NCBI GenBank assembly: GCA_964455755.1
Contig: CAYWAK010000004.1
Coordinates: forward strand, 1 to 36,671
Length of the DNA stretch: 36,671 bases
Direction of reading: 5' to 3'
Source of the DNA: an uncultured Ardenticatenales bacterium
GTDB taxonomy: Bacteria > Chloroflexota > Anaerolineae > Ardenticatenales > JAADHH01
The translations under genes were made by a program, and so were the position numbers. Of this stretch, positions 1 to 36,671 are shown one piece after another. The notes beneath the pieces are model-generated. The model was not told the DNA's origin, did no database searches, and worked only from the letters and a program-made list of their open reading frames with translations. Positions within the stretch are counted from its first letter, which is position 1; every line of letters begins with the position of its first letter.

Positions 1-559
1 TCGCCGTCACCTCGACCTCCGGGCTGATAAAGGCCACGGCCCCACTGACCGGCACCTCTTCGTCGGGAAAATGGCCGGCCAGGAACCCTTCCATTTTCGC
101 TATGTCTCGTTTTACACCGCGAAACGGATTGCCCAGCCGGTCAACATCCATCTCCAGCAACGATCGCTGCCAGGGACGATGATGCCGCCAGCGACTCCCC
201 TCACAGGAGATTTCCCCGTACTGGCGCACTGCCTGAACGACAAACAGGGCATGGGGAGCCAGCACCACATGCGGCACCGGCAAGACATAGTTATAGAGAA
301 CGTAACGGTCGCTCAACTCCTTCATTCCACCCTTCAGCGCGATCTCCGGGCGGGGCTTACGAAGCCAACGCCGACCAAGAAACGTGCCGATGTTACCAAT
401 GATAAATCCTCCAAGAAGAATCGGAACAACAACAATGGGCTTGTATCCGGAAAAGAGATAGTATCCACCGGCGAGCATCATGAGGATGCCACCAAGCCCC
501 AAACTCCAAACCGTTCTGGCGCGGTTCCGCACAATGGTTTTATTGGTTACGATACGCAC
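1..559 (-). CDS. Membrane protein with NERD-like (nuclease-related) domain; 3' end cut by window edge
   Basis: Absent from the ORF track because it runs off the left edge. The reverse frame is open from GTG at 557-559 (GGAGG 11 nt upstream; ATGATG at 478-483 is an alternative start) to position 1. Translation: MRIVTNKTIVRNRARTVWSLGLGGILMMLAGGYYLFSGYKPIVVVPILLGGFIIGNIGTFLGRRWLRKPRPEIALKGGMKELSDRYVLYNYVLPVPHVVLAPHALFVVQAVRQYGEISCEGSRW... Two TM helices are followed by a YVLxNxxL...HVVLxPxxLFVV pattern reminiscent of NERD domains, possibly degenerate. Plus-strand ORF 71..637 is its antisense shadow. Confidence 0.45.
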   Translation of the reverse strand, partial: MRIVTNKTIVRNRARTVWSLGLGGILMMLAGGYYLFSGYKPIVVVPILLGGFIIGNIGTFLGRRWLRKPRPEIALKGGMKELSDRYVLYNYVLPVPHVVLAPHALFVVQAVRQYGEISCEGSRWRHHRPWQRSLLEMDVDRLGNPFRGVKRDIAKMEGFLAGHFPDEEVPVSGAVAFISPEVEVTA

Positions 560-672
560 AGATCAAAATACCTCCTACACAACTCATGGGGGGCTATCGT
601 CCGCTGTGGCAATTGCCTCACGCACCGTAGCCATTAAGACTTTATCAACGAGATTCTCGTAGCAAGAAAATG

Positions 673-744
673 AACCACAGATTTCACGGATGACACAGAT
701 TGAAAAACCAAGAATAATCTGAGAAATCTGTGCAATCTGTGGTT
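673..744. terminator. Compound long hairpin with T-runs on both strands (bidirectional terminator-like; possibly a dispersed repeat unit)
   Basis: AACCACAGATT (673-683) pairs perfectly with AATCTGTGGTT (734-744). The inner arm CACAGATT (694-701) pairs with AATCTGTG (725-732). The plus strand continues AGCTTTTTTGG and the minus strand continues CATTTTCTT. It lies ~185 nt downstream of the satP stop. Confidence 0.35.
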
Positions 745-785
745 AGCTTTTTTGGTTCCGGCTTGTCCGGGTAATGAACCACAGA

Positions 786-823
786 GAGAGGAGACGAGAA
801 TACTACGTATCCCGTCTCCTCTC
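786..823 (-). terminator. Perfect 11-bp stem hairpin downstream of satP (no U-tract)
   Basis: GAGAGGAGACG (786-796) pairs with CGTCTCCTCTC (813-823) around a 16 nt loop. It sits ~105 nt after the satP stop. No T-run follows on the minus strand, so a terminator role is uncertain. Confidence 0.25.
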
Positions 824-927
824 GGATCCGACCTAAGTCGGTGGCGAATAGCTGATTACAGGTAACCGGCGGGAAAACCCCCACCGCTATGCGCTATCTG
901 CCAATTGTGATCGGCTATCTTGTTCGC

Positions 928-1482
928 TCAGGACTTCAAGATGGGCAACACCGTGCGACCAGCCAACGGATTCACGATCTCGGCAGTCATCAGGTACCAG
1001 GCGGTGCAAGCAGTCCAGATGCCTTCCCAGCCGGGGAGATGACCGAGGGAGCCGCCGGTGGCTTCATTGATATCGAGCAGGACAAAGAGTAGCAACAGCG
1101 AAACAAATACTAGCTGTAGTGCCCAGTTCTTGGTGTAGAACGTGCCCCAAGTCAAAGCGGCCGTGAAGATGGTCCAGGCGATCAATGTCCAAAGCAAGAT
1201 ATTTCCCAAGTCCTTGACGCCAAAGTTATCCTTGAAGACTACCAGTGAGGCCAAGGCAATCCAGAATGCGCCGTAAGAGCCGAATGCGCACAGGCCAAAG
1301 GTGTTACCGGTAGCAAACTCCAACAGGCCGGCACACAACTGAGCAAAACCACCGTAGAAGAGACCCAGCGGAAGTGCTGCGCCAAGCTCGGTGATCCCTG
1401 CGTTGTGCACGTTCAACACGAACGTGGTCAGAGCAAAACCTCCCAGCCCTAGAGGGGCCGGATTCGCTAACTTGCGCTCCAT
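928..1482 (-). CDS. satP: GPR1/FUN34/YaaH-family acetate/succinate channel
   Basis: 184 aa with six predicted TM helices. The family signature [15 protein letters not shown] is at the N-terminus. AGGAGG lies 8 nt upstream of the ATG. Confidence 0.9.
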
Positions 1483-1750
1483 GAGTAAATTTCCTCCTTA
1501 AAGTATACAGAAAAATAGATAATTTGATCAACAAACTACTATACAAAATGCAAAACAGCTACGTTATGAGGCAGCGTCACCCCCCTTCTGTATACCGCCG
1601 CCATTGCCTGTCATGCGTGCCTGCAGAAACTTTGTCTCGTCACCCTGTCCGGGATAACGGATAGATCAAAAGCCGAACAGGTACCAGCAAGTCAACACCT
1701 TACGGGGCTGGCAGGTCTTATCACATTGTTCAGGTTCCGGTCGGGTACGC

Positions 1751-1807
1751 CCCCCCGAACCATTCAGGGGGGCACGCCTCTGGGTCTGGAACAGGGCAAA
1801 AGCCCTG
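1751..1807 (-). terminator. Two short GC hairpins after the acyl-CoA synthetase stop (candidate terminator, no U-tract)
   Basis: CAGGGC-AAAA-GCCCTG at 1792-1807, and CCCCCC-N10-GGGGGG at 1751-1772. Both lie 35-90 nt downstream of the stop at 1841. Confidence 0.25.
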
Positions 1808-1840
1808 TGTGCTGACAACCTAGTGTTCACGCTTCCCGCG

Positions 1841-4006
1841 CTACGCTTCCCGCCCCTCCTGTTCCTTGGCTCGCAGGACGCGGCGCAGGAGTTTACCGGT
1901 CACCGTACGCGGCAGTTCATCCGTGAATTCTACCTCACGCGGCAGTTTGTAAACAGCGATCTTGTTCTTGCAGAAGTCAACGAGCTCTTTCGGGTCAGCC
2001 GTCTGCCCTGGGGCGAGGACGATAAAGGCTTTGGTGTTCTGACCACGCACCGGGTCGGGCACGCCGATCACGCCGGCATCGGCAACGGCAGGATGTTCCT
2101 TCAGCGTCTCCTCAACCTCTTCGGGGCCTACGCGATAGCCGGAAGTCTTGATGATGTCGTCTTCACGCGACACAAACCAGAAGTAGCCGTCCTCATCGCG
2201 GTAGACGAAATCGCCCACCCGGTTCCAGCCGTTCTTGTCAATGGACGAGGCCTGCTTTTCGCCCATGTTCCAGTACAACGTCGCCGTTGGGCCACGAGCG
2301 ATGAAGCGCCCCATCGTACCCGAAGGCACATCTTCGCCTTCGTCATTGATGACCTTGGCCTCATAGCCATTGATCACCTGGCCGAACGAACCGGCCTTGG
2401 CCTTCATGTTGGCCACGTTGGAGACGAACACGTAGAACATCTCCGTTGAACCAAAGCCTTCGTAGATGTCCAGGTCGAATTTCTCTTTCCAGAGATGGTA
2501 CGTGGGGGCGGTAAGCGCTTCGCCACCGCCGGTGCAGACCCGCAACGAGCTCAAATCATATTTCTGCGCAGCATCGGGCGCCACCTGGAGAATCTTGCGG
2601 TACGCCGTTGGGGCCATCGACAGGATGGAAATGTGGTGCTTCTCGATTGTCGCCAACATATCGTCCGGTGTAAAGCGGCCGGCGATTGAAGCGGTTGCCC
2701 CAAAGCGATAGGGAATCGTGCAGAAGGTCGAATAGCCTGCGCCGAAGCCGATGGGAGCCGAGCCGCCAATGATATCATCAGAGTGCACACGCCAGCCATA
2801 CTTGCCAAACGCATCGGGCACGATCAACTGTTCTTCGTTCAAGTGAAGCGTGCCTTTGGGCAGCCCCGTGGTCCCCGAAGTATAGAGCAGGACAGCCGGC
2901 GCATGGCGATGCCGCTTCACCGGCGTGAAACTGGCGTCCCCATTCTTTAGCAAGTCGGCATACGTAGCATACCCCTTTTCCGACGCGCCATCCGTGGCCG
3001 GGCCAAAGACCACGACCTGCTTGATGCTCGAGGCATCAGGCAAAGCTGCTTCCAGTTCCCCCAGCATGGGGCCAAAACAGATCACGGCGTTCACTTGGGC
3101 ATCGTCAGCCACATGCACCAGTTCTGTGCGCGCAAAGAGCGGCGAAGTAGGAATGCTCATCGCTCCCAAACGCTGGATCGCAAAGTTAAACATGATCGCC
3201 TGCGGGTTGTTGCCGCTGCGAATGACCACGCGATCGTTCTCTCCAATGCCCAACTTGCTCAAGCCAGAGGCCAGGCGGTTCACCGTATCCAGCACCTGTC
3301 CGTAGGTAAACGTCTGGTCACCGAACAGCATGGCGGCTTTGTCGCCCAGGCCGGCCGCCACATTCTTGTCTAGCAGCTCCTCGGTGATGTTGAACATTTC
3401 CTCATACATCTGAAACTCGTAGAGGTTATAGACTCGGCGCGGCCACAGTTCAACGGGCGGCACGAAATCTTTGAATTCCTTGCTTACAATCGGGCGAGAC
3501 ATAACAACGATGTGATAAGCCGGCAAGATCGATTCGCGGATGAAGCCATGTCGTTCGGCAGCGGCGATAAGCCCCGATTCTCCCGCAAATATCTCCATGA
3601 TGATCTTGGCGATGCCAAGGTCGCGAGCCGTTTCCACCGCCTGGTTCAACATAACCAGGGACAAGCCACGGTTGCGAAAGTCTTCGCGTACATACATGCG
3701 ATACTTCGCCACATCTGGATAGGGGCCGGTCGGCTTCTGGTGCAGAGTCGCCTCGGCCACAATCTCGCCCCCCACTTCGGCTACAATCGGCAACACACGT
3801 GCATAGTCCAGATTCTCACACCAGCGGCGTACGACGCGCGGGTCGGTCACGTTGTCCCGCAAGAACATCAGGTCCTTTTCGGTAGCGCCGGCGAAGAGAC
3901 GAATCAAACCTGCCTCATCTTCGGCAACCAAGGGTCGCAGCGTGATCGGCGTACCGTCTTTTAACGATACAGTTTTGGGAAAACTACTCAAGACTTGGTC
4001 AAGCAT
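1841..4006 (-). CDS. GNAT N-acetyltransferase domain fused to AMP-forming acyl-CoA synthetase/ligase
   Basis: 721 aa. Residues ~10-170 are GNAT-like (YRMYVREDFRNRGLSLVMLNQAVETARDLG, acetyl-CoA motif A). The rest is the adenylate-forming fold (LLYTSGTTGLPKG, YGSTE-like GFGSTE, GDFVYRDEDGYFWFVSREDDIIKTSGYRV, C-terminal PRTVTGKLLRR). AGGAGG lies 12 nt upstream of the ATG. Confidence 0.85.
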   Translation of the reverse strand: MLDQVLSSFPKTVSLKDGTPITLRPLVAEDEAGLIRLFAGATEKDLMFLRDNVTDPRVVRRWCENLDYARVLPIVAEVGGEIVAEATLHQKPTGPYPDVAKYRMYVREDFRNRGLSLVMLNQAVETARDLGIAKIIMEIFAGESGLIAAAERHGFIRESILPAYHIVVMSRPIVSKEFKDFVPPVELWPRRVYNLYEFQMYEEMFNITEELLDKNVAAGLGDKAAMLFGDQTFTYGQVLDTVNRLASGLSKLGIGENDRVVIRSGNNPQAIMFNFAIQRLGAMSIPTSPLFARTELVHVADDAQVNAVICFGPMLGELEAALPDASSIKQVVVFGPATDGASEKGYATYADLLKNGDASFTPVKRHRHAPAVLLYTSGTTGLPKGTLHLNEEQLIVPDAFGKYGWRVHSDDIIGGSAPIGFGAGYSTFCTIPYRFGATASIAGRFTPDDMLATIEKHHISILSMAPTAYRKILQVAPDAAQKYDLSSLRVCTGGGEALTAPTYHLWKEKFDLDIYEGFGSTEMFYVFVSNVANMKAKAGSFGQVINGYEAKVINDEGEDVPSGTMGRFIARGPTATLYWNMGEKQASSIDKNGWNRVGDFVYRDEDGYFWFVSREDDIIKTSGYRVGPEEVEETLKEHPAVADAGVIGVPDPVRGQNTKAFIVLAPGQTADPKELVDFCKNKIAVYKLPREVEFTDELPRTVTGKLLRRVLRAKEQEGREA

Positions 4007-4240
4007 GACAAAATGTGTCCTCCTAAATAATCCATTTAATAATGTTCAGCGTGCAGGCTGCCATCCAACCGGAATACGTGACACATGCTACACGAGAAGG
4101 ATACCCCTACGCTTTGCACATTACTGCAGTACCTCACGTCTTGCCTGTCGTCAAGCTCCTACAACGAACCAATGCCTTGGCAAATTGCCGTCAGCCTTCA
4201 GTTATCCACCACAAACAAGTGCTGAACAACTGATGACTGA

Positions 4241-4313
4241 CTCCCAGAAAGCTGGGAGATTGGGGATCAGGGGCTGGGGAATCAATGACCGGCAAATAAT
4301 AACTGGCCCCTGA
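4241..4313 (-). terminator. Two consecutive hairpins downstream of the 220-aa gene (candidate terminator/processing site)
   Basis: TCAGGGGC (4267-4274) pairs with GCCCCTGA (4306-4313). CTCCCAG-AAAG-CTGGGAG is at 4241-4258. Both sit in the 350 nt spacer between CDS 4357..5019 and the synthetase start. Confidence 0.3.
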
Positions 4314-4356
4314 CGCCTTACCCCAGATACCTGACCCCCTCCCAACACCTACAATG

Positions 4357-5019
4357 CTACATTTCCTCTACTTCCGAGCCCCCGCCGGAGCCAGCACCCA
4401 GAAAGTTCTGTAATGCTTCTTCCACACCAACCAAACGATTCTCCTTGGCGTCCATGCGCGGATAGACTTCGAACGGATAGCGATCCGTCCCTTTGCGAAC
4501 GGCCAACGCCGGCACCGTGCGACCGAAGTCTTCTTCTAGTGCACCCTTGGTACCAAAGACAGCACGCACCGAGGCTTCGGGGCCACTGACTGCCTTGTGG
4601 TAAATGGGGAAGACGTCACTCACACCGGCCAAATCTTCGGCAGTGGCCGCTACACCGGCAGCCTTAAGCTTGTCCACCAGGTGCAGAGCAGCTTCGACAT
4701 CACAGGGATACTGTTCCCCGCTCTTCGCCCCGCTGCTATAGTAGAAAGTCAATTCCACGGCCTCGTCAGCCTCTTCAGCGGCTACCTCTGCCGCTGCGGC
4801 AGCGCCGGGCAACGCGTAGACCTCACCGCTGTCCTCGAAACGTTCACATTGTACATACCCATGCAACGGGAGTTCCCAGGTAAATGGGTATTCCCAACTG
4901 TTGCACTTGCCCAAATAGGCTTGCTGAATCACCGGATCCAGGGCGGGCAGGAAGGACTTGCAGCGAACGCATTGCGATCCTTCTGCATGACCCGCCTGAT
5001 CCAGAACACGTAGAGCCAT
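4357..5019 (-). CDS. Hypothetical protein: N-terminal Cys-rich (Zn-ribbon-like) module, acidic Ala-rich linker, C-terminal alpha/beta domain
   Basis: 220 aa. GGAGGT lies 6 nt upstream of the ATG. CVRC...C...C cysteines are present. It shares collinear motifs with the neighbouring 129-aa protein. No family recognised. Confidence 0.6.
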   Translation of the reverse strand: MALRVLDQAGHAEGSQCVRCKSFLPALDPVIQQAYLGKCNSWEYPFTWELPLHGYVQCERFEDSGEVYALPGAAAAAEVAAEEADEAVELTFYYSSGAKSGEQYPCDVEAALHLVDKLKAAGVAATAEDLAGVSDVFPIYHKAVSGPEASVRAVFGTKGALEEDFGRTVPALAVRKGTDRYPFEVYPRMDAKENRLVGVEEALQNFLGAGSGGGSEVEEM

Positions 5020-5052
5020 TTTCTTACCTCCGTTACAATTGTGGCCGGTGGC

Positions 5053-5442
5053 CTAGCTCGGGTCTCTTTGCTCAACGATAAACTTAGGGCGGCCAAGGGC
5101 GTCCAGGTCATCTGCGGTCAGGGGCGTGCCACTGACCAGATTGCCTCGCACGTTGCGCGTCATGGGAATAGGCTTAAGCTGCATCGTAGGCCGCGCCATA
5201 GGGGCCGGAGCCAACTTGCCTTCACCGGTAACCGGTTCCCAGTCAGTCGTCTCGGCATAACCCGGCAATGCGTCCCAGTCTCCCTCAGCCTCCGTCGGTC
5301 CGGCCACGGTATAATAGTTTTCCTTCTTGATGTACCAGACTGAATCGCATCCGGCACATTTGACCTTCCCCTCAAAGTTCCAGAAGGGGTAAGGGTCAAG
5401 ATAGTTCTTTACGCCACACTTGGCGCAAACCATCATGGACAT
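5053..5442 (-). CDS. Small Zn-ribbon protein (CxxC...CxxC)
   Basis: 129 aa, MSMMVCAKCGVKNYLDPYPFWNFEGKVKCAGCDSVW... GAGGAGG lies 7 nt upstream of the ATG. No family recognised. Confidence 0.6.
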   Translation of the reverse strand: MSMMVCAKCGVKNYLDPYPFWNFEGKVKCAGCDSVWYIKKENYYTVAGPTEAEGDWDALPGYAETTDWEPVTGEGKLAPAPMARPTMQLKPIPMTRNVRGNLVSGTPLTADDLDALGRPKFIVEQRDPS

Positions 5443-5505
5443 GAGTTATCCTCCTCGTACAGGTACCAATTTCTCAACGAACAAAGTCCGTTTGTACATT
5501 GGCTG

Positions 5506-6879
5506 CTAGATAATCGCCTCTTCTTCTAACTGAGCAAGCTCGGAAGCATTAAGGCCCGCCAGACTCGATAGGATGGCCTCGTTGTCCACGCCCACCGGCT
5601 TGAAGGCCCACTTGGTACGCGGAGGAGTCTCGGAGAGCATGAAAGCTGGCCCCTGGTGCAAGAGGTCGCCAAAGTAGGGGTCGTCAATCCAGCGCACGGC
5701 GCCTCGTTGCTGCCAGTGCGGGTTGGTAGCCACTTCTTTGGAATTCCACGCCGGCTGGGTGTTGATGCCGTTCTGCTCGGTGAGGATATCGAACACTTGC
5801 TCTTTGGTCTTGTCAGCCGCCCAGCCCTCGAGCCATGCGTAAATCTCCCGCTGGCCTTCCAGGGCAACGCGGTCATCGTGCTTGGCATACTTCTTTTTCA
5901 TCTTACCGTCGCCGATCACGTCGCACAGTTTGGCAAAGTCTTCATCCTTGTATGCGCTGACAACGGTGTAGCCCTCTTCCATCTCCTGCGGATTATCAGA
6001 ATCAGGGTAGGAGGGCTTCCCACACTTGACGATGCCGTGGGGGCAAAGCTGCGTATCCCAACCGCCCCAGCGCTCACGAACCACATGGTGCCGTCCGAAG
6101 AGCGGCATGGCATACTCGAGCTGGCGGGTCACGCCATGCACCTGGGAGTATTCAATCATGGTCCCTTTACCGGAGACCGTCTCCCGATAGTAAAGTGCGG
6201 CCATAACGGACTTGATGCCCATCATGCCACCCCAATAGTCGGCCAACCAGATGGTGTGTTTGGAAGGATAGCCACCTCGTTCGGCCGGCTCGCCGGTCAT
6301 ACCAAAGGCACCACCCTGCGACTGCCCCAAAATATCGTAGGACGCGCGGGTACGGCCAGGCCCCCAGCCACCGAAGCCACCCAGCCAGCAATAGATCAGG
6401 CGTGGGTTGATCTTCATGAGTTGCCGCGGCCCAATACCCCAGCGATCAAACGTACCCGGTCGATAGTTCTCCACAATCACGTCAGACTTGGCCGCCAGCT
6501 TCCTCACAAGCTCCTGACCTTCCGGCTTGTGGAAGTCAATACTTATGAAGTATTCGTTGGCGTTGGCCCCAAAGAAGCCTAACCCTGTGCCCTTATCCGG
6601 CATGCGCTTGGAGAGAGGGTACAAGGAGGGTTCGTTGAACGGAGTCGTATGCCGCATCGGCTCACCCCGGCGGGGCAACTCGATCTTAATCACCTCGGCT
6701 CCCAGCTCTGCCAGATAGTTCGCGGCAGCGGGACCCAAGATATACTGCGTACAAGATAGTACTCGATAGCCCTTCAATGGTTCGGGCTTAGAGAAAGCCT
6801 TTTTGAAGTCGAAGGACTCGCGAGCAAATTCCTCAAAAGACTGATGTCCAGCCATGGAACTTATCTCCTTCTTTTCCAT
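5506..6879 (-). CDS. Family III (CaiB/BaiF-type) CoA-transferase, paralog 2
   Basis: N-terminal PLKGYRVLSCTQYILGPAAANYLAELGAEVIKIELPRRGEPMR is typical of family III. The track start at 6957 is a TTG. The ATG at 6879 has GAGAGGG upstream. The ATG at 6855, with AAGGAG, is an alternative. Confidence 0.85.
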   Translation of the reverse strand: MEKKEISSMAGHQSFEEFARESFDFKKAFSKPEPLKGYRVLSCTQYILGPAAANYLAELGAEVIKIELPRRGEPMRHTTPFNEPSLYPLSKRMPDKGTGLGFFGANANEYFISIDFHKPEGQELVRKLAAKSDVIVENYRPGTFDRWGIGPRQLMKINPRLIYCWLGGFGGWGPGRTRASYDILGQSQGGAFGMTGEPAERGGYPSKHTIWLADYWGGMMGIKSVMAALYYRETVSGKGTMIEYSQVHGVTRQLEYAMPLFGRHHVVRERWGGWDTQLCPHGIVKCGKPSYPDSDNPQEMEEGYTVVSAYKDEDFAKLCDVIGDGKMKKKYAKHDDRVALEGQREIYAWLEGWAADKTKEQVFDILTEQNGINTQPAWNSKEVATNPHWQQRGAVRWIDDPYFGDLLHQGPAFMLSETPPRTKWAFKPVGVDNEAILSSLAGLNASELAQLEEEAII

Positions 6880-6985
6880 CGTCAACCCTCTCAAGTTTCG
6901 GGTTGTCGGTTTCGGGTTTTTGGTTTGGAGCTTGCCTTTCAACCTTTGACCTTGCAACTTGAATCGGGTTGATGCTCGATCACTC

Positions 6986-8389
6986 CTAGATAACCCCTGC
7001 CTCTTTCAGTTCTCCCAGCTTGAACCGGTCAAACCCCAGCAAATAGCGGTACACATCTTCGTTATCGTAACCGGCCGGGCGGCCCAACCACTTCACGCGT
7101 GGCGGACAGACCAGTTGTTGCTGCGGCGAAGTCGCATATAGAATCTTGCCATAGAGTCTGTCATCAAGCTCCATGACGTGCTGGCGATACTTGAAGTGTA
7201 TGTACTCGGCCACTTCGTCTGTATAGGTTACGCCACCAGAAGCCACCTGCTGTGCCAACATCTTAGTTTCTGCATCGGCTCGCGATTGGCCCTTTTGCCA
7301 GTCAGCCAGATCCGTGTAGGTTTTCACCTGCATAGGATGCGGCAGACGTTCGGTAACGACGCGCAGTTTCGGATCGCCGACGATGTCGTCTTCCAGATCG
7401 GGATCGTCCAGACCGACGGCACGCCAGATGCGATACCACAGCCGGTCGTGACCACCGCCAACCATGAAGAGGCCATCCTTACAGGGGTTCACGGCGTAGA
7501 TGTTAATGGCCAGGTCCCAGTTGCCGTAGCGTGGGCGCACCGAGCCATCCATGCCATACCAGCCCCAGTTGTAGTCAATGATGCGGATGATCCCTTCCGC
7601 GCCTGTCGCTTCTACCCACTGACCTTCGCCGGATACCGTATCGCGGTAGAGCAACGCCACCAAGACACCGATGGCCGCGTTGGTACCACCGACGTTGTCA
7701 CAGACCCACATCGCAGAACGGGTCGGGCGACCGCCCATTTCCTTGGGCACACCGGTGCCGTGTACAAAACCGCAGGCTGCCTGGGCTGCCGGGTCCAACT
7801 CGCCGGGGCGATCCTTTGCCGGCCCCCACTGGCCACGCTGACCAACCCAGCAATACACCAAGCGCTTGTTGATCTCGCGAAGCTGGCGATAGCCAATGCC
7901 GGCTGCATCTGTCTGACCTGGTGGCGCGTTCTCGATAACCACGTCCACGTGTGGGATCAGGGCCTTGAAGATCTCTTGCCCTTCCGCGGACTCCAGGTCC
8001 AGGGTGATGGACTTCTTGTTGCGCATCTCGTGGAGGAAGTGCAGGCCAACCGGCTCGCCCCACTCCTTGTCCTTTACCATATATTCTTTGCGACCGAAGG
8101 GAGTATACTGTCGCGCAGGATCCCCTCCGGGTGGTTCTACCTGGATCACATTGGCCCCTTCTTCAGAGAGCATTGAAGAAGCCCAGTGTCCGATCATCAT
8201 GCCTGTGGTGCAGTCCAACACACGCACGCTGTCGAGATTCTCCGGTTTTTCAAACGCATAATCCAACCGGAAGTTATCCTCGAGCCACAGAGGATACTCT
8301 TTGGCTGCGTCGCTCATCCCTGCATAAACTTCATCAGGAGTGAGGATAGGTACTGCAGGCCACTTGTAGCCCTCTCCACTTTGTGACAT
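6986..8389 (-). CDS. Family III (CaiB/BaiF-type) CoA-transferase, paralog 1
   Basis: VRVLDCTTGMMIGHWASSMLSEEGANVIQVEPPGGDPAR is clearly paralogous to the downstream gene. The track start at 8425 is a TTG. The ATG at 8389 (MSQSGEGYK) has AGGAGG ~10 nt upstream. Confidence 0.85.
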   Translation of the reverse strand: MSQSGEGYKWPAVPILTPDEVYAGMSDAAKEYPLWLEDNFRLDYAFEKPENLDSVRVLDCTTGMMIGHWASSMLSEEGANVIQVEPPGGDPARQYTPFGRKEYMVKDKEWGEPVGLHFLHEMRNKKSITLDLESAEGQEIFKALIPHVDVVIENAPPGQTDAAGIGYRQLREINKRLVYCWVGQRGQWGPAKDRPGELDPAAQAACGFVHGTGVPKEMGGRPTRSAMWVCDNVGGTNAAIGVLVALLYRDTVSGEGQWVEATGAEGIIRIIDYNWGWYGMDGSVRPRYGNWDLAINIYAVNPCKDGLFMVGGGHDRLWYRIWRAVGLDDPDLEDDIVGDPKLRVVTERLPHPMQVKTYTDLADWQKGQSRADAETKMLAQQVASGGVTYTDEVAEYIHFKYRQHVMELDDRLYGKILYATSPQQQLVCPPRVKWLGRPAGYDNEDVYRYLLGFDRFKLGELKEAGVI

Positions 8390-9386
8390 ATTACTCTGAC
8401 CTCCTGTTTCAAACACTGAAATCAATTACGTAATAGAAAGCCTGCCAATCGCATTAAAGAGCAATTGCTGTTCGCTTGAACGATCCCCCTACGCACCACC
8501 CCCTTTCCTATGACATCAAGGATAAGTCCAAGAAACCAAGTTGCCAGTTACATGTTACTCACGGTGCCCCGACAAGATTATGCCTTTGCAAGGGCCACAA
8601 GTTTATCGTTGGCAACGAAACGGCCGTACCAATTTGTTTCATCGGCCCTCCGGCCGATCCACACATGGAAAGAACAAACAAAATCCCCCCAACTACACCG
8701 TTTCATTTATAAAGGGCGTGGCCGGAGGGCAGGAAAAACCATATACCATAAACATTGGGAAAGGAACAGCGCAGAGGATAACTTCGACGATTTCCTATTC
8801 GGACACGTCCAGGAATCCTTTGAATCATTACCTTTTGCCATCCAATTTGAATTCTCGGTATGGAAAGGGTGCATCGTCATAAATGAAAATGCCTTCTTAC
8901 CTGCGAATACAAACTTCTTGCGGCTACAACGATCACATACTTACAACACGGTGGCAGTTCTTGTCTACGTTCCATGGCAGGACCGAAATAAGCTCTCGCC
9001 ATGTACAAGCTATGCTGTGCTACCAAATCTCGTTGTTAAAGGTAAAACCTGGGGTTCTGTATGAAGAAAAGCACTTACCCACGCAAACACAATGCGAAGC
9101 TGTAGGTAACTTTGCTATACTTAGTATACACCATTTTTTATCGGTTGTCAACCCCCCTAAAAACAAAGAATTCGCGGCCTGCCCCTGCCACCCAAAACGC
9201 GCCCAGGCGCGTTGCCGGGCGATCAACCTGCTTCCTTCCGGCAGGTTTGTGATAACAGCCGTCGAATTCATTCGATGGTTGTTCCACGCTGTGCTCTCTG
9301 CGCCTCTGCGGCGCGTAAACTACCGGCCAGAACACGCTCCAGACCCCTGTGGGTAAATCACCGGGCGTGGTAACGTGTGCCACGCG

Positions 9387-10853
9387 TTACGACGGCGGCG
9401 GGCAGCGATAGATGACCAGGTTCGAAGCATAGCCATAGGCTGCGCCGGCAAAGCGCTGCCCGACCGCGCAGTGCCCGGCCAAAACCATGCGCTCAAGCCG
9501 GGGGAACATGCCGTCATGCAGCACCAGATAGCGGGGATGGTAGCGATTCACGGCCCAAATCGCTGCGTCTTCGTAGCTCGTTTGCGCGGTGAGTTGCCGG
9601 GCAACATCCGGATAGATCAAACCGGCGAAATCTACCATCGGGCGCCGGGCATAATAGCCGATGATGCCGGTCTCCAGCACACCGACCCGCGCGTCCGCCT
9701 CTGTGTTTTCGGCCAGCCAGGTGCCCACGGCACGGTAGATGGGCACACGCCGGTCCACGTGCTGGCGCAGTTGCCAAACGCCCCAACCCTGCATCACCGC
9801 GAACCCCAGAATCGCCAGAGTCACCCCGGCCGCGGAAAAAGCCGGCCGCGAGACAACGCGCCGTAGCCCGGCATACGCCGCTTCAAAACCCAGGCCCACG
9901 GCTACCACAAAGCCCGGCACCAGCGGTGCGTAATACCAAAAGTATCGAGAGACGCCCAGCGCCGTGTAGGCGATGATGAACAGCGCCGGCCAGGCCAGAA
10001 TCAGGCCCCACCGGCGCCGCCGGACCAGCATAAAGAGGAGGCCAGCAGCAGCCAGCAGCGCTTCCAGCCGGTAGGTCCAGTACCGGCCATAGCCCGCCGC
10101 CAGGTCCGCGAGGCCCTGAGCAAAGGATTGGCTGGCTTTCAACGCCCCCTGATGCTGCTTAACGGCAAGCGTTGCCGGTATGGGCGAGCCGAAATACCAC
10201 CAGGCGAAGGCAAACCACGCCCCGCTGATGGCCACAAACAGGATCACCGGGAACCAGGGGATGTCTTGCTCGCGCCGCCGCAGCACATAATGGGCCGTCA
10301 GCAGCATCAGCAGCGGAACGGCATCGGCACGGGTAAGCAGAACCAGCGCGCCGGCAAGAGCGGCCAGCGCGTAGCGTCGCCGGACGTACCAGACGATCGT
10401 GGCCAGGCAGAGCATGTTGTAGAAGATCATTTCCCCACCAAATGTCGTGAAAAGGAGGGGAAACATGGGGTACAGCAGGAGCCCGGCCCAGCCGACCATG
10501 CGGGTCTTCCATTCCTGCGCCAACTGCCACAGCAAAAGCCCCCCGCCGGCCAAAGAGAGCGCACTCAGAAAATTGCTGAGCGCAGGCAACGCCGGCCACG
10601 CCTTGCCCAACAACGCCAGGAGCAGGGCATACAGCGGGGTCGTCGTGCTGAGCACATGCTGACCCGGGTTATAGACGAAGCCATGGCCGGCCAAAAGATT
10701 CTGGGCATAGCGGAAGGTGATGAAGGGATCGTCATAGGCCCAGTGGGCATAGGTCAGGGTTGCCGCACCGGTGACGAGGCCAACGTAAAGGATCGGCCAC
10801 CACCGGTGCCACCTCGCCTGCGCAATGTTCAATGCGAATGGCTCCCGCTTCAA
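9387..10853 (-). CDS. Polytopic GT-C-fold membrane glycosyltransferase (Aft/ArnT/PMT-like)
   Basis: 488 aa with more than 10 hydrophobic helices. The first extracytoplasmic loop carries AYDDPFITFRYAQNLLAGHGFVYNPG, the acidic DD motif typical of GT-C enzymes that use polyprenyl-phosphate sugars. TTG start with no clear SD, so the start is uncertain. Confidence 0.65.
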   Translation of the reverse strand: MKREPFALNIAQARWHRWWPILYVGLVTGAATLTYAHWAYDDPFITFRYAQNLLAGHGFVYNPGQHVLSTTTPLYALLLALLGKAWPALPALSNFLSALSLAGGGLLLWQLAQEWKTRMVGWAGLLLYPMFPLLFTTFGGEMIFYNMLCLATIVWYVRRRYALAALAGALVLLTRADAVPLLMLLTAHYVLRRREQDIPWFPVILFVAISGAWFAFAWWYFGSPIPATLAVKQHQGALKASQSFAQGLADLAAGYGRYWTYRLEALLAAAGLLFMLVRRRRWGLILAWPALFIIAYTALGVSRYFWYYAPLVPGFVVAVGLGFEAAYAGLRRVVSRPAFSAAGVTLAILGFAVMQGWGVWQLRQHVDRRVPIYRAVGTWLAENTEADARVGVLETGIIGYYARRPMVDFAGLIYPDVARQLTAQTSYEDAAIWAVNRYHPRYLVLHDGMFPRLERMVLAGHCAVGQRFAGAAYGYASNLVIYRCPPPS

Positions 10854-10993
10854 GTCAGTCGTCGGTCATCAGATGCCGGTCATCAGCCGCCAGCAAGTAG
10901 GTGTCAGATGCACGTATCGCGCCTTCTAAAGTTCATCATTCATCGTTCCGCATTCAACCGCGCCCCACGCTCGACGCTCCCCGATCGCCCCCC

Positions 10994-12535
10994 TCAGGGC
11001 GCGCGGATGATGTACACCGGGTCGAATCCGACGTAGAGGCGGTAGTCTGATCCGGAAACCGTGGGCGTGACCGGCGCGCCGTAGCGGTCAAAGGCGGCTA
11101 CGAATTCGGCCCCAGGGATCGTCACCGCATACGTCACATCCTGCTTGGCCCAGGCCACATCCACCTCTTGGGCCCCTTTGCTAAACATATAGGCCTCAAT
11201 TCCGGAACCGTAGTTTGCCGGACCGACGTAGATCGTTTTCTTCAATTGGGCATTCAGTTGCTGGTAGGCAACATAGACCGAACGTGGGTACGCGTTGCTA
11301 TCGAGGAGACCGGTATACCTCCATCCGGGGCCATTCAGCGTGTACCAGACGAAGCCCTTGACATCTTCACCCAGTCCCCGTACAAAAGTGCGCACGACAT
11401 AGTCGGCCTGCATCTCGTAAAACGCATTTCCCGGCGGGTCACAGCCGGGAGTCTGTTCCGGACACATCAAACCGGTTTCGTTAGCGAAGACCGGCTTGTC
11501 AACGCCATACGCGCTCATCACCTGACGGAGATAGCGAGCCTTCCCGACGATATTTCCTCCCCAAGAGTCCCAGTTTCCACCGGCCGCGTTATCGTGATCC
11601 ACCTTCTGATTTACGTAGGACAGATACGAGTGATAAGGAACGATATCGAAATCGGACGCAGCCCCCGCTACGAGGATTCCTTCGAAGAATCGTTCGGGCT
11701 TCCCTTTCGCCAGGTCGGTCGTATTCGGGGTATCGAGGAGCAGTCCGCCGATCCAAACTTTGGCCTCGGCGTCCCGTTCCTTGATGGCCGGGGCAATGAC
11801 TTTCAACATCTCGCCATAATGCCGGCCGCCGTAGTACGGGTCGCTGATGTCGCCCCAACAGCCGTACACGCGATACGGGCTGGTGGGACTGGTCACGAAG
11901 GTGGGGTCAACGTCCGGCTCATTGCCCAGCTCCCAATTGTGAACGTTGAACTCCGGGGTCTTGTAGCGGTCCACCAATGCCCGGACGAATTGGGCATAAG
12001 CGCCAAACTTGTCCGTCCTGATGGCTCCACATGTTGTCGGCCAGGGTGTGCCGATCGTCGCCCAGGTCGGGTAATCCTGCAGGATCACCACCGGGGTCAT
12101 GCCGGCCGCCTTCAGAGCACGCAGCTCGTCCTCAAAGGACGCCAGGAGATCCCAGTGGTACGTATCGCCTTGCACAGGTTCTATCGTTCGCCACGAGACG
12201 CGGCTATTCATCCGCACCCAGCCGGCCCCCAGGTCTATGGCCCGCGTCAGAATCGTGCCGCCGGCGAGGGGCAAATTGGATTCCACGCCAAATGGCGATG
12301 GCTGCGGAAAAGAACGAATCACGGCGGGTAGATAGACTGTGGTGGATGAAACACTCTGCCGGGGGGAAACGAGAGCTGCTCGTCCAGTCTCACGCACGTC
12401 ACGACTGCTCGCAGCAGAAGCATGGCTGAAGTGCAAGCCAAGCCACGTGAGAGCCGACAACATCGTCAGCACGCAAATGGCTGCGGCAAGGCGTGAGAAA
12501 CCGTTCCTGAATCCGGTTGCTGTTTCCATATTCAA
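10994..12535 (-). CDS. Secreted clan GH-A (GH5/GH39-like TIM-barrel) glycoside hydrolase
   Basis: 513 aa with an N-terminal signal/anchor (AAAICVLTMLSALTWLGL). WELGNEPD (acid/base Glu in an NEP motif) and FANETG (nucleophile Glu) are spaced as in clan A. Its start codon directly abuts the upstream stop (12536). Confidence 0.7.
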   Translation of the reverse strand: MNMETATGFRNGFSRLAAAICVLTMLSALTWLGLHFSHASAASSRDVRETGRAALVSPRQSVSSTTVYLPAVIRSFPQPSPFGVESNLPLAGGTILTRAIDLGAGWVRMNSRVSWRTIEPVQGDTYHWDLLASFEDELRALKAAGMTPVVILQDYPTWATIGTPWPTTCGAIRTDKFGAYAQFVRALVDRYKTPEFNVHNWELGNEPDVDPTFVTSPTSPYRVYGCWGDISDPYYGGRHYGEMLKVIAPAIKERDAEAKVWIGGLLLDTPNTTDLAKGKPERFFEGILVAGAASDFDIVPYHSYLSYVNQKVDHDNAAGGNWDSWGGNIVGKARYLRQVMSAYGVDKPVFANETGLMCPEQTPGCDPPGNAFYEMQADYVVRTFVRGLGEDVKGFVWYTLNGPGWRYTGLLDSNAYPRSVYVAYQQLNAQLKKTIYVGPANYGSGIEAYMFSKGAQEVDVAWAKQDVTYAVTIPGAEFVAAFDRYGAPVTPTVSGSDYRLYVGFDPVYIIRAP

Positions 12536-14527
12536 TCACATTCCTCCAAAGAATTTCCAAATTGTCGTCATCGAGACCACGTCCAGCAGCGCCAGCGCGC
12601 CGAGCAGGCCGCGCGCCACGCGTCCCTGATACCGTCCCGGCACCCAGGCGAGCCAACCGGCCATCAAGGCCAGGGCCGTGGGAATGATCACCGGGTAGCC
12701 ATACCGCGCACTGGGCGTAAAAACCTGGTCGAGACTGGGATGGAAGCGCAGAAGGGCGCTCCCCCATCCTATGAACATAACGATTGCCAAGAAGGCTATC
12801 GCCCGTTTCTTGTGCGCCAGATTCTCCTGCCCGGAACTTCCCATACTGCGCGGCGCATTTTGGAAGCCTTCGTCATTGAATATGGCCCCCGCATTTTCCG
12901 GCACGCCAGAGGAGCGGACTACGCGGGCAGCACGAATCAACAGCCCTATTAGACTAAACGCTGTAATCACCCGAAAGATACGGTACCACACTTCGGGAAG
13001 CCCGATATGATTCCACCCGAAGCGCGCCCAAAACGTTCGGAACAAGTTGTCCGCTGTAGGCAAATAAAGCGCACGCGTCCGTGACCAATCGAGGACGGAG
13101 GCCACGAACAGCGACAGCGGAGCCGGGGCATAAACCATCAAAGACTGCTCGACCCAGGGCCGCAACCGTGGCCACAGCCACTCTCCGGAGCCGTTGCGCA
13201 GGCGATTCGTGAAGGGCTGCCCACCCCACCGGCCCCGCTGACCGCTCGGATCATCAAAGCGGGGGGCCGAATCGAGCGGCCACACCCCTTCGTGCAACAC
13301 AAGGCCGTCGTAGTACACCGTCACCGGTTCGCGTGCTCCCGCCCCAAGCGAAGGGTCCAGCACAACTTCCACCTGGTGCGCCTCGTCCGAGACCGATTGG
13401 GTGTGGGCATAAAAGACCGGCGTGGTGGTAATGTCGAGCACGTGCGGTGCGTGCGGCGATCCGTCGCGCAGGGCGGGGGCACGCACGGGCACCGGTTCGG
13501 TGGCCCACATCCACGCCCCGATGGTGACCTCTTGGCCGCGCAGTGCCTCGACATCGCGAGTCAGCAACGGCTGCCTGACGCCAACCCGCGATTCGGCGGT
13601 GCCCAGTTGCATGGCCAGCACCCGGTGGCCGAGCGGGGCCTGGGCCGATTCTTGCGGCAGCGATGTTTCTCGCCCCGGATTACGATACCAGTATGCCCCA
13701 TCGTCCCATGAGAAGAGAGCCGTTATGCCCAGCAAAATCACGCCCAACAGGATGACCGTTCCCTGCCACGGCCACGGACCACGGAGCAGGCCCAGCGCGA
13801 TAACCGGCAGGGCCAACAGGACAGCCGAGCCAACAGTGTTCTTGGTCGCGGCGCAGATCGCGGCGCTGCCAACCACCCAGATGAGCCGGCGCGCGGACAG
13901 GCCACGCATGATCATCCGCACACTCCCCCACAGAAACAGGGAGAAGAAAGCGATCGCGCCGACGTCGTTGTTCACCGCCGTCATCAAGTCCGAAAAGGCG
14001 GGCAACAGCATCATGAAGGCGGGCACGGCCCAGCGCAAGGGATGGCGTGCGGGGGTCAGGTCGGCGACCAGGCGACCGGCCACCCAAATCGTTGACGCAT
14101 ACAGAATCACGGAGACCAAACGGCCTACGTAAAGTTGAAACGTTACGCCGGTGTAGTGAAAGAAACGCAGAGGCAAAGCGAGCAACAGGTAATAGAAAGG
14201 AGGGTGGCTGAGTTCCGACAACCCAATCCAGATCGGTTCCTTCAACGATATGAGATCAGGACGGAATCCGAGGTCACGGAAGAAATTGTGGGTCAGCATC
14301 GAAGCGGCCACTTCGCGACGCATGGACTGGTCGAATTCGCCTGCCTGTGGCAATTGCCCGCGGTTCGCAATCAGCCACGCATATTCAAAGTGGGTCGGTT
14401 CGTCGTAATGTTGCCAGGGAGGTTCAAGAGACAGGTAAATAAGGCCATGCAGAAAGGCCGCGATAACGAGACCAGGCAGGATAAGCTTTTCCAGGCCACT
14501 TGTACGAAAGAAAGTGCCGCTACTCAT
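12536..14527 (-). CDS. Polytopic membrane protein, DUF2142-like / GT-C-like (tentative)
   Basis: 663 aa. An N-terminal TM helix is followed by PPWQHYDEPTHFEYAWLIA (a DExxH loop as I recall for DUF2142). There are several TM helices, a ~180 aa soluble insert, then C-terminal TM helices. Confidence 0.6.
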   Translation of the reverse strand: MSSGTFFRTSGLEKLILPGLVIAAFLHGLIYLSLEPPWQHYDEPTHFEYAWLIANRGQLPQAGEFDQSMRREVAASMLTHNFFRDLGFRPDLISLKEPIWIGLSELSHPPFYYLLLALPLRFFHYTGVTFQLYVGRLVSVILYASTIWVAGRLVADLTPARHPLRWAVPAFMMLLPAFSDLMTAVNNDVGAIAFFSLFLWGSVRMIMRGLSARRLIWVVGSAAICAATKNTVGSAVLLALPVIALGLLRGPWPWQGTVILLGVILLGITALFSWDDGAYWYRNPGRETSLPQESAQAPLGHRVLAMQLGTAESRVGVRQPLLTRDVEALRGQEVTIGAWMWATEPVPVRAPALRDGSPHAPHVLDITTTPVFYAHTQSVSDEAHQVEVVLDPSLGAGAREPVTVYYDGLVLHEGVWPLDSAPRFDDPSGQRGRWGGQPFTNRLRNGSGEWLWPRLRPWVEQSLMVYAPAPLSLFVASVLDWSRTRALYLPTADNLFRTFWARFGWNHIGLPEVWYRIFRVITAFSLIGLLIRAARVVRSSGVPENAGAIFNDEGFQNAPRSMGSSGQENLAHKKRAIAFLAIVMFIGWGSALLRFHPSLDQVFTPSARYGYPVIIPTALALMAGWLAWVPGRYQGRVARGLLGALALLDVVSMTTIWKFFGGM

Positions 14528-14536
14528 GATGGGCCG

Positions 14537-14565
14537 ATTATAACGTCAATTGGCTGACAGTGCAA
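14537..14565 (-). promoter_or_regulatory. Sigma-70-like box TTGCAC-N17-TATAAT, 9 nt upstream of the ATG at 14527 (near-leaderless)
   Basis: Minus strand: TTGCAC (14560-14565), 17 nt spacer, TATAAT (14537-14542). It shares the 11-mer ACGTTATAATC with the box at 20915. Confidence 0.3.
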
Positions 14566-16972
14566 ATATCCACACCAGGTCATGGTGGTAAACGGGCTGA
14601 AAGTATGGGCTGGCGAGCAAATCGGCAGCCACCAGGGGGTGTTTCTCGCCGAAGCCGATTTGCCCCTGGCGCTGTCCGAGGTACACATGGGTGACGCCCG
14701 CGGCGCGGAGCCACCGGGCCGTCTCGGCATCCCCGAAGTCGGCTTGCTGCACGCGGTGATAGAACGCCAGCAGCTCTTGCCGCATTTCCGGGCGCGCTGT
14801 TTTCTCGGTGCCATAGATCAAGGGCGGCACGGTATTGGCCCGGCCGGCCAGCAGCGGAATCCACCAGCCGGCGTCCGCGCCGACCACAACACTATCGCCA
14901 TACGCGGTGAAGCCGTTGACCAGAAATCGGGCGTCGGCCGGCGTGTTCTGGCGAATCCAGGCCATCGCTTCTGTATCGGGCCGGCTGACCATCTGATAGC
15001 GCGCGTCCCGCACACCGGCCATTGTTTTCGCCCCGAAAAGGGCTGCAACCAGGAAAAGGGCCACCATCATGCGTCCGGCCAGGGGTTGCCATCGTTGCAA
15101 AGCGCTCGTCAGGTCACCGAGCATGTACCCGACCAACAGGCCGGCCGGCATGTACAGGGCAATGAACACGGCAAAGTTGTTCACCACGCCGGTTCCCGGC
15201 AGGCCGAGCAGGCTCGGGTTGGCCAGCAACAGCAAGAAGACGGTCCACACGATGACGACCGTCGCCCCTCGCCGGCGATGCAGCAAGGCCCACAACGCGG
15301 CAAGCAGCATGAGGCCGATGAGCGCGGCCGGCAGGTAGGGGTGAATGTCGCCGACCGCGTTGTAGCCGGTACGGACGTAGGTGGACGTGTGCCCTTCGGC
15401 CAGCCGGCCATACATGTTCGCCAGCCGGCTGGAGAGCAAGTTCATCGCCCAGGGCAAATCAACCAACAGGGCGACGATTCCGACCAGACTCAAACGAGCC
15501 AGTGCCCGCCGCCCGCGCGCCGGCAATTCCCCTTCATGCGCAAGGTGGAAGGGGAGCCAGGCCAGGAAAAAGCAGAGATAGAACAGGAAGACCCGGTAGT
15601 GCGTCAGGCTCAACCCGGCCACGGCCAAGCCGGCGAGCACGATTTCCCGACGCCGGCGGCCTTCGATGGCGTGCAGAGTGAGCAGGATGGCCATGGGCAA
15701 CACCGCCTGACCGGCCAACTGCGTGTAGCGGCCCCAGTTGATGTAGAACTGAGGCATGGGTGAGAACAGCCCGGCCACCAGCACGGCCCCCACCCCGGCC
15801 CAGCGATTGTTTGTCAAGCGCACAGCCAGCGGGTAAAGTCCCAAAACGGCCAGGACGTTGAGCACCTGTCCGATTACGATCACCGCCGTTGCCGCCGGCT
15901 GGCCGCTCACCCAGTGCTGGGCGGCAACCAGACTGTGAAAGCCAAAGTGGTAGGTGAGGGAGCGCAGGGGCGCATAAGGCTCCCACGATTGGAAAAGCCC
16001 GCCCCGGTCAATCAGGAGCTGCGCCAGCATGGTGTGCTGGTACGAATCGCCCCACATCGGCACCTCCAACCCCCGCGCGGCGAGCCAGCGCGTCGCTGCT
16101 ACCAGCAGGATGAGTAACGAGAGCACCGGCAGCGGCAGCGAGGCCTGTCTGCGCGGCCGGAGAGCCGGCGCGCCCCGCCGAAAGCGCACCACAATGGCCG
16201 CGGCGGCCAGCACGAGTCCGGCGACTATCACCAGGCGGCCCATGCGCAAGTGCAGCACGTGCGCCCACAGCATGACCAGCGGCGCGAGGGCTGCGCTCAG
16301 TGCCGGCGCTACGGTCAGCCGCTCGCTCCAGCCCGCCGCGTCTGCTGGCTGGAGCCAAAGGAGCAGAGCCAGGCCGGGCAAAAGGAGCAAGGCCGCCAAC
16401 GCCAGCCCCCAGGGGATTGCCTGAGCCATCTCGCCGGCCAGGGCAAGGAGCAGGCGCAGCGGGTCGTAATGCAACCGGAAAACCAGTTGCCCTTCCTGAG
16501 GCTGCCCGGCCAGGTAGAGCGCGCCGTCTTCGTAGGATTCGGCCGGCCCCTGCCAGGCAGTGAATGCGTCGCCCGGCTGTGCAGTGGGAGATTCCAGGAC
16601 GAAGAAGTATCTCCTACTGTCCGACCCCGATTGGACAGGAAAGGAAAAGGTGTGATAAGCATTGTCAACGACATCCGAAGCGGCAACGGTGACTGTGGCC
16701 AGGTCCTCGGTGCTCTCCGGGTTCGCTCGCAGATGGAAGATGAGGGGCCGGCTGTTCGGCCGCGCGTAGGTAGCGAGCAGGACTTCCACGCCGTTGAGCC
16801 CGCCCCACCGCGCGACGAAGGTCTGTCCTACGGTGTGCGGGCCGTAGATTTCTCCCGCCGGGATGTTGGCAGTCTGGCCTTGCACAGTTTCGGTCCAGGG
16901 TGTGCAGCCGGAAAGAGCGGCCACCAAGGCCAGCAGGAGGAGGAGATTTGTGTACTTCGAAGGCCACAACAT
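14546..16972 (-). CDS. Large polytopic membrane protein (GT-C-like, tentative) with lipobox signal and extracytoplasmic N-terminal ~130 aa module
   Basis: 808 aa. MLWPSKYTNLLLLLALVAALSGC carries an LSGC lipobox. Residues ~43-170 (GQTFVARW...FHLRANPE...YHTFSFP...RRYFFVLESP...GDAFTAW) are homologous to the C-terminus of CDS 20988..22889. About 14 TM helices follow, then a C-terminal soluble domain. Confidence 0.65.
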   Translation of the reverse strand: MLWPSKYTNLLLLLALVAALSGCTPWTETVQGQTANIPAGEIYGPHTVGQTFVARWGGLNGVEVLLATYARPNSRPLIFHLRANPESTEDLATVTVAASDVVDNAYHTFSFPVQSGSDSRRYFFVLESPTAQPGDAFTAWQGPAESYEDGALYLAGQPQEGQLVFRLHYDPLRLLLALAGEMAQAIPWGLALAALLLLPGLALLLWLQPADAAGWSERLTVAPALSAALAPLVMLWAHVLHLRMGRLVIVAGLVLAAAAIVVRFRRGAPALRPRRQASLPLPVLSLLILLVAATRWLAARGLEVPMWGDSYQHTMLAQLLIDRGGLFQSWEPYAPLRSLTYHFGFHSLVAAQHWVSGQPAATAVIVIGQVLNVLAVLGLYPLAVRLTNNRWAGVGAVLVAGLFSPMPQFYINWGRYTQLAGQAVLPMAILLTLHAIEGRRRREIVLAGLAVAGLSLTHYRVFLFYLCFFLAWLPFHLAHEGELPARGRRALARLSLVGIVALLVDLPWAMNLLSSRLANMYGRLAEGHTSTYVRTGYNAVGDIHPYLPAALIGLMLLAALWALLHRRRGATVVIVWTVFLLLLANPSLLGLPGTGVVNNFAVFIALYMPAGLLVGYMLGDLTSALQRWQPLAGRMMVALFLVAALFGAKTMAGVRDARYQMVSRPDTEAMAWIRQNTPADARFLVNGFTAYGDSVVVGADAGWWIPLLAGRANTVPPLIYGTEKTARPEMRQELLAFYHRVQQADFGDAETARWLRAAGVTHVYLGQRQGQIGFGEKHPLVAADLLASPYFQPVYHHDLVWIFALSAN

Positions 16973-17038
16973 GGGAGCCTCATTATCACAGCGTCTAGAA
17001 TGTTCTATGACGAATGCTTCAGCGATACGAATTGATGG

Positions 17039-17067
17039 ATTGTAACACTGATCTCGCTGAATGACAA
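17039..17067 (-). promoter_or_regulatory. Sigma-70-like promoter TTGTCA-N17-TACAAT upstream of the 808-aa gene
   Basis: Minus strand: TTGTCA (17062-17067), 17 nt spacer, TACAAT (17039-17044). It lies in the 230 nt spacer, ~65 nt upstream of the ATG at 16972. A second TGTGATAAT box (extended -10-like) lies 9 nt before the ATG. Confidence 0.35.
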
Positions 17068-17202
17068 CTGTTGACTTGTGGCAGATGAAAAGGACTCATA
17101 CAGCCGTCCCGTCCACTGCCAGGTAGCCGTACATCCAGCGGCGCATCTTTCCCCCCACCCTGTCATTCTTGGGCGCCAGCACGTACTTCTCATCTACCCC
17201 TG

Positions 17203-18567
17203 TCACCGTCCCAGTCGCCAGCGAAAGTAATTGCGCACCTCGAAAAGCAGGGCGCGGGGGCCACGACGCCGCCACGTCTCGATTGCGCGGGCCACGAGGT
17301 AGGAGGCCGGCAAGCCCGGCGCCCCGGCCGGCGACATGGTTGCGAAGCCGGGGGGAGGCTCTCCCCGCAGGCGGTCGGCGGCCCGGCGTGGCTGCCGGCA
17401 GAAGGCGAACAGCGGTTCCGCGACCCGCTCCCACATCATTTGTGGGGCAAGGGCCTGGAAGCGAGGCGCATAACTTTCGCGCAGATCGGGCGTGGCCAAC
17501 AGGCGATGTAAGGCCTCGGCCAGGGCAGCGGGGTCTTGCGGCGGCACCGCCAACCCCACGCCCTCGCGCACTGCTAACGCACTCATCTCGTCCCCGGCGG
17601 TCAGGACCATCGGTAGGCCGGCCCAGATGTAATCCAGCACACGGGTGCGAAAGGCATAGCGACCCTCCAGGTGATCGCGATGCAGGCTGATGCCCACATC
17701 CGCTTCCAGCAGGTAATTTTGCCGCTGGTCAAACGGCACCCAATCGTTGAAAAAGACATGCCTATCCAGCAACCCGAGTTTGCGACTCATGTCACGGGCC
17801 AGCCCTACGCGCGCGCTGGGAAAAACGCCTGGATTGGGTCGTTTAATGCCCATAAAGAAAAGTCGCACGTTCTCCATCCGGGCAGCCAACGGTCCCATGG
17901 CCTCGACCGCGGTGACGGGGTCCAGCCAATCCCAAACGCCTCCGCCCCACAGGACAACGCGGTCGTCCGGAGCGATCCCCGGATAGACCCCCTTTAGCAC
18001 CTCGTTCGTATGGCGCGGGCGGTCGGGAGGCAGGCCGAAGGGCACCACGTCAATCAGTCGCCGGAGTGCCGGATCGTCGGCGTACGTTTGGGGATTGACC
18101 CGGCCGGCGGCCACCAGCAACCCAATCCAGAAATCGCGTTGGCGTTCGCTGGCGCAGAGGAAGAAGTCACCGGCCCGCAGTTGCGCCGACATGGTGTCCA
18201 GCTCCCAGCGCAGGACGCCGGCCTGCACCTTTTCCGATTTTGCGTAGTACGTTTCCAGGTTCTCCAGCACGACGGGGTCGTAGAGATCCAGGACAAGGAT
18301 GTGGCTCCCGGCAGACAGGGACGGGTGTCGGGCCAGAGCGCGGCCCTGCGTAATGACGACGTCGTGGTCGCGCACCAGCGCCGGCAACGTTTGCGGATCG
18401 TAGCGCTGCCAGCGGAACGGCTCCGCGGGCAAGTTGCTTTCATTGGGCACGGCCAGCGTGACCTGGTGCACACGGCTCAACAGGCGGGCAAAAGCCAGCG
18501 CGCGAATCGCCGGCCCGGCCATCTGCCGGCCAACATAATCGAGGGAGAGTACCAAAATGCGGGACAC
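17203..18567 (-). CDS. GT-B fold glycosyltransferase (GT4-like)
   Basis: The track ORF (to 18732) would overlap the upstream gene by 160 nt. The GTG at 18565-18567 lies 2 nt after the upstream TGA, with AAAGGA upstream, and gives VSRILVLSLDYVGRQMAGPAIR (typical GT-B N-terminus). The C-terminal half is GT4-like (RVLDYIWAGLPMVLTAGDE). It ends with the shared C-terminal tag. Confidence 0.8.
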   Translation of the reverse strand: MSRILVLSLDYVGRQMAGPAIRALAFARLLSRVHQVTLAVPNESNLPAEPFRWQRYDPQTLPALVRDHDVVITQGRALARHPSLSAGSHILVLDLYDPVVLENLETYYAKSEKVQAGVLRWELDTMSAQLRAGDFFLCASERQRDFWIGLLVAAGRVNPQTYADDPALRRLIDVVPFGLPPDRPRHTNEVLKGVYPGIAPDDRVVLWGGGVWDWLDPVTAVEAMGPLAARMENVRLFFMGIKRPNPGVFPSARVGLARDMSRKLGLLDRHVFFNDWVPFDQRQNYLLEADVGISLHRDHLEGRYAFRTRVLDYIWAGLPMVLTAGDEMSALAVREGVGLAVPPQDPAALAEALHRLLATPDLRESYAPRFQALAPQMMWERVAEPLFAFCRQPRRAADRLRGEPPPGFATMSPAGAPGLPASYLVARAIETWRRRGPRALLFEVRNYFRWRLGR

Positions 18568-18569
18568 AA

Positions 18570-20906
18570 TCAGGTCCTTTGTTGCCAGCGCCACTGGATG
18601 TACGCCTTGGCCTCGTTCCACAAAGCGGCCGGCCCGTGGTAGCGGAACATGTCCCAGCTTTTGCGCGCCAGGGTCAAGGGCGTGTCGTGGCTCCGGCCAT
18701 GGGCGATGGGGCTGGAGAGAAAGTCCGACCACGGCTCTACATCATCGTCGTCGTTGGCGGCGACGCCGTTGCCCGCAGGACGCGCCACTTGCTGCTGCAA
18801 TATCTCGGCGAAGCGGCGGGCCGAACGTTCCCAGGAAAGCGTCTGCACCTCCTCGTAGCCGGTCTCGATGAGGCGCTGTCGCAGTGGGTCATCATCCAGC
18901 AAGCGCAGCAGGGCGTGGGCGACGGCCTGGGGGTTTGGGTCGGCGAGCAGGGCGTTCTCCTCGTGGCGCAACAGATCGGCGGTCGTCTCGCCGGCCAACT
19001 CGACCACGGGGCACCGGCACGCCATCATCTCGAAGGGAATCAGCGAGCAATTGGTCGGCGAGAGGGAAAGGCCCACCGTTGCACCGGAATAGAGCCGGGC
19101 CAACTCGTCGTGGTTGAGGATTCCGCGATTGGTGTGCGGGAAAGGGATTGGATGGCCCCATGTGCCGCGCGTTCCGAAGAGAACGATTTCGACATCGGGG
19201 CGAGCCTGGGCCACGCGAGCGAGCGCCTCGATGCCCAGATCGAAGCAGCGGCGAGGCGTGCTGGGCCGCGCGTAGAAGACGATGCGCGGCCGGTCGGGTG
19301 GTGGCTCCGGTCGCGGATAGTAGGTCAGCCGGTCCACGCCAAAGGGAAAGTGCGCGGTCTCCATGCCATACCGTTCGCGTAAGAGGCGAGCCAGCCAGGG
19401 CCCCAGGGTGATGGCAAAGAGGGGCAGGCGGTACGTCCCTTCGGCATAAAGATATTGTGTACCCATCGCGTAAAAGTACGGCTCGAAGTCCTGCACAAGG
19501 TAGAAGTTTCGCCGGCTGGAACGGCACCGCGCAGTCACGTAGGCGCTGGGCCAGGTAGTCGCGATGAGGGCGTCGGCAGGGGGCAGGTTGTTCCAGCCCT
19601 CTACGATTTCCGCACCGGTTTCAAAGAAATGTTGGTGGATGAATTGCGCTGTGCGATTCTGGCCTACACCGGGCACCGGTTCGACCAGCAGCCGCACTTT
19701 GTGTCCGAAATTGACGAGGGAACGGGCCAGGCGAAAAATGTCGGTGTGGCCGCCCGAGCCGGCGATGGGACGCGAGACAAGCCAGTTGATGACCAGCGGC
19801 GTAGCCTTGTGCCGATCTGGGTGCGCGTGTGTCGTGGAAGCAATCTCCTGCAACGTCTCACGAAGCTTTTCCGCGGCGGCCTCCGGGCGATAGCGGTCCA
19901 GGGCCTGTTGCCGGGCCGCTTCCCCGATGCGCCGGCACAGATCAGGTTCCTCGATCAGCCGCGTCAGGGCATTGCGCCACGCGGCGGGGTCGCCGGCGAG
20001 AAAGCCTGTCTCACCGTCCTGGACAGCGAACTCGAAGGCGTCTATGCGGCTGGCCACGACCGGCCGACCTACCAGCGCCGCTTCCATCCACTTGATTTCG
20101 CTTTTGGCGCGGCAGTACGGGTTCCCCTGCTCCAGCAGCGCGAGGACGACATCCACGGAAGCGATGGCCGCCGGCAGTTTGCGCCACGCCAGCAGGGGCA
20201 GGCGTTGCACCCGCTCGCCAAAAACGTCGAATTCCGGCGGCAATCGCAGCGGGCCTCGCACGTGCAGATCCACGAACGGGTAGCGGACCATGACCTCGTG
20301 GAGAGCGCCGGCCGCCTCCAGGAAATCTTTGTCATGGGTGGCCGTGCCACTGAAGTAGCCGATGACGAAGCGATCATCGTGCGGCGCGCGGCGCCGGATG
20401 GCTTCATCGGAGAGACGGATCATCTCTGCGCTGGCGGCGTTACGCACCACGTAGGCCGCCGGCACACCGCAGCGACGGACGCGACCGGCCAAATAGTTTG
20501 TCGCCGTGAGCACGGCATCGCACTGCTCCATCGTAGCCCGGTAGCGAGCGGTGCCCTGCACGTAAAGGTCGCGTTCTGCGGGAGACATGCTGTGCAAGGC
20601 GTCCACGCGACCGGCCAGATGCGGCTCAAAGACGAGGTCGTCTACGTCGTAGAGCACCAGCTTGCCGGCACGGTGAGCAGCGGCGATGAGCGCGCCGACG
20701 GTGTCATCGTAGGGCACACGGTGCAGGATCACCAAATCGTGCGCCAGTGCTTCTTGGGGCGACCAACCGGCAAAATAATCGGCCACGGTACTCTCGATGC
20801 CGAACAACTTCAGTTGCTCCGCGTGGTGGTCACAGCGGTACCGATCTGCGCCACCATGTTTGCAACCGGTGAGGAAGAAAACCGTTCTGGGCAGGGATTT
20901 GCTCAT
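18570..20906 (-). CDS. Two-module glycosyltransferase (N-terminal GT-B module A + C-terminal WsaF-like GT-B module B)
   Basis: Residues 8-355 are paralogous to CDS 24999..26282 (RYRCDHH, YDVDDLVFEP, IGYFSGTATHDKDF, CRAKSEIKWMEAALVGRPVVAS). Residues 371-706 are paralogous to the N-terminus of CDS 20988..22889 (INWLV...GSGGH, LVQDFEPYF, IVFYARPSTPRR, NCSLIPFEMMACRCPVV). Start is ATG 20906 or GTG 20912. Confidence 0.8.
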   Translation of the reverse strand: MSKSLPRTVFFLTGCKHGGADRYRCDHHAEQLKLFGIESTVADYFAGWSPQEALAHDLVILHRVPYDDTVGALIAAAHRAGKLVLYDVDDLVFEPHLAGRVDALHSMSPAERDLYVQGTARYRATMEQCDAVLTATNYLAGRVRRCGVPAAYVVRNAASAEMIRLSDEAIRRRAPHDDRFVIGYFSGTATHDKDFLEAAGALHEVMVRYPFVDLHVRGPLRLPPEFDVFGERVQRLPLLAWRKLPAAIASVDVVLALLEQGNPYCRAKSEIKWMEAALVGRPVVASRIDAFEFAVQDGETGFLAGDPAAWRNALTRLIEEPDLCRRIGEAARQQALDRYRPEAAAEKLRETLQEIASTTHAHPDRHKATPLVINWLVSRPIAGSGGHTDIFRLARSLVNFGHKVRLLVEPVPGVGQNRTAQFIHQHFFETGAEIVEGWNNLPPADALIATTWPSAYVTARCRSSRRNFYLVQDFEPYFYAMGTQYLYAEGTYRLPLFAITLGPWLARLLRERYGMETAHFPFGVDRLTYYPRPEPPPDRPRIVFYARPSTPRRCFDLGIEALARVAQARPDVEIVLFGTRGTWGHPIPFPHTNRGILNHDELARLYSGATVGLSLSPTNCSLIPFEMMACRCPVVELAGETTADLLRHEENALLADPNPQAVAHALLRLLDDDPLRQRLIETGYEEVQTLSWERSARRFAEILQQQVARPAGNGVAANDDDDVEPWSDFLSSPIAHGRSHDTPLTLARKSWDMFRYHGPAALWNEAKAYIQWRWQQRT

Positions 20907-20914
20907 GGTCACTG

Positions 20915-20943
20915 ATTATAACGTTACTCGTGACTTCAGGCAA
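20915..20943 (-). promoter_or_regulatory. Sigma-70-like box TTGCCT-N17-TATAAT, 8 nt upstream of the ATG at 20906 (near-leaderless)
   Basis: Minus strand: TTGCCT (20938-20943), 17 nt spacer, TATAAT (20915-20920). No SD precedes the start codon. Confidence 0.3.
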
Positions 20944-20987
20944 ATCCGGGGGTTGCGGCGGGTATAGTAGGGGGGAATGCCTCGCCT

Positions 20988-22889
20988 CTACTGCGTTTTC
21001 CGCCAGTGCAGGTAGCTGCGGATTTCCGCGCGCACGCCGGCCAGACCACGCTGCCTCCCGACGGTCAGGGCACGCAGCGGCAACTGCCACCAGGGGGTTG
21101 GCTGTACCAGGTGTTCCGGCGGCACCGGCACCGGTTCTTCCTCCAGCGAGACAGCACGATAGGCCAATTCGCCGGGAACCGGCCGGCCGTTCTCATAGCG
21201 GCCTTCGCCCGTGTCGTAGCGCCAGAGCGTGATCGCGTCTCCCCGGGCCGAGCCGGGCGCTTCCAGGAAGAAATAGAACTGGCGGCCCTGAGAAGTGGGC
21301 ACCGGCGGAAAGACAAAGGAGTGATACTTTGTGTCCTCCAACTCCAGAGCAGGGACGGCGACGGTGGCGATATCTGTCTGATCCTCCGGGTCGCGGCGCA
21401 GATGGAAGACCACCTCGCCGCTATTGAGCCGGTGATAGGTAGAGATGAGCAGATCAATGCGGTGAAGATTGTGGTGTTGGGCCACGAAAGTCTGGCCCAT
21501 GGTGCGTCCGGCGACAAGTTCGCCTGTCGGACGGCGCATTCGTCCGCCGGCGATCACCTGTGGCCGGAAGCGGAACAGCGTGGCAAGCAAATTGCGCGCA
21601 GTTGCCAGCCATGCCTTGCGACGCCGCTCTCCTCGGATGCGCGTGTCGAGTTCGTGCCAGATGGTTGCGCGTTCAACCTCGCGCCGCTCTTTCAGGCGCG
21701 CGATCTGTCGCTCGATTTCGCGCAGCAACTCGCGCGACTGTGGCGCGGCGGGCGCGGCGTCGCGTTGACCAATCAAGCGGCCCGGCTGCAGAGGCCGGCC
21801 GGCTGCGTCCGGCAGATTGCGCAACAGGATCGCTTCCACCTGGCGTGCGGCTCGCTCCCAGGTCAATGATTGCACCTCCCGGAAGGCGGTTTCCACCAGC
21901 CGGTCGCGCAGATGTTCGTCGTAGAGCAATTCCAGCACGGCGTCGGCAATGCTTTGTGGCGTAGGGTCGGCCAGCATGGCATTTACGCGATCCTGCATGA
22001 CCCCCTGGGTAGTTTCCACGCTCAAGTCCACGACGGCGCAGCGGCAAGCCATCATCTCGCGGGGGGCAAAGGAACAGTTCGTCAGGGAAAGGACAAGGCC
22101 CACAGTTGCGGACGAGTAGAGTTCGGCGAGTTGATCCACGGGCAAGACGCCGCGATTCACATAAGGAAAGGGCACCGCGTACGCCGAGAGGTCATCTGCG
22201 CCGAAGAAGACGATTTCGACATCGGGGCGTAGCCGATGGACGCGGGCCAACGCTTCCACGCCAAGCGAAAAGGCGCGTCGCGGTGTGCTCGGCCGGGCAT
22301 AAAAGACAACTCTCGGTCGCGTTGGCTTCGGCAGAGCGCGGGGATAGTAAATGGCGGTATCTACGGGGAAGTCGAAGTAATCGGCTTCCGCGTCATAACG
22401 ATCGCGTAACAGGTTGGTTAACCACGGGCCCAGGGTAATGGCGGTCATGCCCAAACGGTAGGTGTGCTCCGCTTCCAGGTATTCGGCGCTCATGGGTACA
22501 AAATAGGGCTCAAAGTCCTGCACAAAATAGAACTTGTGTGCGCGGGTATCTGCTTCGTACACCAGGTAGGCAGTCCGCCAATGCGTGGCCAGGAGGGCGT
22601 CGCTATCGTGGGTTATGCCATTCCAGCGGTGGATGTCCGCACCGAGGGGGAAGAAGTGCTCCTCGATAAAGCGGGCAATGCCGGCCTCGTCCGTATGTTG
22701 TGCCCATTCGTGGGGAACGACGTAGACACGTTGGTGATATCCGAAATCAGAGAGGTAGCGGATAATGCGGAAGATACCGAAATGGCCGCCGGCGCCTTTC
22801 CACGGCTCCGGAATGACCCAATTCAGGGTCAGCGGCCGGGTTTCTTCCTGGTCCCGTGCGGGCGGAGGCATTTGATTCACGGTGTGCAT
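20988..22889 (-). CDS. WsaF-like GT-B glycosyltransferase + central coiled coil + C-terminal ~130 aa module
   Basis: 633 aa. Residues 18-365 carry LNWVIPEPWKGAGGH, FVQDFEPYF, VVFYARPSTPRR and NCSFAPREMMACRCAVV; from memory this resembles WsaF-type rhamnosyltransferases. Residues 384-427 are charged and heptad-like (RELLREIERQIARLKERREVERA). Residues 455-585 carry GQTFVAQ...FHLRRDPE...YHSFVFP...RQFYFFLEAP...GDAITLW. The start overlaps the upstream stop by 13 nt. Confidence 0.8.
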   Translation of the reverse strand: MHTVNQMPPPARDQEETRPLTLNWVIPEPWKGAGGHFGIFRIIRYLSDFGYHQRVYVVPHEWAQHTDEAGIARFIEEHFFPLGADIHRWNGITHDSDALLATHWRTAYLVYEADTRAHKFYFVQDFEPYFVPMSAEYLEAEHTYRLGMTAITLGPWLTNLLRDRYDAEADYFDFPVDTAIYYPRALPKPTRPRVVFYARPSTPRRAFSLGVEALARVHRLRPDVEIVFFGADDLSAYAVPFPYVNRGVLPVDQLAELYSSATVGLVLSLTNCSFAPREMMACRCAVVDLSVETTQGVMQDRVNAMLADPTPQSIADAVLELLYDEHLRDRLVETAFREVQSLTWERAARQVEAILLRNLPDAAGRPLQPGRLIGQRDAAPAAPQSRELLREIERQIARLKERREVERATIWHELDTRIRGERRRKAWLATARNLLATLFRFRPQVIAGGRMRRPTGELVAGRTMGQTFVAQHHNLHRIDLLISTYHRLNSGEVVFHLRRDPEDQTDIATVAVPALELEDTKYHSFVFPPVPTSQGRQFYFFLEAPGSARGDAITLWRYDTGEGRYENGRPVPGELAYRAVSLEEEPVPVPPEHLVQPTPWWQLPLRALTVGRQRGLAGVRAEIRSYLHWRKTQ

Positions 22890-24934
22890 TGCTCGCTGAC
22901 AGCACGTTTGGACAACATGATCGGCAGGTATTTCTTGTATGGATAGGACACGGCCGGCGGTCGCAAGAGAATAATACCGTCATACGGCGGCAGGGTGACG
23001 CTGTTCACTTCGCTCCCATCATTCACCGTGCGATCTTGCACGCCATTGATCTTGCGGAACGTGCCGCCCAAATCCACGACACGGGCGTGCGGCGAAGCGT
23101 TCACCAGGGCAACGCCATGCGCAAAGTCACGTCGCCAAAGCCGCGCAGCGCCAGACTGGAAGCGCACATCATCCACCCAGACATCTCCCGTAGCCGAGGC
23201 AAGCCCGAATCCGATGCCGGCCCCGCCATGCCCAAAGGTCTGGTTGGCGCGAAAGGAGATGGTGTAATGCCGCCAGGAGGTTCCCAGGTCACGCATCGTC
23301 CAAAGGCCAAGCAACGAGTAGGGATTGTTCATCATTTGGACCCAGATGGCAATCTGCCGGTGGCTGGAGGCGCGCGCCCAGAAAGAGACGGTGTAGGTCT
23401 GATCTTTGGAAACGGACACATCGCCATGCAGAAGGCGCACCCGCCACCAGTTGCCGTAGTCGTCTGCGCCGGGTGCCTGGCGTATGGCCACGTGCATGGA
23501 CGAATTGCCGCCGCTGCACGAGGTCATATCCGGGCTGAAGGAGGCATCGTAGCCGGATCCATGGTCCACGTAGGTATCCCAATCCGTTTGGCCGTCTTCG
23601 AAGGAGCCGTTTGCAAGCAGGGTGCCGGGCAATTCGTCGAGCCAACGCGCATCGGCCAGGGGCTGGCCCAGGTAGCCACGGCCCTGACCGGCATTGTCGT
23701 ACTCATCAAACCACCAGGTATCGCCGTGCCGTTGATCGCCGCTGTCGTAGTAGAAGAAGCCATCCCCCATCAGCGTGCTGGCCAGCCCGAAGCGCATGTC
23801 CCGATAGCTCACCTGGTCCGTGTTGTACGTATTGCTGTTGATGAGCGCCGTGAAAGGGGGCTGGCCCAATTGCGCCCAGGTGGCGTAGCGGTTCATCTCG
23901 AATTGCCAGCGATCGAGTTCCGCGATGTAGGGACTGCTTGCCGTCTGGCCGTAGGGGTCTTTTTGCGCGCTGAAACTTTCGAGCATCAGCCCGTTCATTT
24001 GATCATATGGTGTGCATGAAGTGTTGCCAACAAGCAAGAAGTCGGGACCGGCATAGGCGCGTATCTGGGTGATGAGCTGGCGCACACCGTCCTGCCAGCC
24101 GACCGTGGCATCGGCGACACCGTCGTTGTTAGCATCGGTGTTGCCCCCTTCGATCCACTCAAGGTGGTCGGCGCACTGATCGAGCAAGACGCCGTCCCAC
24201 AGCCCGGAGGCGATGATGGTGTCGCGCACATATTGCGCCAGGAAATCGGTCCAGCGGCGGCCCTGACCGTCGCGCGGCGTGTAAATGCTGTTGTTGAGCA
24301 TCCACGTGCGCCCCAACTCATAATCGTAAAAGCTGGAGGCATGCGCAGCAATGTGTGTGCCTTTCGAATGGGAGGCGGCGACAGAATAGTATCCCCTTTG
24401 CACGCGAATCCGGTTGCCCGAAACCGACGTGACGTGCATGTGTTCCAAGCCTACGCGAACGTCGTCGCCGGCCTTCAGCTTACTGCCATTGGCCACATAA
24501 AACTGCGTGTCGGTGGCACCGATGTCCTGGTCCAGCTTTGTGTAGGGTCGCAGCAACCACCATCCGTCGTAAGGCGTCTGCAGGAAGCGCGTGTCTGCCT
24601 CTTGAGGCAACACCTCTTCCGTCGGAATGAAGGCCAGGATTTTGGCGTTTGGGTTCAGGGCGCGAAGCTGCGCCAGCGATTGTGGGCGCATGCGCACGAT
24701 GCGGTCGTCCAGCACAATGACGTCGTTACGGGCGATGGCCGGCAATTCGGCCTCATCCAGAGCATGCGCCTGATAAATGTGCAGACGCGGGTAGTCATAA
24801 TTCAACGTTGCCTGCGTATGTACGGCGGGCGTCTGTGCCGTCGCCCTGTGGGCAAAGAACAGCACAGAGGACATCAGGGCCAGCACAAGGGCTGCGCCCC
24901 CCAACGTGTTTCGTATCGCTTTGGCCAATTTCAT
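22877..24934 (-). CDS. Secreted glycoside-hydrolase-like protein (GHL15-like TIM barrel, tentative) + CBM4/9-like carbohydrate-binding module
   Basis: 685 aa with a signal peptide (GGAALVLALMSSVLFFAHRATAQ). The central region carries WDGVLLDQCADHLEW...NNDGVAD. The C-terminal part carries LANGSFEDGQTDW...TYTVSFWARA...VWVDDVRF, typical of CBM4_9 jelly-rolls. AAGGA lies upstream of the ATG. Confidence 0.65.
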   Translation of the reverse strand: MKLAKAIRNTLGGAALVLALMSSVLFFAHRATAQTPAVHTQATLNYDYPRLHIYQAHALDEAELPAIARNDVIVLDDRIVRMRPQSLAQLRALNPNAKILAFIPTEEVLPQEADTRFLQTPYDGWWLLRPYTKLDQDIGATDTQFYVANGSKLKAGDDVRVGLEHMHVTSVSGNRIRVQRGYYSVAASHSKGTHIAAHASSFYDYELGRTWMLNNSIYTPRDGQGRRWTDFLAQYVRDTIIASGLWDGVLLDQCADHLEWIEGGNTDANNDGVADATVGWQDGVRQLITQIRAYAGPDFLLVGNTSCTPYDQMNGLMLESFSAQKDPYGQTASSPYIAELDRWQFEMNRYATWAQLGQPPFTALINSNTYNTDQVSYRDMRFGLASTLMGDGFFYYDSGDQRHGDTWWFDEYDNAGQGRGYLGQPLADARWLDELPGTLLANGSFEDGQTDWDTYVDHGSGYDASFSPDMTSCSGGNSSMHVAIRQAPGADDYGNWWRVRLLHGDVSVSKDQTYTVSFWARASSHRQIAIWVQMMNNPYSLLGLWTMRDLGTSWRHYTISFRANQTFGHGGAGIGFGLASATGDVWVDDVRFQSGAARLWRRDFAHGVALVNASPHARVVDLGGTFRKINGVQDRTVNDGSEVNSVTLPPYDGIILLRPPAVSYPYKKYLPIMLSKRAVSEQCTP

Positions 24935-24998
24935 GAAATCCTTTTTGCGTCCGTTTGCCTCGCGGAGACTTCAGGCCACGGCAAGATTCGACCAGCCT

Positions 24999-26282
24999 CT
25001 ACTGAAGGGCGGCCAACTGGGCCAGCACCTGTTCCATTTCATGGTGGATGCTGCGTTGAAAGGCGGCAAACGCCTCCTCCTGTTGGGCACTCATTTGCCG
25101 CAAGCCTTCCACCTGCGATTGTTGCTTCTCGATGACATCCTGCTGCCGCGTGATGTGCCGCAAGAGCCGGGCGATGATTTGCTCGGCCAACAGGGCGGCG
25201 GGCGGCGCAGGCGGTGCATCTGCCAACAGTGTTTGCAGCATGTCCCCAAACTCGCTGCTGCAACTTTCGGGCGTATAGCGGCGGTACACATCCTGTAACG
25301 CGGCCTGGCCAAGGGCATGGCGTCGCTCTGGATCACCAATCAATTCGTGCAGCGCCCGCTCCCAATCATCTGGGGTCTGCGCCAACAATCCGTTCTCCCC
25401 GTCCGTGATGGCCCATCTGTAGGCATCCGTCGGACTGGCGACGGTAGGAACGGCCACCGCGCCCGCTTCAAAATACTTGAGTTCGCTCTTTGCCCGGCAA
25501 AAGGGACTCTCTGTCTGCAGCGGCACAATGTTGATATCCGTTTGGGCAATGACGTGCGGCAGTTCACGCCAGGGCAGATAGGGCGTGCGTACGACACGAT
25601 CCAACAGCGGATCGAATTTGTAGCTCAGATTTAGTTCGCCGGCCACGTGCAGCCACACGTGCGGGTGAGCGCGCATCACCTTGACCAACACATCGGTAAT
25701 CGCGCGAAAGTCCCGATCGTGGGAGCCGCTCCCGCTGAAATAGCCGATAATCACGCGGTCATCGTCGGGCGAACGGTGGCGGTTCCGCTGCGCCTCCTCC
25801 GAGATACGCAGCAATTCGTCGCTCAGCACATTGCGATTGACGAAGGCCTGTTTGCCAAATCGGCGCGCAGCTTCTGCCAGGTATTCCGTCGGGACGAGCA
25901 CATGGCGACAACGTTGGAAGGTGGCTTCGTAGCCACGCAACACTTGCCGGTAGCGGCGGGCCTCTGCCGCCGTCATCGTATCCAACAGCGGCACCTGGCC
26001 GGCCGCCTCCGGATCGAAAATGAGATCATCGGTCTCGAACAATACCGGTTTATGCGCGAACTCCGTCAACGCCAGGAAATCGGCGATCAGGGGGGAGAAG
26101 GGCACTCGATGAAGGATAATAACATCATGAAGAGCCACATCCCCCAGGATTGTGGAGTCATCGTCCAGTTTCAGGGTGTTTTGAATTCCCAGCAAGCGCA
26201 ACTGCGCTTGCTGGTGGTCACAGCGATAGCGGCGGGTATCCCCCGGCGTACCGCTCACAAAAAGCACGGCTCGTTCGGTCAT
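24999..26282 (-). CDS. GT-B glycosyltransferase (module A) with ~70 aa C-terminal coiled-coil tail
   Basis: 427 aa with RYRCDHQ, FETDDLIFDP, IGYFSGSGSHDRDF and CRAKSELKYFEAGAVAVPTVAS. The tail is LLAEQIIARLLRHITRQQDVIEKQQSQVEGLRQMSAQQEEAFAAFQRSIHHEMEQVLAQLAALQ. There is a 4-nt ATGA overlap with the wzm stop. Confidence 0.75.
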   Translation of the reverse strand: MTERAVLFVSGTPGDTRRYRCDHQQAQLRLLGIQNTLKLDDDSTILGDVALHDVIILHRVPFSPLIADFLALTEFAHKPVLFETDDLIFDPEAAGQVPLLDTMTAAEARRYRQVLRGYEATFQRCRHVLVPTEYLAEAARRFGKQAFVNRNVLSDELLRISEEAQRNRHRSPDDDRVIIGYFSGSGSHDRDFRAITDVLVKVMRAHPHVWLHVAGELNLSYKFDPLLDRVVRTPYLPWRELPHVIAQTDINIVPLQTESPFCRAKSELKYFEAGAVAVPTVASPTDAYRWAITDGENGLLAQTPDDWERALHELIGDPERRHALGQAALQDVYRRYTPESCSSEFGDMLQTLLADAPPAPPAALLAEQIIARLLRHITRQQDVIEKQQSQVEGLRQMSAQQEEAFAAFQRSIHHEMEQVLAQLAALQ

Positions 26283-27109
26283 ACTTCCTCACTGAAGCGC
26301 GGGCTAAATCGGCGGAAAACGGCATATCCTACGACAAGAAACGCAACCGCCGTGAAAAAGGTACGCAGGAAGAAGTCCCCCGCCGGCGGAATGCCTTTGT
26401 AAAGCACCTCGCGATAGGCCGCCACCAACGAGGCCATCGGGTTGAGATAGAATGTCCAGCTCCACACATTGATGGTCATCCCCAACACAACCTGTTTGTG
26501 CGGCAAGATTTCGATGGGGTAGAACACGGGCGTGAGGAAGAACCACGCCAGCATGACAACCTCCATGATTACGCGCATATCGCGGTAGAAGACGTTGATA
26601 GTACCCAAGATAAAGGTCAGCCCAATCGTGAAGAAAAGCTGCGTCACGACGATAACGGGGAGTAGCAGTACCCAGACGGTGACCCGAATGCCGGAAAGGT
26701 ACAGCAAAGGAAAAAGGACCAGCAGAGAGAGCAGGAAGTTTACCAGGTTGGATAGGACCAGGGAAATCGGCAGGACTTCGTGCGGAAAATAGACCTTGCG
26801 CACCAGGTCGGCATGGCTAACCACGCTGTCCAGCCCACCGACAACAGACATAGAGAACCAGTTCCAGGGCAACAGGCCGATGAGGACAAAAGCCGGAAAA
26901 TGCTCAACGTTGCCGCTGGGAATCATTACCGTGAAGACGGCCGTGAAAACGATCATCATCAGCAATGGGTTGATGAGACTCCACAAGAAGCCGAGAACGG
27001 AGTTCTTGTACCGCACCTTCAGGTCTCGCAACACCAGGTTGGCAAGAAGGTCGCGGTAGGTATAAAGCTCACGAAGGTCGTTTGGCAAATTCGTTATCTG
27101 TGCGATCAT
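26279..27109 (-). CDS. wzm: ABC-2 type polysaccharide exporter permease
   Basis: 276 aa. RDLLANLVLRDLKVRYKNSVLGFLWSLINPLLMM is the hallmark N-terminus of Wzm/TagG/KpsM permeases. Six TM helices. Confidence 0.9.
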   Translation of the reverse strand: MIAQITNLPNDLRELYTYRDLLANLVLRDLKVRYKNSVLGFLWSLINPLLMMIVFTAVFTVMIPSGNVEHFPAFVLIGLLPWNWFSMSVVGGLDSVVSHADLVRKVYFPHEVLPISLVLSNLVNFLLSLLVLFPLLYLSGIRVTVWVLLLPVIVVTQLFFTIGLTFILGTINVFYRDMRVIMEVVMLAWFFLTPVFYPIEILPHKQVVLGMTINVWSWTFYLNPMASLVAAYREVLYKGIPPAGDFFLRTFFTAVAFLVVGYAVFRRFSPRFSEEV

Positions 27110-27113
27110 GGCC

Positions 27114-28127
27114 TCAATAAAGCTGCTTCACGCGCTGCCTGAGCTTTGCAAACCACCCCTTTTCGTAGGTAGCAATCTGGTCTTCCAATTCCCGAATGCG
27201 GGCATCCTTTTCCCGAATCGCTTTGAGGAGCTCGGCAGATCGTGCATCCTTTTCTGCGTAGAGCGCATAAATCCATTCGGACAAGGGTTTCCCGTCTGGT
27301 GTAGAATCTTTTCCAAACCGATACATGTCATTACAATCCTTACAAATCGTAAACCTGACCCCATGCTGCGAAATTCGCTCCCGCTTTTCCACTACATCGG
27401 TCAGGCGATCCGCAGTCAAATTGCCAAGCACCGCCTCTCCTCCCAAATCGTGACAGCAGGAAAGCACGTCCCCGTTCCAGGCGACGAAAAGCGTGCCGGC
27501 GAAGATATCGCAGCGACCAAAATTGACCGGCGACAGGGGAGTTTCGCAAACCAGGGGATTGTTGAAGTGCCCGCCCCGATTGTGACACTGTGAAAAGAGG
27601 ATTTCGTGGATACCAAGGTCTTCCAGGTACGTACGGAGCGCGGCCAAATGGGACTCCGTTTGGCGCGTAACGCTTACGTTCGCCGAAACCTTGGCCCTTC
27701 CCTCCGCCATCTGAACAAAACCCCGGATGTTGCCGGCGGCTCTCTCCAGAGAAAGCCCTCCCATCATCTGTGAATACAACTCTTCGTGATGTCCGTTAAA
27801 GCTGATGATAATGGTTTCCAGGCCGGCGTCCAGCAGCTTCTCTGCGCGCCTCGGCGACAAGGTGGAAGCATTCGTCGTCAGCACGGTCGAGACCCGTCCG
27901 GACAAATAGGCGATGAACCGCGGCAGGTCAGGATTCAAGGTAGGTTCGCCGATGCCAGAGAAACTCACAGCCTGCACCGTGTCGCACGCAAGCACACCGT
28001 CCGCGATTGGCCGGAAGACGTCCCAGGACATCTTGCCCAGGGGGCGCGTCAGCGATTCGCGGGGACAGTGCAGGCAATGTGTGTTGCAAAGGTTCGTAGC
28101 CTCGAATTCGACTATTTCCATTGCCAT
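27114..28127 (-). CDS. Radical SAM enzyme with truncated SPASM/twitch-like auxiliary motif and C-terminal coiled coil
   Basis: 337 aa. CNTHCLHC (CxxxCxxC) is at residues 14-21, followed by GIGEPTL. C-x12-G-x4-C (CDIFAGTLFVAWNGDVLSC) and CKDC follow. The tail is EKDARSAELLKAIREKDARIRELEDQIATYEKGW. The start overlaps the wzt stop by 16 nt (10 nt if the second ATG is used). The stop lies 4 nt before the wzm ATG. Confidence 0.85.
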   Translation of the reverse strand: MAMEIVEFEATNLCNTHCLHCPRESLTRPLGKMSWDVFRPIADGVLACDTVQAVSFSGIGEPTLNPDLPRFIAYLSGRVSTVLTTNASTLSPRRAEKLLDAGLETIIISFNGHHEELYSQMMGGLSLERAAGNIRGFVQMAEGRAKVSANVSVTRQTESHLAALRTYLEDLGIHEILFSQCHNRGGHFNNPLVCETPLSPVNFGRCDIFAGTLFVAWNGDVLSCCHDLGGEAVLGNLTADRLTDVVEKRERISQHGVRFTICKDCNDMYRFGKDSTPDGKPLSEWIYALYAEKDARSAELLKAIREKDARIRELEDQIATYEKGWFAKLRQRVKQLY

Positions 28128-29323
28128 TCGCCCGCCAACGAAACCATGCCGTATTTTTCGTCGACCGCGCGCACCCGAAAATGGTACAAGCGGTCATGAT
28201 AATCATAGATTATCGTATCCTCCCAATCTCGAATTGCGGCTGAAAGCTCGTAGCGGCCTTCCAGCAAAGAGAGCCGGCCAATCCGGTAACGTATGACCCC
28301 CTCATTCTCGAGGGCCGGCAATTCATGGCCGGCGAACTGGGTATTGGGCCCGGAAACGTGGGCACCATCGCTGCGGTGGACGGCCAGACCAAAAACGGGG
28401 CGTTCAATTCGGCGTGCGGCACGGAAGTGAATCTCGACGACCAGGGGATCCCCGGTACGGAATACCTGCTTGTCCTGGCCGTGATCATCCAACAGGCGTA
28501 CGTCTGTGATTTTGGCCTCGCCGCTGCCCCAGCGCCGAAGCTCGCCTTCCTCCTCGTTCGGCGTTAGCGTCCCCTCTTCTTTCTGCCAGGTGCGGTCGAG
28601 GTAGCGGGCAACGACCGCTGTTGATGATCCGTCGGCAACCACCGTGCCTCCGTCCAACCAAATTACCCGCGAACACACCGATTGCACCATGTCCGCGCTG
28701 TGGGAGACGAAAAAGATCGTCACGCCCCGGTCATGCAATTGATCAATGCGGTCAAAGCACTTGCGCTGAAACGAATTGTCCCCCACCGCCAGCACTTCGT
28801 CCACAATCAGGATGTCCGGGTTCACCATCGTGGCGATGGAAAAGCCAAGGCGCACTTGCATACCCGACGAGTAGTGCTTCACGGGCATGTCTATGAAGCT
28901 GCCGATGTCCGCAAAGTCTACGATTTCGTCGAAGCGCCGGCGGATTTCCGGACGCGGAACGCCCAGCACCGAGGCGTTGAGAAAGATGTTTTCACGGCCG
29001 GTCAAGTCGGCGTGAAAGCCGGCGCCAAGTTCGAGCAGGGCCGACAAGCGTCCGTGAACTTCCACATGGCCCACCGTCGGTTTCAGGATGCGCGTGGCCA
29101 GTTTGAGCAGCGTACTCTTGCCTGCCCCGTTCGGACCAATGATACCTATCGATTCCCCCTGCTCCACCTGGAAGCTGATGTTGCGCAAGGCCCAAAACTC
29201 TTCCCGGCTACCACTCTCTCGTTGAAAAAGGTTGATTACGGTCTCCTGGAAAGAGCGGGGACGATCATGATGCAGTATGAATTTTTTGGAGACACCATCA
29301 AATCGAATAGCTACGCTCAACAC
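28112..29323 (-). CDS. wzt: ABC polysaccharide exporter ATPase with ~150 aa C-terminal extension (Wzt_C-like glycan-binding domain, inferred)
   Basis: 403 aa. Walker A GPNGAGKSTL, signature YSSGMQVRL and Walker B ILIVDEVLAVGD are present. Residues ~255-403 extend beyond the NBD (KITDVRLLD...VVEIHFRA...GRYELSAAI), as in cap-recognising Wzt proteins. GTG start. Confidence 0.9.
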   Translation of the reverse strand: MLSVAIRFDGVSKKFILHHDRPRSFQETVINLFQRESGSREEFWALRNISFQVEQGESIGIIGPNGAGKSTLLKLATRILKPTVGHVEVHGRLSALLELGAGFHADLTGRENIFLNASVLGVPRPEIRRRFDEIVDFADIGSFIDMPVKHYSSGMQVRLGFSIATMVNPDILIVDEVLAVGDNSFQRKCFDRIDQLHDRGVTIFFVSHSADMVQSVCSRVIWLDGGTVVADGSSTAVVARYLDRTWQKEEGTLTPNEEEGELRRWGSGEAKITDVRLLDDHGQDKQVFRTGDPLVVEIHFRAARRIERPVFGLAVHRSDGAHVSGPNTQFAGHELPALENEGVIRYRIGRLSLLEGRYELSAAIRDWEDTIIYDYHDRLYHFRVRAVDEKYGMVSLAGEWQWK

Positions 29324-29361
29324 TCCTGCCCTTTTCCGGTATTTGACGATCAGCTCGCCGT

Positions 29362-29390
29362 ATTATATCGCAACTGACCAGCCTGGGCAA
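29362..29390 (-). promoter_or_regulatory. Sigma-70-like promoter TTGCCC-N17-TATAAT upstream of wzt
   Basis: Minus strand: TTGCCC (29385-29390), 17 nt spacer, TATAAT (29362-29367). It lies ~40 nt upstream of the wzt GTG. Confidence 0.4.
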
Positions 29391-29423
29391 ATACTTGTTT
29401 CTTGCAGGATTCGCAATGTGCCT

Positions 29424-29456
29424 AGAAGTTCAACTTCTCGGGGAGGTTGAACTTCT
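29424..29456. promoter_or_regulatory. Three copies of half-site AGAAGTT/AACTTCT (15-bp perfect palindrome plus a third copy); candidate operator/activator site
   Basis: AGAAGTTCAACTTCT at 29424-29438 is a perfect 7-1-7 palindrome. GTTGAACTTCT at 29446-29456 repeats the half-site and can also pair with 29424-29434. It is centred ~40-65 nt upstream of the -35 box of the wzt promoter. Confidence 0.3.
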
Positions 29457-29639
29457 TGACTAACGGAACGTACTTGATGGACTTTGAGGAAGGCGCATGT
29501 AGGCTTAGGGGTGAAACGAGGCAATTGCTAAACTCCGGGGCAGCCTTACCCCTAGATATAGTGGCTAATAGCCGGTGAAACACAAGATATAGAGGGAAAA
29601 TGTCTGTCCAGACGCGGCTGAGGCCTCTTCACCTCGAAA

Positions 29640-29704
29640 CCCACATGGGCCTTGAGGAATTACGCAGAGCACTGTGCCCGAGAGCCTGATCACGCCCATG
29701 TGGG
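29640..29704 (-). terminator. Long-range 11-bp perfect stem immediately after the sortase stop
   Basis: CCCACATGGGC (29640-29650) pairs with GCCCATGTGGG (29694-29704) around a 43 nt loop. On the minus strand it starts 3 nt after the TAG and is followed by TTTCGAGG. Confidence 0.3.
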
Positions 29705-29707
29705 GAG

Positions 29708-30490
29708 CTACTTGTTTGCCGCCAGTTGACCACTGTCCAGGAGTTTGGCCACCACAATGACACGGTGGGTGTTGTTTGTGTAGGGCCAGCAGGTCACTAA
29801 CGTCAGACGCGCATCATTTGTAGGCCCGATCCAACGCACGTTTTGCGCTTGTTGTGCCGGGGAGACCCCCTTCTCCGGCACGATGAGGCGCAGGGAAACG
29901 ACATACACGTACGGGACACCATCGGCATACAAGGTTATGCGATCCCCCGGCTTGAGGTCTACCACGTAGCGGAAAACTTCCCCGGCGATATTGTGGTGTC
30001 CGGAGAGCACAACGTTCCCTCGCTGTCCGGGGTACGCGCTGTTCTGGTGCCAGCCGGCCGCATAGTCGGCCACGTCCCACACGCTTACCGTCTGGCCATT
30101 TTGCTGCTCCTCGTGCCAGCCGATGGGCGTCACCGGGGCGTCCAGGCCAATGGCGGGGGCTGTAATACGCGACGGGGGTGACTGGGCCGCAAGGGGCGGT
30201 GCCGTTGTCGGTGTGGGCCGGGGAGTTGCCGTCGGGCTTGGCAACGCGACCGTCGCTCGCGGCTTCTGCGCGCCGGCATCCACCGCCGCACCTGTTGTCG
30301 CAACCTGCTTCTGCGGAAGAGCACGACCGGCCGGCTGCTTCCGGCTCACGACGACCTGACAACCGGCCAGCCCGCCGGCGGCCAGCACACTCAGTGCCAG
30401 CATGGCAACGGGCGCCATTCGCCGGCAAAGCTTCGCCAAACCGAAGGTATTAGACCAGTGCTGGCGTGCGGGCCTGGGAAGAAAAGTCAT
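29708..30490 (-). CDS. Sortase-family transpeptidase with TM anchor and Pro/Thr-rich linker
   Basis: Catalytic motifs VVLSGHHN (His) and LTLVTCWPY (TLxTC Cys) are present, then R in THRVIVVA. There is an N-terminal anchor MAPVAMLALSVLAAGGLAGC and a linker PSPTATPRPTPTTAPP. The start is ambiguous: TTG 30499, ATG 30490 or ATG 30418. The first two overlap the upstream gene. Confidence 0.8.
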   Translation of the reverse strand: MTFLPRPARQHWSNTFGLAKLCRRMAPVAMLALSVLAAGGLAGCQVVVSRKQPAGRALPQKQVATTGAAVDAGAQKPRATVALPSPTATPRPTPTTAPPLAAQSPPSRITAPAIGLDAPVTPIGWHEEQQNGQTVSVWDVADYAAGWHQNSAYPGQRGNVVLSGHHNIAGEVFRYVVDLKPGDRITLYADGVPYVYVVSLRLIVPEKGVSPAQQAQNVRWIGPTNDARLTLVTCWPYTNNTHRVIVVAKLLDSGQLAANK

Positions 30491-32057
30491 TATTGGCAAA
30501 CCCTGTTCCTAATCGATCAAGTTGGCGCGCTTCGTCTCGTTCCCTCCACCGCAAATAACTATGCAGGGCCTTCACAACTTCCCGGTCCCACTGGCTCCCC
30601 GCGCCTTCGCGGAGCGTGGTCAGGGCCTTGCCAACAGACATTGCATCCCGATAGGCTCGCCTCGCGGTCATAGCCTCGAATCCGTCAGCAACGGCCAATA
30701 TTCGCACGAAGAAAGGGACTTCATCTCCTTGCAACCCGTCGGGATAGCCCGTACCATCCATACGCTCATGGTGATGCAGAACCATGTCCTCGATCTCGTC
30801 CGACCCCGGCACCTTGTGCAATATCTCAGCACCGATGACCGTGTGTTGTCGCATCGTGACCCACTCCTCCTGTGTCAAGAGACCGGGTTTTAGCAGAATC
30901 TGGTCTGGGATACCAATCTTACCGATGTCGTGGAGCAAGCCCCCTTTGTGTAGCAGCGCCGATTCGCTTTTGCTCAAGCCCAGATGCTGTGCAATGGCTA
31001 CGGAATATCGAGCAACCCGGCGGGAGTGTCCAGACGTGTAACTGTCTCTTGCCTCCACAGCATTGGCCAATGCCGACACGGTTCCCAGGTATTGTTGTTC
31101 CAGGTTCTGGTAAAGTGCCGTGCTTTCCAGTGCCGCTGAGATTTGGCCGGTTAGGAGCGTAAAGACTTGGGTGTCCCGTTCACTGTACGCCCCTACCCTT
31201 GCAGCATAGACCACCAGCGCACCTTGCGGCTCCTTGTGCAAAAGCAGGGGAGCGGCCAACAGGGAACGGAAGCCGAGCGATTGCCATTCCGCCGGCAAGG
31301 CCAACGCGTCCTCGGTACGCACATCGTCTACGCAAAAGGGTAACCCCTGTTCAGTGGCGCGCATGGCGACCGGTGCATTATCAAGGAAGGTAGCAGTACC
31401 GGCAACGGGTTCAGGAATCCCGGCGGTGGCCTGCACAGATAGCACGTGGTCGTTTTCTTTCCGCAACCAGATCGCACAGGCTGCGGAATTCATAATTTCT
31501 CGTGCCCGATTTGCCGTAAAGCGGAGCATGGAACCAGGGTCGGGAAGGGTGATCAACTGGCGTCCAACGTCAACCAGCTTTGCCAGAGTCAAGAATTCCA
31601 TGTGCGCACTTAACAATTCACGATTTGTCGTCTCGATCTCTGCCATGGCCTGTTCCAGGCTCCGTAGCAGTTCTCGATTCCGAAGCTCGGCGCGGCGCTT
31701 GTCCAGGGCGCGAGCAACAGTTGACACAACCAGGGACAAAGATTCGAAAGGCTTGCGCAAATAAGCGAAAGCCCCTTCGTTCAATCCTTCGATTGCAGAT
31801 TCGGTGGAGGCATGGCCGGTAATGAGGATTACTTCAATGAAGGGGTCAACCAGCTTTACCTTGTGTAATACATCGATTCCGCTCATCCCGGGCATGCGGA
31901 TATCGGTGATTACAACGTCCGGGGCATGTTGCTGTACCATGGCCAGGGCATCCTTGGGGTTTGTGACAGGAAACATATCCCAGCCCTGTTGGTTCAACAG
32001 GCGGCCCATCACAGCGAGTACTTCAGGCTCGTCATCCAAGATGATAATTGCGGGCAT
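30450..32057 (-). CDS. Response regulator REC-GAF-HD-GYP (c-di-GMP phosphodiesterase type)
   Basis: REC: IIILDDEPE...DVVITDIRMPGMSG...LRKP. A coiled-coil linker and a GAF-like middle region follow. HD-GYP: HSRRVA...LLHDIGKIGIP...HHHERMDGTGYPDGL. The ATG at 32057 has GAGGGA 6 nt upstream. The track start at 32102 is an upstream extension. Confidence 0.85.
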   Translation of the reverse strand: MPAIIILDDEPEVLAVMGRLLNQQGWDMFPVTNPKDALAMVQQHAPDVVITDIRMPGMSGIDVLHKVKLVDPFIEVILITGHASTESAIEGLNEGAFAYLRKPFESLSLVVSTVARALDKRRAELRNRELLRSLEQAMAEIETTNRELLSAHMEFLTLAKLVDVGRQLITLPDPGSMLRFTANRAREIMNSAACAIWLRKENDHVLSVQATAGIPEPVAGTATFLDNAPVAMRATEQGLPFCVDDVRTEDALALPAEWQSLGFRSLLAAPLLLHKEPQGALVVYAARVGAYSERDTQVFTLLTGQISAALESTALYQNLEQQYLGTVSALANAVEARDSYTSGHSRRVARYSVAIAQHLGLSKSESALLHKGGLLHDIGKIGIPDQILLKPGLLTQEEWVTMRQHTVIGAEILHKVPGSDEIEDMVLHHHERMDGTGYPDGLQGDEVPFFVRILAVADGFEAMTARRAYRDAMSVGKALTTLREGAGSQWDREVVKALHSYLRWRERDEARQLDRLGTGFANNDFSSQARTPALV

Positions 32058-32100
32058 GCACATTCCCTCGCATTTCAGCAAGCCATGAGTCTGAAACAGC

Positions 32101-32121
32101 AAAAAACCACCGCACCGGTTG
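32101..32121 (-). terminator. Intrinsic terminator after flaG
   Basis: Minus strand: CAACCGGTGCGGTGG (6-bp stem, one mismatch) followed by TTTTTT. It is preceded by a 7-bp hairpin CAGAGGC-N5-GCCTCTG at 32137-32155. Confidence 0.45.
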
Positions 32122-32182
32122 AAGCATCCAGAACGGCAGAGGCAATGAGCCTCTGTGATTCATGTAGAATCTACCCTTTCCT

Positions 32183-32548
32183 CTACATCTTCCATTCAAG
32201 CAAAAGGCCACGGTAGAGGTTTTGATCGGAGATCAGGCGTGACAATTCATCAGGCGGAATTGAGCGTATGGTTTTGCCCGATTGCGCATCTATGATCCGC
32301 ACGGAGATCTTGTGAGAATCACGATCCACCTCAAATTGTGCGTATGTGTAAGAGATAGCCGCCTGCTTTCCAGTTTCCCCGGGGGTCGAGGTTGCATTAC
32401 CCCCATCTTCCGGTACTTTATAGGCAGGTTTCAACTCTGCACGTTGCGCCTGTGCTTCCGAAAAACGCCGTGCCGCATCCATGGCCACCATAGCTTGTGT
32501 GCGCTCCGGTTGAACAGCTCCTTGTATTTTATCTACCTTGTCTACCAT
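32183..32548 (-). CDS. flaG: FlaG-family flagellar protein
   Basis: 121 aa. The C-terminal FEVDRDSHKISVRIIDAQSGKTIRSIPPDELSRL matches the FlaG pattern. GGAGG lies 7 nt upstream of the ATG. It sits next to fliD. Confidence 0.8.
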   Translation of the reverse strand: MVDKVDKIQGAVQPERTQAMVAMDAARRFSEAQAQRAELKPAYKVPEDGGNATSTPGETGKQAAISYTYAQFEVDRDSHKISVRIIDAQSGKTIRSIPPDELSRLISDQNLYRGLLLEWKM

Positions 32549-32654
32549 CTTCGTGCCTCCAATATCTTATCGCCAGGTTGCGGTTGTGAAAACAGTACCT
32601 GGATGCCAGTAATCAGTAACTGGCGGGCGCAGGCTCCCTGGCTCCCTCCCTACA

Positions 32655-34427
32655 TCAACCGAAAACGTTCATAATGCCGGACATGCCACTCATCGTCTTT
32701 TGGCCTTCGTACATCAACTGGGCCATCTGCACCTGCAACGCGCCATACTGCTTCACTAACAGGCTCCGTCGACGGGCCAAAGTGGCATTCATGCTCTCGA
32801 TTCGATCGGCGGTCGCATCTATTTGACTCTGGATGTTCGTTTCAGTCGTATCAATGATGCCATCGGTCTGCGTGTAGGGCGTGATTCGCGCAATCATGTC
32901 CGAAGTAATCTGATCGAATAAGCCCGACACGTTCTGAAAGTCGTTGGTCAGCGCTGTATCAAGCGCCGTACTGTCCGACACAGTCGCCTGCAGGTTTCCG
33001 TCCAGGGTGATGCCGATCTCTTGCAATCTGTCTGCCGATGTCGCCGGCAGGCCGCTGACCGCTTCTTGAAATATGCCGTACAAATCGAAGCGCATGCTGC
33101 TCAGCCCGGTATCTCCCGCCAACCCGCCGCGTGTATATGTGGTACCGGAGAGCGTAGTACCTGTTTTGTCTTTCAGAAAACCGGTCATTGCATTGAATTT
33201 GGAAATGAAATCATTGATCTTGGTCTTCACGGCGTTGTTATCGGCTTTGACTTGCAGGGTGGCGCTTTCTCCCTGCTTCAGAAGATTCAGGGTAACGCCC
33301 GAAGTGACATCGGTCAGCCCGGTGTTGGACTGGCGAGTCACCGACACATTGTTCACCGTGAAGCTGGCGTTCGCAGCGGCCTGGTCGTTCCCGGAACCGC
33401 CATTGGCATGCAATATCCGCGTCGTCGTGTCGGTCGTGTCAAAGCCCAAACTATTAAGGATACCGTTCGTATCTTCGAAGCGGACTTGGTGCAGTGTGCC
33501 GGTACTGCTTGATTCCAATACCAGATAGCGGTCTATGACCGAAGCCGTCACACCGTTTCCACTTGCATAGGTGCCCGAGTTGATCGCATCGGCAATGTCT
33601 TGCAGGCTTTGCGTGCTGGTGACGGCGATGCTGGCACCCTGCGGCATGAAATCCACGCTGGCCGCGCCGCTCCCCTTGGTGCCGGCGGTGTAGCTGCCGG
33701 ACGCTGCAATGGTAAAGGTCAAGCCCCGGCCAGTGTCCACAGTCTGACCGGCGTCCACCATGTCTTGCCAGTCACTGGTCATGGTCGTACCGCTATCATA
33801 GATGTCGTCTATGCTAACAGCGTTTCCCTGGCTGTCTACCATCCGGAATTCCCAGTCCGTGCTGTCCGAAGGATTCTGGCGCACTTCCACACTGTAGGTG
33901 TCGGCGCCCAGCTCCGTCTCTCCTGTGAAGGGCGCAGCGGTGCCAAAGCCGGTGATCGTATTGGCTACCGTCGAGGCATTCGATGTAGCCCGGCTGGCGG
34001 CCCCGCCCACGTAGATTGTGCCGGAAAGGCCGAGAGCCTGGTCACTGTACGACTGCTGGCTCGATCTCACCTGGTGGGACTGGGCCAATGTTGTGATGCT
34101 AATGTCATAATTGGCGACCGCTGCGCTGGTCGAAGCTGTTGCAGAGAAAACGTCGGCGGTAGTGATACTGGGATTGGTCACGGCCGTTGTTTTGGCCCCA
34201 AAAATCGAGCTGTTGGCTGTGGAGCTGGCCGATTCGTCCAAGCTCTCCAACGACGATTTCAACGCATCGAACTTCGTCCCCAAATCGGTGTACAACCCCT
34301 TCTGCGTTATCAGAGTCGTTTTCTGCTGTTTTACCCGCGTCAATGGCCTGCTCTCTTGCGCCATCACCGCATTGATCAGATTCGTGAAATATGCACTTGT
34401 GTTGCTGGGAATTCCTGGGATGGACAT
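32655..34427 (-). CDS. fliD: Flagellar filament cap protein (hook-associated protein 2)
   Basis: 590 aa. The N-terminus is LINAVMAQESRPLTRVKQQKTTLITQKGLYTDLGTKFDALKSSL. The C-terminus is RRRSLLVKQYGALQVQMAQL. These are typical FliD N- and C-terminal helices. Confidence 0.9.
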   Translation of the reverse strand: MSIPGIPSNTSAYFTNLINAVMAQESRPLTRVKQQKTTLITQKGLYTDLGTKFDALKSSLESLDESASSTANSSIFGAKTTAVTNPSITTADVFSATASTSAAVANYDISITTLAQSHQVRSSQQSYSDQALGLSGTIYVGGAASRATSNASTVANTITGFGTAAPFTGETELGADTYSVEVRQNPSDSTDWEFRMVDSQGNAVSIDDIYDSGTTMTSDWQDMVDAGQTVDTGRGLTFTIAASGSYTAGTKGSGAASVDFMPQGASIAVTSTQSLQDIADAINSGTYASGNGVTASVIDRYLVLESSSTGTLHQVRFEDTNGILNSLGFDTTDTTTRILHANGGSGNDQAAANASFTVNNVSVTRQSNTGLTDVTSGVTLNLLKQGESATLQVKADNNAVKTKINDFISKFNAMTGFLKDKTGTTLSGTTYTRGGLAGDTGLSSMRFDLYGIFQEAVSGLPATSADRLQEIGITLDGNLQATVSDSTALDTALTNDFQNVSGLFDQITSDMIARITPYTQTDGIIDTTETNIQSQIDATADRIESMNATLARRRSLLVKQYGALQVQMAQLMYEGQKTMSGMSGIMNVFG

Positions 34428-34485
34428 TATATCCCCTCACGGTTTTTGATTTCGGATTTGCAATCCCAAATGTTGGAATCGCTAC

Positions 34486-34887
34486 CTACGCTGCAGCGCT
34501 CACGTAACGCACACTGCCTCCCGGAACTGCCACCGGCGCCGTTTGCAACTGAGATTCGACCGGGGCCATCTGGGCCGCCAGTTGTCGGCTGGCCTCTTCC
34601 CATGCGTCGCGTAGCTCCTGCAGGGTGTCGGAGACTTCGCCCCATTTCCCCTTGCGTGCCAATTCCGCACACCACACGTAAATAGCCATCATACGGTTAG
34701 CAAATTCCGGCTGATCATAATTCAATGCGTCGCGCAGTGTGCCTAGCGCGCGGGTTGTACGCTCCAGATCGTGCTGGTTGCTGCTCTGAATCGCAATGTC
34801 ATAGACCATCACGACCCTTTCCAAAGGGTTCGCACCCACTACTCGATTATTCCGATACGTTTCCAATGCTGTGTTACGGTTTGCCAT
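34486..34887 (-). CDS. fliS: Flagellin-specific chaperone
   Basis: MANRNTALETYRNNRVVGANPLERVVMVYD...IYVWCAELARKG matches the FliS four-helix pattern. The ATG at 34887 has GGAGGA upstream. The track start at 34905 is an extension. Confidence 0.9.
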   Translation of the reverse strand: MANRNTALETYRNNRVVGANPLERVVMVYDIAIQSSNQHDLERTTRALGTLRDALNYDQPEFANRMMAIYVWCAELARKGKWGEVSDTLQELRDAWEEASRQLAAQMAPVESQLQTAPVAVPGGSVRYVSAAA

Positions 34888-34939
34888 CTTTCCTCCGTTT
34901 ATCACGTTCGCTTCCAGCGATCAGTCGTCAGTGTTTTGC

Positions 34940-34996
34940 CCCCCGCAGGGGGAGCAGCTACCAGCCTGGGGCATATCGCCAGAGACTGGTAGCTGC
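34940..34996 (-). terminator. Strong hairpins between fliC and fliS (candidate attenuator/terminator, no U-tract)
   Basis: GCAGCTACCAG (34954-34964) pairs perfectly with CTGGTAGCTGC (34986-34996). An adjacent CCCCC-GCA-GGGGG lies at 34940-34952. Both are ~40-95 nt after the fliC stop. Confidence 0.35.
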
Positions 34997-35035
34997 CAGC
35001 CGTGAGGTTAGAAAATCAACACGGCTCCTACGAGA

Positions 35036-36313
35036 CTACCGGAAAAGGCTCAGAATGGTCTGGGGCGCTACGTTAGCCTGCCCCAGCATAGCCACCGAAG
35101 TTTGCTGCAGGATCGAGAACTTCGTTGCCTGCACCTGCTCGAAAGCCATGTCCGCGTTCATGATGCGGTTGAAAGATGAATCAACGTTCACCTTGTCCAC
35201 GCTCACACTGGCCGCCTGATAGTCCAGCCGGTTCATGGTCGCGCCAATGTAGGCCAAGGCTGTCGCCACGTTGGTATTGGCCGTGTCGATAGCATCCATG
35301 AAGGACTGCGCGTTGGACTGGCTGCTGACCGAGTTGCCGCTCGCCGTATAATCCACACTGTAGAGCGAGCTCTCGGCGCCACTTGCTCCGGCCGCCGTGG
35401 CGACTCCAGCAAGCGAAATCGTGATACCTCGGCCCAAATCGAGTGTGCCTGTGGTCGAGTTCCCCGCAGTAAGCGTGGTGGTCAGTGACGTAGCGGACCC
35501 GCCGCCGGCCGTGCCATCCGCATCCAGGTTGACGACGTTGCCGTTGGTATCTCGCAACGTGATGGAAACCGTCGTCCCTGTTGTCTGGCCATAGCCCTGC
35601 GTGGACACCTCAACGGTGTAATGCCCGCCGGCCATTTGTCCACCGGCCGTGGCATTTGTCGTGCTCGATGTCGCCAGGGTGTTCGTGCTGTAGTCGGTGG
35701 ATAGGTTGGTTGTTGAGATCGCTTTCGCAGCGGAACCAGCCTGGACATCCAGACCGGCCGAGTTGAATGTAGTGGTTGTGCCGGCACTCCATACGTTTTG
35801 GTTCACGTTGAAGCTAAGCCCATCACTGGTTCCAGTGCCTACACCAATCTGGAAGTTAAAGGTTTGCCCGCCTGCGCCTCCTGTGCCGAAGATCTGAACT
35901 CCGGACCACTTGGCCTGCGAGGCCTCAGCATCGATCTGGGTGTTCAGCGTCTCCAGCTCTGTGAGGATGGAAGTGCGTTCGTCAGTACCCAGAGTGTCGT
36001 TTGCAGCTTGTTCCGCCTTGGTCTTCATCACCGCCAGGATGTCTTTGATGTTGTTCAAGTGACCTTCACCGACGGAGACGAGATTCTTGGAGTCTTCGAT
36101 GTTGGAGAGAACTTGCCCAAGCCCCCGAGACTTGAAGTCCAACTTCGTGGCAATACCCAGGCCGGCCGCGTCGTCGGCCGCGCTGTTGATGCGCTTGCCG
36201 GTAGCCAGCCGCAATTGGGATGTCGCCAGTTTCGAGTTGAGCATACGTAATGAGTTTAGGGCTTGCAGTGCCCCAATGTTTGTTGCGATTCTTGTAAAGT
36301 CTGCACCTGCCAT
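35036..36313 (-). CDS. fliC: Flagellin
   Basis: The N-terminus MAGADFTRIATNIGALQALNSLRMLNSKLATSQLRLATGKRINSAADDAAGLGIATKL and the C-terminus ATMNRLDYQ...NADMAFEQVQATKFSILQQTSVAMLGQANVAPQTILSLFR are canonical D0/D1. The central ~190 aa are Thr/Ser/Gly/Ala-rich. The ATG at 36313 has GGAGGTGA 5 nt upstream. The ATG at 36328 lies inside the SD. Confidence 0.92.
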   Translation of the reverse strand: MAGADFTRIATNIGALQALNSLRMLNSKLATSQLRLATGKRINSAADDAAGLGIATKLDFKSRGLGQVLSNIEDSKNLVSVGEGHLNNIKDILAVMKTKAEQAANDTLGTDERTSILTELETLNTQIDAEASQAKWSGVQIFGTGGAGGQTFNFQIGVGTGTSDGLSFNVNQNVWSAGTTTTFNSAGLDVQAGSAAKAISTTNLSTDYSTNTLATSSTTNATAGGQMAGGHYTVEVSTQGYGQTTGTTVSITLRDTNGNVVNLDADGTAGGGSATSLTTTLTAGNSTTGTLDLGRGITISLAGVATAAGASGAESSLYSVDYTASGNSVSSQSNAQSFMDAIDTANTNVATALAYIGATMNRLDYQAASVSVDKVNVDSSFNRIMNADMAFEQVQATKFSILQQTSVAMLGQANVAPQTILSLFR

Positions 36314-36345
36314 TATGATCACCTCCATGCGATCTATTGATTGGA

Positions 36346-36363
36346 AGGGGTTTCCTTACCCCT
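36346..36363 (-). promoter_or_regulatory. GGA-in-loop hairpin in the fliC leader (CsrA-type binding site candidate)
   Basis: Minus-strand RNA reads AGGGGU-AAGGAA-ACCCCU: a 6-bp stem with GGA in the hexaloop, ~33 nt upstream of the ATG. A second GGA lies in the SD (GGAGGUGA). Confidence 0.3.
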
Positions 36364-36578
36364 ATTTCCATTTGTCTTCGCGGAACACTTCCGCTTTACC
36401 AAAAATTCTTACCATCTGTTTCGGATACAATCCGCGTTACGTCCCCCTGCTCCTCAGTTCGAGAAGTAACTCCTGCTTGGGTTGCTTCGTTTGCTCTCCT
36501 CTTTAAGCGGCTGCCTCCTTTCCGGAACAAACAATTCCTCTTTGCTATCACAAGTCTTCAACTATCTGTGACACTTCA

Positions 36579-36605
36579 TTATCGGCAGGGTGTTGAGAAA
36601 CTTTA
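36579..36605 (-). promoter_or_regulatory. Sigma-28 (FliA/SigD) class promoter for fliC
   Basis: Minus strand reads TAAA-GTTTCTCAACACCCT-GCCGATAA, an exact match to the TAAA-N15-GCCGATAA consensus. It lies ~265 nt upstream of the fliC ATG. Confidence 0.65.
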
Positions 36606-36671
36606 GCCATTCAGACGTACTTGTTTACCCCTCTCAGATACACCGCAGAGACGCGGAGAACGCGGAGTAGG

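Follow-up and report, generated by a model that had tools for sequence, protein, structure and literature searches.

A probable cell-envelope polysaccharide locus built from three separately conserved modules in an uncultured Ardenticatenales bacterium (Chloroflexota)

Introduction

[quoted passage not shown] Mycobacterial arabinogalactan (GlfT1/2, Wzm/Wzt Rv3781/Rv3783, AftA-D, EmbA/B) also involves inside synthesis, ABC export and several outside GT-C enzymes. In the slg locus of Geobacillus stearothermophilus NRS 2004/3a, home of the rhamnosyltransferase WsaF, a capped poly-rhamnan is exported by Wzm/Wzt. The E. coli O9a/O8 and Klebsiella O12 systems have terminators (WbdD/WbbB) with coiled-coil rulers, and a C-terminal carbohydrate-binding domain on Wzt.

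Here we describe a locus from an uncultured bacterium of the Anaerolineae (Ardenticatenales, Chloroflexota) that can be compared with each of these. The window, meaning the whole stretch of DNA analysed, is an entire contig of 36,671 nt, and statements of absence refer to this contig rather than to the genome. On balance we favour the view that it holds a cell-envelope polysaccharide locus made of three separately conserved modules, for which a pathway can be proposed.

Organization of the locus

Twelve co-directional, tightly packed minus-strand ORFs occupy positions 9387-29323 in the ORF listing. A sequence-only reading had already claimed this block, and every junction it gave is correct: an ATGA overlap at 26279-26282, a 13-nt overlap at 22877-22889, a 16-nt overlap of wzt with the next gene at 28112-28127, a stop and a start that abut at 12535/12536, and a 2-nt gap at 18567/18570. 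The remaining intergenic gaps measure 4, 18, 64, 75, 140 and 230 nt. The genes are as follows:

28112..29323, minus strand: wzt, ABC ATPase with a C-terminal Wzt_C carbohydrate-binding domain (Pfam ABC_tran 76 bits, Wzt_C 110 bits); module A
27114..28127, minus strand: radical SAM/SPASM enzyme (Pfam Radical_SAM 49.6 bits, SPASM 33.6 bits), start overlapping the wzt stop; module A
26279..27109, minus strand: wzm, ABC-2 permease (Pfam ABC2_membrane 57 bits), ATGA overlap with the next gene; module A
24999..26282, minus strand: GT-B glycosyltransferase, 427 aa, coiled-coil-like C-terminus (Pfam Glycos_transf_1, Glyco_trans_1_2); module A
22877..24934, minus strand: secreted GHL15-type hydrolase-like protein with CBM_4_9 (Pfam GHL15 49 bits, CBM_4_9 39.5 bits); module A
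20988..22889, minus strand: WsaF-like GT-B, 633 aa (Pfam WsaF_C 58 bits, WsaF_N 31.8 bits); module A
18570..20912, minus strand: fused two-module GT-B, 780 aa, N half GT4-like and C half WsaF-like (Pfam), candidate polymerase; module B
17203..18567, minus strand: GT-B glycosyltransferase (GT1), 454 aa (Pfam Glyco_trans_1_4 39.8 bits); module B
14546..16972, minus strand: DUF6541 GT-C-fold membrane protein, 808 aa (Pfam DUF6541 58 bits; AlphaFold2 and Foldseek); module C
12536..14527, minus strand: DUF2142-like polytopic membrane protein, 663 aa (DUF2142 26.5 bits against a cut-off of 30.1), GT-C candidate; module C
10994..12535, minus strand: clan GH-A-like hydrolase, secreted or anchored (no Pfam family; conserved motifs); module C
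9387..10853, minus strand: GT-C-fold glycosyltransferase (ArnT/ALG/AftB-like), 488 aa (no Pfam family; AlphaFold2 and Foldseek); module C

All three modules have promoter-like sites at or near their start, one at 29390-29362, inside the 384-nt gap upstream of wzt, and others on the minus strand at 20943, 17067 and 14566. Upstream of the block, the window scan also bore out the claimed sortase and flagellar genes (FlaG, FliD, FliS and flagellin, with the filament genes in the 32183-36328 region), and a response regulator with GAF and HD-GYP domains is found about 1.1 kb upstream. Since the flagellar and sortase surroundings are not kept in the related loci examined, they are probably incidental to the block.

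A family scan of all 27 window ORFs (12 in the block, 15 flanking) gave no match to initiating phosphoglycosyltransferase, Wzy_C/O-antigen ligase, LCP or NDP-sugar enzyme families, as the earlier claim of no initiator, ligase or NDP-sugar gene had it. Nor does the contig carry a GtrB-like GT2, a flippase or an S-layer gene. Because the initiator, GtrB-like GT2, flippase, LCP/ligase and NDP-sugar genes are absent there, the pathway cannot be closed from the contig.

Cytoplasmic synthesis and export

The functional sketch first drawn from the sequence, with GT-B synthesis in the cytoplasm, Wzm/Wzt export, outside GT-C enzymes and secreted hydrolases, holds on Pfam evidence and on two GT-C folds in predicted structures. 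Its GT-B content was right, but its count of six modules falls to five: the 780 aa protein holds two, and the 427, 633 and 454 aa proteins have a single one apiece. The 427 aa enzyme is paralogous to residues 9-357, the N-terminal half, of the 780 aa enzyme (43% identity, E 2e-86). The latter matches the WsaF structure (PDB 2x0d, E 2.4e-9), and an Ardenticatenales MAG (L002) encodes an orthologue of it with 74% identity; Streptococcus, Lactococcus and Enterococcus have homologues of its GT4-like module (~32% identity) in the vicinity of wzm/wzt. Homologues of the 454 aa GT (35-45% identity) flank the radical SAM gene or wzt in 8 metagenome loci. The GHL15 protein starts with a signal-peptide-like sequence, and its orthologue in locus L088 is 74% identical and in the same position.

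In the 633 aa protein, the GT-B region is followed by a coiled-coil-like linker, a beta-sandwich (residues ~444-578) and a basic tail. This C-terminal domain aligns with residues 28-166 of the 808 aa GT-C protein at 39% identity (E 2e-27), and a homologous beta-sandwich is seen in L088 within a bitopic protein upstream of wzt. The domain is common to the WsaF-like GT, which works in the cytoplasm, and to the DUF6541 GT-C, whose N-terminus carries it outside, and so links the inside and outside steps.

The radical SAM/SPASM gene

By Pfam, the gene at 27114-28127 encodes a radical SAM/SPASM protein rather than a GT, which the sequence-only reading had missed. The window protein carries a CX3CX2C motif; across 30 homologues two of the three motif cysteines are nearly invariant, and seven cysteines downstream are invariant. 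A coiled-coil-like segment is also present, and the C-terminal tail is basic. The protein's best PDB match (E 3e-11) and best solved relative is BtrN, a sugar-type dehydrogenase. The subfamily directly adjoins a wzt homologue in 17 of the 19 metagenome loci that could be evaluated, with a 454-like GT next to the pair in 8 of them, and the trio of wzt, the radical SAM gene and wzm recurs in L088, L092 and L093. In a single case, L110, it lies within an rml operon, between rmlC and rmlB, where it also adjoins the 488 aa GT-C family.

Outside enzymes of module C

Three GT-C-type proteins had been claimed, and predicted structures confirm two of them against solved GT-C enzymes. The 808 aa protein has a lipobox (C23) and an outside beta-sandwich (residues 27-169). 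Its AlphaFold2 model (pLDDT 87) matches STT3, AftA, DPY19, PglB, EmbB and AftD in Foldseek, with E-values from 4e-10 (best) to ~1e-4, and P305, W307, D309 and H313 are invariant in the family. The model of the 488 aa protein (pLDDT 93.5) matches ALG12, ALG9, ArnT, STT3 and AftB (E 1.5e-8 to ~4e-5, TM ~0.6). D34 and D35 are invariant in this family of >1100 homologues, mostly from Anaerolineae/Chloroflexota. Some database entries call it "arabinofuranosyltransferase".

The third, the 663 aa protein, is only tentatively a GT-C candidate: its DUF2142 score is sub-threshold, and neither profile-profile comparison nor a profile search of the PDB supported this assignment. Among 30 family members, DUF2142 is matched in 10 and PMT_2 in 3. 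E43, P44, F47 and E48 are invariant directly after TM1, and the L087 orthologue is 82% identical. The invariant acidic residues D34/D35 (488 aa), D309 (808 aa) and E43/E48 (663 aa) sit in loops that would face outside. The homologues of each of the three families number about 900 to 1800, and their identity to the window protein is typically 40-55%.

The GH-A-like protein retains an invariant NEP(D) motif (E206), N352-E353, H302 and Y304 across 6 homologues, and weakly matches a GH30 structure (7n6h, E 0.0016). In L082, L083 and L084 a homologue of it precedes the 488 aa-family gene.

Conservation in relatives

Gene neighbourhoods do not preserve the 12-gene block as a unit; rather, it is a mosaic of three modules, each conserved separately. 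L088 carries module A without GT-C genes, L092 has the wzt-radical SAM-wzm trio without an adjoining GT, and L002 lacks a DUF6541 gene after the 454 aa GT. Module C genes are kept without any ABC transporter in L082, L084, L085 (where DUF6541 is solitary) and L087. In L082 they adjoin Bac_transf, WecG, GT2 and LPG_synthase_TM proteins. L083 has rmlCBAD beside the GH-like and 488 aa-family genes, L110 has rml genes beside the latter, and in L084 a Wzx-type flippase and a pyruvyl transferase are encoded within a few kb of the GH-like, DUF6541 and 488 aa-family genes. Since module C of the relatives adjoins an initiator, WecG, GT2 or rmlCBAD, the functions missing from the contig are probably encoded elsewhere in the genome.

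Comparison with described systems

The two assembly logics of the locus had been taken as usually separate, but they are combined in the published Rha-CWPS model (PMC9574508, PMC9746298, PMC12599335), whose overall logic is the one proposed here (PMC9574508). The window resembles the cwps/rgp/gac/epa ("dual-chain assembly") loci in ABC export, outside GT-C enzymes, and an initiator and LCP ligase off the locus. It differs from them in lacking rml genes, an RgpF family match, a GT-A/GtrB-type lipid-sugar synthase and a flippase. It also has a radical SAM/SPASM gene that separates wzt from wzm, a Wzt_C domain and a pair of secreted hydrolase-like proteins, all additional to those loci. Its GT-C families (DUF6541 and the Pfam-less one) are not described in Rha-CWPS loci.

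The analogy with arabinogalactan stands for logic and fold, both modelled proteins lying near AftA, AftB and Emb in Foldseek, but not for sequence kinship: identity to the mycobacterial enzymes is 13-20%, at most 20% to AftB, and the AftB model of NCBIfam, whose cut-off is 1050, scores 19.9 bits. In the cytoplasm, GT-B/WsaF-like enzymes take the place of the mycobacterial GT-A enzymes GlfT; DPA-pathway genes are missing from the window, and the phylum is different.

With slg, the window shares WsaF-like GT-B modules (2x0d; WsaF_N/WsaF_C) and the idea of a capped, Wzm/Wzt-exported chain, but it has GT-C enzymes instead of the WsaB (Wzy_C) oligosaccharyltransferase, and no WsaP initiator, WsaE methyltransferase or rml genes. 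With O9a/O8/O12 it shares the Wzt carbohydrate-binding domain, multi-module GT polymerases, and accessory enzymes with coiled-coil-like segments of variable length and basic C-terminal tails. There the terminator is a kinase/methyltransferase or a Kdo transferase, whereas here the radical SAM/SPASM protein may fill that role, and the window has no outer-membrane or LPS context.

Proposed pathway

An initiator encoded elsewhere in the genome would supply a polyprenyl-diphosphate primer. By homology, the five GT-B modules would extend it in the cytoplasm, giving a chain probably rich in rhamnose or another 6-deoxyhexose. The chain end would then be capped and the cap read by the Wzt_C domain, whose role is assigned by homology; the cap, or an unusual sugar donor for it, may be the product of the radical SAM/SPASM enzyme, perhaps acting together with the 454 aa GT family. 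The lipid-linked glycan would be exported by Wzm/Wzt and probably reworked outside. There, the two fold-confirmed GT-C enzymes and the DUF2142-like candidate would extend, decorate or transfer it from polyprenyl-linked donors to an acceptor that, like the sugars, we infer, and the two secreted hydrolase-like proteins may trim or remodel it.

It is possible, though somewhat unlikely, that two or more independent glycan systems lie side by side, A and B making the ABC-exported polymer and module C, with its GT-C enzymes and hydrolase, being a separate and widely conserved Chloroflexota wall-glycan machine for another polymer. The relatives that carry module C without a transporter, or module A without GT-C genes, fit this, as do the promoter-like sites at or near internal module starts and the size of the three module C families, which suggests a housekeeping role. 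However, the genes are co-directional and tightly packed, the beta-sandwich is found in both A and C, and the radical SAM family adjoins the 488 aa family in L110.

Slg-type glycosylation of an S-layer or surface protein, in which a GT-C oligosaccharyltransferase moves the lipid-linked glycan en bloc, seems doubtful. WsaF-like GTs occur with Wzm/Wzt in slg too, the top fold matches of the DUF6541 protein are the oligosaccharyltransferases STT3/PglB, and some DUF6541 and 663 aa family members match PMT_2. Yet the E-values for Aft/Emb and DPY19 are just two to six orders weaker than for STT3, so that fold alone cannot separate an oligosaccharyltransferase from a polysaccharide GT-C; moreover, the window ORFs include no Wzy_C-type O-oligosaccharyltransferase, WsaP or methyltransferase, and the contig has no S-layer gene.

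We give equally little weight to a secreted exopolysaccharide or biofilm-matrix system, possibly under c-di-GMP control, whose hydrolases release or process the polymer. Matrix operons typically include dedicated secreted hydrolases, and the HD-GYP regulator lies nearby; but its gene is not adjacent in related loci, and Wzt_C-type capped export with GT-C decoration is better known from wall or LPS-type glycans. A flagellin glycosylation island, suggested by fliC, fliS, fliD and flaG nearby, is very improbable: the response regulator, the sortase and the 384-nt gap with its promoter-like site separate the two regions, relatives of module A are not beside flagellar genes, and flagellin glycosylation is cytoplasmic and is not known to need Wzm/Wzt or GT-C enzymes.

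Conclusion

For the favoured cell-envelope polysaccharide pathway, the layout of inside synthesis, ABC export and outside GT-C action is already known from streptococci and mycobacteria. The most unusual component of the locus is the radical SAM/SPASM enzyme, whose tie to an ABC exporter is not described and whose chemistry would act on the cap or on the sugar donor.

The glycan-assembly locus

The window is a whole contig of 36,671 nt, and its block of twelve minus-strand genes at 9387-29323 is a real glycan-assembly locus. From wzt onward, it comprises:

28112-29323, minus: wzt, 403 aa (ABC_tran 76 bits and Wzt_C 110 bits)
27114-28127, minus: radical SAM/SPASM enzyme, 337 aa (Radical_SAM 49.6 and SPASM 33.6 bits, each above its cut-off)
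26279-27109, minus: wzm, 276 aa (ABC2_membrane 57 bits)
24999-26282, minus: GT-B enzyme, 427 aa (GT427)
22877-24934, minus: GHL15 protein with CBM_4_9 and a signal peptide, 685 aa
20988-22889, minus: WsaF-like GT-B enzyme, 633 aa (GT633)
18570-20912, minus: enzyme with two GT-B modules, 780 aa (GT780)
17203-18567, minus: GT-B enzyme, 454 aa (GT454)
14546-16972, minus: DUF6541 membrane protein, 808 aa
12536-14527, minus: polytopic protein, 663 aa (DUF2142 26.5 bits, below the cut-off of 30.1)
10994-12535, minus: secreted or anchored protein, 513 aa, matching no Pfam family (GH513)
9387-10853, minus: polytopic protein, 488 aa, matching no Pfam family

The first six genes are referred to here as module A, GT780 and GT454 as module B, and the last four as module C. 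All the junctions listed in the sequence-only reading are correct: an ATGA at 26279-26282, overlaps of 16 nt at 28112-28127 and 13 nt at 22877-22889, a stop codon touching the next start codon at 12535/12536, and a 2-nt gap at 18567/18570. Larger intergenic gaps are found at 24935-24998 (64 nt), 20913-20987 (75 nt), 16973-17202 (230 nt) and 10854-10993 (140 nt), and wzt is separated from the upstream sortase gene by 384 nt containing a promoter-like TTGCCC-17-TATAAT. Promoter-like sites occur at or near the module starts (29390, 20943, 17067 and 14566, minus strand) as matches to the consensus and no more, with 10 found against 4.1 expected in 17000-29800, and 4 against 2.5 in 8300-17400. An Rfam scan of the window gave no match.

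Upstream of the block are genes for a sortase, a response regulator with GAF and HD-GYP domains, FlaG, FliD, FliS and flagellin, and downstream are CoA-transferase genes. The response regulator ORF (30450-32102) overlaps the sortase ORF (29708-30499) by about 50 nt when the first possible start codon is used. The HD-GYP protein is likely a c-di-GMP phosphodiesterase, and its gene has the flagellar filament genes on one side and the glycan block on the other, an arrangement that could hint at a switch between motility and envelope; the HD-GYP/sortase neighbourhood is not conserved in related loci. A flagellin glycosylation island can be dismissed, as the neighbourhood is not conserved and the type of pathway does not fit. 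The block is followed, before the CoA-transferase genes, by a stretch of about 960 nt (8426-9386) without a credible ORF and with a GC content of 0.49 against about 0.60. It carries a strong promoter-like TTGACA-17-TATACT (minus strand, 9151-9123) and terminator-like hairpins at 9221-9200 and 9191-9174, with no Rfam match. Beyond it, two tandem family III CoA-transferase paralogues (5506-8425) and a GNAT acetyltransferase-acyl-CoA synthetase fusion (1841-4006) appear unrelated to the glycan block.

Exporter and cytoplasmic glycosyltransferases

By their Pfam matches, an ABC-2 permease and its ATPase are encoded together in the block, and the C-terminal domain of Wzt is predicted to bind carbohydrate (Wzt_C, 110 bits against a cut-off of 30.4). 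Five GT-B modules are present and not six as first counted, the apparent sixth being the radical SAM gene. Both halves of GT780 have a paralogue in the block: GT427 for the N-terminal half (43% identity, E 2e-86) and the GT domain of GT633 for the C-terminal half (52%). Among solved structures, the WsaF rhamnosyltransferase (PDB 2x0d, E 2.4e-9) comes closest to this C-terminal half, and WsaF_C Pfam scores of 69.5 and 58 bits mark GTs of the block as putative WsaF-like rhamnosyltransferases.

The reported absence of initiator, ligase and NDP-sugar genes is borne out by a scan of 27 ORFs on the contig (12 in the block and 15 flanking it), none of which matches the initiator families Glycos_transf_4 and Bac_transf, the Wzy_C ligase or LCP families, or NDP-sugar enzyme families. 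The same 27 ORFs include no match to a GT-A lipid-sugar synthase or flippase (Glycos_transf_2, GtrA, Polysacc_synt). No methyltransferase, kinase or GT99 that might serve as chain terminator turned up; candidates for termination or capping are the Wzt-linked radical SAM/SPASM enzyme and the GT454 family.

A radical SAM enzyme linked to the transporter

The CX3CX2C motif of the radical SAM enzyme reads CNTHCLHC, with two of its three cysteines nearly invariant, and seven cysteines downstream of this cluster motif are invariant across 30 homologues. No NCBIfam model scores above its cut-off. Among solved structures the enzyme is closest to BtrN, a dehydrogenase of the radical SAM type acting on an aminocyclitol (E 3e-11, over the N-terminal core only).

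The gene keeps close company with the transporter. In evaluable metagenome loci with homologues of at least 43% identity, wzt directly adjoins the radical SAM gene in 17 of 19, and a 454-like GT also adjoins in 8. The complete wzt, radical SAM and wzm trio is found in the homologous loci L088, L092 (where no GT adjoins it) and L093. The exceptions to wzt linkage are L107, where the radical SAM gene is solitary, and L110; relatives below 40% identity lack the linkage. In L110 (3605-12126), rmlC and rmlB flank the homologue (50% identity), which directly follows a 488 aa-family GT-C gene, and a DNA methylase and HNH nuclease pair is inserted between rmlA and rmlD. Our hypothesis is that the enzyme either makes a cap at the chain end or provides an unusual 6-deoxy-sugar donor from which the cap is made, and that Wzt_C then reads this cap. 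No paper linking a radical SAM enzyme to Wzt/Wzm was found in the literature; of two Xanthomonas papers in which all three terms occur, one has them in passages on an unrelated plasmid gene.

Two further features tie the parts of the locus together. The first is a set of C-terminal tails. Three GTs (17203-18567, 18570-20912 and 20988-22889) end in a conserved basic tail, GPxAL..E.R.Y..WR, which is kept in their orthologues, and the radical SAM family ends in AAYERGRFIR..RW after a coiled-coil-like segment of variable length. A tail of this second type also closes 454-like GTs in other loci. Compared across the window, L002, L088, L095, L098 and L099, the basic tails of the GTs and radical SAM enzymes often follow a coiled-coil-like stretch. 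On a crude home-made heptad/charge score, which is not a validated predictor, the coiled-coil index peaks at 0.48 in the radical SAM enzyme, 0.44 in GT633 and 0.40 in GT427, and reaches at most 0.32 elsewhere. One possibility is that the tails are a shared motif for membrane binding or docking. The second feature is a beta-sandwich: the one on the outside of the DUF6541 protein has homologues in the C-terminal domain of GT633, the cytoplasmic WsaF-like enzyme (39% identity, E 2e-27), and in a bitopic 230 aa protein encoded upstream of wzt in L088. This domain may plausibly serve to bind one and the same glycan inside and outside the membrane.

Enzymes proposed to act outside the membrane

Three GT-C enzymes had been proposed, and two of them are now matched by fold using AlphaFold2 and Foldseek, while the case for the third, the 663 aa protein, stays weak. 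The model of the 488 aa protein (pLDDT 93.5, from a 44-sequence alignment) matches ALG12 (E 1.5e-8), ALG9, ArnT, STT3/PglB, AftB and AftA, the weakest at E of about 1e-4. Its TM-scores are about 0.6 overall and 0.64-0.66 for ArnT, and the AftB match has 18-20% identity. The model of the 808 aa DUF6541 protein (pLDDT 87) is closest to STT3 (E 4e-10) and also matches AftA (E 5e-8), DPY19, PglB, EmbB and AftD, with E up to about 1e-4. This protein has a nearly invariant lipobox cysteine (Cys23), with the outside beta-sandwich at residues 27-169. Among relatives of the 663 aa protein, 10 of 30 match DUF2142 and 3 of 30 match PMT_2, the window protein itself being sub-threshold. With hhalign, the 663 aa family aligns to the 488 aa and 808 aa families at a probability below 2%; the divergence among GT-C families is too great for this test, so the third claim remains weak. 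Searches of PDB sequences with the three polytopic proteins returned nothing meaningful, and a PDB search with the 663 aa family profile found nothing.

Each family has conserved acidic residues: D34 and D35 (YDDPF) are invariant in the 488 aa family, as is the loop W307-G-D309...H313 in the 808 aa family, and E43 and E48 are invariant in the 663 aa family, in a loop directly after TM1. From the predicted topology, we infer that the acidic loops (D34/D35, D309 and E43/E48) face outside and represent the catalytic loop.

Of the two secreted glycoside-hydrolase-like proteins of the first reading, the GHL15/CBM_4_9 protein has a signal peptide, and the 513 aa protein, secreted or anchored, shows a clan GH-A pattern (an invariant NEP with E206, N352-E353, H302 and Y304) and a weak match to a GH30 structure. 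Even a permissive Pfam scan (E up to 10) assigns no family to the 513 aa protein, the 488 aa GT-C or the beta-sandwich domain. The loci examined pair the GH-A-like hydrolase family with the 488 aa GT-C family. Two members of the latter, P0069 and P0095, carry a fused domain matching the GH43, GH32N and GH130 Pfam models, a counterpart to the stand-alone hydrolase gene that precedes the 488 aa family in these loci; such GH43-like fusions reinforce the partnership of GT-C and hydrolase. Both families, like the beta-sandwich domain, have little or no curated description; the 488 aa family has more than 1100 homologues. For DUF6541, which has a Pfam entry, no paper mentioning it was found.

A mosaic of modules

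Neighbourhood comparison replaces the idea of a conserved twelve-gene unit by that of a mosaic, whose three modules recur separately in relatives. Module A recurs in L088 and L089 (62-80% identity) without GT-C genes, ending at toxin and transposase genes. Upstream of it in L088 (2355-7688) are genes with Asn_synthase, PqqD, NTP_transf_5 and HPr-kinase-like Pfam matches, a combination that we take to be possibly of lasso-peptide type and that has no counterpart in the window. Module B recurs in L002, where no DUF6541 gene follows. Module C is found in L087 (82-88% identity) as DUF6541, DUF2142-like and GH513 genes, the 488 aa gene being absent. The DUF6541 gene is solitary in L085. In L084, DUF6541 comes after GH513-like and 488 aa-family genes, and a few kb downstream are genes for a Wzx-type flippase and a pyruvyl transferase; in L083, a GH513-like and a 488 aa-family gene lead into rmlC, B, A and D. 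L082 brings together a Bac_transf initiator, WecG, a DUF2142-like gene, three GH513 paralogues, the 488 aa family and DUF6541, with a 324 aa GT2 beside the 488 aa family; a lipid-sugar synthase that would supply the GT-C enzymes with polyprenyl-phosphate-linked donors is absent from our contig. In a species-representative genome collection queried with GT780, none of 80 loci has GT-C, GH or radical SAM genes beside the homologue.

The taxonomic assignment rests on the closest genome match, an uncultured Ardenticatenales MAG (74% identity over GT780), and on the database names of GT-C protein homologues, which are Anaerolineae or Chloroflexota. A near-identical contig (L001) exists in JGI metagenome 3300002231; the exact wzm sequence retrieved it, unlike those of wzt and the 808 aa protein. 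Its flagellin is called in two pieces (375 and 66 aa, 802-2074) as against a 430 aa ORF in the window (35036-36328); this split and a broken GT780 are probably due to assembly or sequencing frameshifts in that contig.

Comparison with known systems

In mycobacterial arabinogalactan synthesis, the model is ABC export followed by extracytoplasmic GT-C action. The proposed likeness to this system stands for logic and fold, and falls for Aft/Emb orthology (NCBIfam AftB, 19.9 bits against a cut-off of 1050): similarity to Aft/Emb is at the fold level only, with no PDB sequence match. GlfT-type GT-A polymerases and genes of the DPA pathway are absent too: the GTs of the window match GT-B families only, and there are no UbiA or DprE-type matches. 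The same order of events is the published model for the rhamnose cell-wall polysaccharides (Rha-CWPS) of lactococci, streptococci and enterococci; there, a polymerase or transferase role is proposed for DUF2142 proteins, and neither the initiator nor the LCP ligase is encoded within the locus (PMC9574508, PMC9746298, PMC12599335). The sequence-only annotation was largely right, but its view of the two assembly logics as usually separate is overstated given their published combination in Rha-CWPS, and the twelve genes do not form a conserved unit. Unlike Rha-CWPS loci, the window lacks rmlABCD and RgpA/B/F, and it has no GT-A lipid-sugar synthase or flippase beside its GT-C enzymes; rml genes adjoin the 488 aa family in L083 and L110. 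With the Geobacillus stearothermophilus S-layer glycan locus (slg), it has in common a GT that is WsaF-like by sequence, whereas the WsaB (Wzy_C) O-oligosaccharyltransferase and the WsaP initiator are missing, there being no Wzy_C or Bac_transf match. The locus therefore works like the Rha-CWPS and arabinogalactan systems and is the orthologue of no compared system. Together, the rml association in relatives and the WsaF-like GTs suggest a glycan rich in rhamnose or another 6-deoxyhexose.

A broader picture can be put forward only tentatively, and we consider it rather doubtful as a whole. A Chloroflexota-centred radical SAM/SPASM subfamily might be a dedicated partner of Wzt_C-type transporters, supplying a new, radical-based cap or an unusual 6-deoxy-sugar donor that couples termination to export, and having a variable-length coiled-coil-like segment and a docking tail in common with the accompanying GTs. 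The exported glycan might then be handled by a previously undescribed, phylum-wide GT-C and hydrolase module, building the wall polysaccharide of these monoderm-like bacteria.

Concluding remarks

Since the logic of its pathway was established earlier in Firmicutes and mycobacteria, the locus adds to what is known and overturns nothing. What is new is its components: the Wzt-linked radical SAM enzyme, the Pfam-less GT-C and hydrolase families, and a beta-sandwich used on both sides of the membrane. The construction of the Chloroflexota envelope is poorly understood, and the locus exposes very abundant protein families with scant curated description. Finally, the conserved pairing of wzt with the radical SAM gene offers a concrete, testable idea, that of a new way to terminate or mark ABC-exported glycans.

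Follow-up and report, generated by a model that had tools for sequence, protein, structure and literature searches.

How ABC-transporter-dependent pathways retain a long polymer during its synthesis and after its export is only partly understood, and most work on the question has concerned a small number of Gram-negative O-antigen systems. Precedents for sugar-binding domains have been published for each side of the membrane separately. On the outside, the GT-C enzyme ORF12 (GT136) of Citrobacter youngae O1 carries a C-terminal CBM, ORF12(503-652), that binds the unmodified backbone of the exported O-polysaccharide (PMC11127046). On the inside, an Ig-like cytoplasmic CBM is predicted beside a coiled coil in ORF6, the chain terminator of Klebsiella pneumoniae O7 (PMC11231755). 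The ASRT/ASRAH beta-sandwich superfamily, which is predicted to bind sugars, has both intracellular and extracellular lipoprotein versions (PMC2739507), and therefore offers a precedent for one sandwich family on both sides of a membrane.

Computational analysis supports a two-compartment placement, with topology predicted, for a module shared by two enzymes encoded in the window, as we call the whole 36,671-nucleotide stretch of DNA analysed, which comes from an uncultured Chloroflexota MAG whose relatives are labelled Ardenticatenales. The sequence relationship, the fold, the size of the family, its fusion partners, the gene neighbourhoods and the predicted topology all come from computation. 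The two hosts, P0001 and P0002, are enzymes of a cell-surface sugar-polymer gene cluster, in which Wzt defines the export pathway of the module-bearing enzymes. The relevant features, in window coordinates, are:

14546-16972, (-) strand: ORF of the 808-aa membrane protein P0001
16904..16972, (-) strand: lipoprotein-type signal peptide, P0001 residues 1-23 (...ALSG, then C23), a short h-region followed by LSGC at residues 20-23
16460..16876, (-) strand: module copy A, P0001 33-171 (HMM envelope), predicted to be extracytoplasmic and lipid-anchored
14546..16459, (-) strand: GT-C-fold membrane domain and C-terminal soluble domain of P0001, Pfam DUF6541 (PF20176, AF2, Foldseek)
20988-22889, (-) strand: ORF of the 633-aa WsaF-like GT4 P0002
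21810..22832, (-) strand: WsaF-like GT4 (GT-B) catalytic domain, P0002 ~20-360 (Pfam)
21555..21740, (-) strand: charged helical linker, possibly a short coiled coil, P0002 ~384-445 (sequence)
21141..21545, (-) strand: module copy B, P0002 449-583 (BLASTP and HMM envelope), predicted to be cytoplasmic
20991..21092, (-) strand: C-terminal basic amphipathic tag of P0002, ...RGLAGVRAEIRSYLHWRKTQ (comparison of C-termini)
26279..27109, (-) strand: Wzm, ABC-2 membrane subunit (PF01061, 57 bits)
28112..29323, (-) strand: Wzt, ABC nucleotide-binding subunit with its own Wzt_C CBM (ABC_tran and Wzt_C, 110 bits)

Likened by description, P0001 resembles ORF12 in having an extracytoplasmic, beta-rich module on a GT-C transferase in a Wzm/Wzt glycan locus, and the CBMs of EmbA/B/C and AftD present the same kind of likeness. 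The layout of ORF12, with its module at the C-terminus of a multi-TM enzyme, is that of many members of the module family, which are 600-690 aa long; in P0001, however, the module follows a lipoprotein signal at the N-terminus, and the canonical TM1 of the GT-C fold comes after three additional helices. P0002 can be likened, again by description, to O7 ORF6, since in both a predicted cytoplasmic beta-sandwich adjoins a helical region, a coiled coil in ORF6 and a possible one in P0002, in an ABC-transporter-dependent glycan assembly system, and the likeness extends to relatives in which the module is found on a methyltransferase encoded directly after wzt. The host in P0002 is a WsaF-like GT4, which may polymerise or terminate the chain: its catalytic part matches WsaF_N and WsaF_C of WsaF, the rhamnosyltransferase of the Geobacillus stearothermophilus S-layer glycan, although these Pfam models span the GT-B core of P0002 only, to residue 318, leaving linker, module and tag uncovered. 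The WsaF pathway, too, is ABC-transporter-dependent.

Two further comparisons concern sandwich domains in general. Wzt_C (PF14524) is a cytoplasmic jelly-roll CBM of the same pathway, and its presence in this very cluster indicates that cytoplasmic glycan-binding sandwiches are normal in such systems; it sits on a transporter rather than a transferase, however, and has no detectable relationship to the module, with an hhalign probability of 0.35% between the module and the C-terminal domain of the window's own Wzt, and no Pfam match. ASRT/ASRAH is likewise a family separate from the module, which is without a Pfam match, and ASRT versions are mostly sensors rather than parts of the inside and outside enzymes of one pathway.

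A large unnamed family of jelly-roll accessory domains

The segment shared by P0001 and P0002 is a pair of members of a large, unnamed family of jelly-roll accessory domains of about 135 residues. BLASTP of the pair aligns P0001 28-166 with P0002 444-578, with 55/140 positions identical (39%), 59% positives, 6 gap positions and an E value of 2e-27, which bears out both the existence and the coordinates of the common module of about 130 aa proposed in the original prediction. Eight sequence blocks had been listed as common to the two copies. Seven of these occupy homologous positions in the alignment (GQTFVA, TY.R.NS, FHLR..PE, D[IL]ATV.V.A and YH[ST]F.FP, as well as YFF/FYF..LE.P and GDA.T.W), but the eighth, YE.G, does not, as YEDG of P0001 pairs with YDTGE of P0002, and YENG of P0002 with YLAG of P0001. 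The YEDG of P0001 is part of a D-Y-x-x-G loop that is kept only in membrane-linked copies of the module. A third copy is encoded in the same genome, on contig C28, within a DUF6541 paralogue.

A profile search with the module recovered 4,587 representative proteins with a cut-off of E ≤ 1e-3, of which 2,036 also pass E ≤ 1e-10; a search for related loci, using a 6-sequence module alignment, returned almost exclusively Chloroflexota MAGs. In keeping with the earlier statement that the module is outside the named families, Pfam-A gave zero matches for 12 module members at E ≤ 10, there is no sequence link to any CAZy/Pfam CBM, NCBIfam gave no match, and a sequence profile search of the PDB with the module found nothing usable. 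The AF2 model of copy B (P0002 446-585) is a jelly-roll beta-sandwich of ten strands (pLDDT 93.4), for which Foldseek against PDB and BFVD found generic jelly-roll neighbours only and no assignable family. These neighbours include CBM22, CBM6, CBM61 and CBM51, phage fibre/baseplate domains and the PBCV-1 capsid protein, so that the description of the module as all-beta and CBM-like holds; TM-scores to the four named CBMs are about 0.4, a generic fold match, and the top matches are capsid and fibre domains rather than characterised CBMs. As regards a CBM in the CAZy sense, the module is a discrete beta-sandwich attached to carbohydrate-active enzymes, but it does not belong by sequence to a named family.

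Its fusion partners are all glycan-acting and of unrelated folds. They comprise the GT-C-type domains DUF6541, DUF2142, PMT_2, YfhO and DUF7657, together with Acyl_transf_3 (AT3), GT4/WsaF and Methyltransf_11. The module occurs at either terminus in at least eight unrelated host scaffolds, the C-terminus of multi-TM enzymes being common, and also stands alone between membrane anchors as a TM-module-TM protein, a pattern typical of ligand-binding accessory domains.

Predicted topology of the two host enzymes

P0001 begins as a bacterial lipoprotein would, with a lipobox of the pattern [LVI][ASTVI][GAS]C after a short h-region, in a genome that codes for the processing enzymes Lgt (two copies) and LspA. 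Of 86 aligned P0001 homologues, 85 have the lipobox Cys, at a median position of 20, and 77 fit a relaxed lipobox. Residues 193-582 match PF20176 (58.4 bits; cut-off 29), with the module lying outside the span of the model; our literature search found no paper mentioning DUF6541. In the AF2 model of the full-length protein (pLDDT 90.9, pTM 0.92), copy A forms beta strands at residues 27-169 with pLDDT of about 90 or more. The best Foldseek matches of P0001 are AftB together with STT3, AglB, PglB, DPY19, AftA, AftD and EmbB, the latter seven with E values from 2e-9 to 1e-3. D309 and H313, which are invariant in the aligned homologues, lie in the loop that follows helix four. This helix is the counterpart of TM1 in GT-C enzymes, whose first extracytoplasmic loop carries an acidic residue. 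Four helices separate copy A from the D309 loop in the AF2 model.

Sidedness was judged from K+R loop-charge statistics over the 86 homologues. K+R density alternates between 0.15-0.52 in predicted inside loops and 0.03-0.09 in predicted outside segments, and the copy A region has a density of 0.067 and a net charge of -9.4. The alternation runs across all loops and puts copy A, the D309 loop and the C-terminal domain together on one side. Copy A is as conserved among P0001 orthologues as the TM core. The 808-aa protein had been proposed to carry an LSGC lipobox, to be GT-C-like and to expose its module outside the cytoplasm. The retained Cys upholds the first of these points, and the matches to solved GT-C enzymes and the invariant D309 the second, while the predicted extracytoplasmic position of copy A is supported by the conserved lipobox, the encoded Lgt and LspA, and the K+R alternation.

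Copy B, for its part, is predicted to be cytoplasmic, as had been suggested, given that P0002 is without a signal peptide, TM or hydrophobic segment; the other GT4 and methyltransferase hosts of the module have no hydrophobic segment either. P0002 scores above the Pfam cut-offs for WsaF_C and WsaF_N (58.1 and 31.8 bits, cut-off 27) and for Glyco_trans_1_4 (36.7 bits). Residues 384-430 form a Pro-free charged helix of ~45 residues with 62% a/d occupancy by a crude heptad count, which makes a coiled coil in the linker plausible from its sequence. The C-terminal tag is common to two other GTs of the cluster, and is also found in the homologues P0003 and P0010. Module and GT core of P0002 are equally well kept in the G003 orthologue, at 72% identity each.

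Descent and genomic context of inside and outside copies

As judged from the module tree, most cytoplasmic copies appear to form an old, separate clade, with copies A and B as apparent deep paralogues. A group of 19 GT4- and methyltransferase-linked modules, delimited after viewing a quick tree, branches as a single clade, away from the DUF6541 modules (UFboot 66 / SH-aLRT 93). Two more cytoplasmic hosts of full length, P0063 and P0153, do not belong to it, and one to three cytoplasmic origins are therefore possible. Recent copying of the P0002 module from P0001 was considered and rejected: the P0002 module shares less identity with the module of P0001 (39-42%) than with other GT4-linked modules (54%) or the remaining DUF6541 modules (47-52%), and the tree separates the two. 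In 22 module columns, inside and outside copies have an identical residue that is at least 80% conserved, among them the polar residues E456, Q465, T483, R486, N488, D505 and S532 (P0002 numbering). Module evolution is no faster than that of the catalytic parts, for P0002 in G003 and for P0001 among its orthologues.

Of 41 genomes, 26 contain the module, whereas fusions to a GT4 occur in only a handful of about 190. G003, which is of the same family, has a syntenic cluster that retains the GT4 with its module, and in G101 and G140 the gene order is wzt, then methyltransferase with module, then GT4x2 with module. In G003, G021 and G024 the gene for the TM-module-TM protein ends -23 to +5 nt from the start of wzt, and the stand-alone module gene is tightly or translationally coupled to wzt in these three genomes.

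What the module may bind

On balance, the most likely job of the module in both hosts would be that of an acceptor-glycan-binding, CBM-like accessory domain. The copy in P0001 would be exported first, after the lipoprotein signal, and come to lie at the outer face of the membrane, lipid-anchored at its N-terminus, where a GT-C-fold transferase has its catalytic loop and its C-terminal domain. The copy in P0002 would remain in the cytoplasm, between the charged helical linker behind the WsaF-like GT-B domain and a C-terminal tag that may target the enzyme to the membrane or to a complex. Each would keep the polymeric acceptor, the chain exported by Wzm/Wzt, near the active site of its own enzyme, serving chain extension or length control on the inside and post-export modification or transfer on the outside, and the same polymer may be the ligand of both copies. 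That the module binds glycan, which ligand it sees and whether the two copies cooperate are matters of inference. We lean towards one jelly-roll accessory-domain family on enzymes that build or decorate glycans, probably acting as a grip on the sugar chain on both sides.

The original prediction had gone further, casting the module as a hand-over device that sees the same ligand on either side. In a trans-membrane relay that extends this idea, cytoplasmic copies on the polymerase or terminator would hold the chain before export, and a membrane-anchored outside copy, as part of the exporter complex, would re-capture it as it emerges; the family would be a pathway-wide handle for the Wzm/Wzt-exported polymer, and the outside copy a receiver subunit of the exporter that passes the chain to outside enzymes. 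The outside copy in question is fused to a GT-C enzyme here, and stands alone beside wzt in relatives. We consider the relay improbable, and the wider scheme of handle and receiver subunit equally so. Inside and outside forms do occur in one locus (G000, G031 and G086) or in one genome (G003, G059, G101 and G140), and the wzt-coupled stand-alone form and the polar positions common to both compartments point the same way. However, the cytoplasmic clade appears to have separated long ago and shows neither exchange nor co-evolution with the outside copies encoded in the same genomes, the D-Y-x-x-G loop motif is conserved outside only, and most module-bearing genomes are without a cytoplasmic form. 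P0164, a 62% orthologue of P0001, adjoins a PMT_2 gene, with no Wzm/Wzt or GT4-module gene anywhere near, and so has no partner, and the module is also found on enzymes unrelated to Wzm/Wzt export (YfhO, AT3 and PMT_2). Its presence on many different enzymes fits a substrate grip that works enzyme by enzyme better than a dedicated two-sided relay.

Equally doubtful is a role in protein-protein contacts, in which the jelly roll would be a 'head' that oligomerises or docks its host without binding sugar, for example by capping a trimeric coiled coil, as in C1q, TNF and phage-fibre designs, or by assembling GT-C enzymes. Capsid jelly rolls, TNF-like/C1q heads and fibre domains are among the Foldseek neighbours, a charged helix precedes the module in P0002, and tandem arrays of 2-4 copies exist in the family, all of which would suit such a role, but TNF and C1q heads match with TM-scores of only 0.27-0.38, the P0002 coiled coil is weak by a crude measure, and the spread over at least eight scaffolds and a stand-alone form speaks for ligand binding. 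Least probable is a membrane-proximal substrate sensor that binds a polyprenyl-(pyro)phosphate-linked primer or lipid-linked sugar donor, present on both faces, rather than the polymer repeat: the module is predicted to lie near the membrane on both faces, outside either flanked by TM helices or placed between TM1 and a lipid anchor, inside beside a basic amphipathic tag, and strong polar conservation across very different pathways fits a common, pathway-independent ligand such as the head group of the carrier lipid, but the cytoplasmic methyltransferase hosts are candidate terminators, which work on the far end of the chain.

The family is large, unnamed and easily expressed, and its hosts include polymerase-like GT4s and candidate terminators, GT-C modifiers on the outside, an O-acyltransferase and a membrane protein coupled to wzt. 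Even if it does not bind glycan, the module would be a widespread uncharacterised domain of envelope enzymes that deserves a name. If it does, it would constitute a new CBM family, help to predict which enzymes share a polymer as substrate, and permit a direct test of whether recognition before and after export are related.

An unnamed module shared by two enzymes of the cluster

The two reading frames named in the original prediction, encoding an 808-aa DUF6541 membrane protein (P0001) and a 633-aa WsaF-like GT4 (P0002), match their description. They belong to a co-directional cluster ordered wzt (with a Wzt_C domain), radical SAM/SPASM gene, wzm, GT4, GHL15+CBM_4_9, GT4+module (P0002), double GT4, GT4, DUF6541+module (P0001), DUF2142 and two more membrane proteins. 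Genes for flagellin, FliD and a sortase lie a few kb from P0001.

Features of the window
14546-16972, minus: P0001, 808 aa
20988-22889, minus: P0002, 633 aa
18570-20912, minus: 780-aa double GT4
17203-18732, minus: longest ORF of the 509-aa GT4
20991-21092, 18570-18650 and 17203-17280, minus: C-terminal tags
14840-14890: invariant D700-x-G702-W703-W704..P706 of the DUF6541 C-terminal outside domain (P0001 residues about 698-712)

BLASTP pairs P0001 28-166 with P0002 444-578 over 140 columns, of which 39% are identical and 6 are gap positions (E 2e-27), bearing out the claim of a common module. Seven of the eight motif blocks proposed for it fall at aligned positions; the eighth, YE.G, lies in two different loops and is coincidental. 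The module matched nothing in Pfam-A (with the cut-off relaxed to E<=10), in NCBIfam or among PDB sequences, in keeping with the earlier remark that it was not recognised as a named family. A profile built from 12 modules and run against 1.84 billion representative proteins matched 4,587 of them at E<=1e-3, of which 2,036 also pass E<=1e-10; judged by these profile matches, the family is large and unnamed.

In the AlphaFold2 model, P0002 446-585 folds into a beta-sandwich of ten strands (pLDDT 93.4). Its Foldseek neighbours are generic jelly rolls only: fibre or baseplate domains of mycobacteriophages and staphylococcal phages (TM up to 0.69), a minor capsid/DUF5901 protein of PBCV-1 (0.63-0.66), and CBM22, CBM6, CBM61 and CBM51 (about 0.4). 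By hhalign, the module is unrelated to the Wzt_C CBM of the same cluster.

Three cluster glycosyltransferases end in a basic amphipathic tag, roughly RG..A...E[IAV][RK].Y[LIF].WR, which recurs in the homologues P0003 and P0010 and is likely a shared helix for docking to the membrane or to a complex. Read as its longest ORF, the 509-aa GT4 shares ~160 nt with the end of the double GT4, and its true start probably lies further downstream.

Predicted placement on the two membrane faces

P0001 is a GT-C-fold enzyme, modelled at full length from an 86-sequence alignment (pLDDT 90.9, pTM 0.92), with structural matches to STT3, AglB, PglB, DPY19, AftA, AftD, AftB and EmbB. The oligosaccharyltransferases STT3, AglB and PglB match the whole protein best, and P0001 may pass a glycan to protein or some other acceptor instead of attaching a side branch. 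Its N-terminus has a 13-residue h-region followed by LSGC; among 86 homologues the lipobox Cys is present in 85 (median position 20) and a relaxed lipobox in 77. Two genes for Lgt and one for LspA occur in the organism's own genome (2.98 Mb, 89% complete), the MAG of an uncultured Chloroflexota member with relatives labelled Ardenticatenales. Four helices (171-207, 215-239, 246-266 and 280-299) stand between the module and a loop carrying the invariant D309. Because K+R density alternates without exception from segment to segment across the 86 homologues, the outer face is predicted to hold the module together with the catalytic loop and the C-terminal domain.

K+R density along P0001 homologues, N- to C-terminal
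n-region: 0.25
module: 0.07
first loop after module: 0.15
second loop after module: 0.07
third loop after module: 0.22
D309 loop: 0.03
C-terminal domain: 0.09

No signal peptide or hydrophobic segment was found in P0002 or the other GT4 and methyltransferase hosts, and the nucleotide sugars used by GT-B enzymes are cytoplasmic, so that the earlier proposal of one module on both membrane faces holds as a well-supported prediction. The coiled coil proposed ahead of the P0002 module is putative.

Hosts and relatives of the module

We sorted the 160 best representatives by simple hydropathy into host architectures.

Hosts among the 160 best representatives
TM-module(-TM) stand-alone proteins, about 200-260 aa: 57
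polytopic membrane protein, module C-terminal: 38
polytopic membrane protein, module N-terminal: 25
no hydrophobic segment: 26
tandem module arrays: a few

In the stand-alone proteins two TM helices are flanked by an N-terminus rich in K/R and, mostly, by a C-terminus that is likewise rich, so their module is predicted to lie outside. Three related genomes have such a gene beside wzt, in G003 (same family) with an ATGA overlap and a GGAGGA Shine-Dalgarno sequence, and its product has the look of an additional component that faces outward and is coupled to the exporter. Upstream of the window's own wzt there is none. In G003 the GT4+module is retained within a syntenic cluster, its core and its module each at 72% identity. 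G101 and G140 share the order wzt, methyltransferase+module, double GT4+module, GT4; the SAM methyltransferase directly after wzt is a candidate chain terminator.

Module genes at related loci
G003, L008 3849-4541: stand-alone, 230 aa, -4 nt from the likely wzt start
G021, L012 about 9600-10330, minus: stand-alone, about 230 aa, ending 23 nt inside the wzt start
G024, L019 about 9730-10400, minus: stand-alone, about 230 aa, ending 5 nt before the wzt start
G101, L057 6232-7668: methyltransferase+module (about 480 aa); 3257-6268: double GT4+module (about 1000 aa)
G140, L060 7779-9221: methyltransferase+module (about 480 aa); 4826-7771: double GT4+module (about 1000 aa)

In these last two genomes, a single locus encodes two distinct cytoplasmic enzymes that bear the module. 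One contig of G086 carries two neighbouring GT4+module genes as well as a DUF6541+module gene, and in G031 double GT4+module and DUF6541+module genes lie 10 kb apart; against such co-occurrence, the gene of a 62% orthologue of P0001 adjoins a PMT_2 gene, and neither an exporter nor a GT4 is encoded close by. The module occurs in 26 of 41 related genomes; of about 190 sampled, only a few showed a GT4+module fusion. A third copy in the own genome, on contig C28, forms the N-terminus of a DUF6541 paralogue whose N-terminal hydrophobic segment closes with LLSC. This paralogue (L003 1375 to beyond 3390) adjoins an SMC-like gene and belongs to no glycan cluster, and its module has diverged to 25-27% identity with that of P0002.

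The P0002 module is 54% identical to other GT4-linked modules, 47-52% to foreign DUF6541 modules and 39-42% to that of P0001. A maximum-likelihood tree built on 164 modules unites 19 that are linked to a GT4 or a methyltransferase in one group (SH-aLRT 92 in a quick tree; UFboot 66 / SH-aLRT 93 in a careful one; 68% of bootstrap trees), and the P0001 module clusters with DUF6541 modules. As the group was bounded after the first tree had been seen, and the cytoplasmic hosts P0063 and P0153 fall outside it, we conclude only that the sequences point to few, old transfers into the cytoplasm and no recent exchange. At 22 columns the cytoplasmic and membrane-linked sets share the same residue at >=80%, including, numbered as in P0002, E456, Q465, T483, R486, N488, D505 and S532. 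By contrast, a D-Y-x-x-G loop (P0002 residues about 557-561; P0001 about 146-150) is 80-99% conserved in membrane-linked modules only and variable in the cytoplasmic clade, a candidate for a site of function or contact specific to one compartment. The copies in P0001 and P0002 have evolved no faster than the adjoining catalytic parts.

A putative grip on the polymeric acceptor

Polytopic hosts comprise DUF6541, DUF2142, PMT_2, YfhO, DUF7657 and an Acyl_transf_3 O-acyltransferase, and soluble hosts GT4 enzymes (several WsaF-like or double GT4) and SAM methyltransferases. All named partners scanned are glycan-building or glycan-decorating families with folds unrelated to one another, the pattern expected of a substrate-binding accessory domain. 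Less probable rivals are a relay between the inside and outside copies, a protein-protein role, and sensing of the carrier lipid or primer. The best reading is that the module would act as a CBM-like grip on a polymeric acceptor, each enzyme using its own. With this grip agree the GT136 GT-C enzyme ORF12, encoded in a Wzm/Wzt locus, which binds the backbone in its unmodified state through a C-terminal CBM (PMC11127046), and the K. pneumoniae O7 terminator, with a predicted cytoplasmic CBM beside a coiled coil, called the sole such case (PMC11231755). Intracellular and lipoprotein versions are both on record for a beta-sandwich sugar-binding superfamily (PMC2739507). What is new here is a single unnamed family on both predicted sides of the membrane within one pathway, with a broad list of partners and a stand-alone form coupled to wzt.

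Follow-up and report, generated by a model that had tools for sequence, protein, structure and literature searches.

A radical SAM (rSAM) enzyme gene lies between wzt and wzm in the 36,671-nucleotide window, the whole stretch of DNA analyzed in this study, and its product belongs to a new, uncharacterized family of twitch-domain rSAM enzymes that is built into ABC-transporter-dependent glycan assembly. In about 30 related loci, members of this family were found in the usual slot of chain-terminating enzymes, which makes them credible candidates for the radical-based finishing or marking of a glycan. On the basis of sequence, we tentatively propose that the rSAM enzyme is the terminator or cap-maker of a surface glycan.

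Organization of the locus and properties of Wzt

The wzt gene, the rSAM open reading frame, wzm and a gene for a GT4-type glycosyltransferase follow one another in this transcription order, on the minus strand throughout (Table 1). An earlier note on this DNA had described an rSAM start overlapping the wzt stop and an rSAM stop 4 nt away from wzm, and both junctions could be read directly. The reverse complement of positions 28112-28127 is ATGGCAATGGAAATAG. The wzt stop falls within the first rSAM codons, and the two genes therefore overlap by 16 nt, or by 10 nt with the second ATG as start, the one favored by gene callers and by the homolog P0002 (335 aa). The rSAM stop codon (27114-27116) is separated by 4 nt from the ATG of wzm (27109), and the wzm stop overlaps the downstream GT4 gene by 4 nt. 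It had also been concluded that the enzyme is made stoichiometrically with the transporter, an inference that overlapping codons do not allow and that we do not retain. Wzm additionally matched the NCBIfam families galactan_ABC_perm and KpsM, both under cut-off.

Table 1. Features of the glycan export locus and of the remaining glycan cluster in the window (residue numbers refer to the encoded proteins).
Feature	Position (nt)	Strand	Description
Promoter-like site TTGCCC-17-TATAAT	29362-29390	-	Upstream of wzt start; 10/12 consensus match only
wzt	28112-29323	-	403 aa, GTG start; ABC-transporter ATPase, NBD residues ~1-250 followed by Wzt_C
Wzt_C carbohydrate-binding domain	28139-28537	-	Residues 263-395; Pfam PF14524, E 1.1e-31
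rSAM gene	27114-28127	-	337 aa; radical SAM / twitch-domain enzyme with helical tail
CxxxCxxC, C14-x3-C18-x2-C21	28065-28088	-	Ligands of SAM-binding [4Fe-4S] cluster; aligns with BtrN C16/C20/C23
G58-I-G-E-P-T-L64	27936-27956	-	Residues 58-64; "GGE"-type SAM-binding motif
Twitch domain and active-site loop	27318-27587	-	Residues 181-270
rSAM C-terminal tail	27117-27284	-	Residues 282-337: SEWIYALY motif, short coiled-coil-like helix, basic amphipathic end; YEKGWFAKLRQRVKQLY
wzm	26279-27109	-	276 aa; ABC-2 permease of glycan exporter; Pfam ABC2_membrane, E 2.4e-15
GT4-type glycosyltransferase	24999-26282	-	Pfam Glyco_trans_1_2 and Glycos_transf_1
Remaining glycan cluster	12536-24934	-	Pfam searches
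GHL15+CBM4_9 protein	22877-24934	-	Pfam
Two WsaF-like rhamnosyltransferase-type glycosyltransferases	20988-22889, 18570-20912	-	Pfam
Glycosyltransferase	17203-18732	-	Pfam
DUF6541 and DUF2142 membrane proteins	within 12536-24934	-	Pfam

The NBD of Wzt matched the Pfam family ABC_tran (E 4.8e-21). The best PDB sequence match of the protein was the full-length Wzt of A. aeolicus (8DKU/7K2T, E 8e-70, residues 20-388), and a Foldseek search with the full-length model gave 8DNE/7K2T as the top match (E 2e-38). The extension beyond the NBD had been proposed to be a carbohydrate-binding sandwich. The Wzt_C match, the sequence matches of the C-domain alone to the A. aeolicus CBD in the PDB (6O14/8DKY, E about 1e-5) and an AF2 model that is all-beta in the region 270-402 bear this out. 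The cluster therefore combines wzm and wzt with a CBM-bearing Wzt, one of the traits by which the terminator class is recognized. Wzt_C was present in ~27 of the 29 non-redundant loci in which the rSAM gene adjoins wzt, the exceptions being L005 and L030. The nearest neighbor of the window NBD was found in locus L171 (84% identical), which carries no rSAM gene. The nearest neighbors of its Wzt_C belong to L172 (69%) and L001 (66%), both with an rSAM gene, and the Wzt_C of L171 groups with those of L173 and L174. This comparison of three versus three loci gives a hint that Wzt_C similarity may track cluster type rather than NBD relatedness.

Beyond the products listed in Table 1, the open reading frames at 10994-12535 and 9387-10853 gave no Pfam match, even at E 0.05. 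The host polymer is probably rhamnose-rich. The host, a Chloroflexota bacterium, encodes a sortase. Pfam searches of the window's cluster returned neither methyltransferase nor kinase domains. The ORF list and Pfam searches showed neither a sulfatase gene nor a short precursor-peptide ORF in the tightly packed operon, in keeping with the earlier observation that no precursor-like peptide gene is adjacent. It had been stated further that none of the known terminators is present. This holds for methyltransferase and kinase domains, but as a general statement it is too strong, because the GT4 protein encoded after wzm itself ends in a coiled-coil-like stretch (residues ~365-427, nt 25002-25190), and because sister clusters have a GT4 protein with an rSAM-type tail after wzt, with or without an rSAM gene. 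An ortholog of the window GT4 protein, 63% identical, occupies the equivalent position in L001.

A twitch-domain enzyme related to BtrN

The rSAM protein scored above the Pfam cut-offs of Radical_SAM (PF04055, 49.6 bits vs 29.5) and SPASM (33.6 bits vs 21.5). No NCBIfam family exceeded its cut-off (best score 94 bits, for a cut-off of 380), and the maturase families all scored far under theirs. With its CxxxCxxC and GGE-type motifs in addition to the PF04055 match, the protein belongs to the radical SAM superfamily. Its twitch region contains C181-H-N-R184-G-G, C194, C206-x12-G219-x4-C224-C225-H-D and C262-x2-C265, the last reading C262-K-D-C265 in the window protein. The CX2CX5CX3C second half of SPASM is absent, with no cysteine beyond C265, so that the protein shows the C-x9-15-G-x4-C and CxxC combination by which twitch domains are defined. 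The truncated SPASM/twitch pattern that the earlier note had recognized from CxxxCxxC, GIGEPTL, C-x12-G-x4-C and CKDC is thus borne out by the translation, by HMM classification and by conservation. In an alignment of 23 homologs sharing 41-63% identity, G58, G60, E61, P62 and L64 were invariant, as were the listed residues of the twitch region, including all cysteines between positions 181 and 265. C14, C18 and C21 were kept in nearly all homologs without N-terminal truncation. Three of the invariant cysteines, C181, C194 and C225, had escaped notice before; they could form a third cluster or provide a thiol hydrogen donor.

A profile search of the PDB with the rSAM protein returned BtrN as the best match (E 1e-20). 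Further matches included the sugar-acting enzymes BlsE and DesII and the non-sugar enzymes Tes, MoaA and NifB; PqqE reached only 9e-4, and anSME was not retrieved. The AF2 model has the strand/helix pattern of a partial TIM barrel, and its Foldseek matches were all radical SAM enzymes, with BtrN first (E 1.6e-11, TM 0.76 on target), BlsE second, and anSME, EpeE, SuiB and SkfB also among them. BtrN is therefore the closest solved relative by both profile and fold, and the protein falls outside the groups of sulfatase and peptide maturases. It is not a BtrN ortholog, given ~19% identity in the fold alignment and no aminoglycoside genes nearby. In the profile alignment, C206, C224, C262 and C265 correspond to C169, C187, C232 and C235 of BtrN, which Goldman and colleagues reportedly identified in 2013 as the ligands of its auxiliary cluster. 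R184 aligns with BtrN R152; for C181, C194 and C225, BtrN offers no equivalent. The segment 184-189 was modeled with pLDDT <50, as expected for cluster-dependent loops.

BtrN (4M7T/4M7S), the 2-deoxy-scyllo-inosamine dehydrogenase of butirosin biosynthesis, oxidizes a sugar alcohol by two electrons and holds its auxiliary cluster through four cysteines (PMC9012708). Like BtrN, the rSAM protein joins a radical SAM core to a twitch domain, and the two align in the CxxxCxxC motif, in the C-x12-G-x4-C hairpin and at the CxxC motif. Abstraction of a carbinol hydrogen from a carbohydrate would be expected of both. Unlike BtrN, it has three extra invariant cysteines and, in the family, a coiled-coil/amphipathic tail of 55-190 aa, and it is encoded in a Wzm/Wzt glycan cluster instead of an aminoglycoside cluster; its substrate is presumably a polymer end, whereas BtrN acts on a free aminocyclitol. 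DesII and BlsE, which act on a TDP-sugar and a nucleoside-sugar, respectively, are likewise carbohydrate-acting radical SAM enzymes that use soluble precursors; the rSAM protein matches them in the core only, and they have no matching set of twitch ligands and no tail. Judged from these motifs and from its gene context, the protein is a BtrN (twitch)-type radical SAM enzyme, probably catalytically complete, that is integral to Wzm/Wzt glycan assembly.

Linkage to wzt and a shared C-terminal tail

Homologs of the rSAM protein, about 150 in number, were found chiefly in Chloroflexota; some sources annotate them as "AslB". The gene abuts wzt in 29 of ~40 informative non-redundant loci, in four gene orders (wzt-rSAM-wzm, wzm-wzt-rSAM, rSAM-wzt and rSAM-wzm-wzt). 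The co-occurrence with wzm/wzt that had been put forward as a check thus holds across the family through the link with wzt. Locus L172 consists of a bare wzt-rSAM-wzm cassette amid unrelated genes. About a quarter of the orthologs are not beside wzt (L020-L024, L107, L013). A subfamily with 40% identity, from Acidobacteria and Opitutaceae, is encoded beside MacB/FtsX and LptD genes outside glycan clusters and was therefore left out of the wzt-linkage claim. When Wzt relatives at 62-74% identity were considered, three of the five contexts examined had no rSAM gene at wzt (L171, L173, L174), and only one of the long contigs of the Wzt list matched an rSAM-bearing contig. The enzyme is therefore dispensable for this type of transporter.

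Several homologs are fused to other domains. Four contigs (L025, L026, L108, L109) encode an rSAM-coiled coil-GT2-GT2 fusion downstream of wzm-wzt; in the members L025, L026, L108 and P0123, it comes directly after wzm-wzt(CBM). In P0121, an FkbM methyltransferase precedes the rSAM domain and the coiled coil. An apparent rSAM-Wzt fusion (L011, L104) was rejected as a frameshift or an assembly error: the frame switches inside the rSAM tail into the wzt frame with loss of the conserved end motif, and L012 and L093-L098 have separate genes.

The C-terminal tail of the window protein was predicted as a single helix (residues 295-336) with moderate confidence (pLDDT 63-73). Among 105 homologs, the tail extends 66-189 aa past a CxxCNDxYRF motif and its basic amphipathic end is conserved; the window tail is among the shortest, with a putative coiled coil of about three heptads. 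A home-made heptad score did not discriminate; the coiled coil is therefore read from the helix in the AF2 model and from the differing tail lengths of the family. The coiled-coil-like tail described earlier corresponds to this predicted helix.

The end motif of the rSAM tail, YERGRFIRLMRWL, also ends GT4 proteins encoded next to wzt. In L173 and L174, the two rSAM-less loci whose gene downstream of wzt runs in the same direction, it is a GT4 gene that overlaps the wzt stop, and its product has the YERGRFIRLMRWL tail. Five other clusters carry a tail-bearing rSAM protein and a tail-bearing GT4 protein in tandem after wzt, and the window, L001 and L172 have the rSAM protein as the sole bearer of a YERGRFIRLMRWL-type tail. 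Concerted evolution between the two kinds of tail at a given locus found no support, as identity was 0.31 within loci and 0.32 between loci. A search with the tail alone for other head types gave no matches.

Possible roles in glycan assembly

Chain terminators are located N-terminal to a coiled coil, terminated systems carry a CBM on Wzt, and the terminators described there transfer methyl, methyl-phosphate or Kdo (PMC11231755). The predicted rSAM layout, with a head, a coiled coil of varying length and a basic end, would match this rule. WbdD of E. coli O9a/O8 and K. pneumoniae O3/O5 has an N-terminal catalytic head, a variable coiled coil and a membrane-proximal amphipathic C-terminus, an arrangement also predicted for the rSAM family, and like WbdD the rSAM protein is encoded with wzm/wzt, with Wzt carrying a CBM (PMC11231755). 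The head is a radical SAM domain, unlike the kinase/methyltransferase head of WbdD, and the coiled coil of the window protein is very short. K. pneumoniae O7 ORF6 (MT-kinase-CC-GT2-GT2) has the module order of the rSAM-CC-GT2-GT2 fusions. ORF6 and O12 WbbB are single polypeptides with a terminator, a coiled coil and two glycosyltransferase modules; the rSAM fusions are built likewise, with a radical SAM domain in the terminator's place. Unlike ORF6 and WbbB, the window protein is a stand-alone form that ends past the coiled coil. Literature searches linking radical SAM enzymes with Wzt/Wzm or O-antigen termination, BtrN with polysaccharides, or rhamnose/rmlC returned nothing relevant, the two matches from Xanthomonas being coincidental.

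In the mechanism that we propose, the SAM cluster (C14/C18/C21) would cleave SAM to give a 5'-deoxyadenosyl radical. This radical would attack one of the sugars of the lipid-linked glycan and take a carbinol hydrogen from it, with the auxiliary cluster (C206/C224/C262/C265) accepting the electron. The product would be a keto-sugar, or an epimer if an extra invariant cysteine returned a hydrogen atom. The coiled coil and the basic amphipathic tail may anchor the rSAM head at the membrane-associated polymerase/transporter complex, as for WbdD-type terminators, and the anchored head would therefore act on the non-reducing end. Its action there could halt elongation and create or complete a terminal epitope read by Wzt_C before export. 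In a more specific version, possible but doubtful, the enzyme would oxidize or epimerize the acceptor-hydroxyl carbon of the terminal sugar, thereby removing the nucleophile of the polymerase and creating the epitope for the Wzt CBM, with a BtrN-like head placed on a coiled-coil ruler and interchangeable with a GT4 head on a common docking tail.

The GT4 proteins would also allow a different division of labor. The tail-bearing GT4 protein beside the rSAM protein in five clusters could be the true terminator, and the window's own post-wzm GT4 protein ends in a coiled coil. The rSAM protein would then be a docked glycan-tailoring enzyme instead of a terminator or export-signal enzyme, acting on internal residues, on the lipid-linked primer or on a cap already added by a glycosyltransferase, and a coiled-coil GT4 protein would terminate the chain. 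We consider this unlikely, although it fits with the same-tail GT4 proteins after wzt in loci with or without an rSAM gene, with the minority of closely related Wzt clusters that have the enzyme, and with its pairing with a CBM-less Wzt in L005 and L030. Against it, in L001, L172 and the window itself, no protein but the rSAM protein bears the anchor motif, and it is the rSAM gene that overlaps the wzt stop. In the rSAM-CC-GT2-GT2 fusions, the rSAM domain takes the place that the terminator has in all characterized systems (PMC11231755). The grouping of Wzt_C with the rSAM-only configuration, seen in three versus three loci, also speaks against tailoring.

Genes of the rml type are frequent neighbors of the rSAM gene, which makes a nucleotide-sugar substrate possible. 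The order rSAM-rmlC-rmlB-rmlA(-rmlD) was found in L005, L023/L169 and L170, and rmlD-rSAM-wzt in L010/12/16/98; in L107, the rSAM gene lies between rmlC and rmlB. Such neighborhoods, seen for many family members, recall the TDP-sugar pathways of the DesII type, and the closest solved relatives BtrN, BlsE and DesII act on small soluble carbohydrates. A DesII-like enzyme could modify dTDP-L-rhamnose or a dTDP-4-keto-6-deoxyhexose intermediate, the unusual donor sugar being installed afterwards by a glycosyltransferase. We find this more unlikely still, since a soluble enzyme has no obvious need of a coiled coil of varying length or of a basic amphipathic end in common with membrane-complex glycosyltransferases. 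Moreover, no rml gene is found near the rSAM gene in the window, L001 or L172, the last being the bare cassette described above, and fusion to a two-module GT2 polymerase beyond the coiled coil better fits chemistry at the polymer end. A SPASM-class maturase (anSME/RiPP-like) modifying Wzt, Wzm, a secreted protein of the cluster or an unseen peptide would resemble the rSAM protein in its Pfam SPASM match, overall fold (anSME, EpeE, SuiB and SkfB by Foldseek) and "AslB" annotation, but this reading is very improbable, and motif, profile and context all led us to reject sulfatase-maturase and RiPP roles: of the 7-Cys SPASM motif, the protein has just the twitch half, its profile similarity to this class is negligible (PqqE 9e-4 vs BtrN 1e-20), NCBIfam maturase scores are far under cut-off, and the operon holds no cognate gene.

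Chain termination coupled to export provides quality control for O-antigens, S-layer glycans and cell-wall polysaccharides, a very widespread route. If the rSAM protein were the terminator, this would be the first case of a radical SAM enzyme acting on a polysaccharide chain end, and of a terminator that alters an existing residue through C-H activation instead of adding a group. Whether as a terminator or as a docked tailoring enzyme, the rSAM protein would bring C-H activation on the polymer into the terminator repertoire, and the lipid-linked polysaccharide end would become a new class of radical SAM substrate. Such a role would explain the diversification of surface glycans in Chloroflexota, an understudied phylum. 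Even without a terminator role, this uncharacterized family represents a well-defined clade of BtrN-like enzymes whose pathway context is clear. The coiled coil and the YERGRFIRLMRWL tail may also serve as a sequence handle for components of assembly complexes in metagenomes, and for engineering by head swaps.

The operon around the radical SAM gene

The gene for the radical SAM enzyme (rSAM) is the second of four close-packed genes, wzt, rSAM, wzm and a GT4 glycosyltransferase gene, lying head to tail (see table). The wzt stop codon falls within the first rSAM codons (reverse complement of 28112-28127, ATGGCAATGGAAATAG), and the two genes overlap by 16 nt, or by 10 nt if translation starts at the second ATG, the start favoured by gene callers and by the homologue P0002. 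The rSAM stop lies 4 nt from the wzm ATG, and wzm and the GT4 gene share 4 nt. Immediately upstream of wzt is a promoter-like consensus match (TTGCCC-17-TATAAT), and the terminator search between the four genes returned weak consensus matches only, all within coding sequence.

Pfam analysis identified ABC_tran and Wzt_C (E 1e-31) in Wzt, ABC2_membrane in Wzm and, in the rest of the operon, two WsaF-like rhamnosyltransferase-type glycosyltransferases (GTs) and one further GT; neither a methyltransferase nor a kinase domain was detected in the glycan operon. The large DUF6541 and DUF2142 proteins may serve the pathway as extracytoplasmic glycosyltransferases or ligases, and so may two ORFs beyond them, which Pfam left unmatched even at E 0.05. 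Sortase, response regulator and flagellar genes lie upstream of wzt. The glycosyl-hydrolase-like GHL15 protein keeps the same position in L001, the closest rSAM-bearing relative. The G+C content of the wzt-rSAM-wzm stretch (26000-29000; 0.54-0.58) is lower than that of the downstream glycosyltransferase genes (12000-26000; 0.59-0.66), consistent with the trio moving as a cassette, as in its stand-alone occurrence in locus L172.

Coordinates of features in the window and in fetched loci (L numbers), with the gene orders observed
Feature	Locus	Coordinates	Strand	Remarks
wzt	window	28112-29323	minus	403 aa, GTG start
rSAM ORF	window	27114-28127	minus	337 aa
wzm	window	26279-27109	minus	
GT4 glycosyltransferase	window	24999-26282	minus	
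GHL15 + CBM_4_9 protein	window	22877-24934		685 aa; Pfam
DUF6541 (808 aa) + DUF2142 (663 aa)	window	12536-16972		large predicted membrane proteins, after GT genes
two ORFs	window	9387-10853; 10994-12535		~500 aa, beyond DUF6541/DUF2142 genes
tail-bearing GT4 after wzt	L173; L174	8191-9576; 8251-9627		~460 aa
tail-bearing GT4 after rSAM	L007; L087; L090; L091; L015	7007-8380; 7039-8436; 7052-8416; 1319-2791; 6858-8423		~460 aa
rml (rmlC, B, A, D) flanking rSAM	L005; L169; L107; L170	9311-12860; 11129-13498; 5420-12147; 2455-3645		
rml flanking rSAM	L010/L012/L016/L098	about 5000-5950		
wzt-rSAM-wzm	window, L001, L172			
wzm-wzt-rSAM	L003, L005, L009, L019, L025, L108 and others			
rSAM-wzt	L010, L012, L014, L016, L093-L099			
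rSAM-wzm-wzt	L030			

Enzyme class and the carbohydrate-binding domain of Wzt

Pfam recognised Radical_SAM (49.6 bits) and SPASM (33.6 bits) in rSAM, which carries the motifs C14-x3-C18-x2-C21, G58IGEPTL, C206-x12-G219-x4-C224 and C262KDC265. The SPASM motif lacks its second half, so "twitch" is the correct label. None of the NCBIfam models came near its cut-off (best 94 bits against 380), and homologues carry source annotations that are generic or at odds with one another ("AslB", "PFL activase", "MoaA/NifB/PqqE family"). When a profile built from 23 family members was run against every PDB sequence, BtrN ranked first (E 1e-20), with BlsE, the lipid synthase Tes, DesII and MoaA behind it; PqqE reached only 9e-4 and anSME was not among the matches. 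Foldseek with the AF2 model of rSAM (pLDDT 79) also placed BtrN first (E 1.6e-11, TM 0.76 normalised on BtrN), with BlsE, anSME and EpeE next.

In the profile alignment, C206, C224, C262 and C265 correspond to BtrN residues 169, 187, 232 and 235, and R184, in an invariant CHNRGG loop, to BtrN R152. These BtrN cysteines are reportedly the auxiliary-cluster ligands, and R152 is said to be the proposed base. The family-invariant C181, C194 and C225 have no BtrN counterpart; by analogy with radical SAM epimerases they may include a hydrogen-atom donor, or else be further cluster ligands. BtrN is described as a dehydrogenase that oxidises a sugar alcohol by two electrons and ligates its auxiliary cluster through four Cys residues (PMC9012708). 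The window protein is a BtrN-like enzyme of an uncurated family, predicted to be catalytically complete, and a new member of the twitch class.

Full-length Wzt matches Aquifex aeolicus Wzt (7K2T/8DKU) over both domains (E 8e-70), and its C-domain alone matches the solved carbohydrate-binding domain (6O14/8DKY) at about 1e-5. The AF2 model is all-beta over residues 270-402 and retrieved full-length WzmWzt structures with Foldseek (E 2e-38).

Genomic neighbourhoods and a shared C-terminal tail

A word-indexed search found 152 rSAM homologues, mostly from Chloroflexota/Anaerolineae metagenomes (42-62% identity among the 120 matches listed), and in an exhaustive profile search 532 representatives passed E ≤ 1e-30, the tailed core family accounting for about 35 representative clusters. 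We fetched 165 loci, used the Wzt NBD, Wzt_C and Wzm of the window as references to score the neighbouring genes, and reduced orthologues sharing 90% identity to 41 groups, to which L172 was added. Of about 40 groups that were informative, 29 have rSAM abutting wzt, in four arrangements, and this adjacency, conserved through rearrangement, is strong evidence that the two are functionally linked. In L172 the wzt-rSAM-wzm trio stands alone between unrelated housekeeping genes. The exceptions are Chloroflexia/Anaerolineales loci (L020-L024, L107), where rSAM lies near GT-C/PMT, GT4, GFO_IDH_MocA or rml genes (L023 has its wzm at a distance of 4.9 kb, on the far side of rmlCBAD), the Roseilinea locus L013, and a 40%-identity subfamily of Acidobacteria and Opitutaceae adjoining MacB/FtsX permeases.

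That subfamily has a different ABC-transporter association from the core family: its loci in Opitutaceae and Acidobacteriaceae (L028 192-7356, L029 3472-6987) place it beside MacB/FtsX-type ABC permeases, not glycan genes, and in L028 also beside LptD. The dTDP-rhamnose (rml) genes are a second recurrent neighbour of rSAM, with rmlC and rmlB on either side of it in L107; together with the window's WsaF-like GTs, they suggest rhamnose-based polymers. Divergent from and upstream of the trio in L001 (2290-5688; also in L002) is a lasso-peptide-like set (PqqD, Asn_synthase, NTP_transf_5, an HPr_kinase_C-like gene and a 53-aa ORF), absent from the window and probably unconnected with rSAM.

The family tail (66-189 aa, median 107) starts after a conserved CxxCNDxYRF and comprises SEW(I/V)YxLY, present once or twice, a heptad-like helical stretch whose length varies widely, and a basic amphipathic end, "AAYERGRFIRLMRWL" or "SRSWRxxQxLxxxR". 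Among the shortest is that of the window, a single predicted helix (295-336) in the AF2 model. On four contigs, and in the representative P0123, the order rSAM-coiled coil-anchor motif-GT2-GT2 forms one protein of about 1,020 aa, on the contigs directly after wzm-wzt(Wzt_C). P0121 is an FkbM methyltransferase-rSAM-coiled coil fusion, followed by rmlC-rmlB, and the wider family includes GT4-rSAM, rSAM-TPR-GT41 and rSAM-methyltransferase fusions. An apparent rSAM-Wzt fusion (L011 3010-5877, L104 3911-5515) was discarded: judged against the sister contigs L012 and L093-L098, the frame switches within the rSAM tail, and the single frame reflects a frameshift allele or else a misassembly in two hot-spring-type assemblies.

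At least 120 close homologues of the window Wzt (47-74% identity) were found, far outnumbering those of rSAM, and five of their contexts were read. L171 has the NBD closest to the window's (84% identity) and shares the flagellin-FliD-FlaG-response regulator-sortase-wzt synteny of 28112-36328, with neither rSAM nor wzm after wzt. Its Wzt_C is only 57% identical, and from there onward the two loci diverge: in L171, wzt is followed by a convergent GT2, a Pel9A-like protein and an RgpF-hydrolase. This pattern suggests a recombination breakpoint within wzt, at the NBD/CBM boundary, on the border of a variable glycan locus.

In L173 and L174 a GT4 gene overlaps wzt, and its product has the module of the rSAM tail at its C-terminus: a short coiled coil and "GYERGRFIRLMRWL". 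When 11,692 ORFs, taken from all loci, were scanned for the motif, the tail end was present on 26 rSAM ORFs, on both of these GT4s and on the GT4s directly downstream of rSAM in L007, L015, L087, L090 and L091. The tail thus occurs as wzt-GT4(tail) (configuration A), wzt-rSAM(tail)-GT4(tail) (B) and wzt-rSAM(tail)-wzm (C; window, L001, L172), where rSAM is its sole bearer. Given these configurations, it looks like a shared, portable docking module of the Wzm/Wzt assembly complex with exchangeable catalytic heads. The window's Wzt_C is closest to those of L172 and L001, those of L171, L173 and L174 form one group, and that of L090 (configuration B) lies nearer to the A group. Among this handful of loci, Wzt_C similarity tracks configuration and not NBD phylogeny, as would be expected if the CBM ligand changes with the head.

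Proposed role in chain termination

All characterised chain terminators are placed distally on a coiled coil, at its N-terminus; some stop after the coil and others run on into GT modules, as in O7 ORF6 (MT-kinase-CC-GT2-GT2), and a CBM on Wzt is found in all terminated systems (Whitfield laboratory 2024, PMC11231755). The rSAM family appears to fit all three points, and its members include fusions to a pair of polymerase-type GT2 modules as well as to an FkbM methyltransferase; two Wzt partners are CBM-less. Our leading, if tentative, reading is that rSAM would act on a carbohydrate, the non-reducing end of the lipid-linked polymer, and that the resulting ketone or epimer would halt elongation and be read by Wzt_C. 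Such a mechanism would be neat, because an oxidised acceptor carbinol would deprive the polymerase of its nucleophile.

It is possible, if fairly unlikely, that rSAM is instead a docked tailoring enzyme and not the terminator: a tail-bearing GT4 co-occurs with it, the window has its own coiled-coil GT4, many sister clusters do without rSAM, and the two CBM-less Wzt are rSAM partners. Modification of a dTDP-sugar, to which the adjoining rml genes and the small-molecule substrates of BtrN, DesII and BlsE would point, appears unlikely in view of the tail, the bare wzt-rSAM-wzm cassette and the GT2-GT2 fusions. That rSAM matures a protein or peptide we regard as very improbable.

The earlier note had proposed that rSAM might cap the glycan and that Wzt_C might read the cap, an interpretation that is supported in part. 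Its description of the wzt/rSAM/wzm junctions and of the cysteine and GIGEPTL motifs agrees with the translation, and its enzyme class, BtrN kinship and transporter linkage stand, as does the carbohydrate-binding sandwich of the Wzt extension, whose absence the note had named as a refutation and which the model predicts. Its claim that there is no other terminator candidate was inaccurate, given the coiled-coil GT4 of the window and the tail-bearing GT4s elsewhere, and stoichiometric synthesis with the transporter is not inferable from codon overlap. Full-text literature searches returned nothing linking a radical SAM enzyme to Wzm/Wzt, O-antigen termination or rhamnan assembly; if the terminator role is confirmed, the coiled-coil terminator principle would take a new form, its catalytic head being without precedent.

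Apparently unconnected with the glycan cluster are a GNAT-AMP-binding (acyl-CoA synthetase-like) fusion (1841-4006) and two tandem family III CoA-transferases (5506-8425), encoded at the window's far end.
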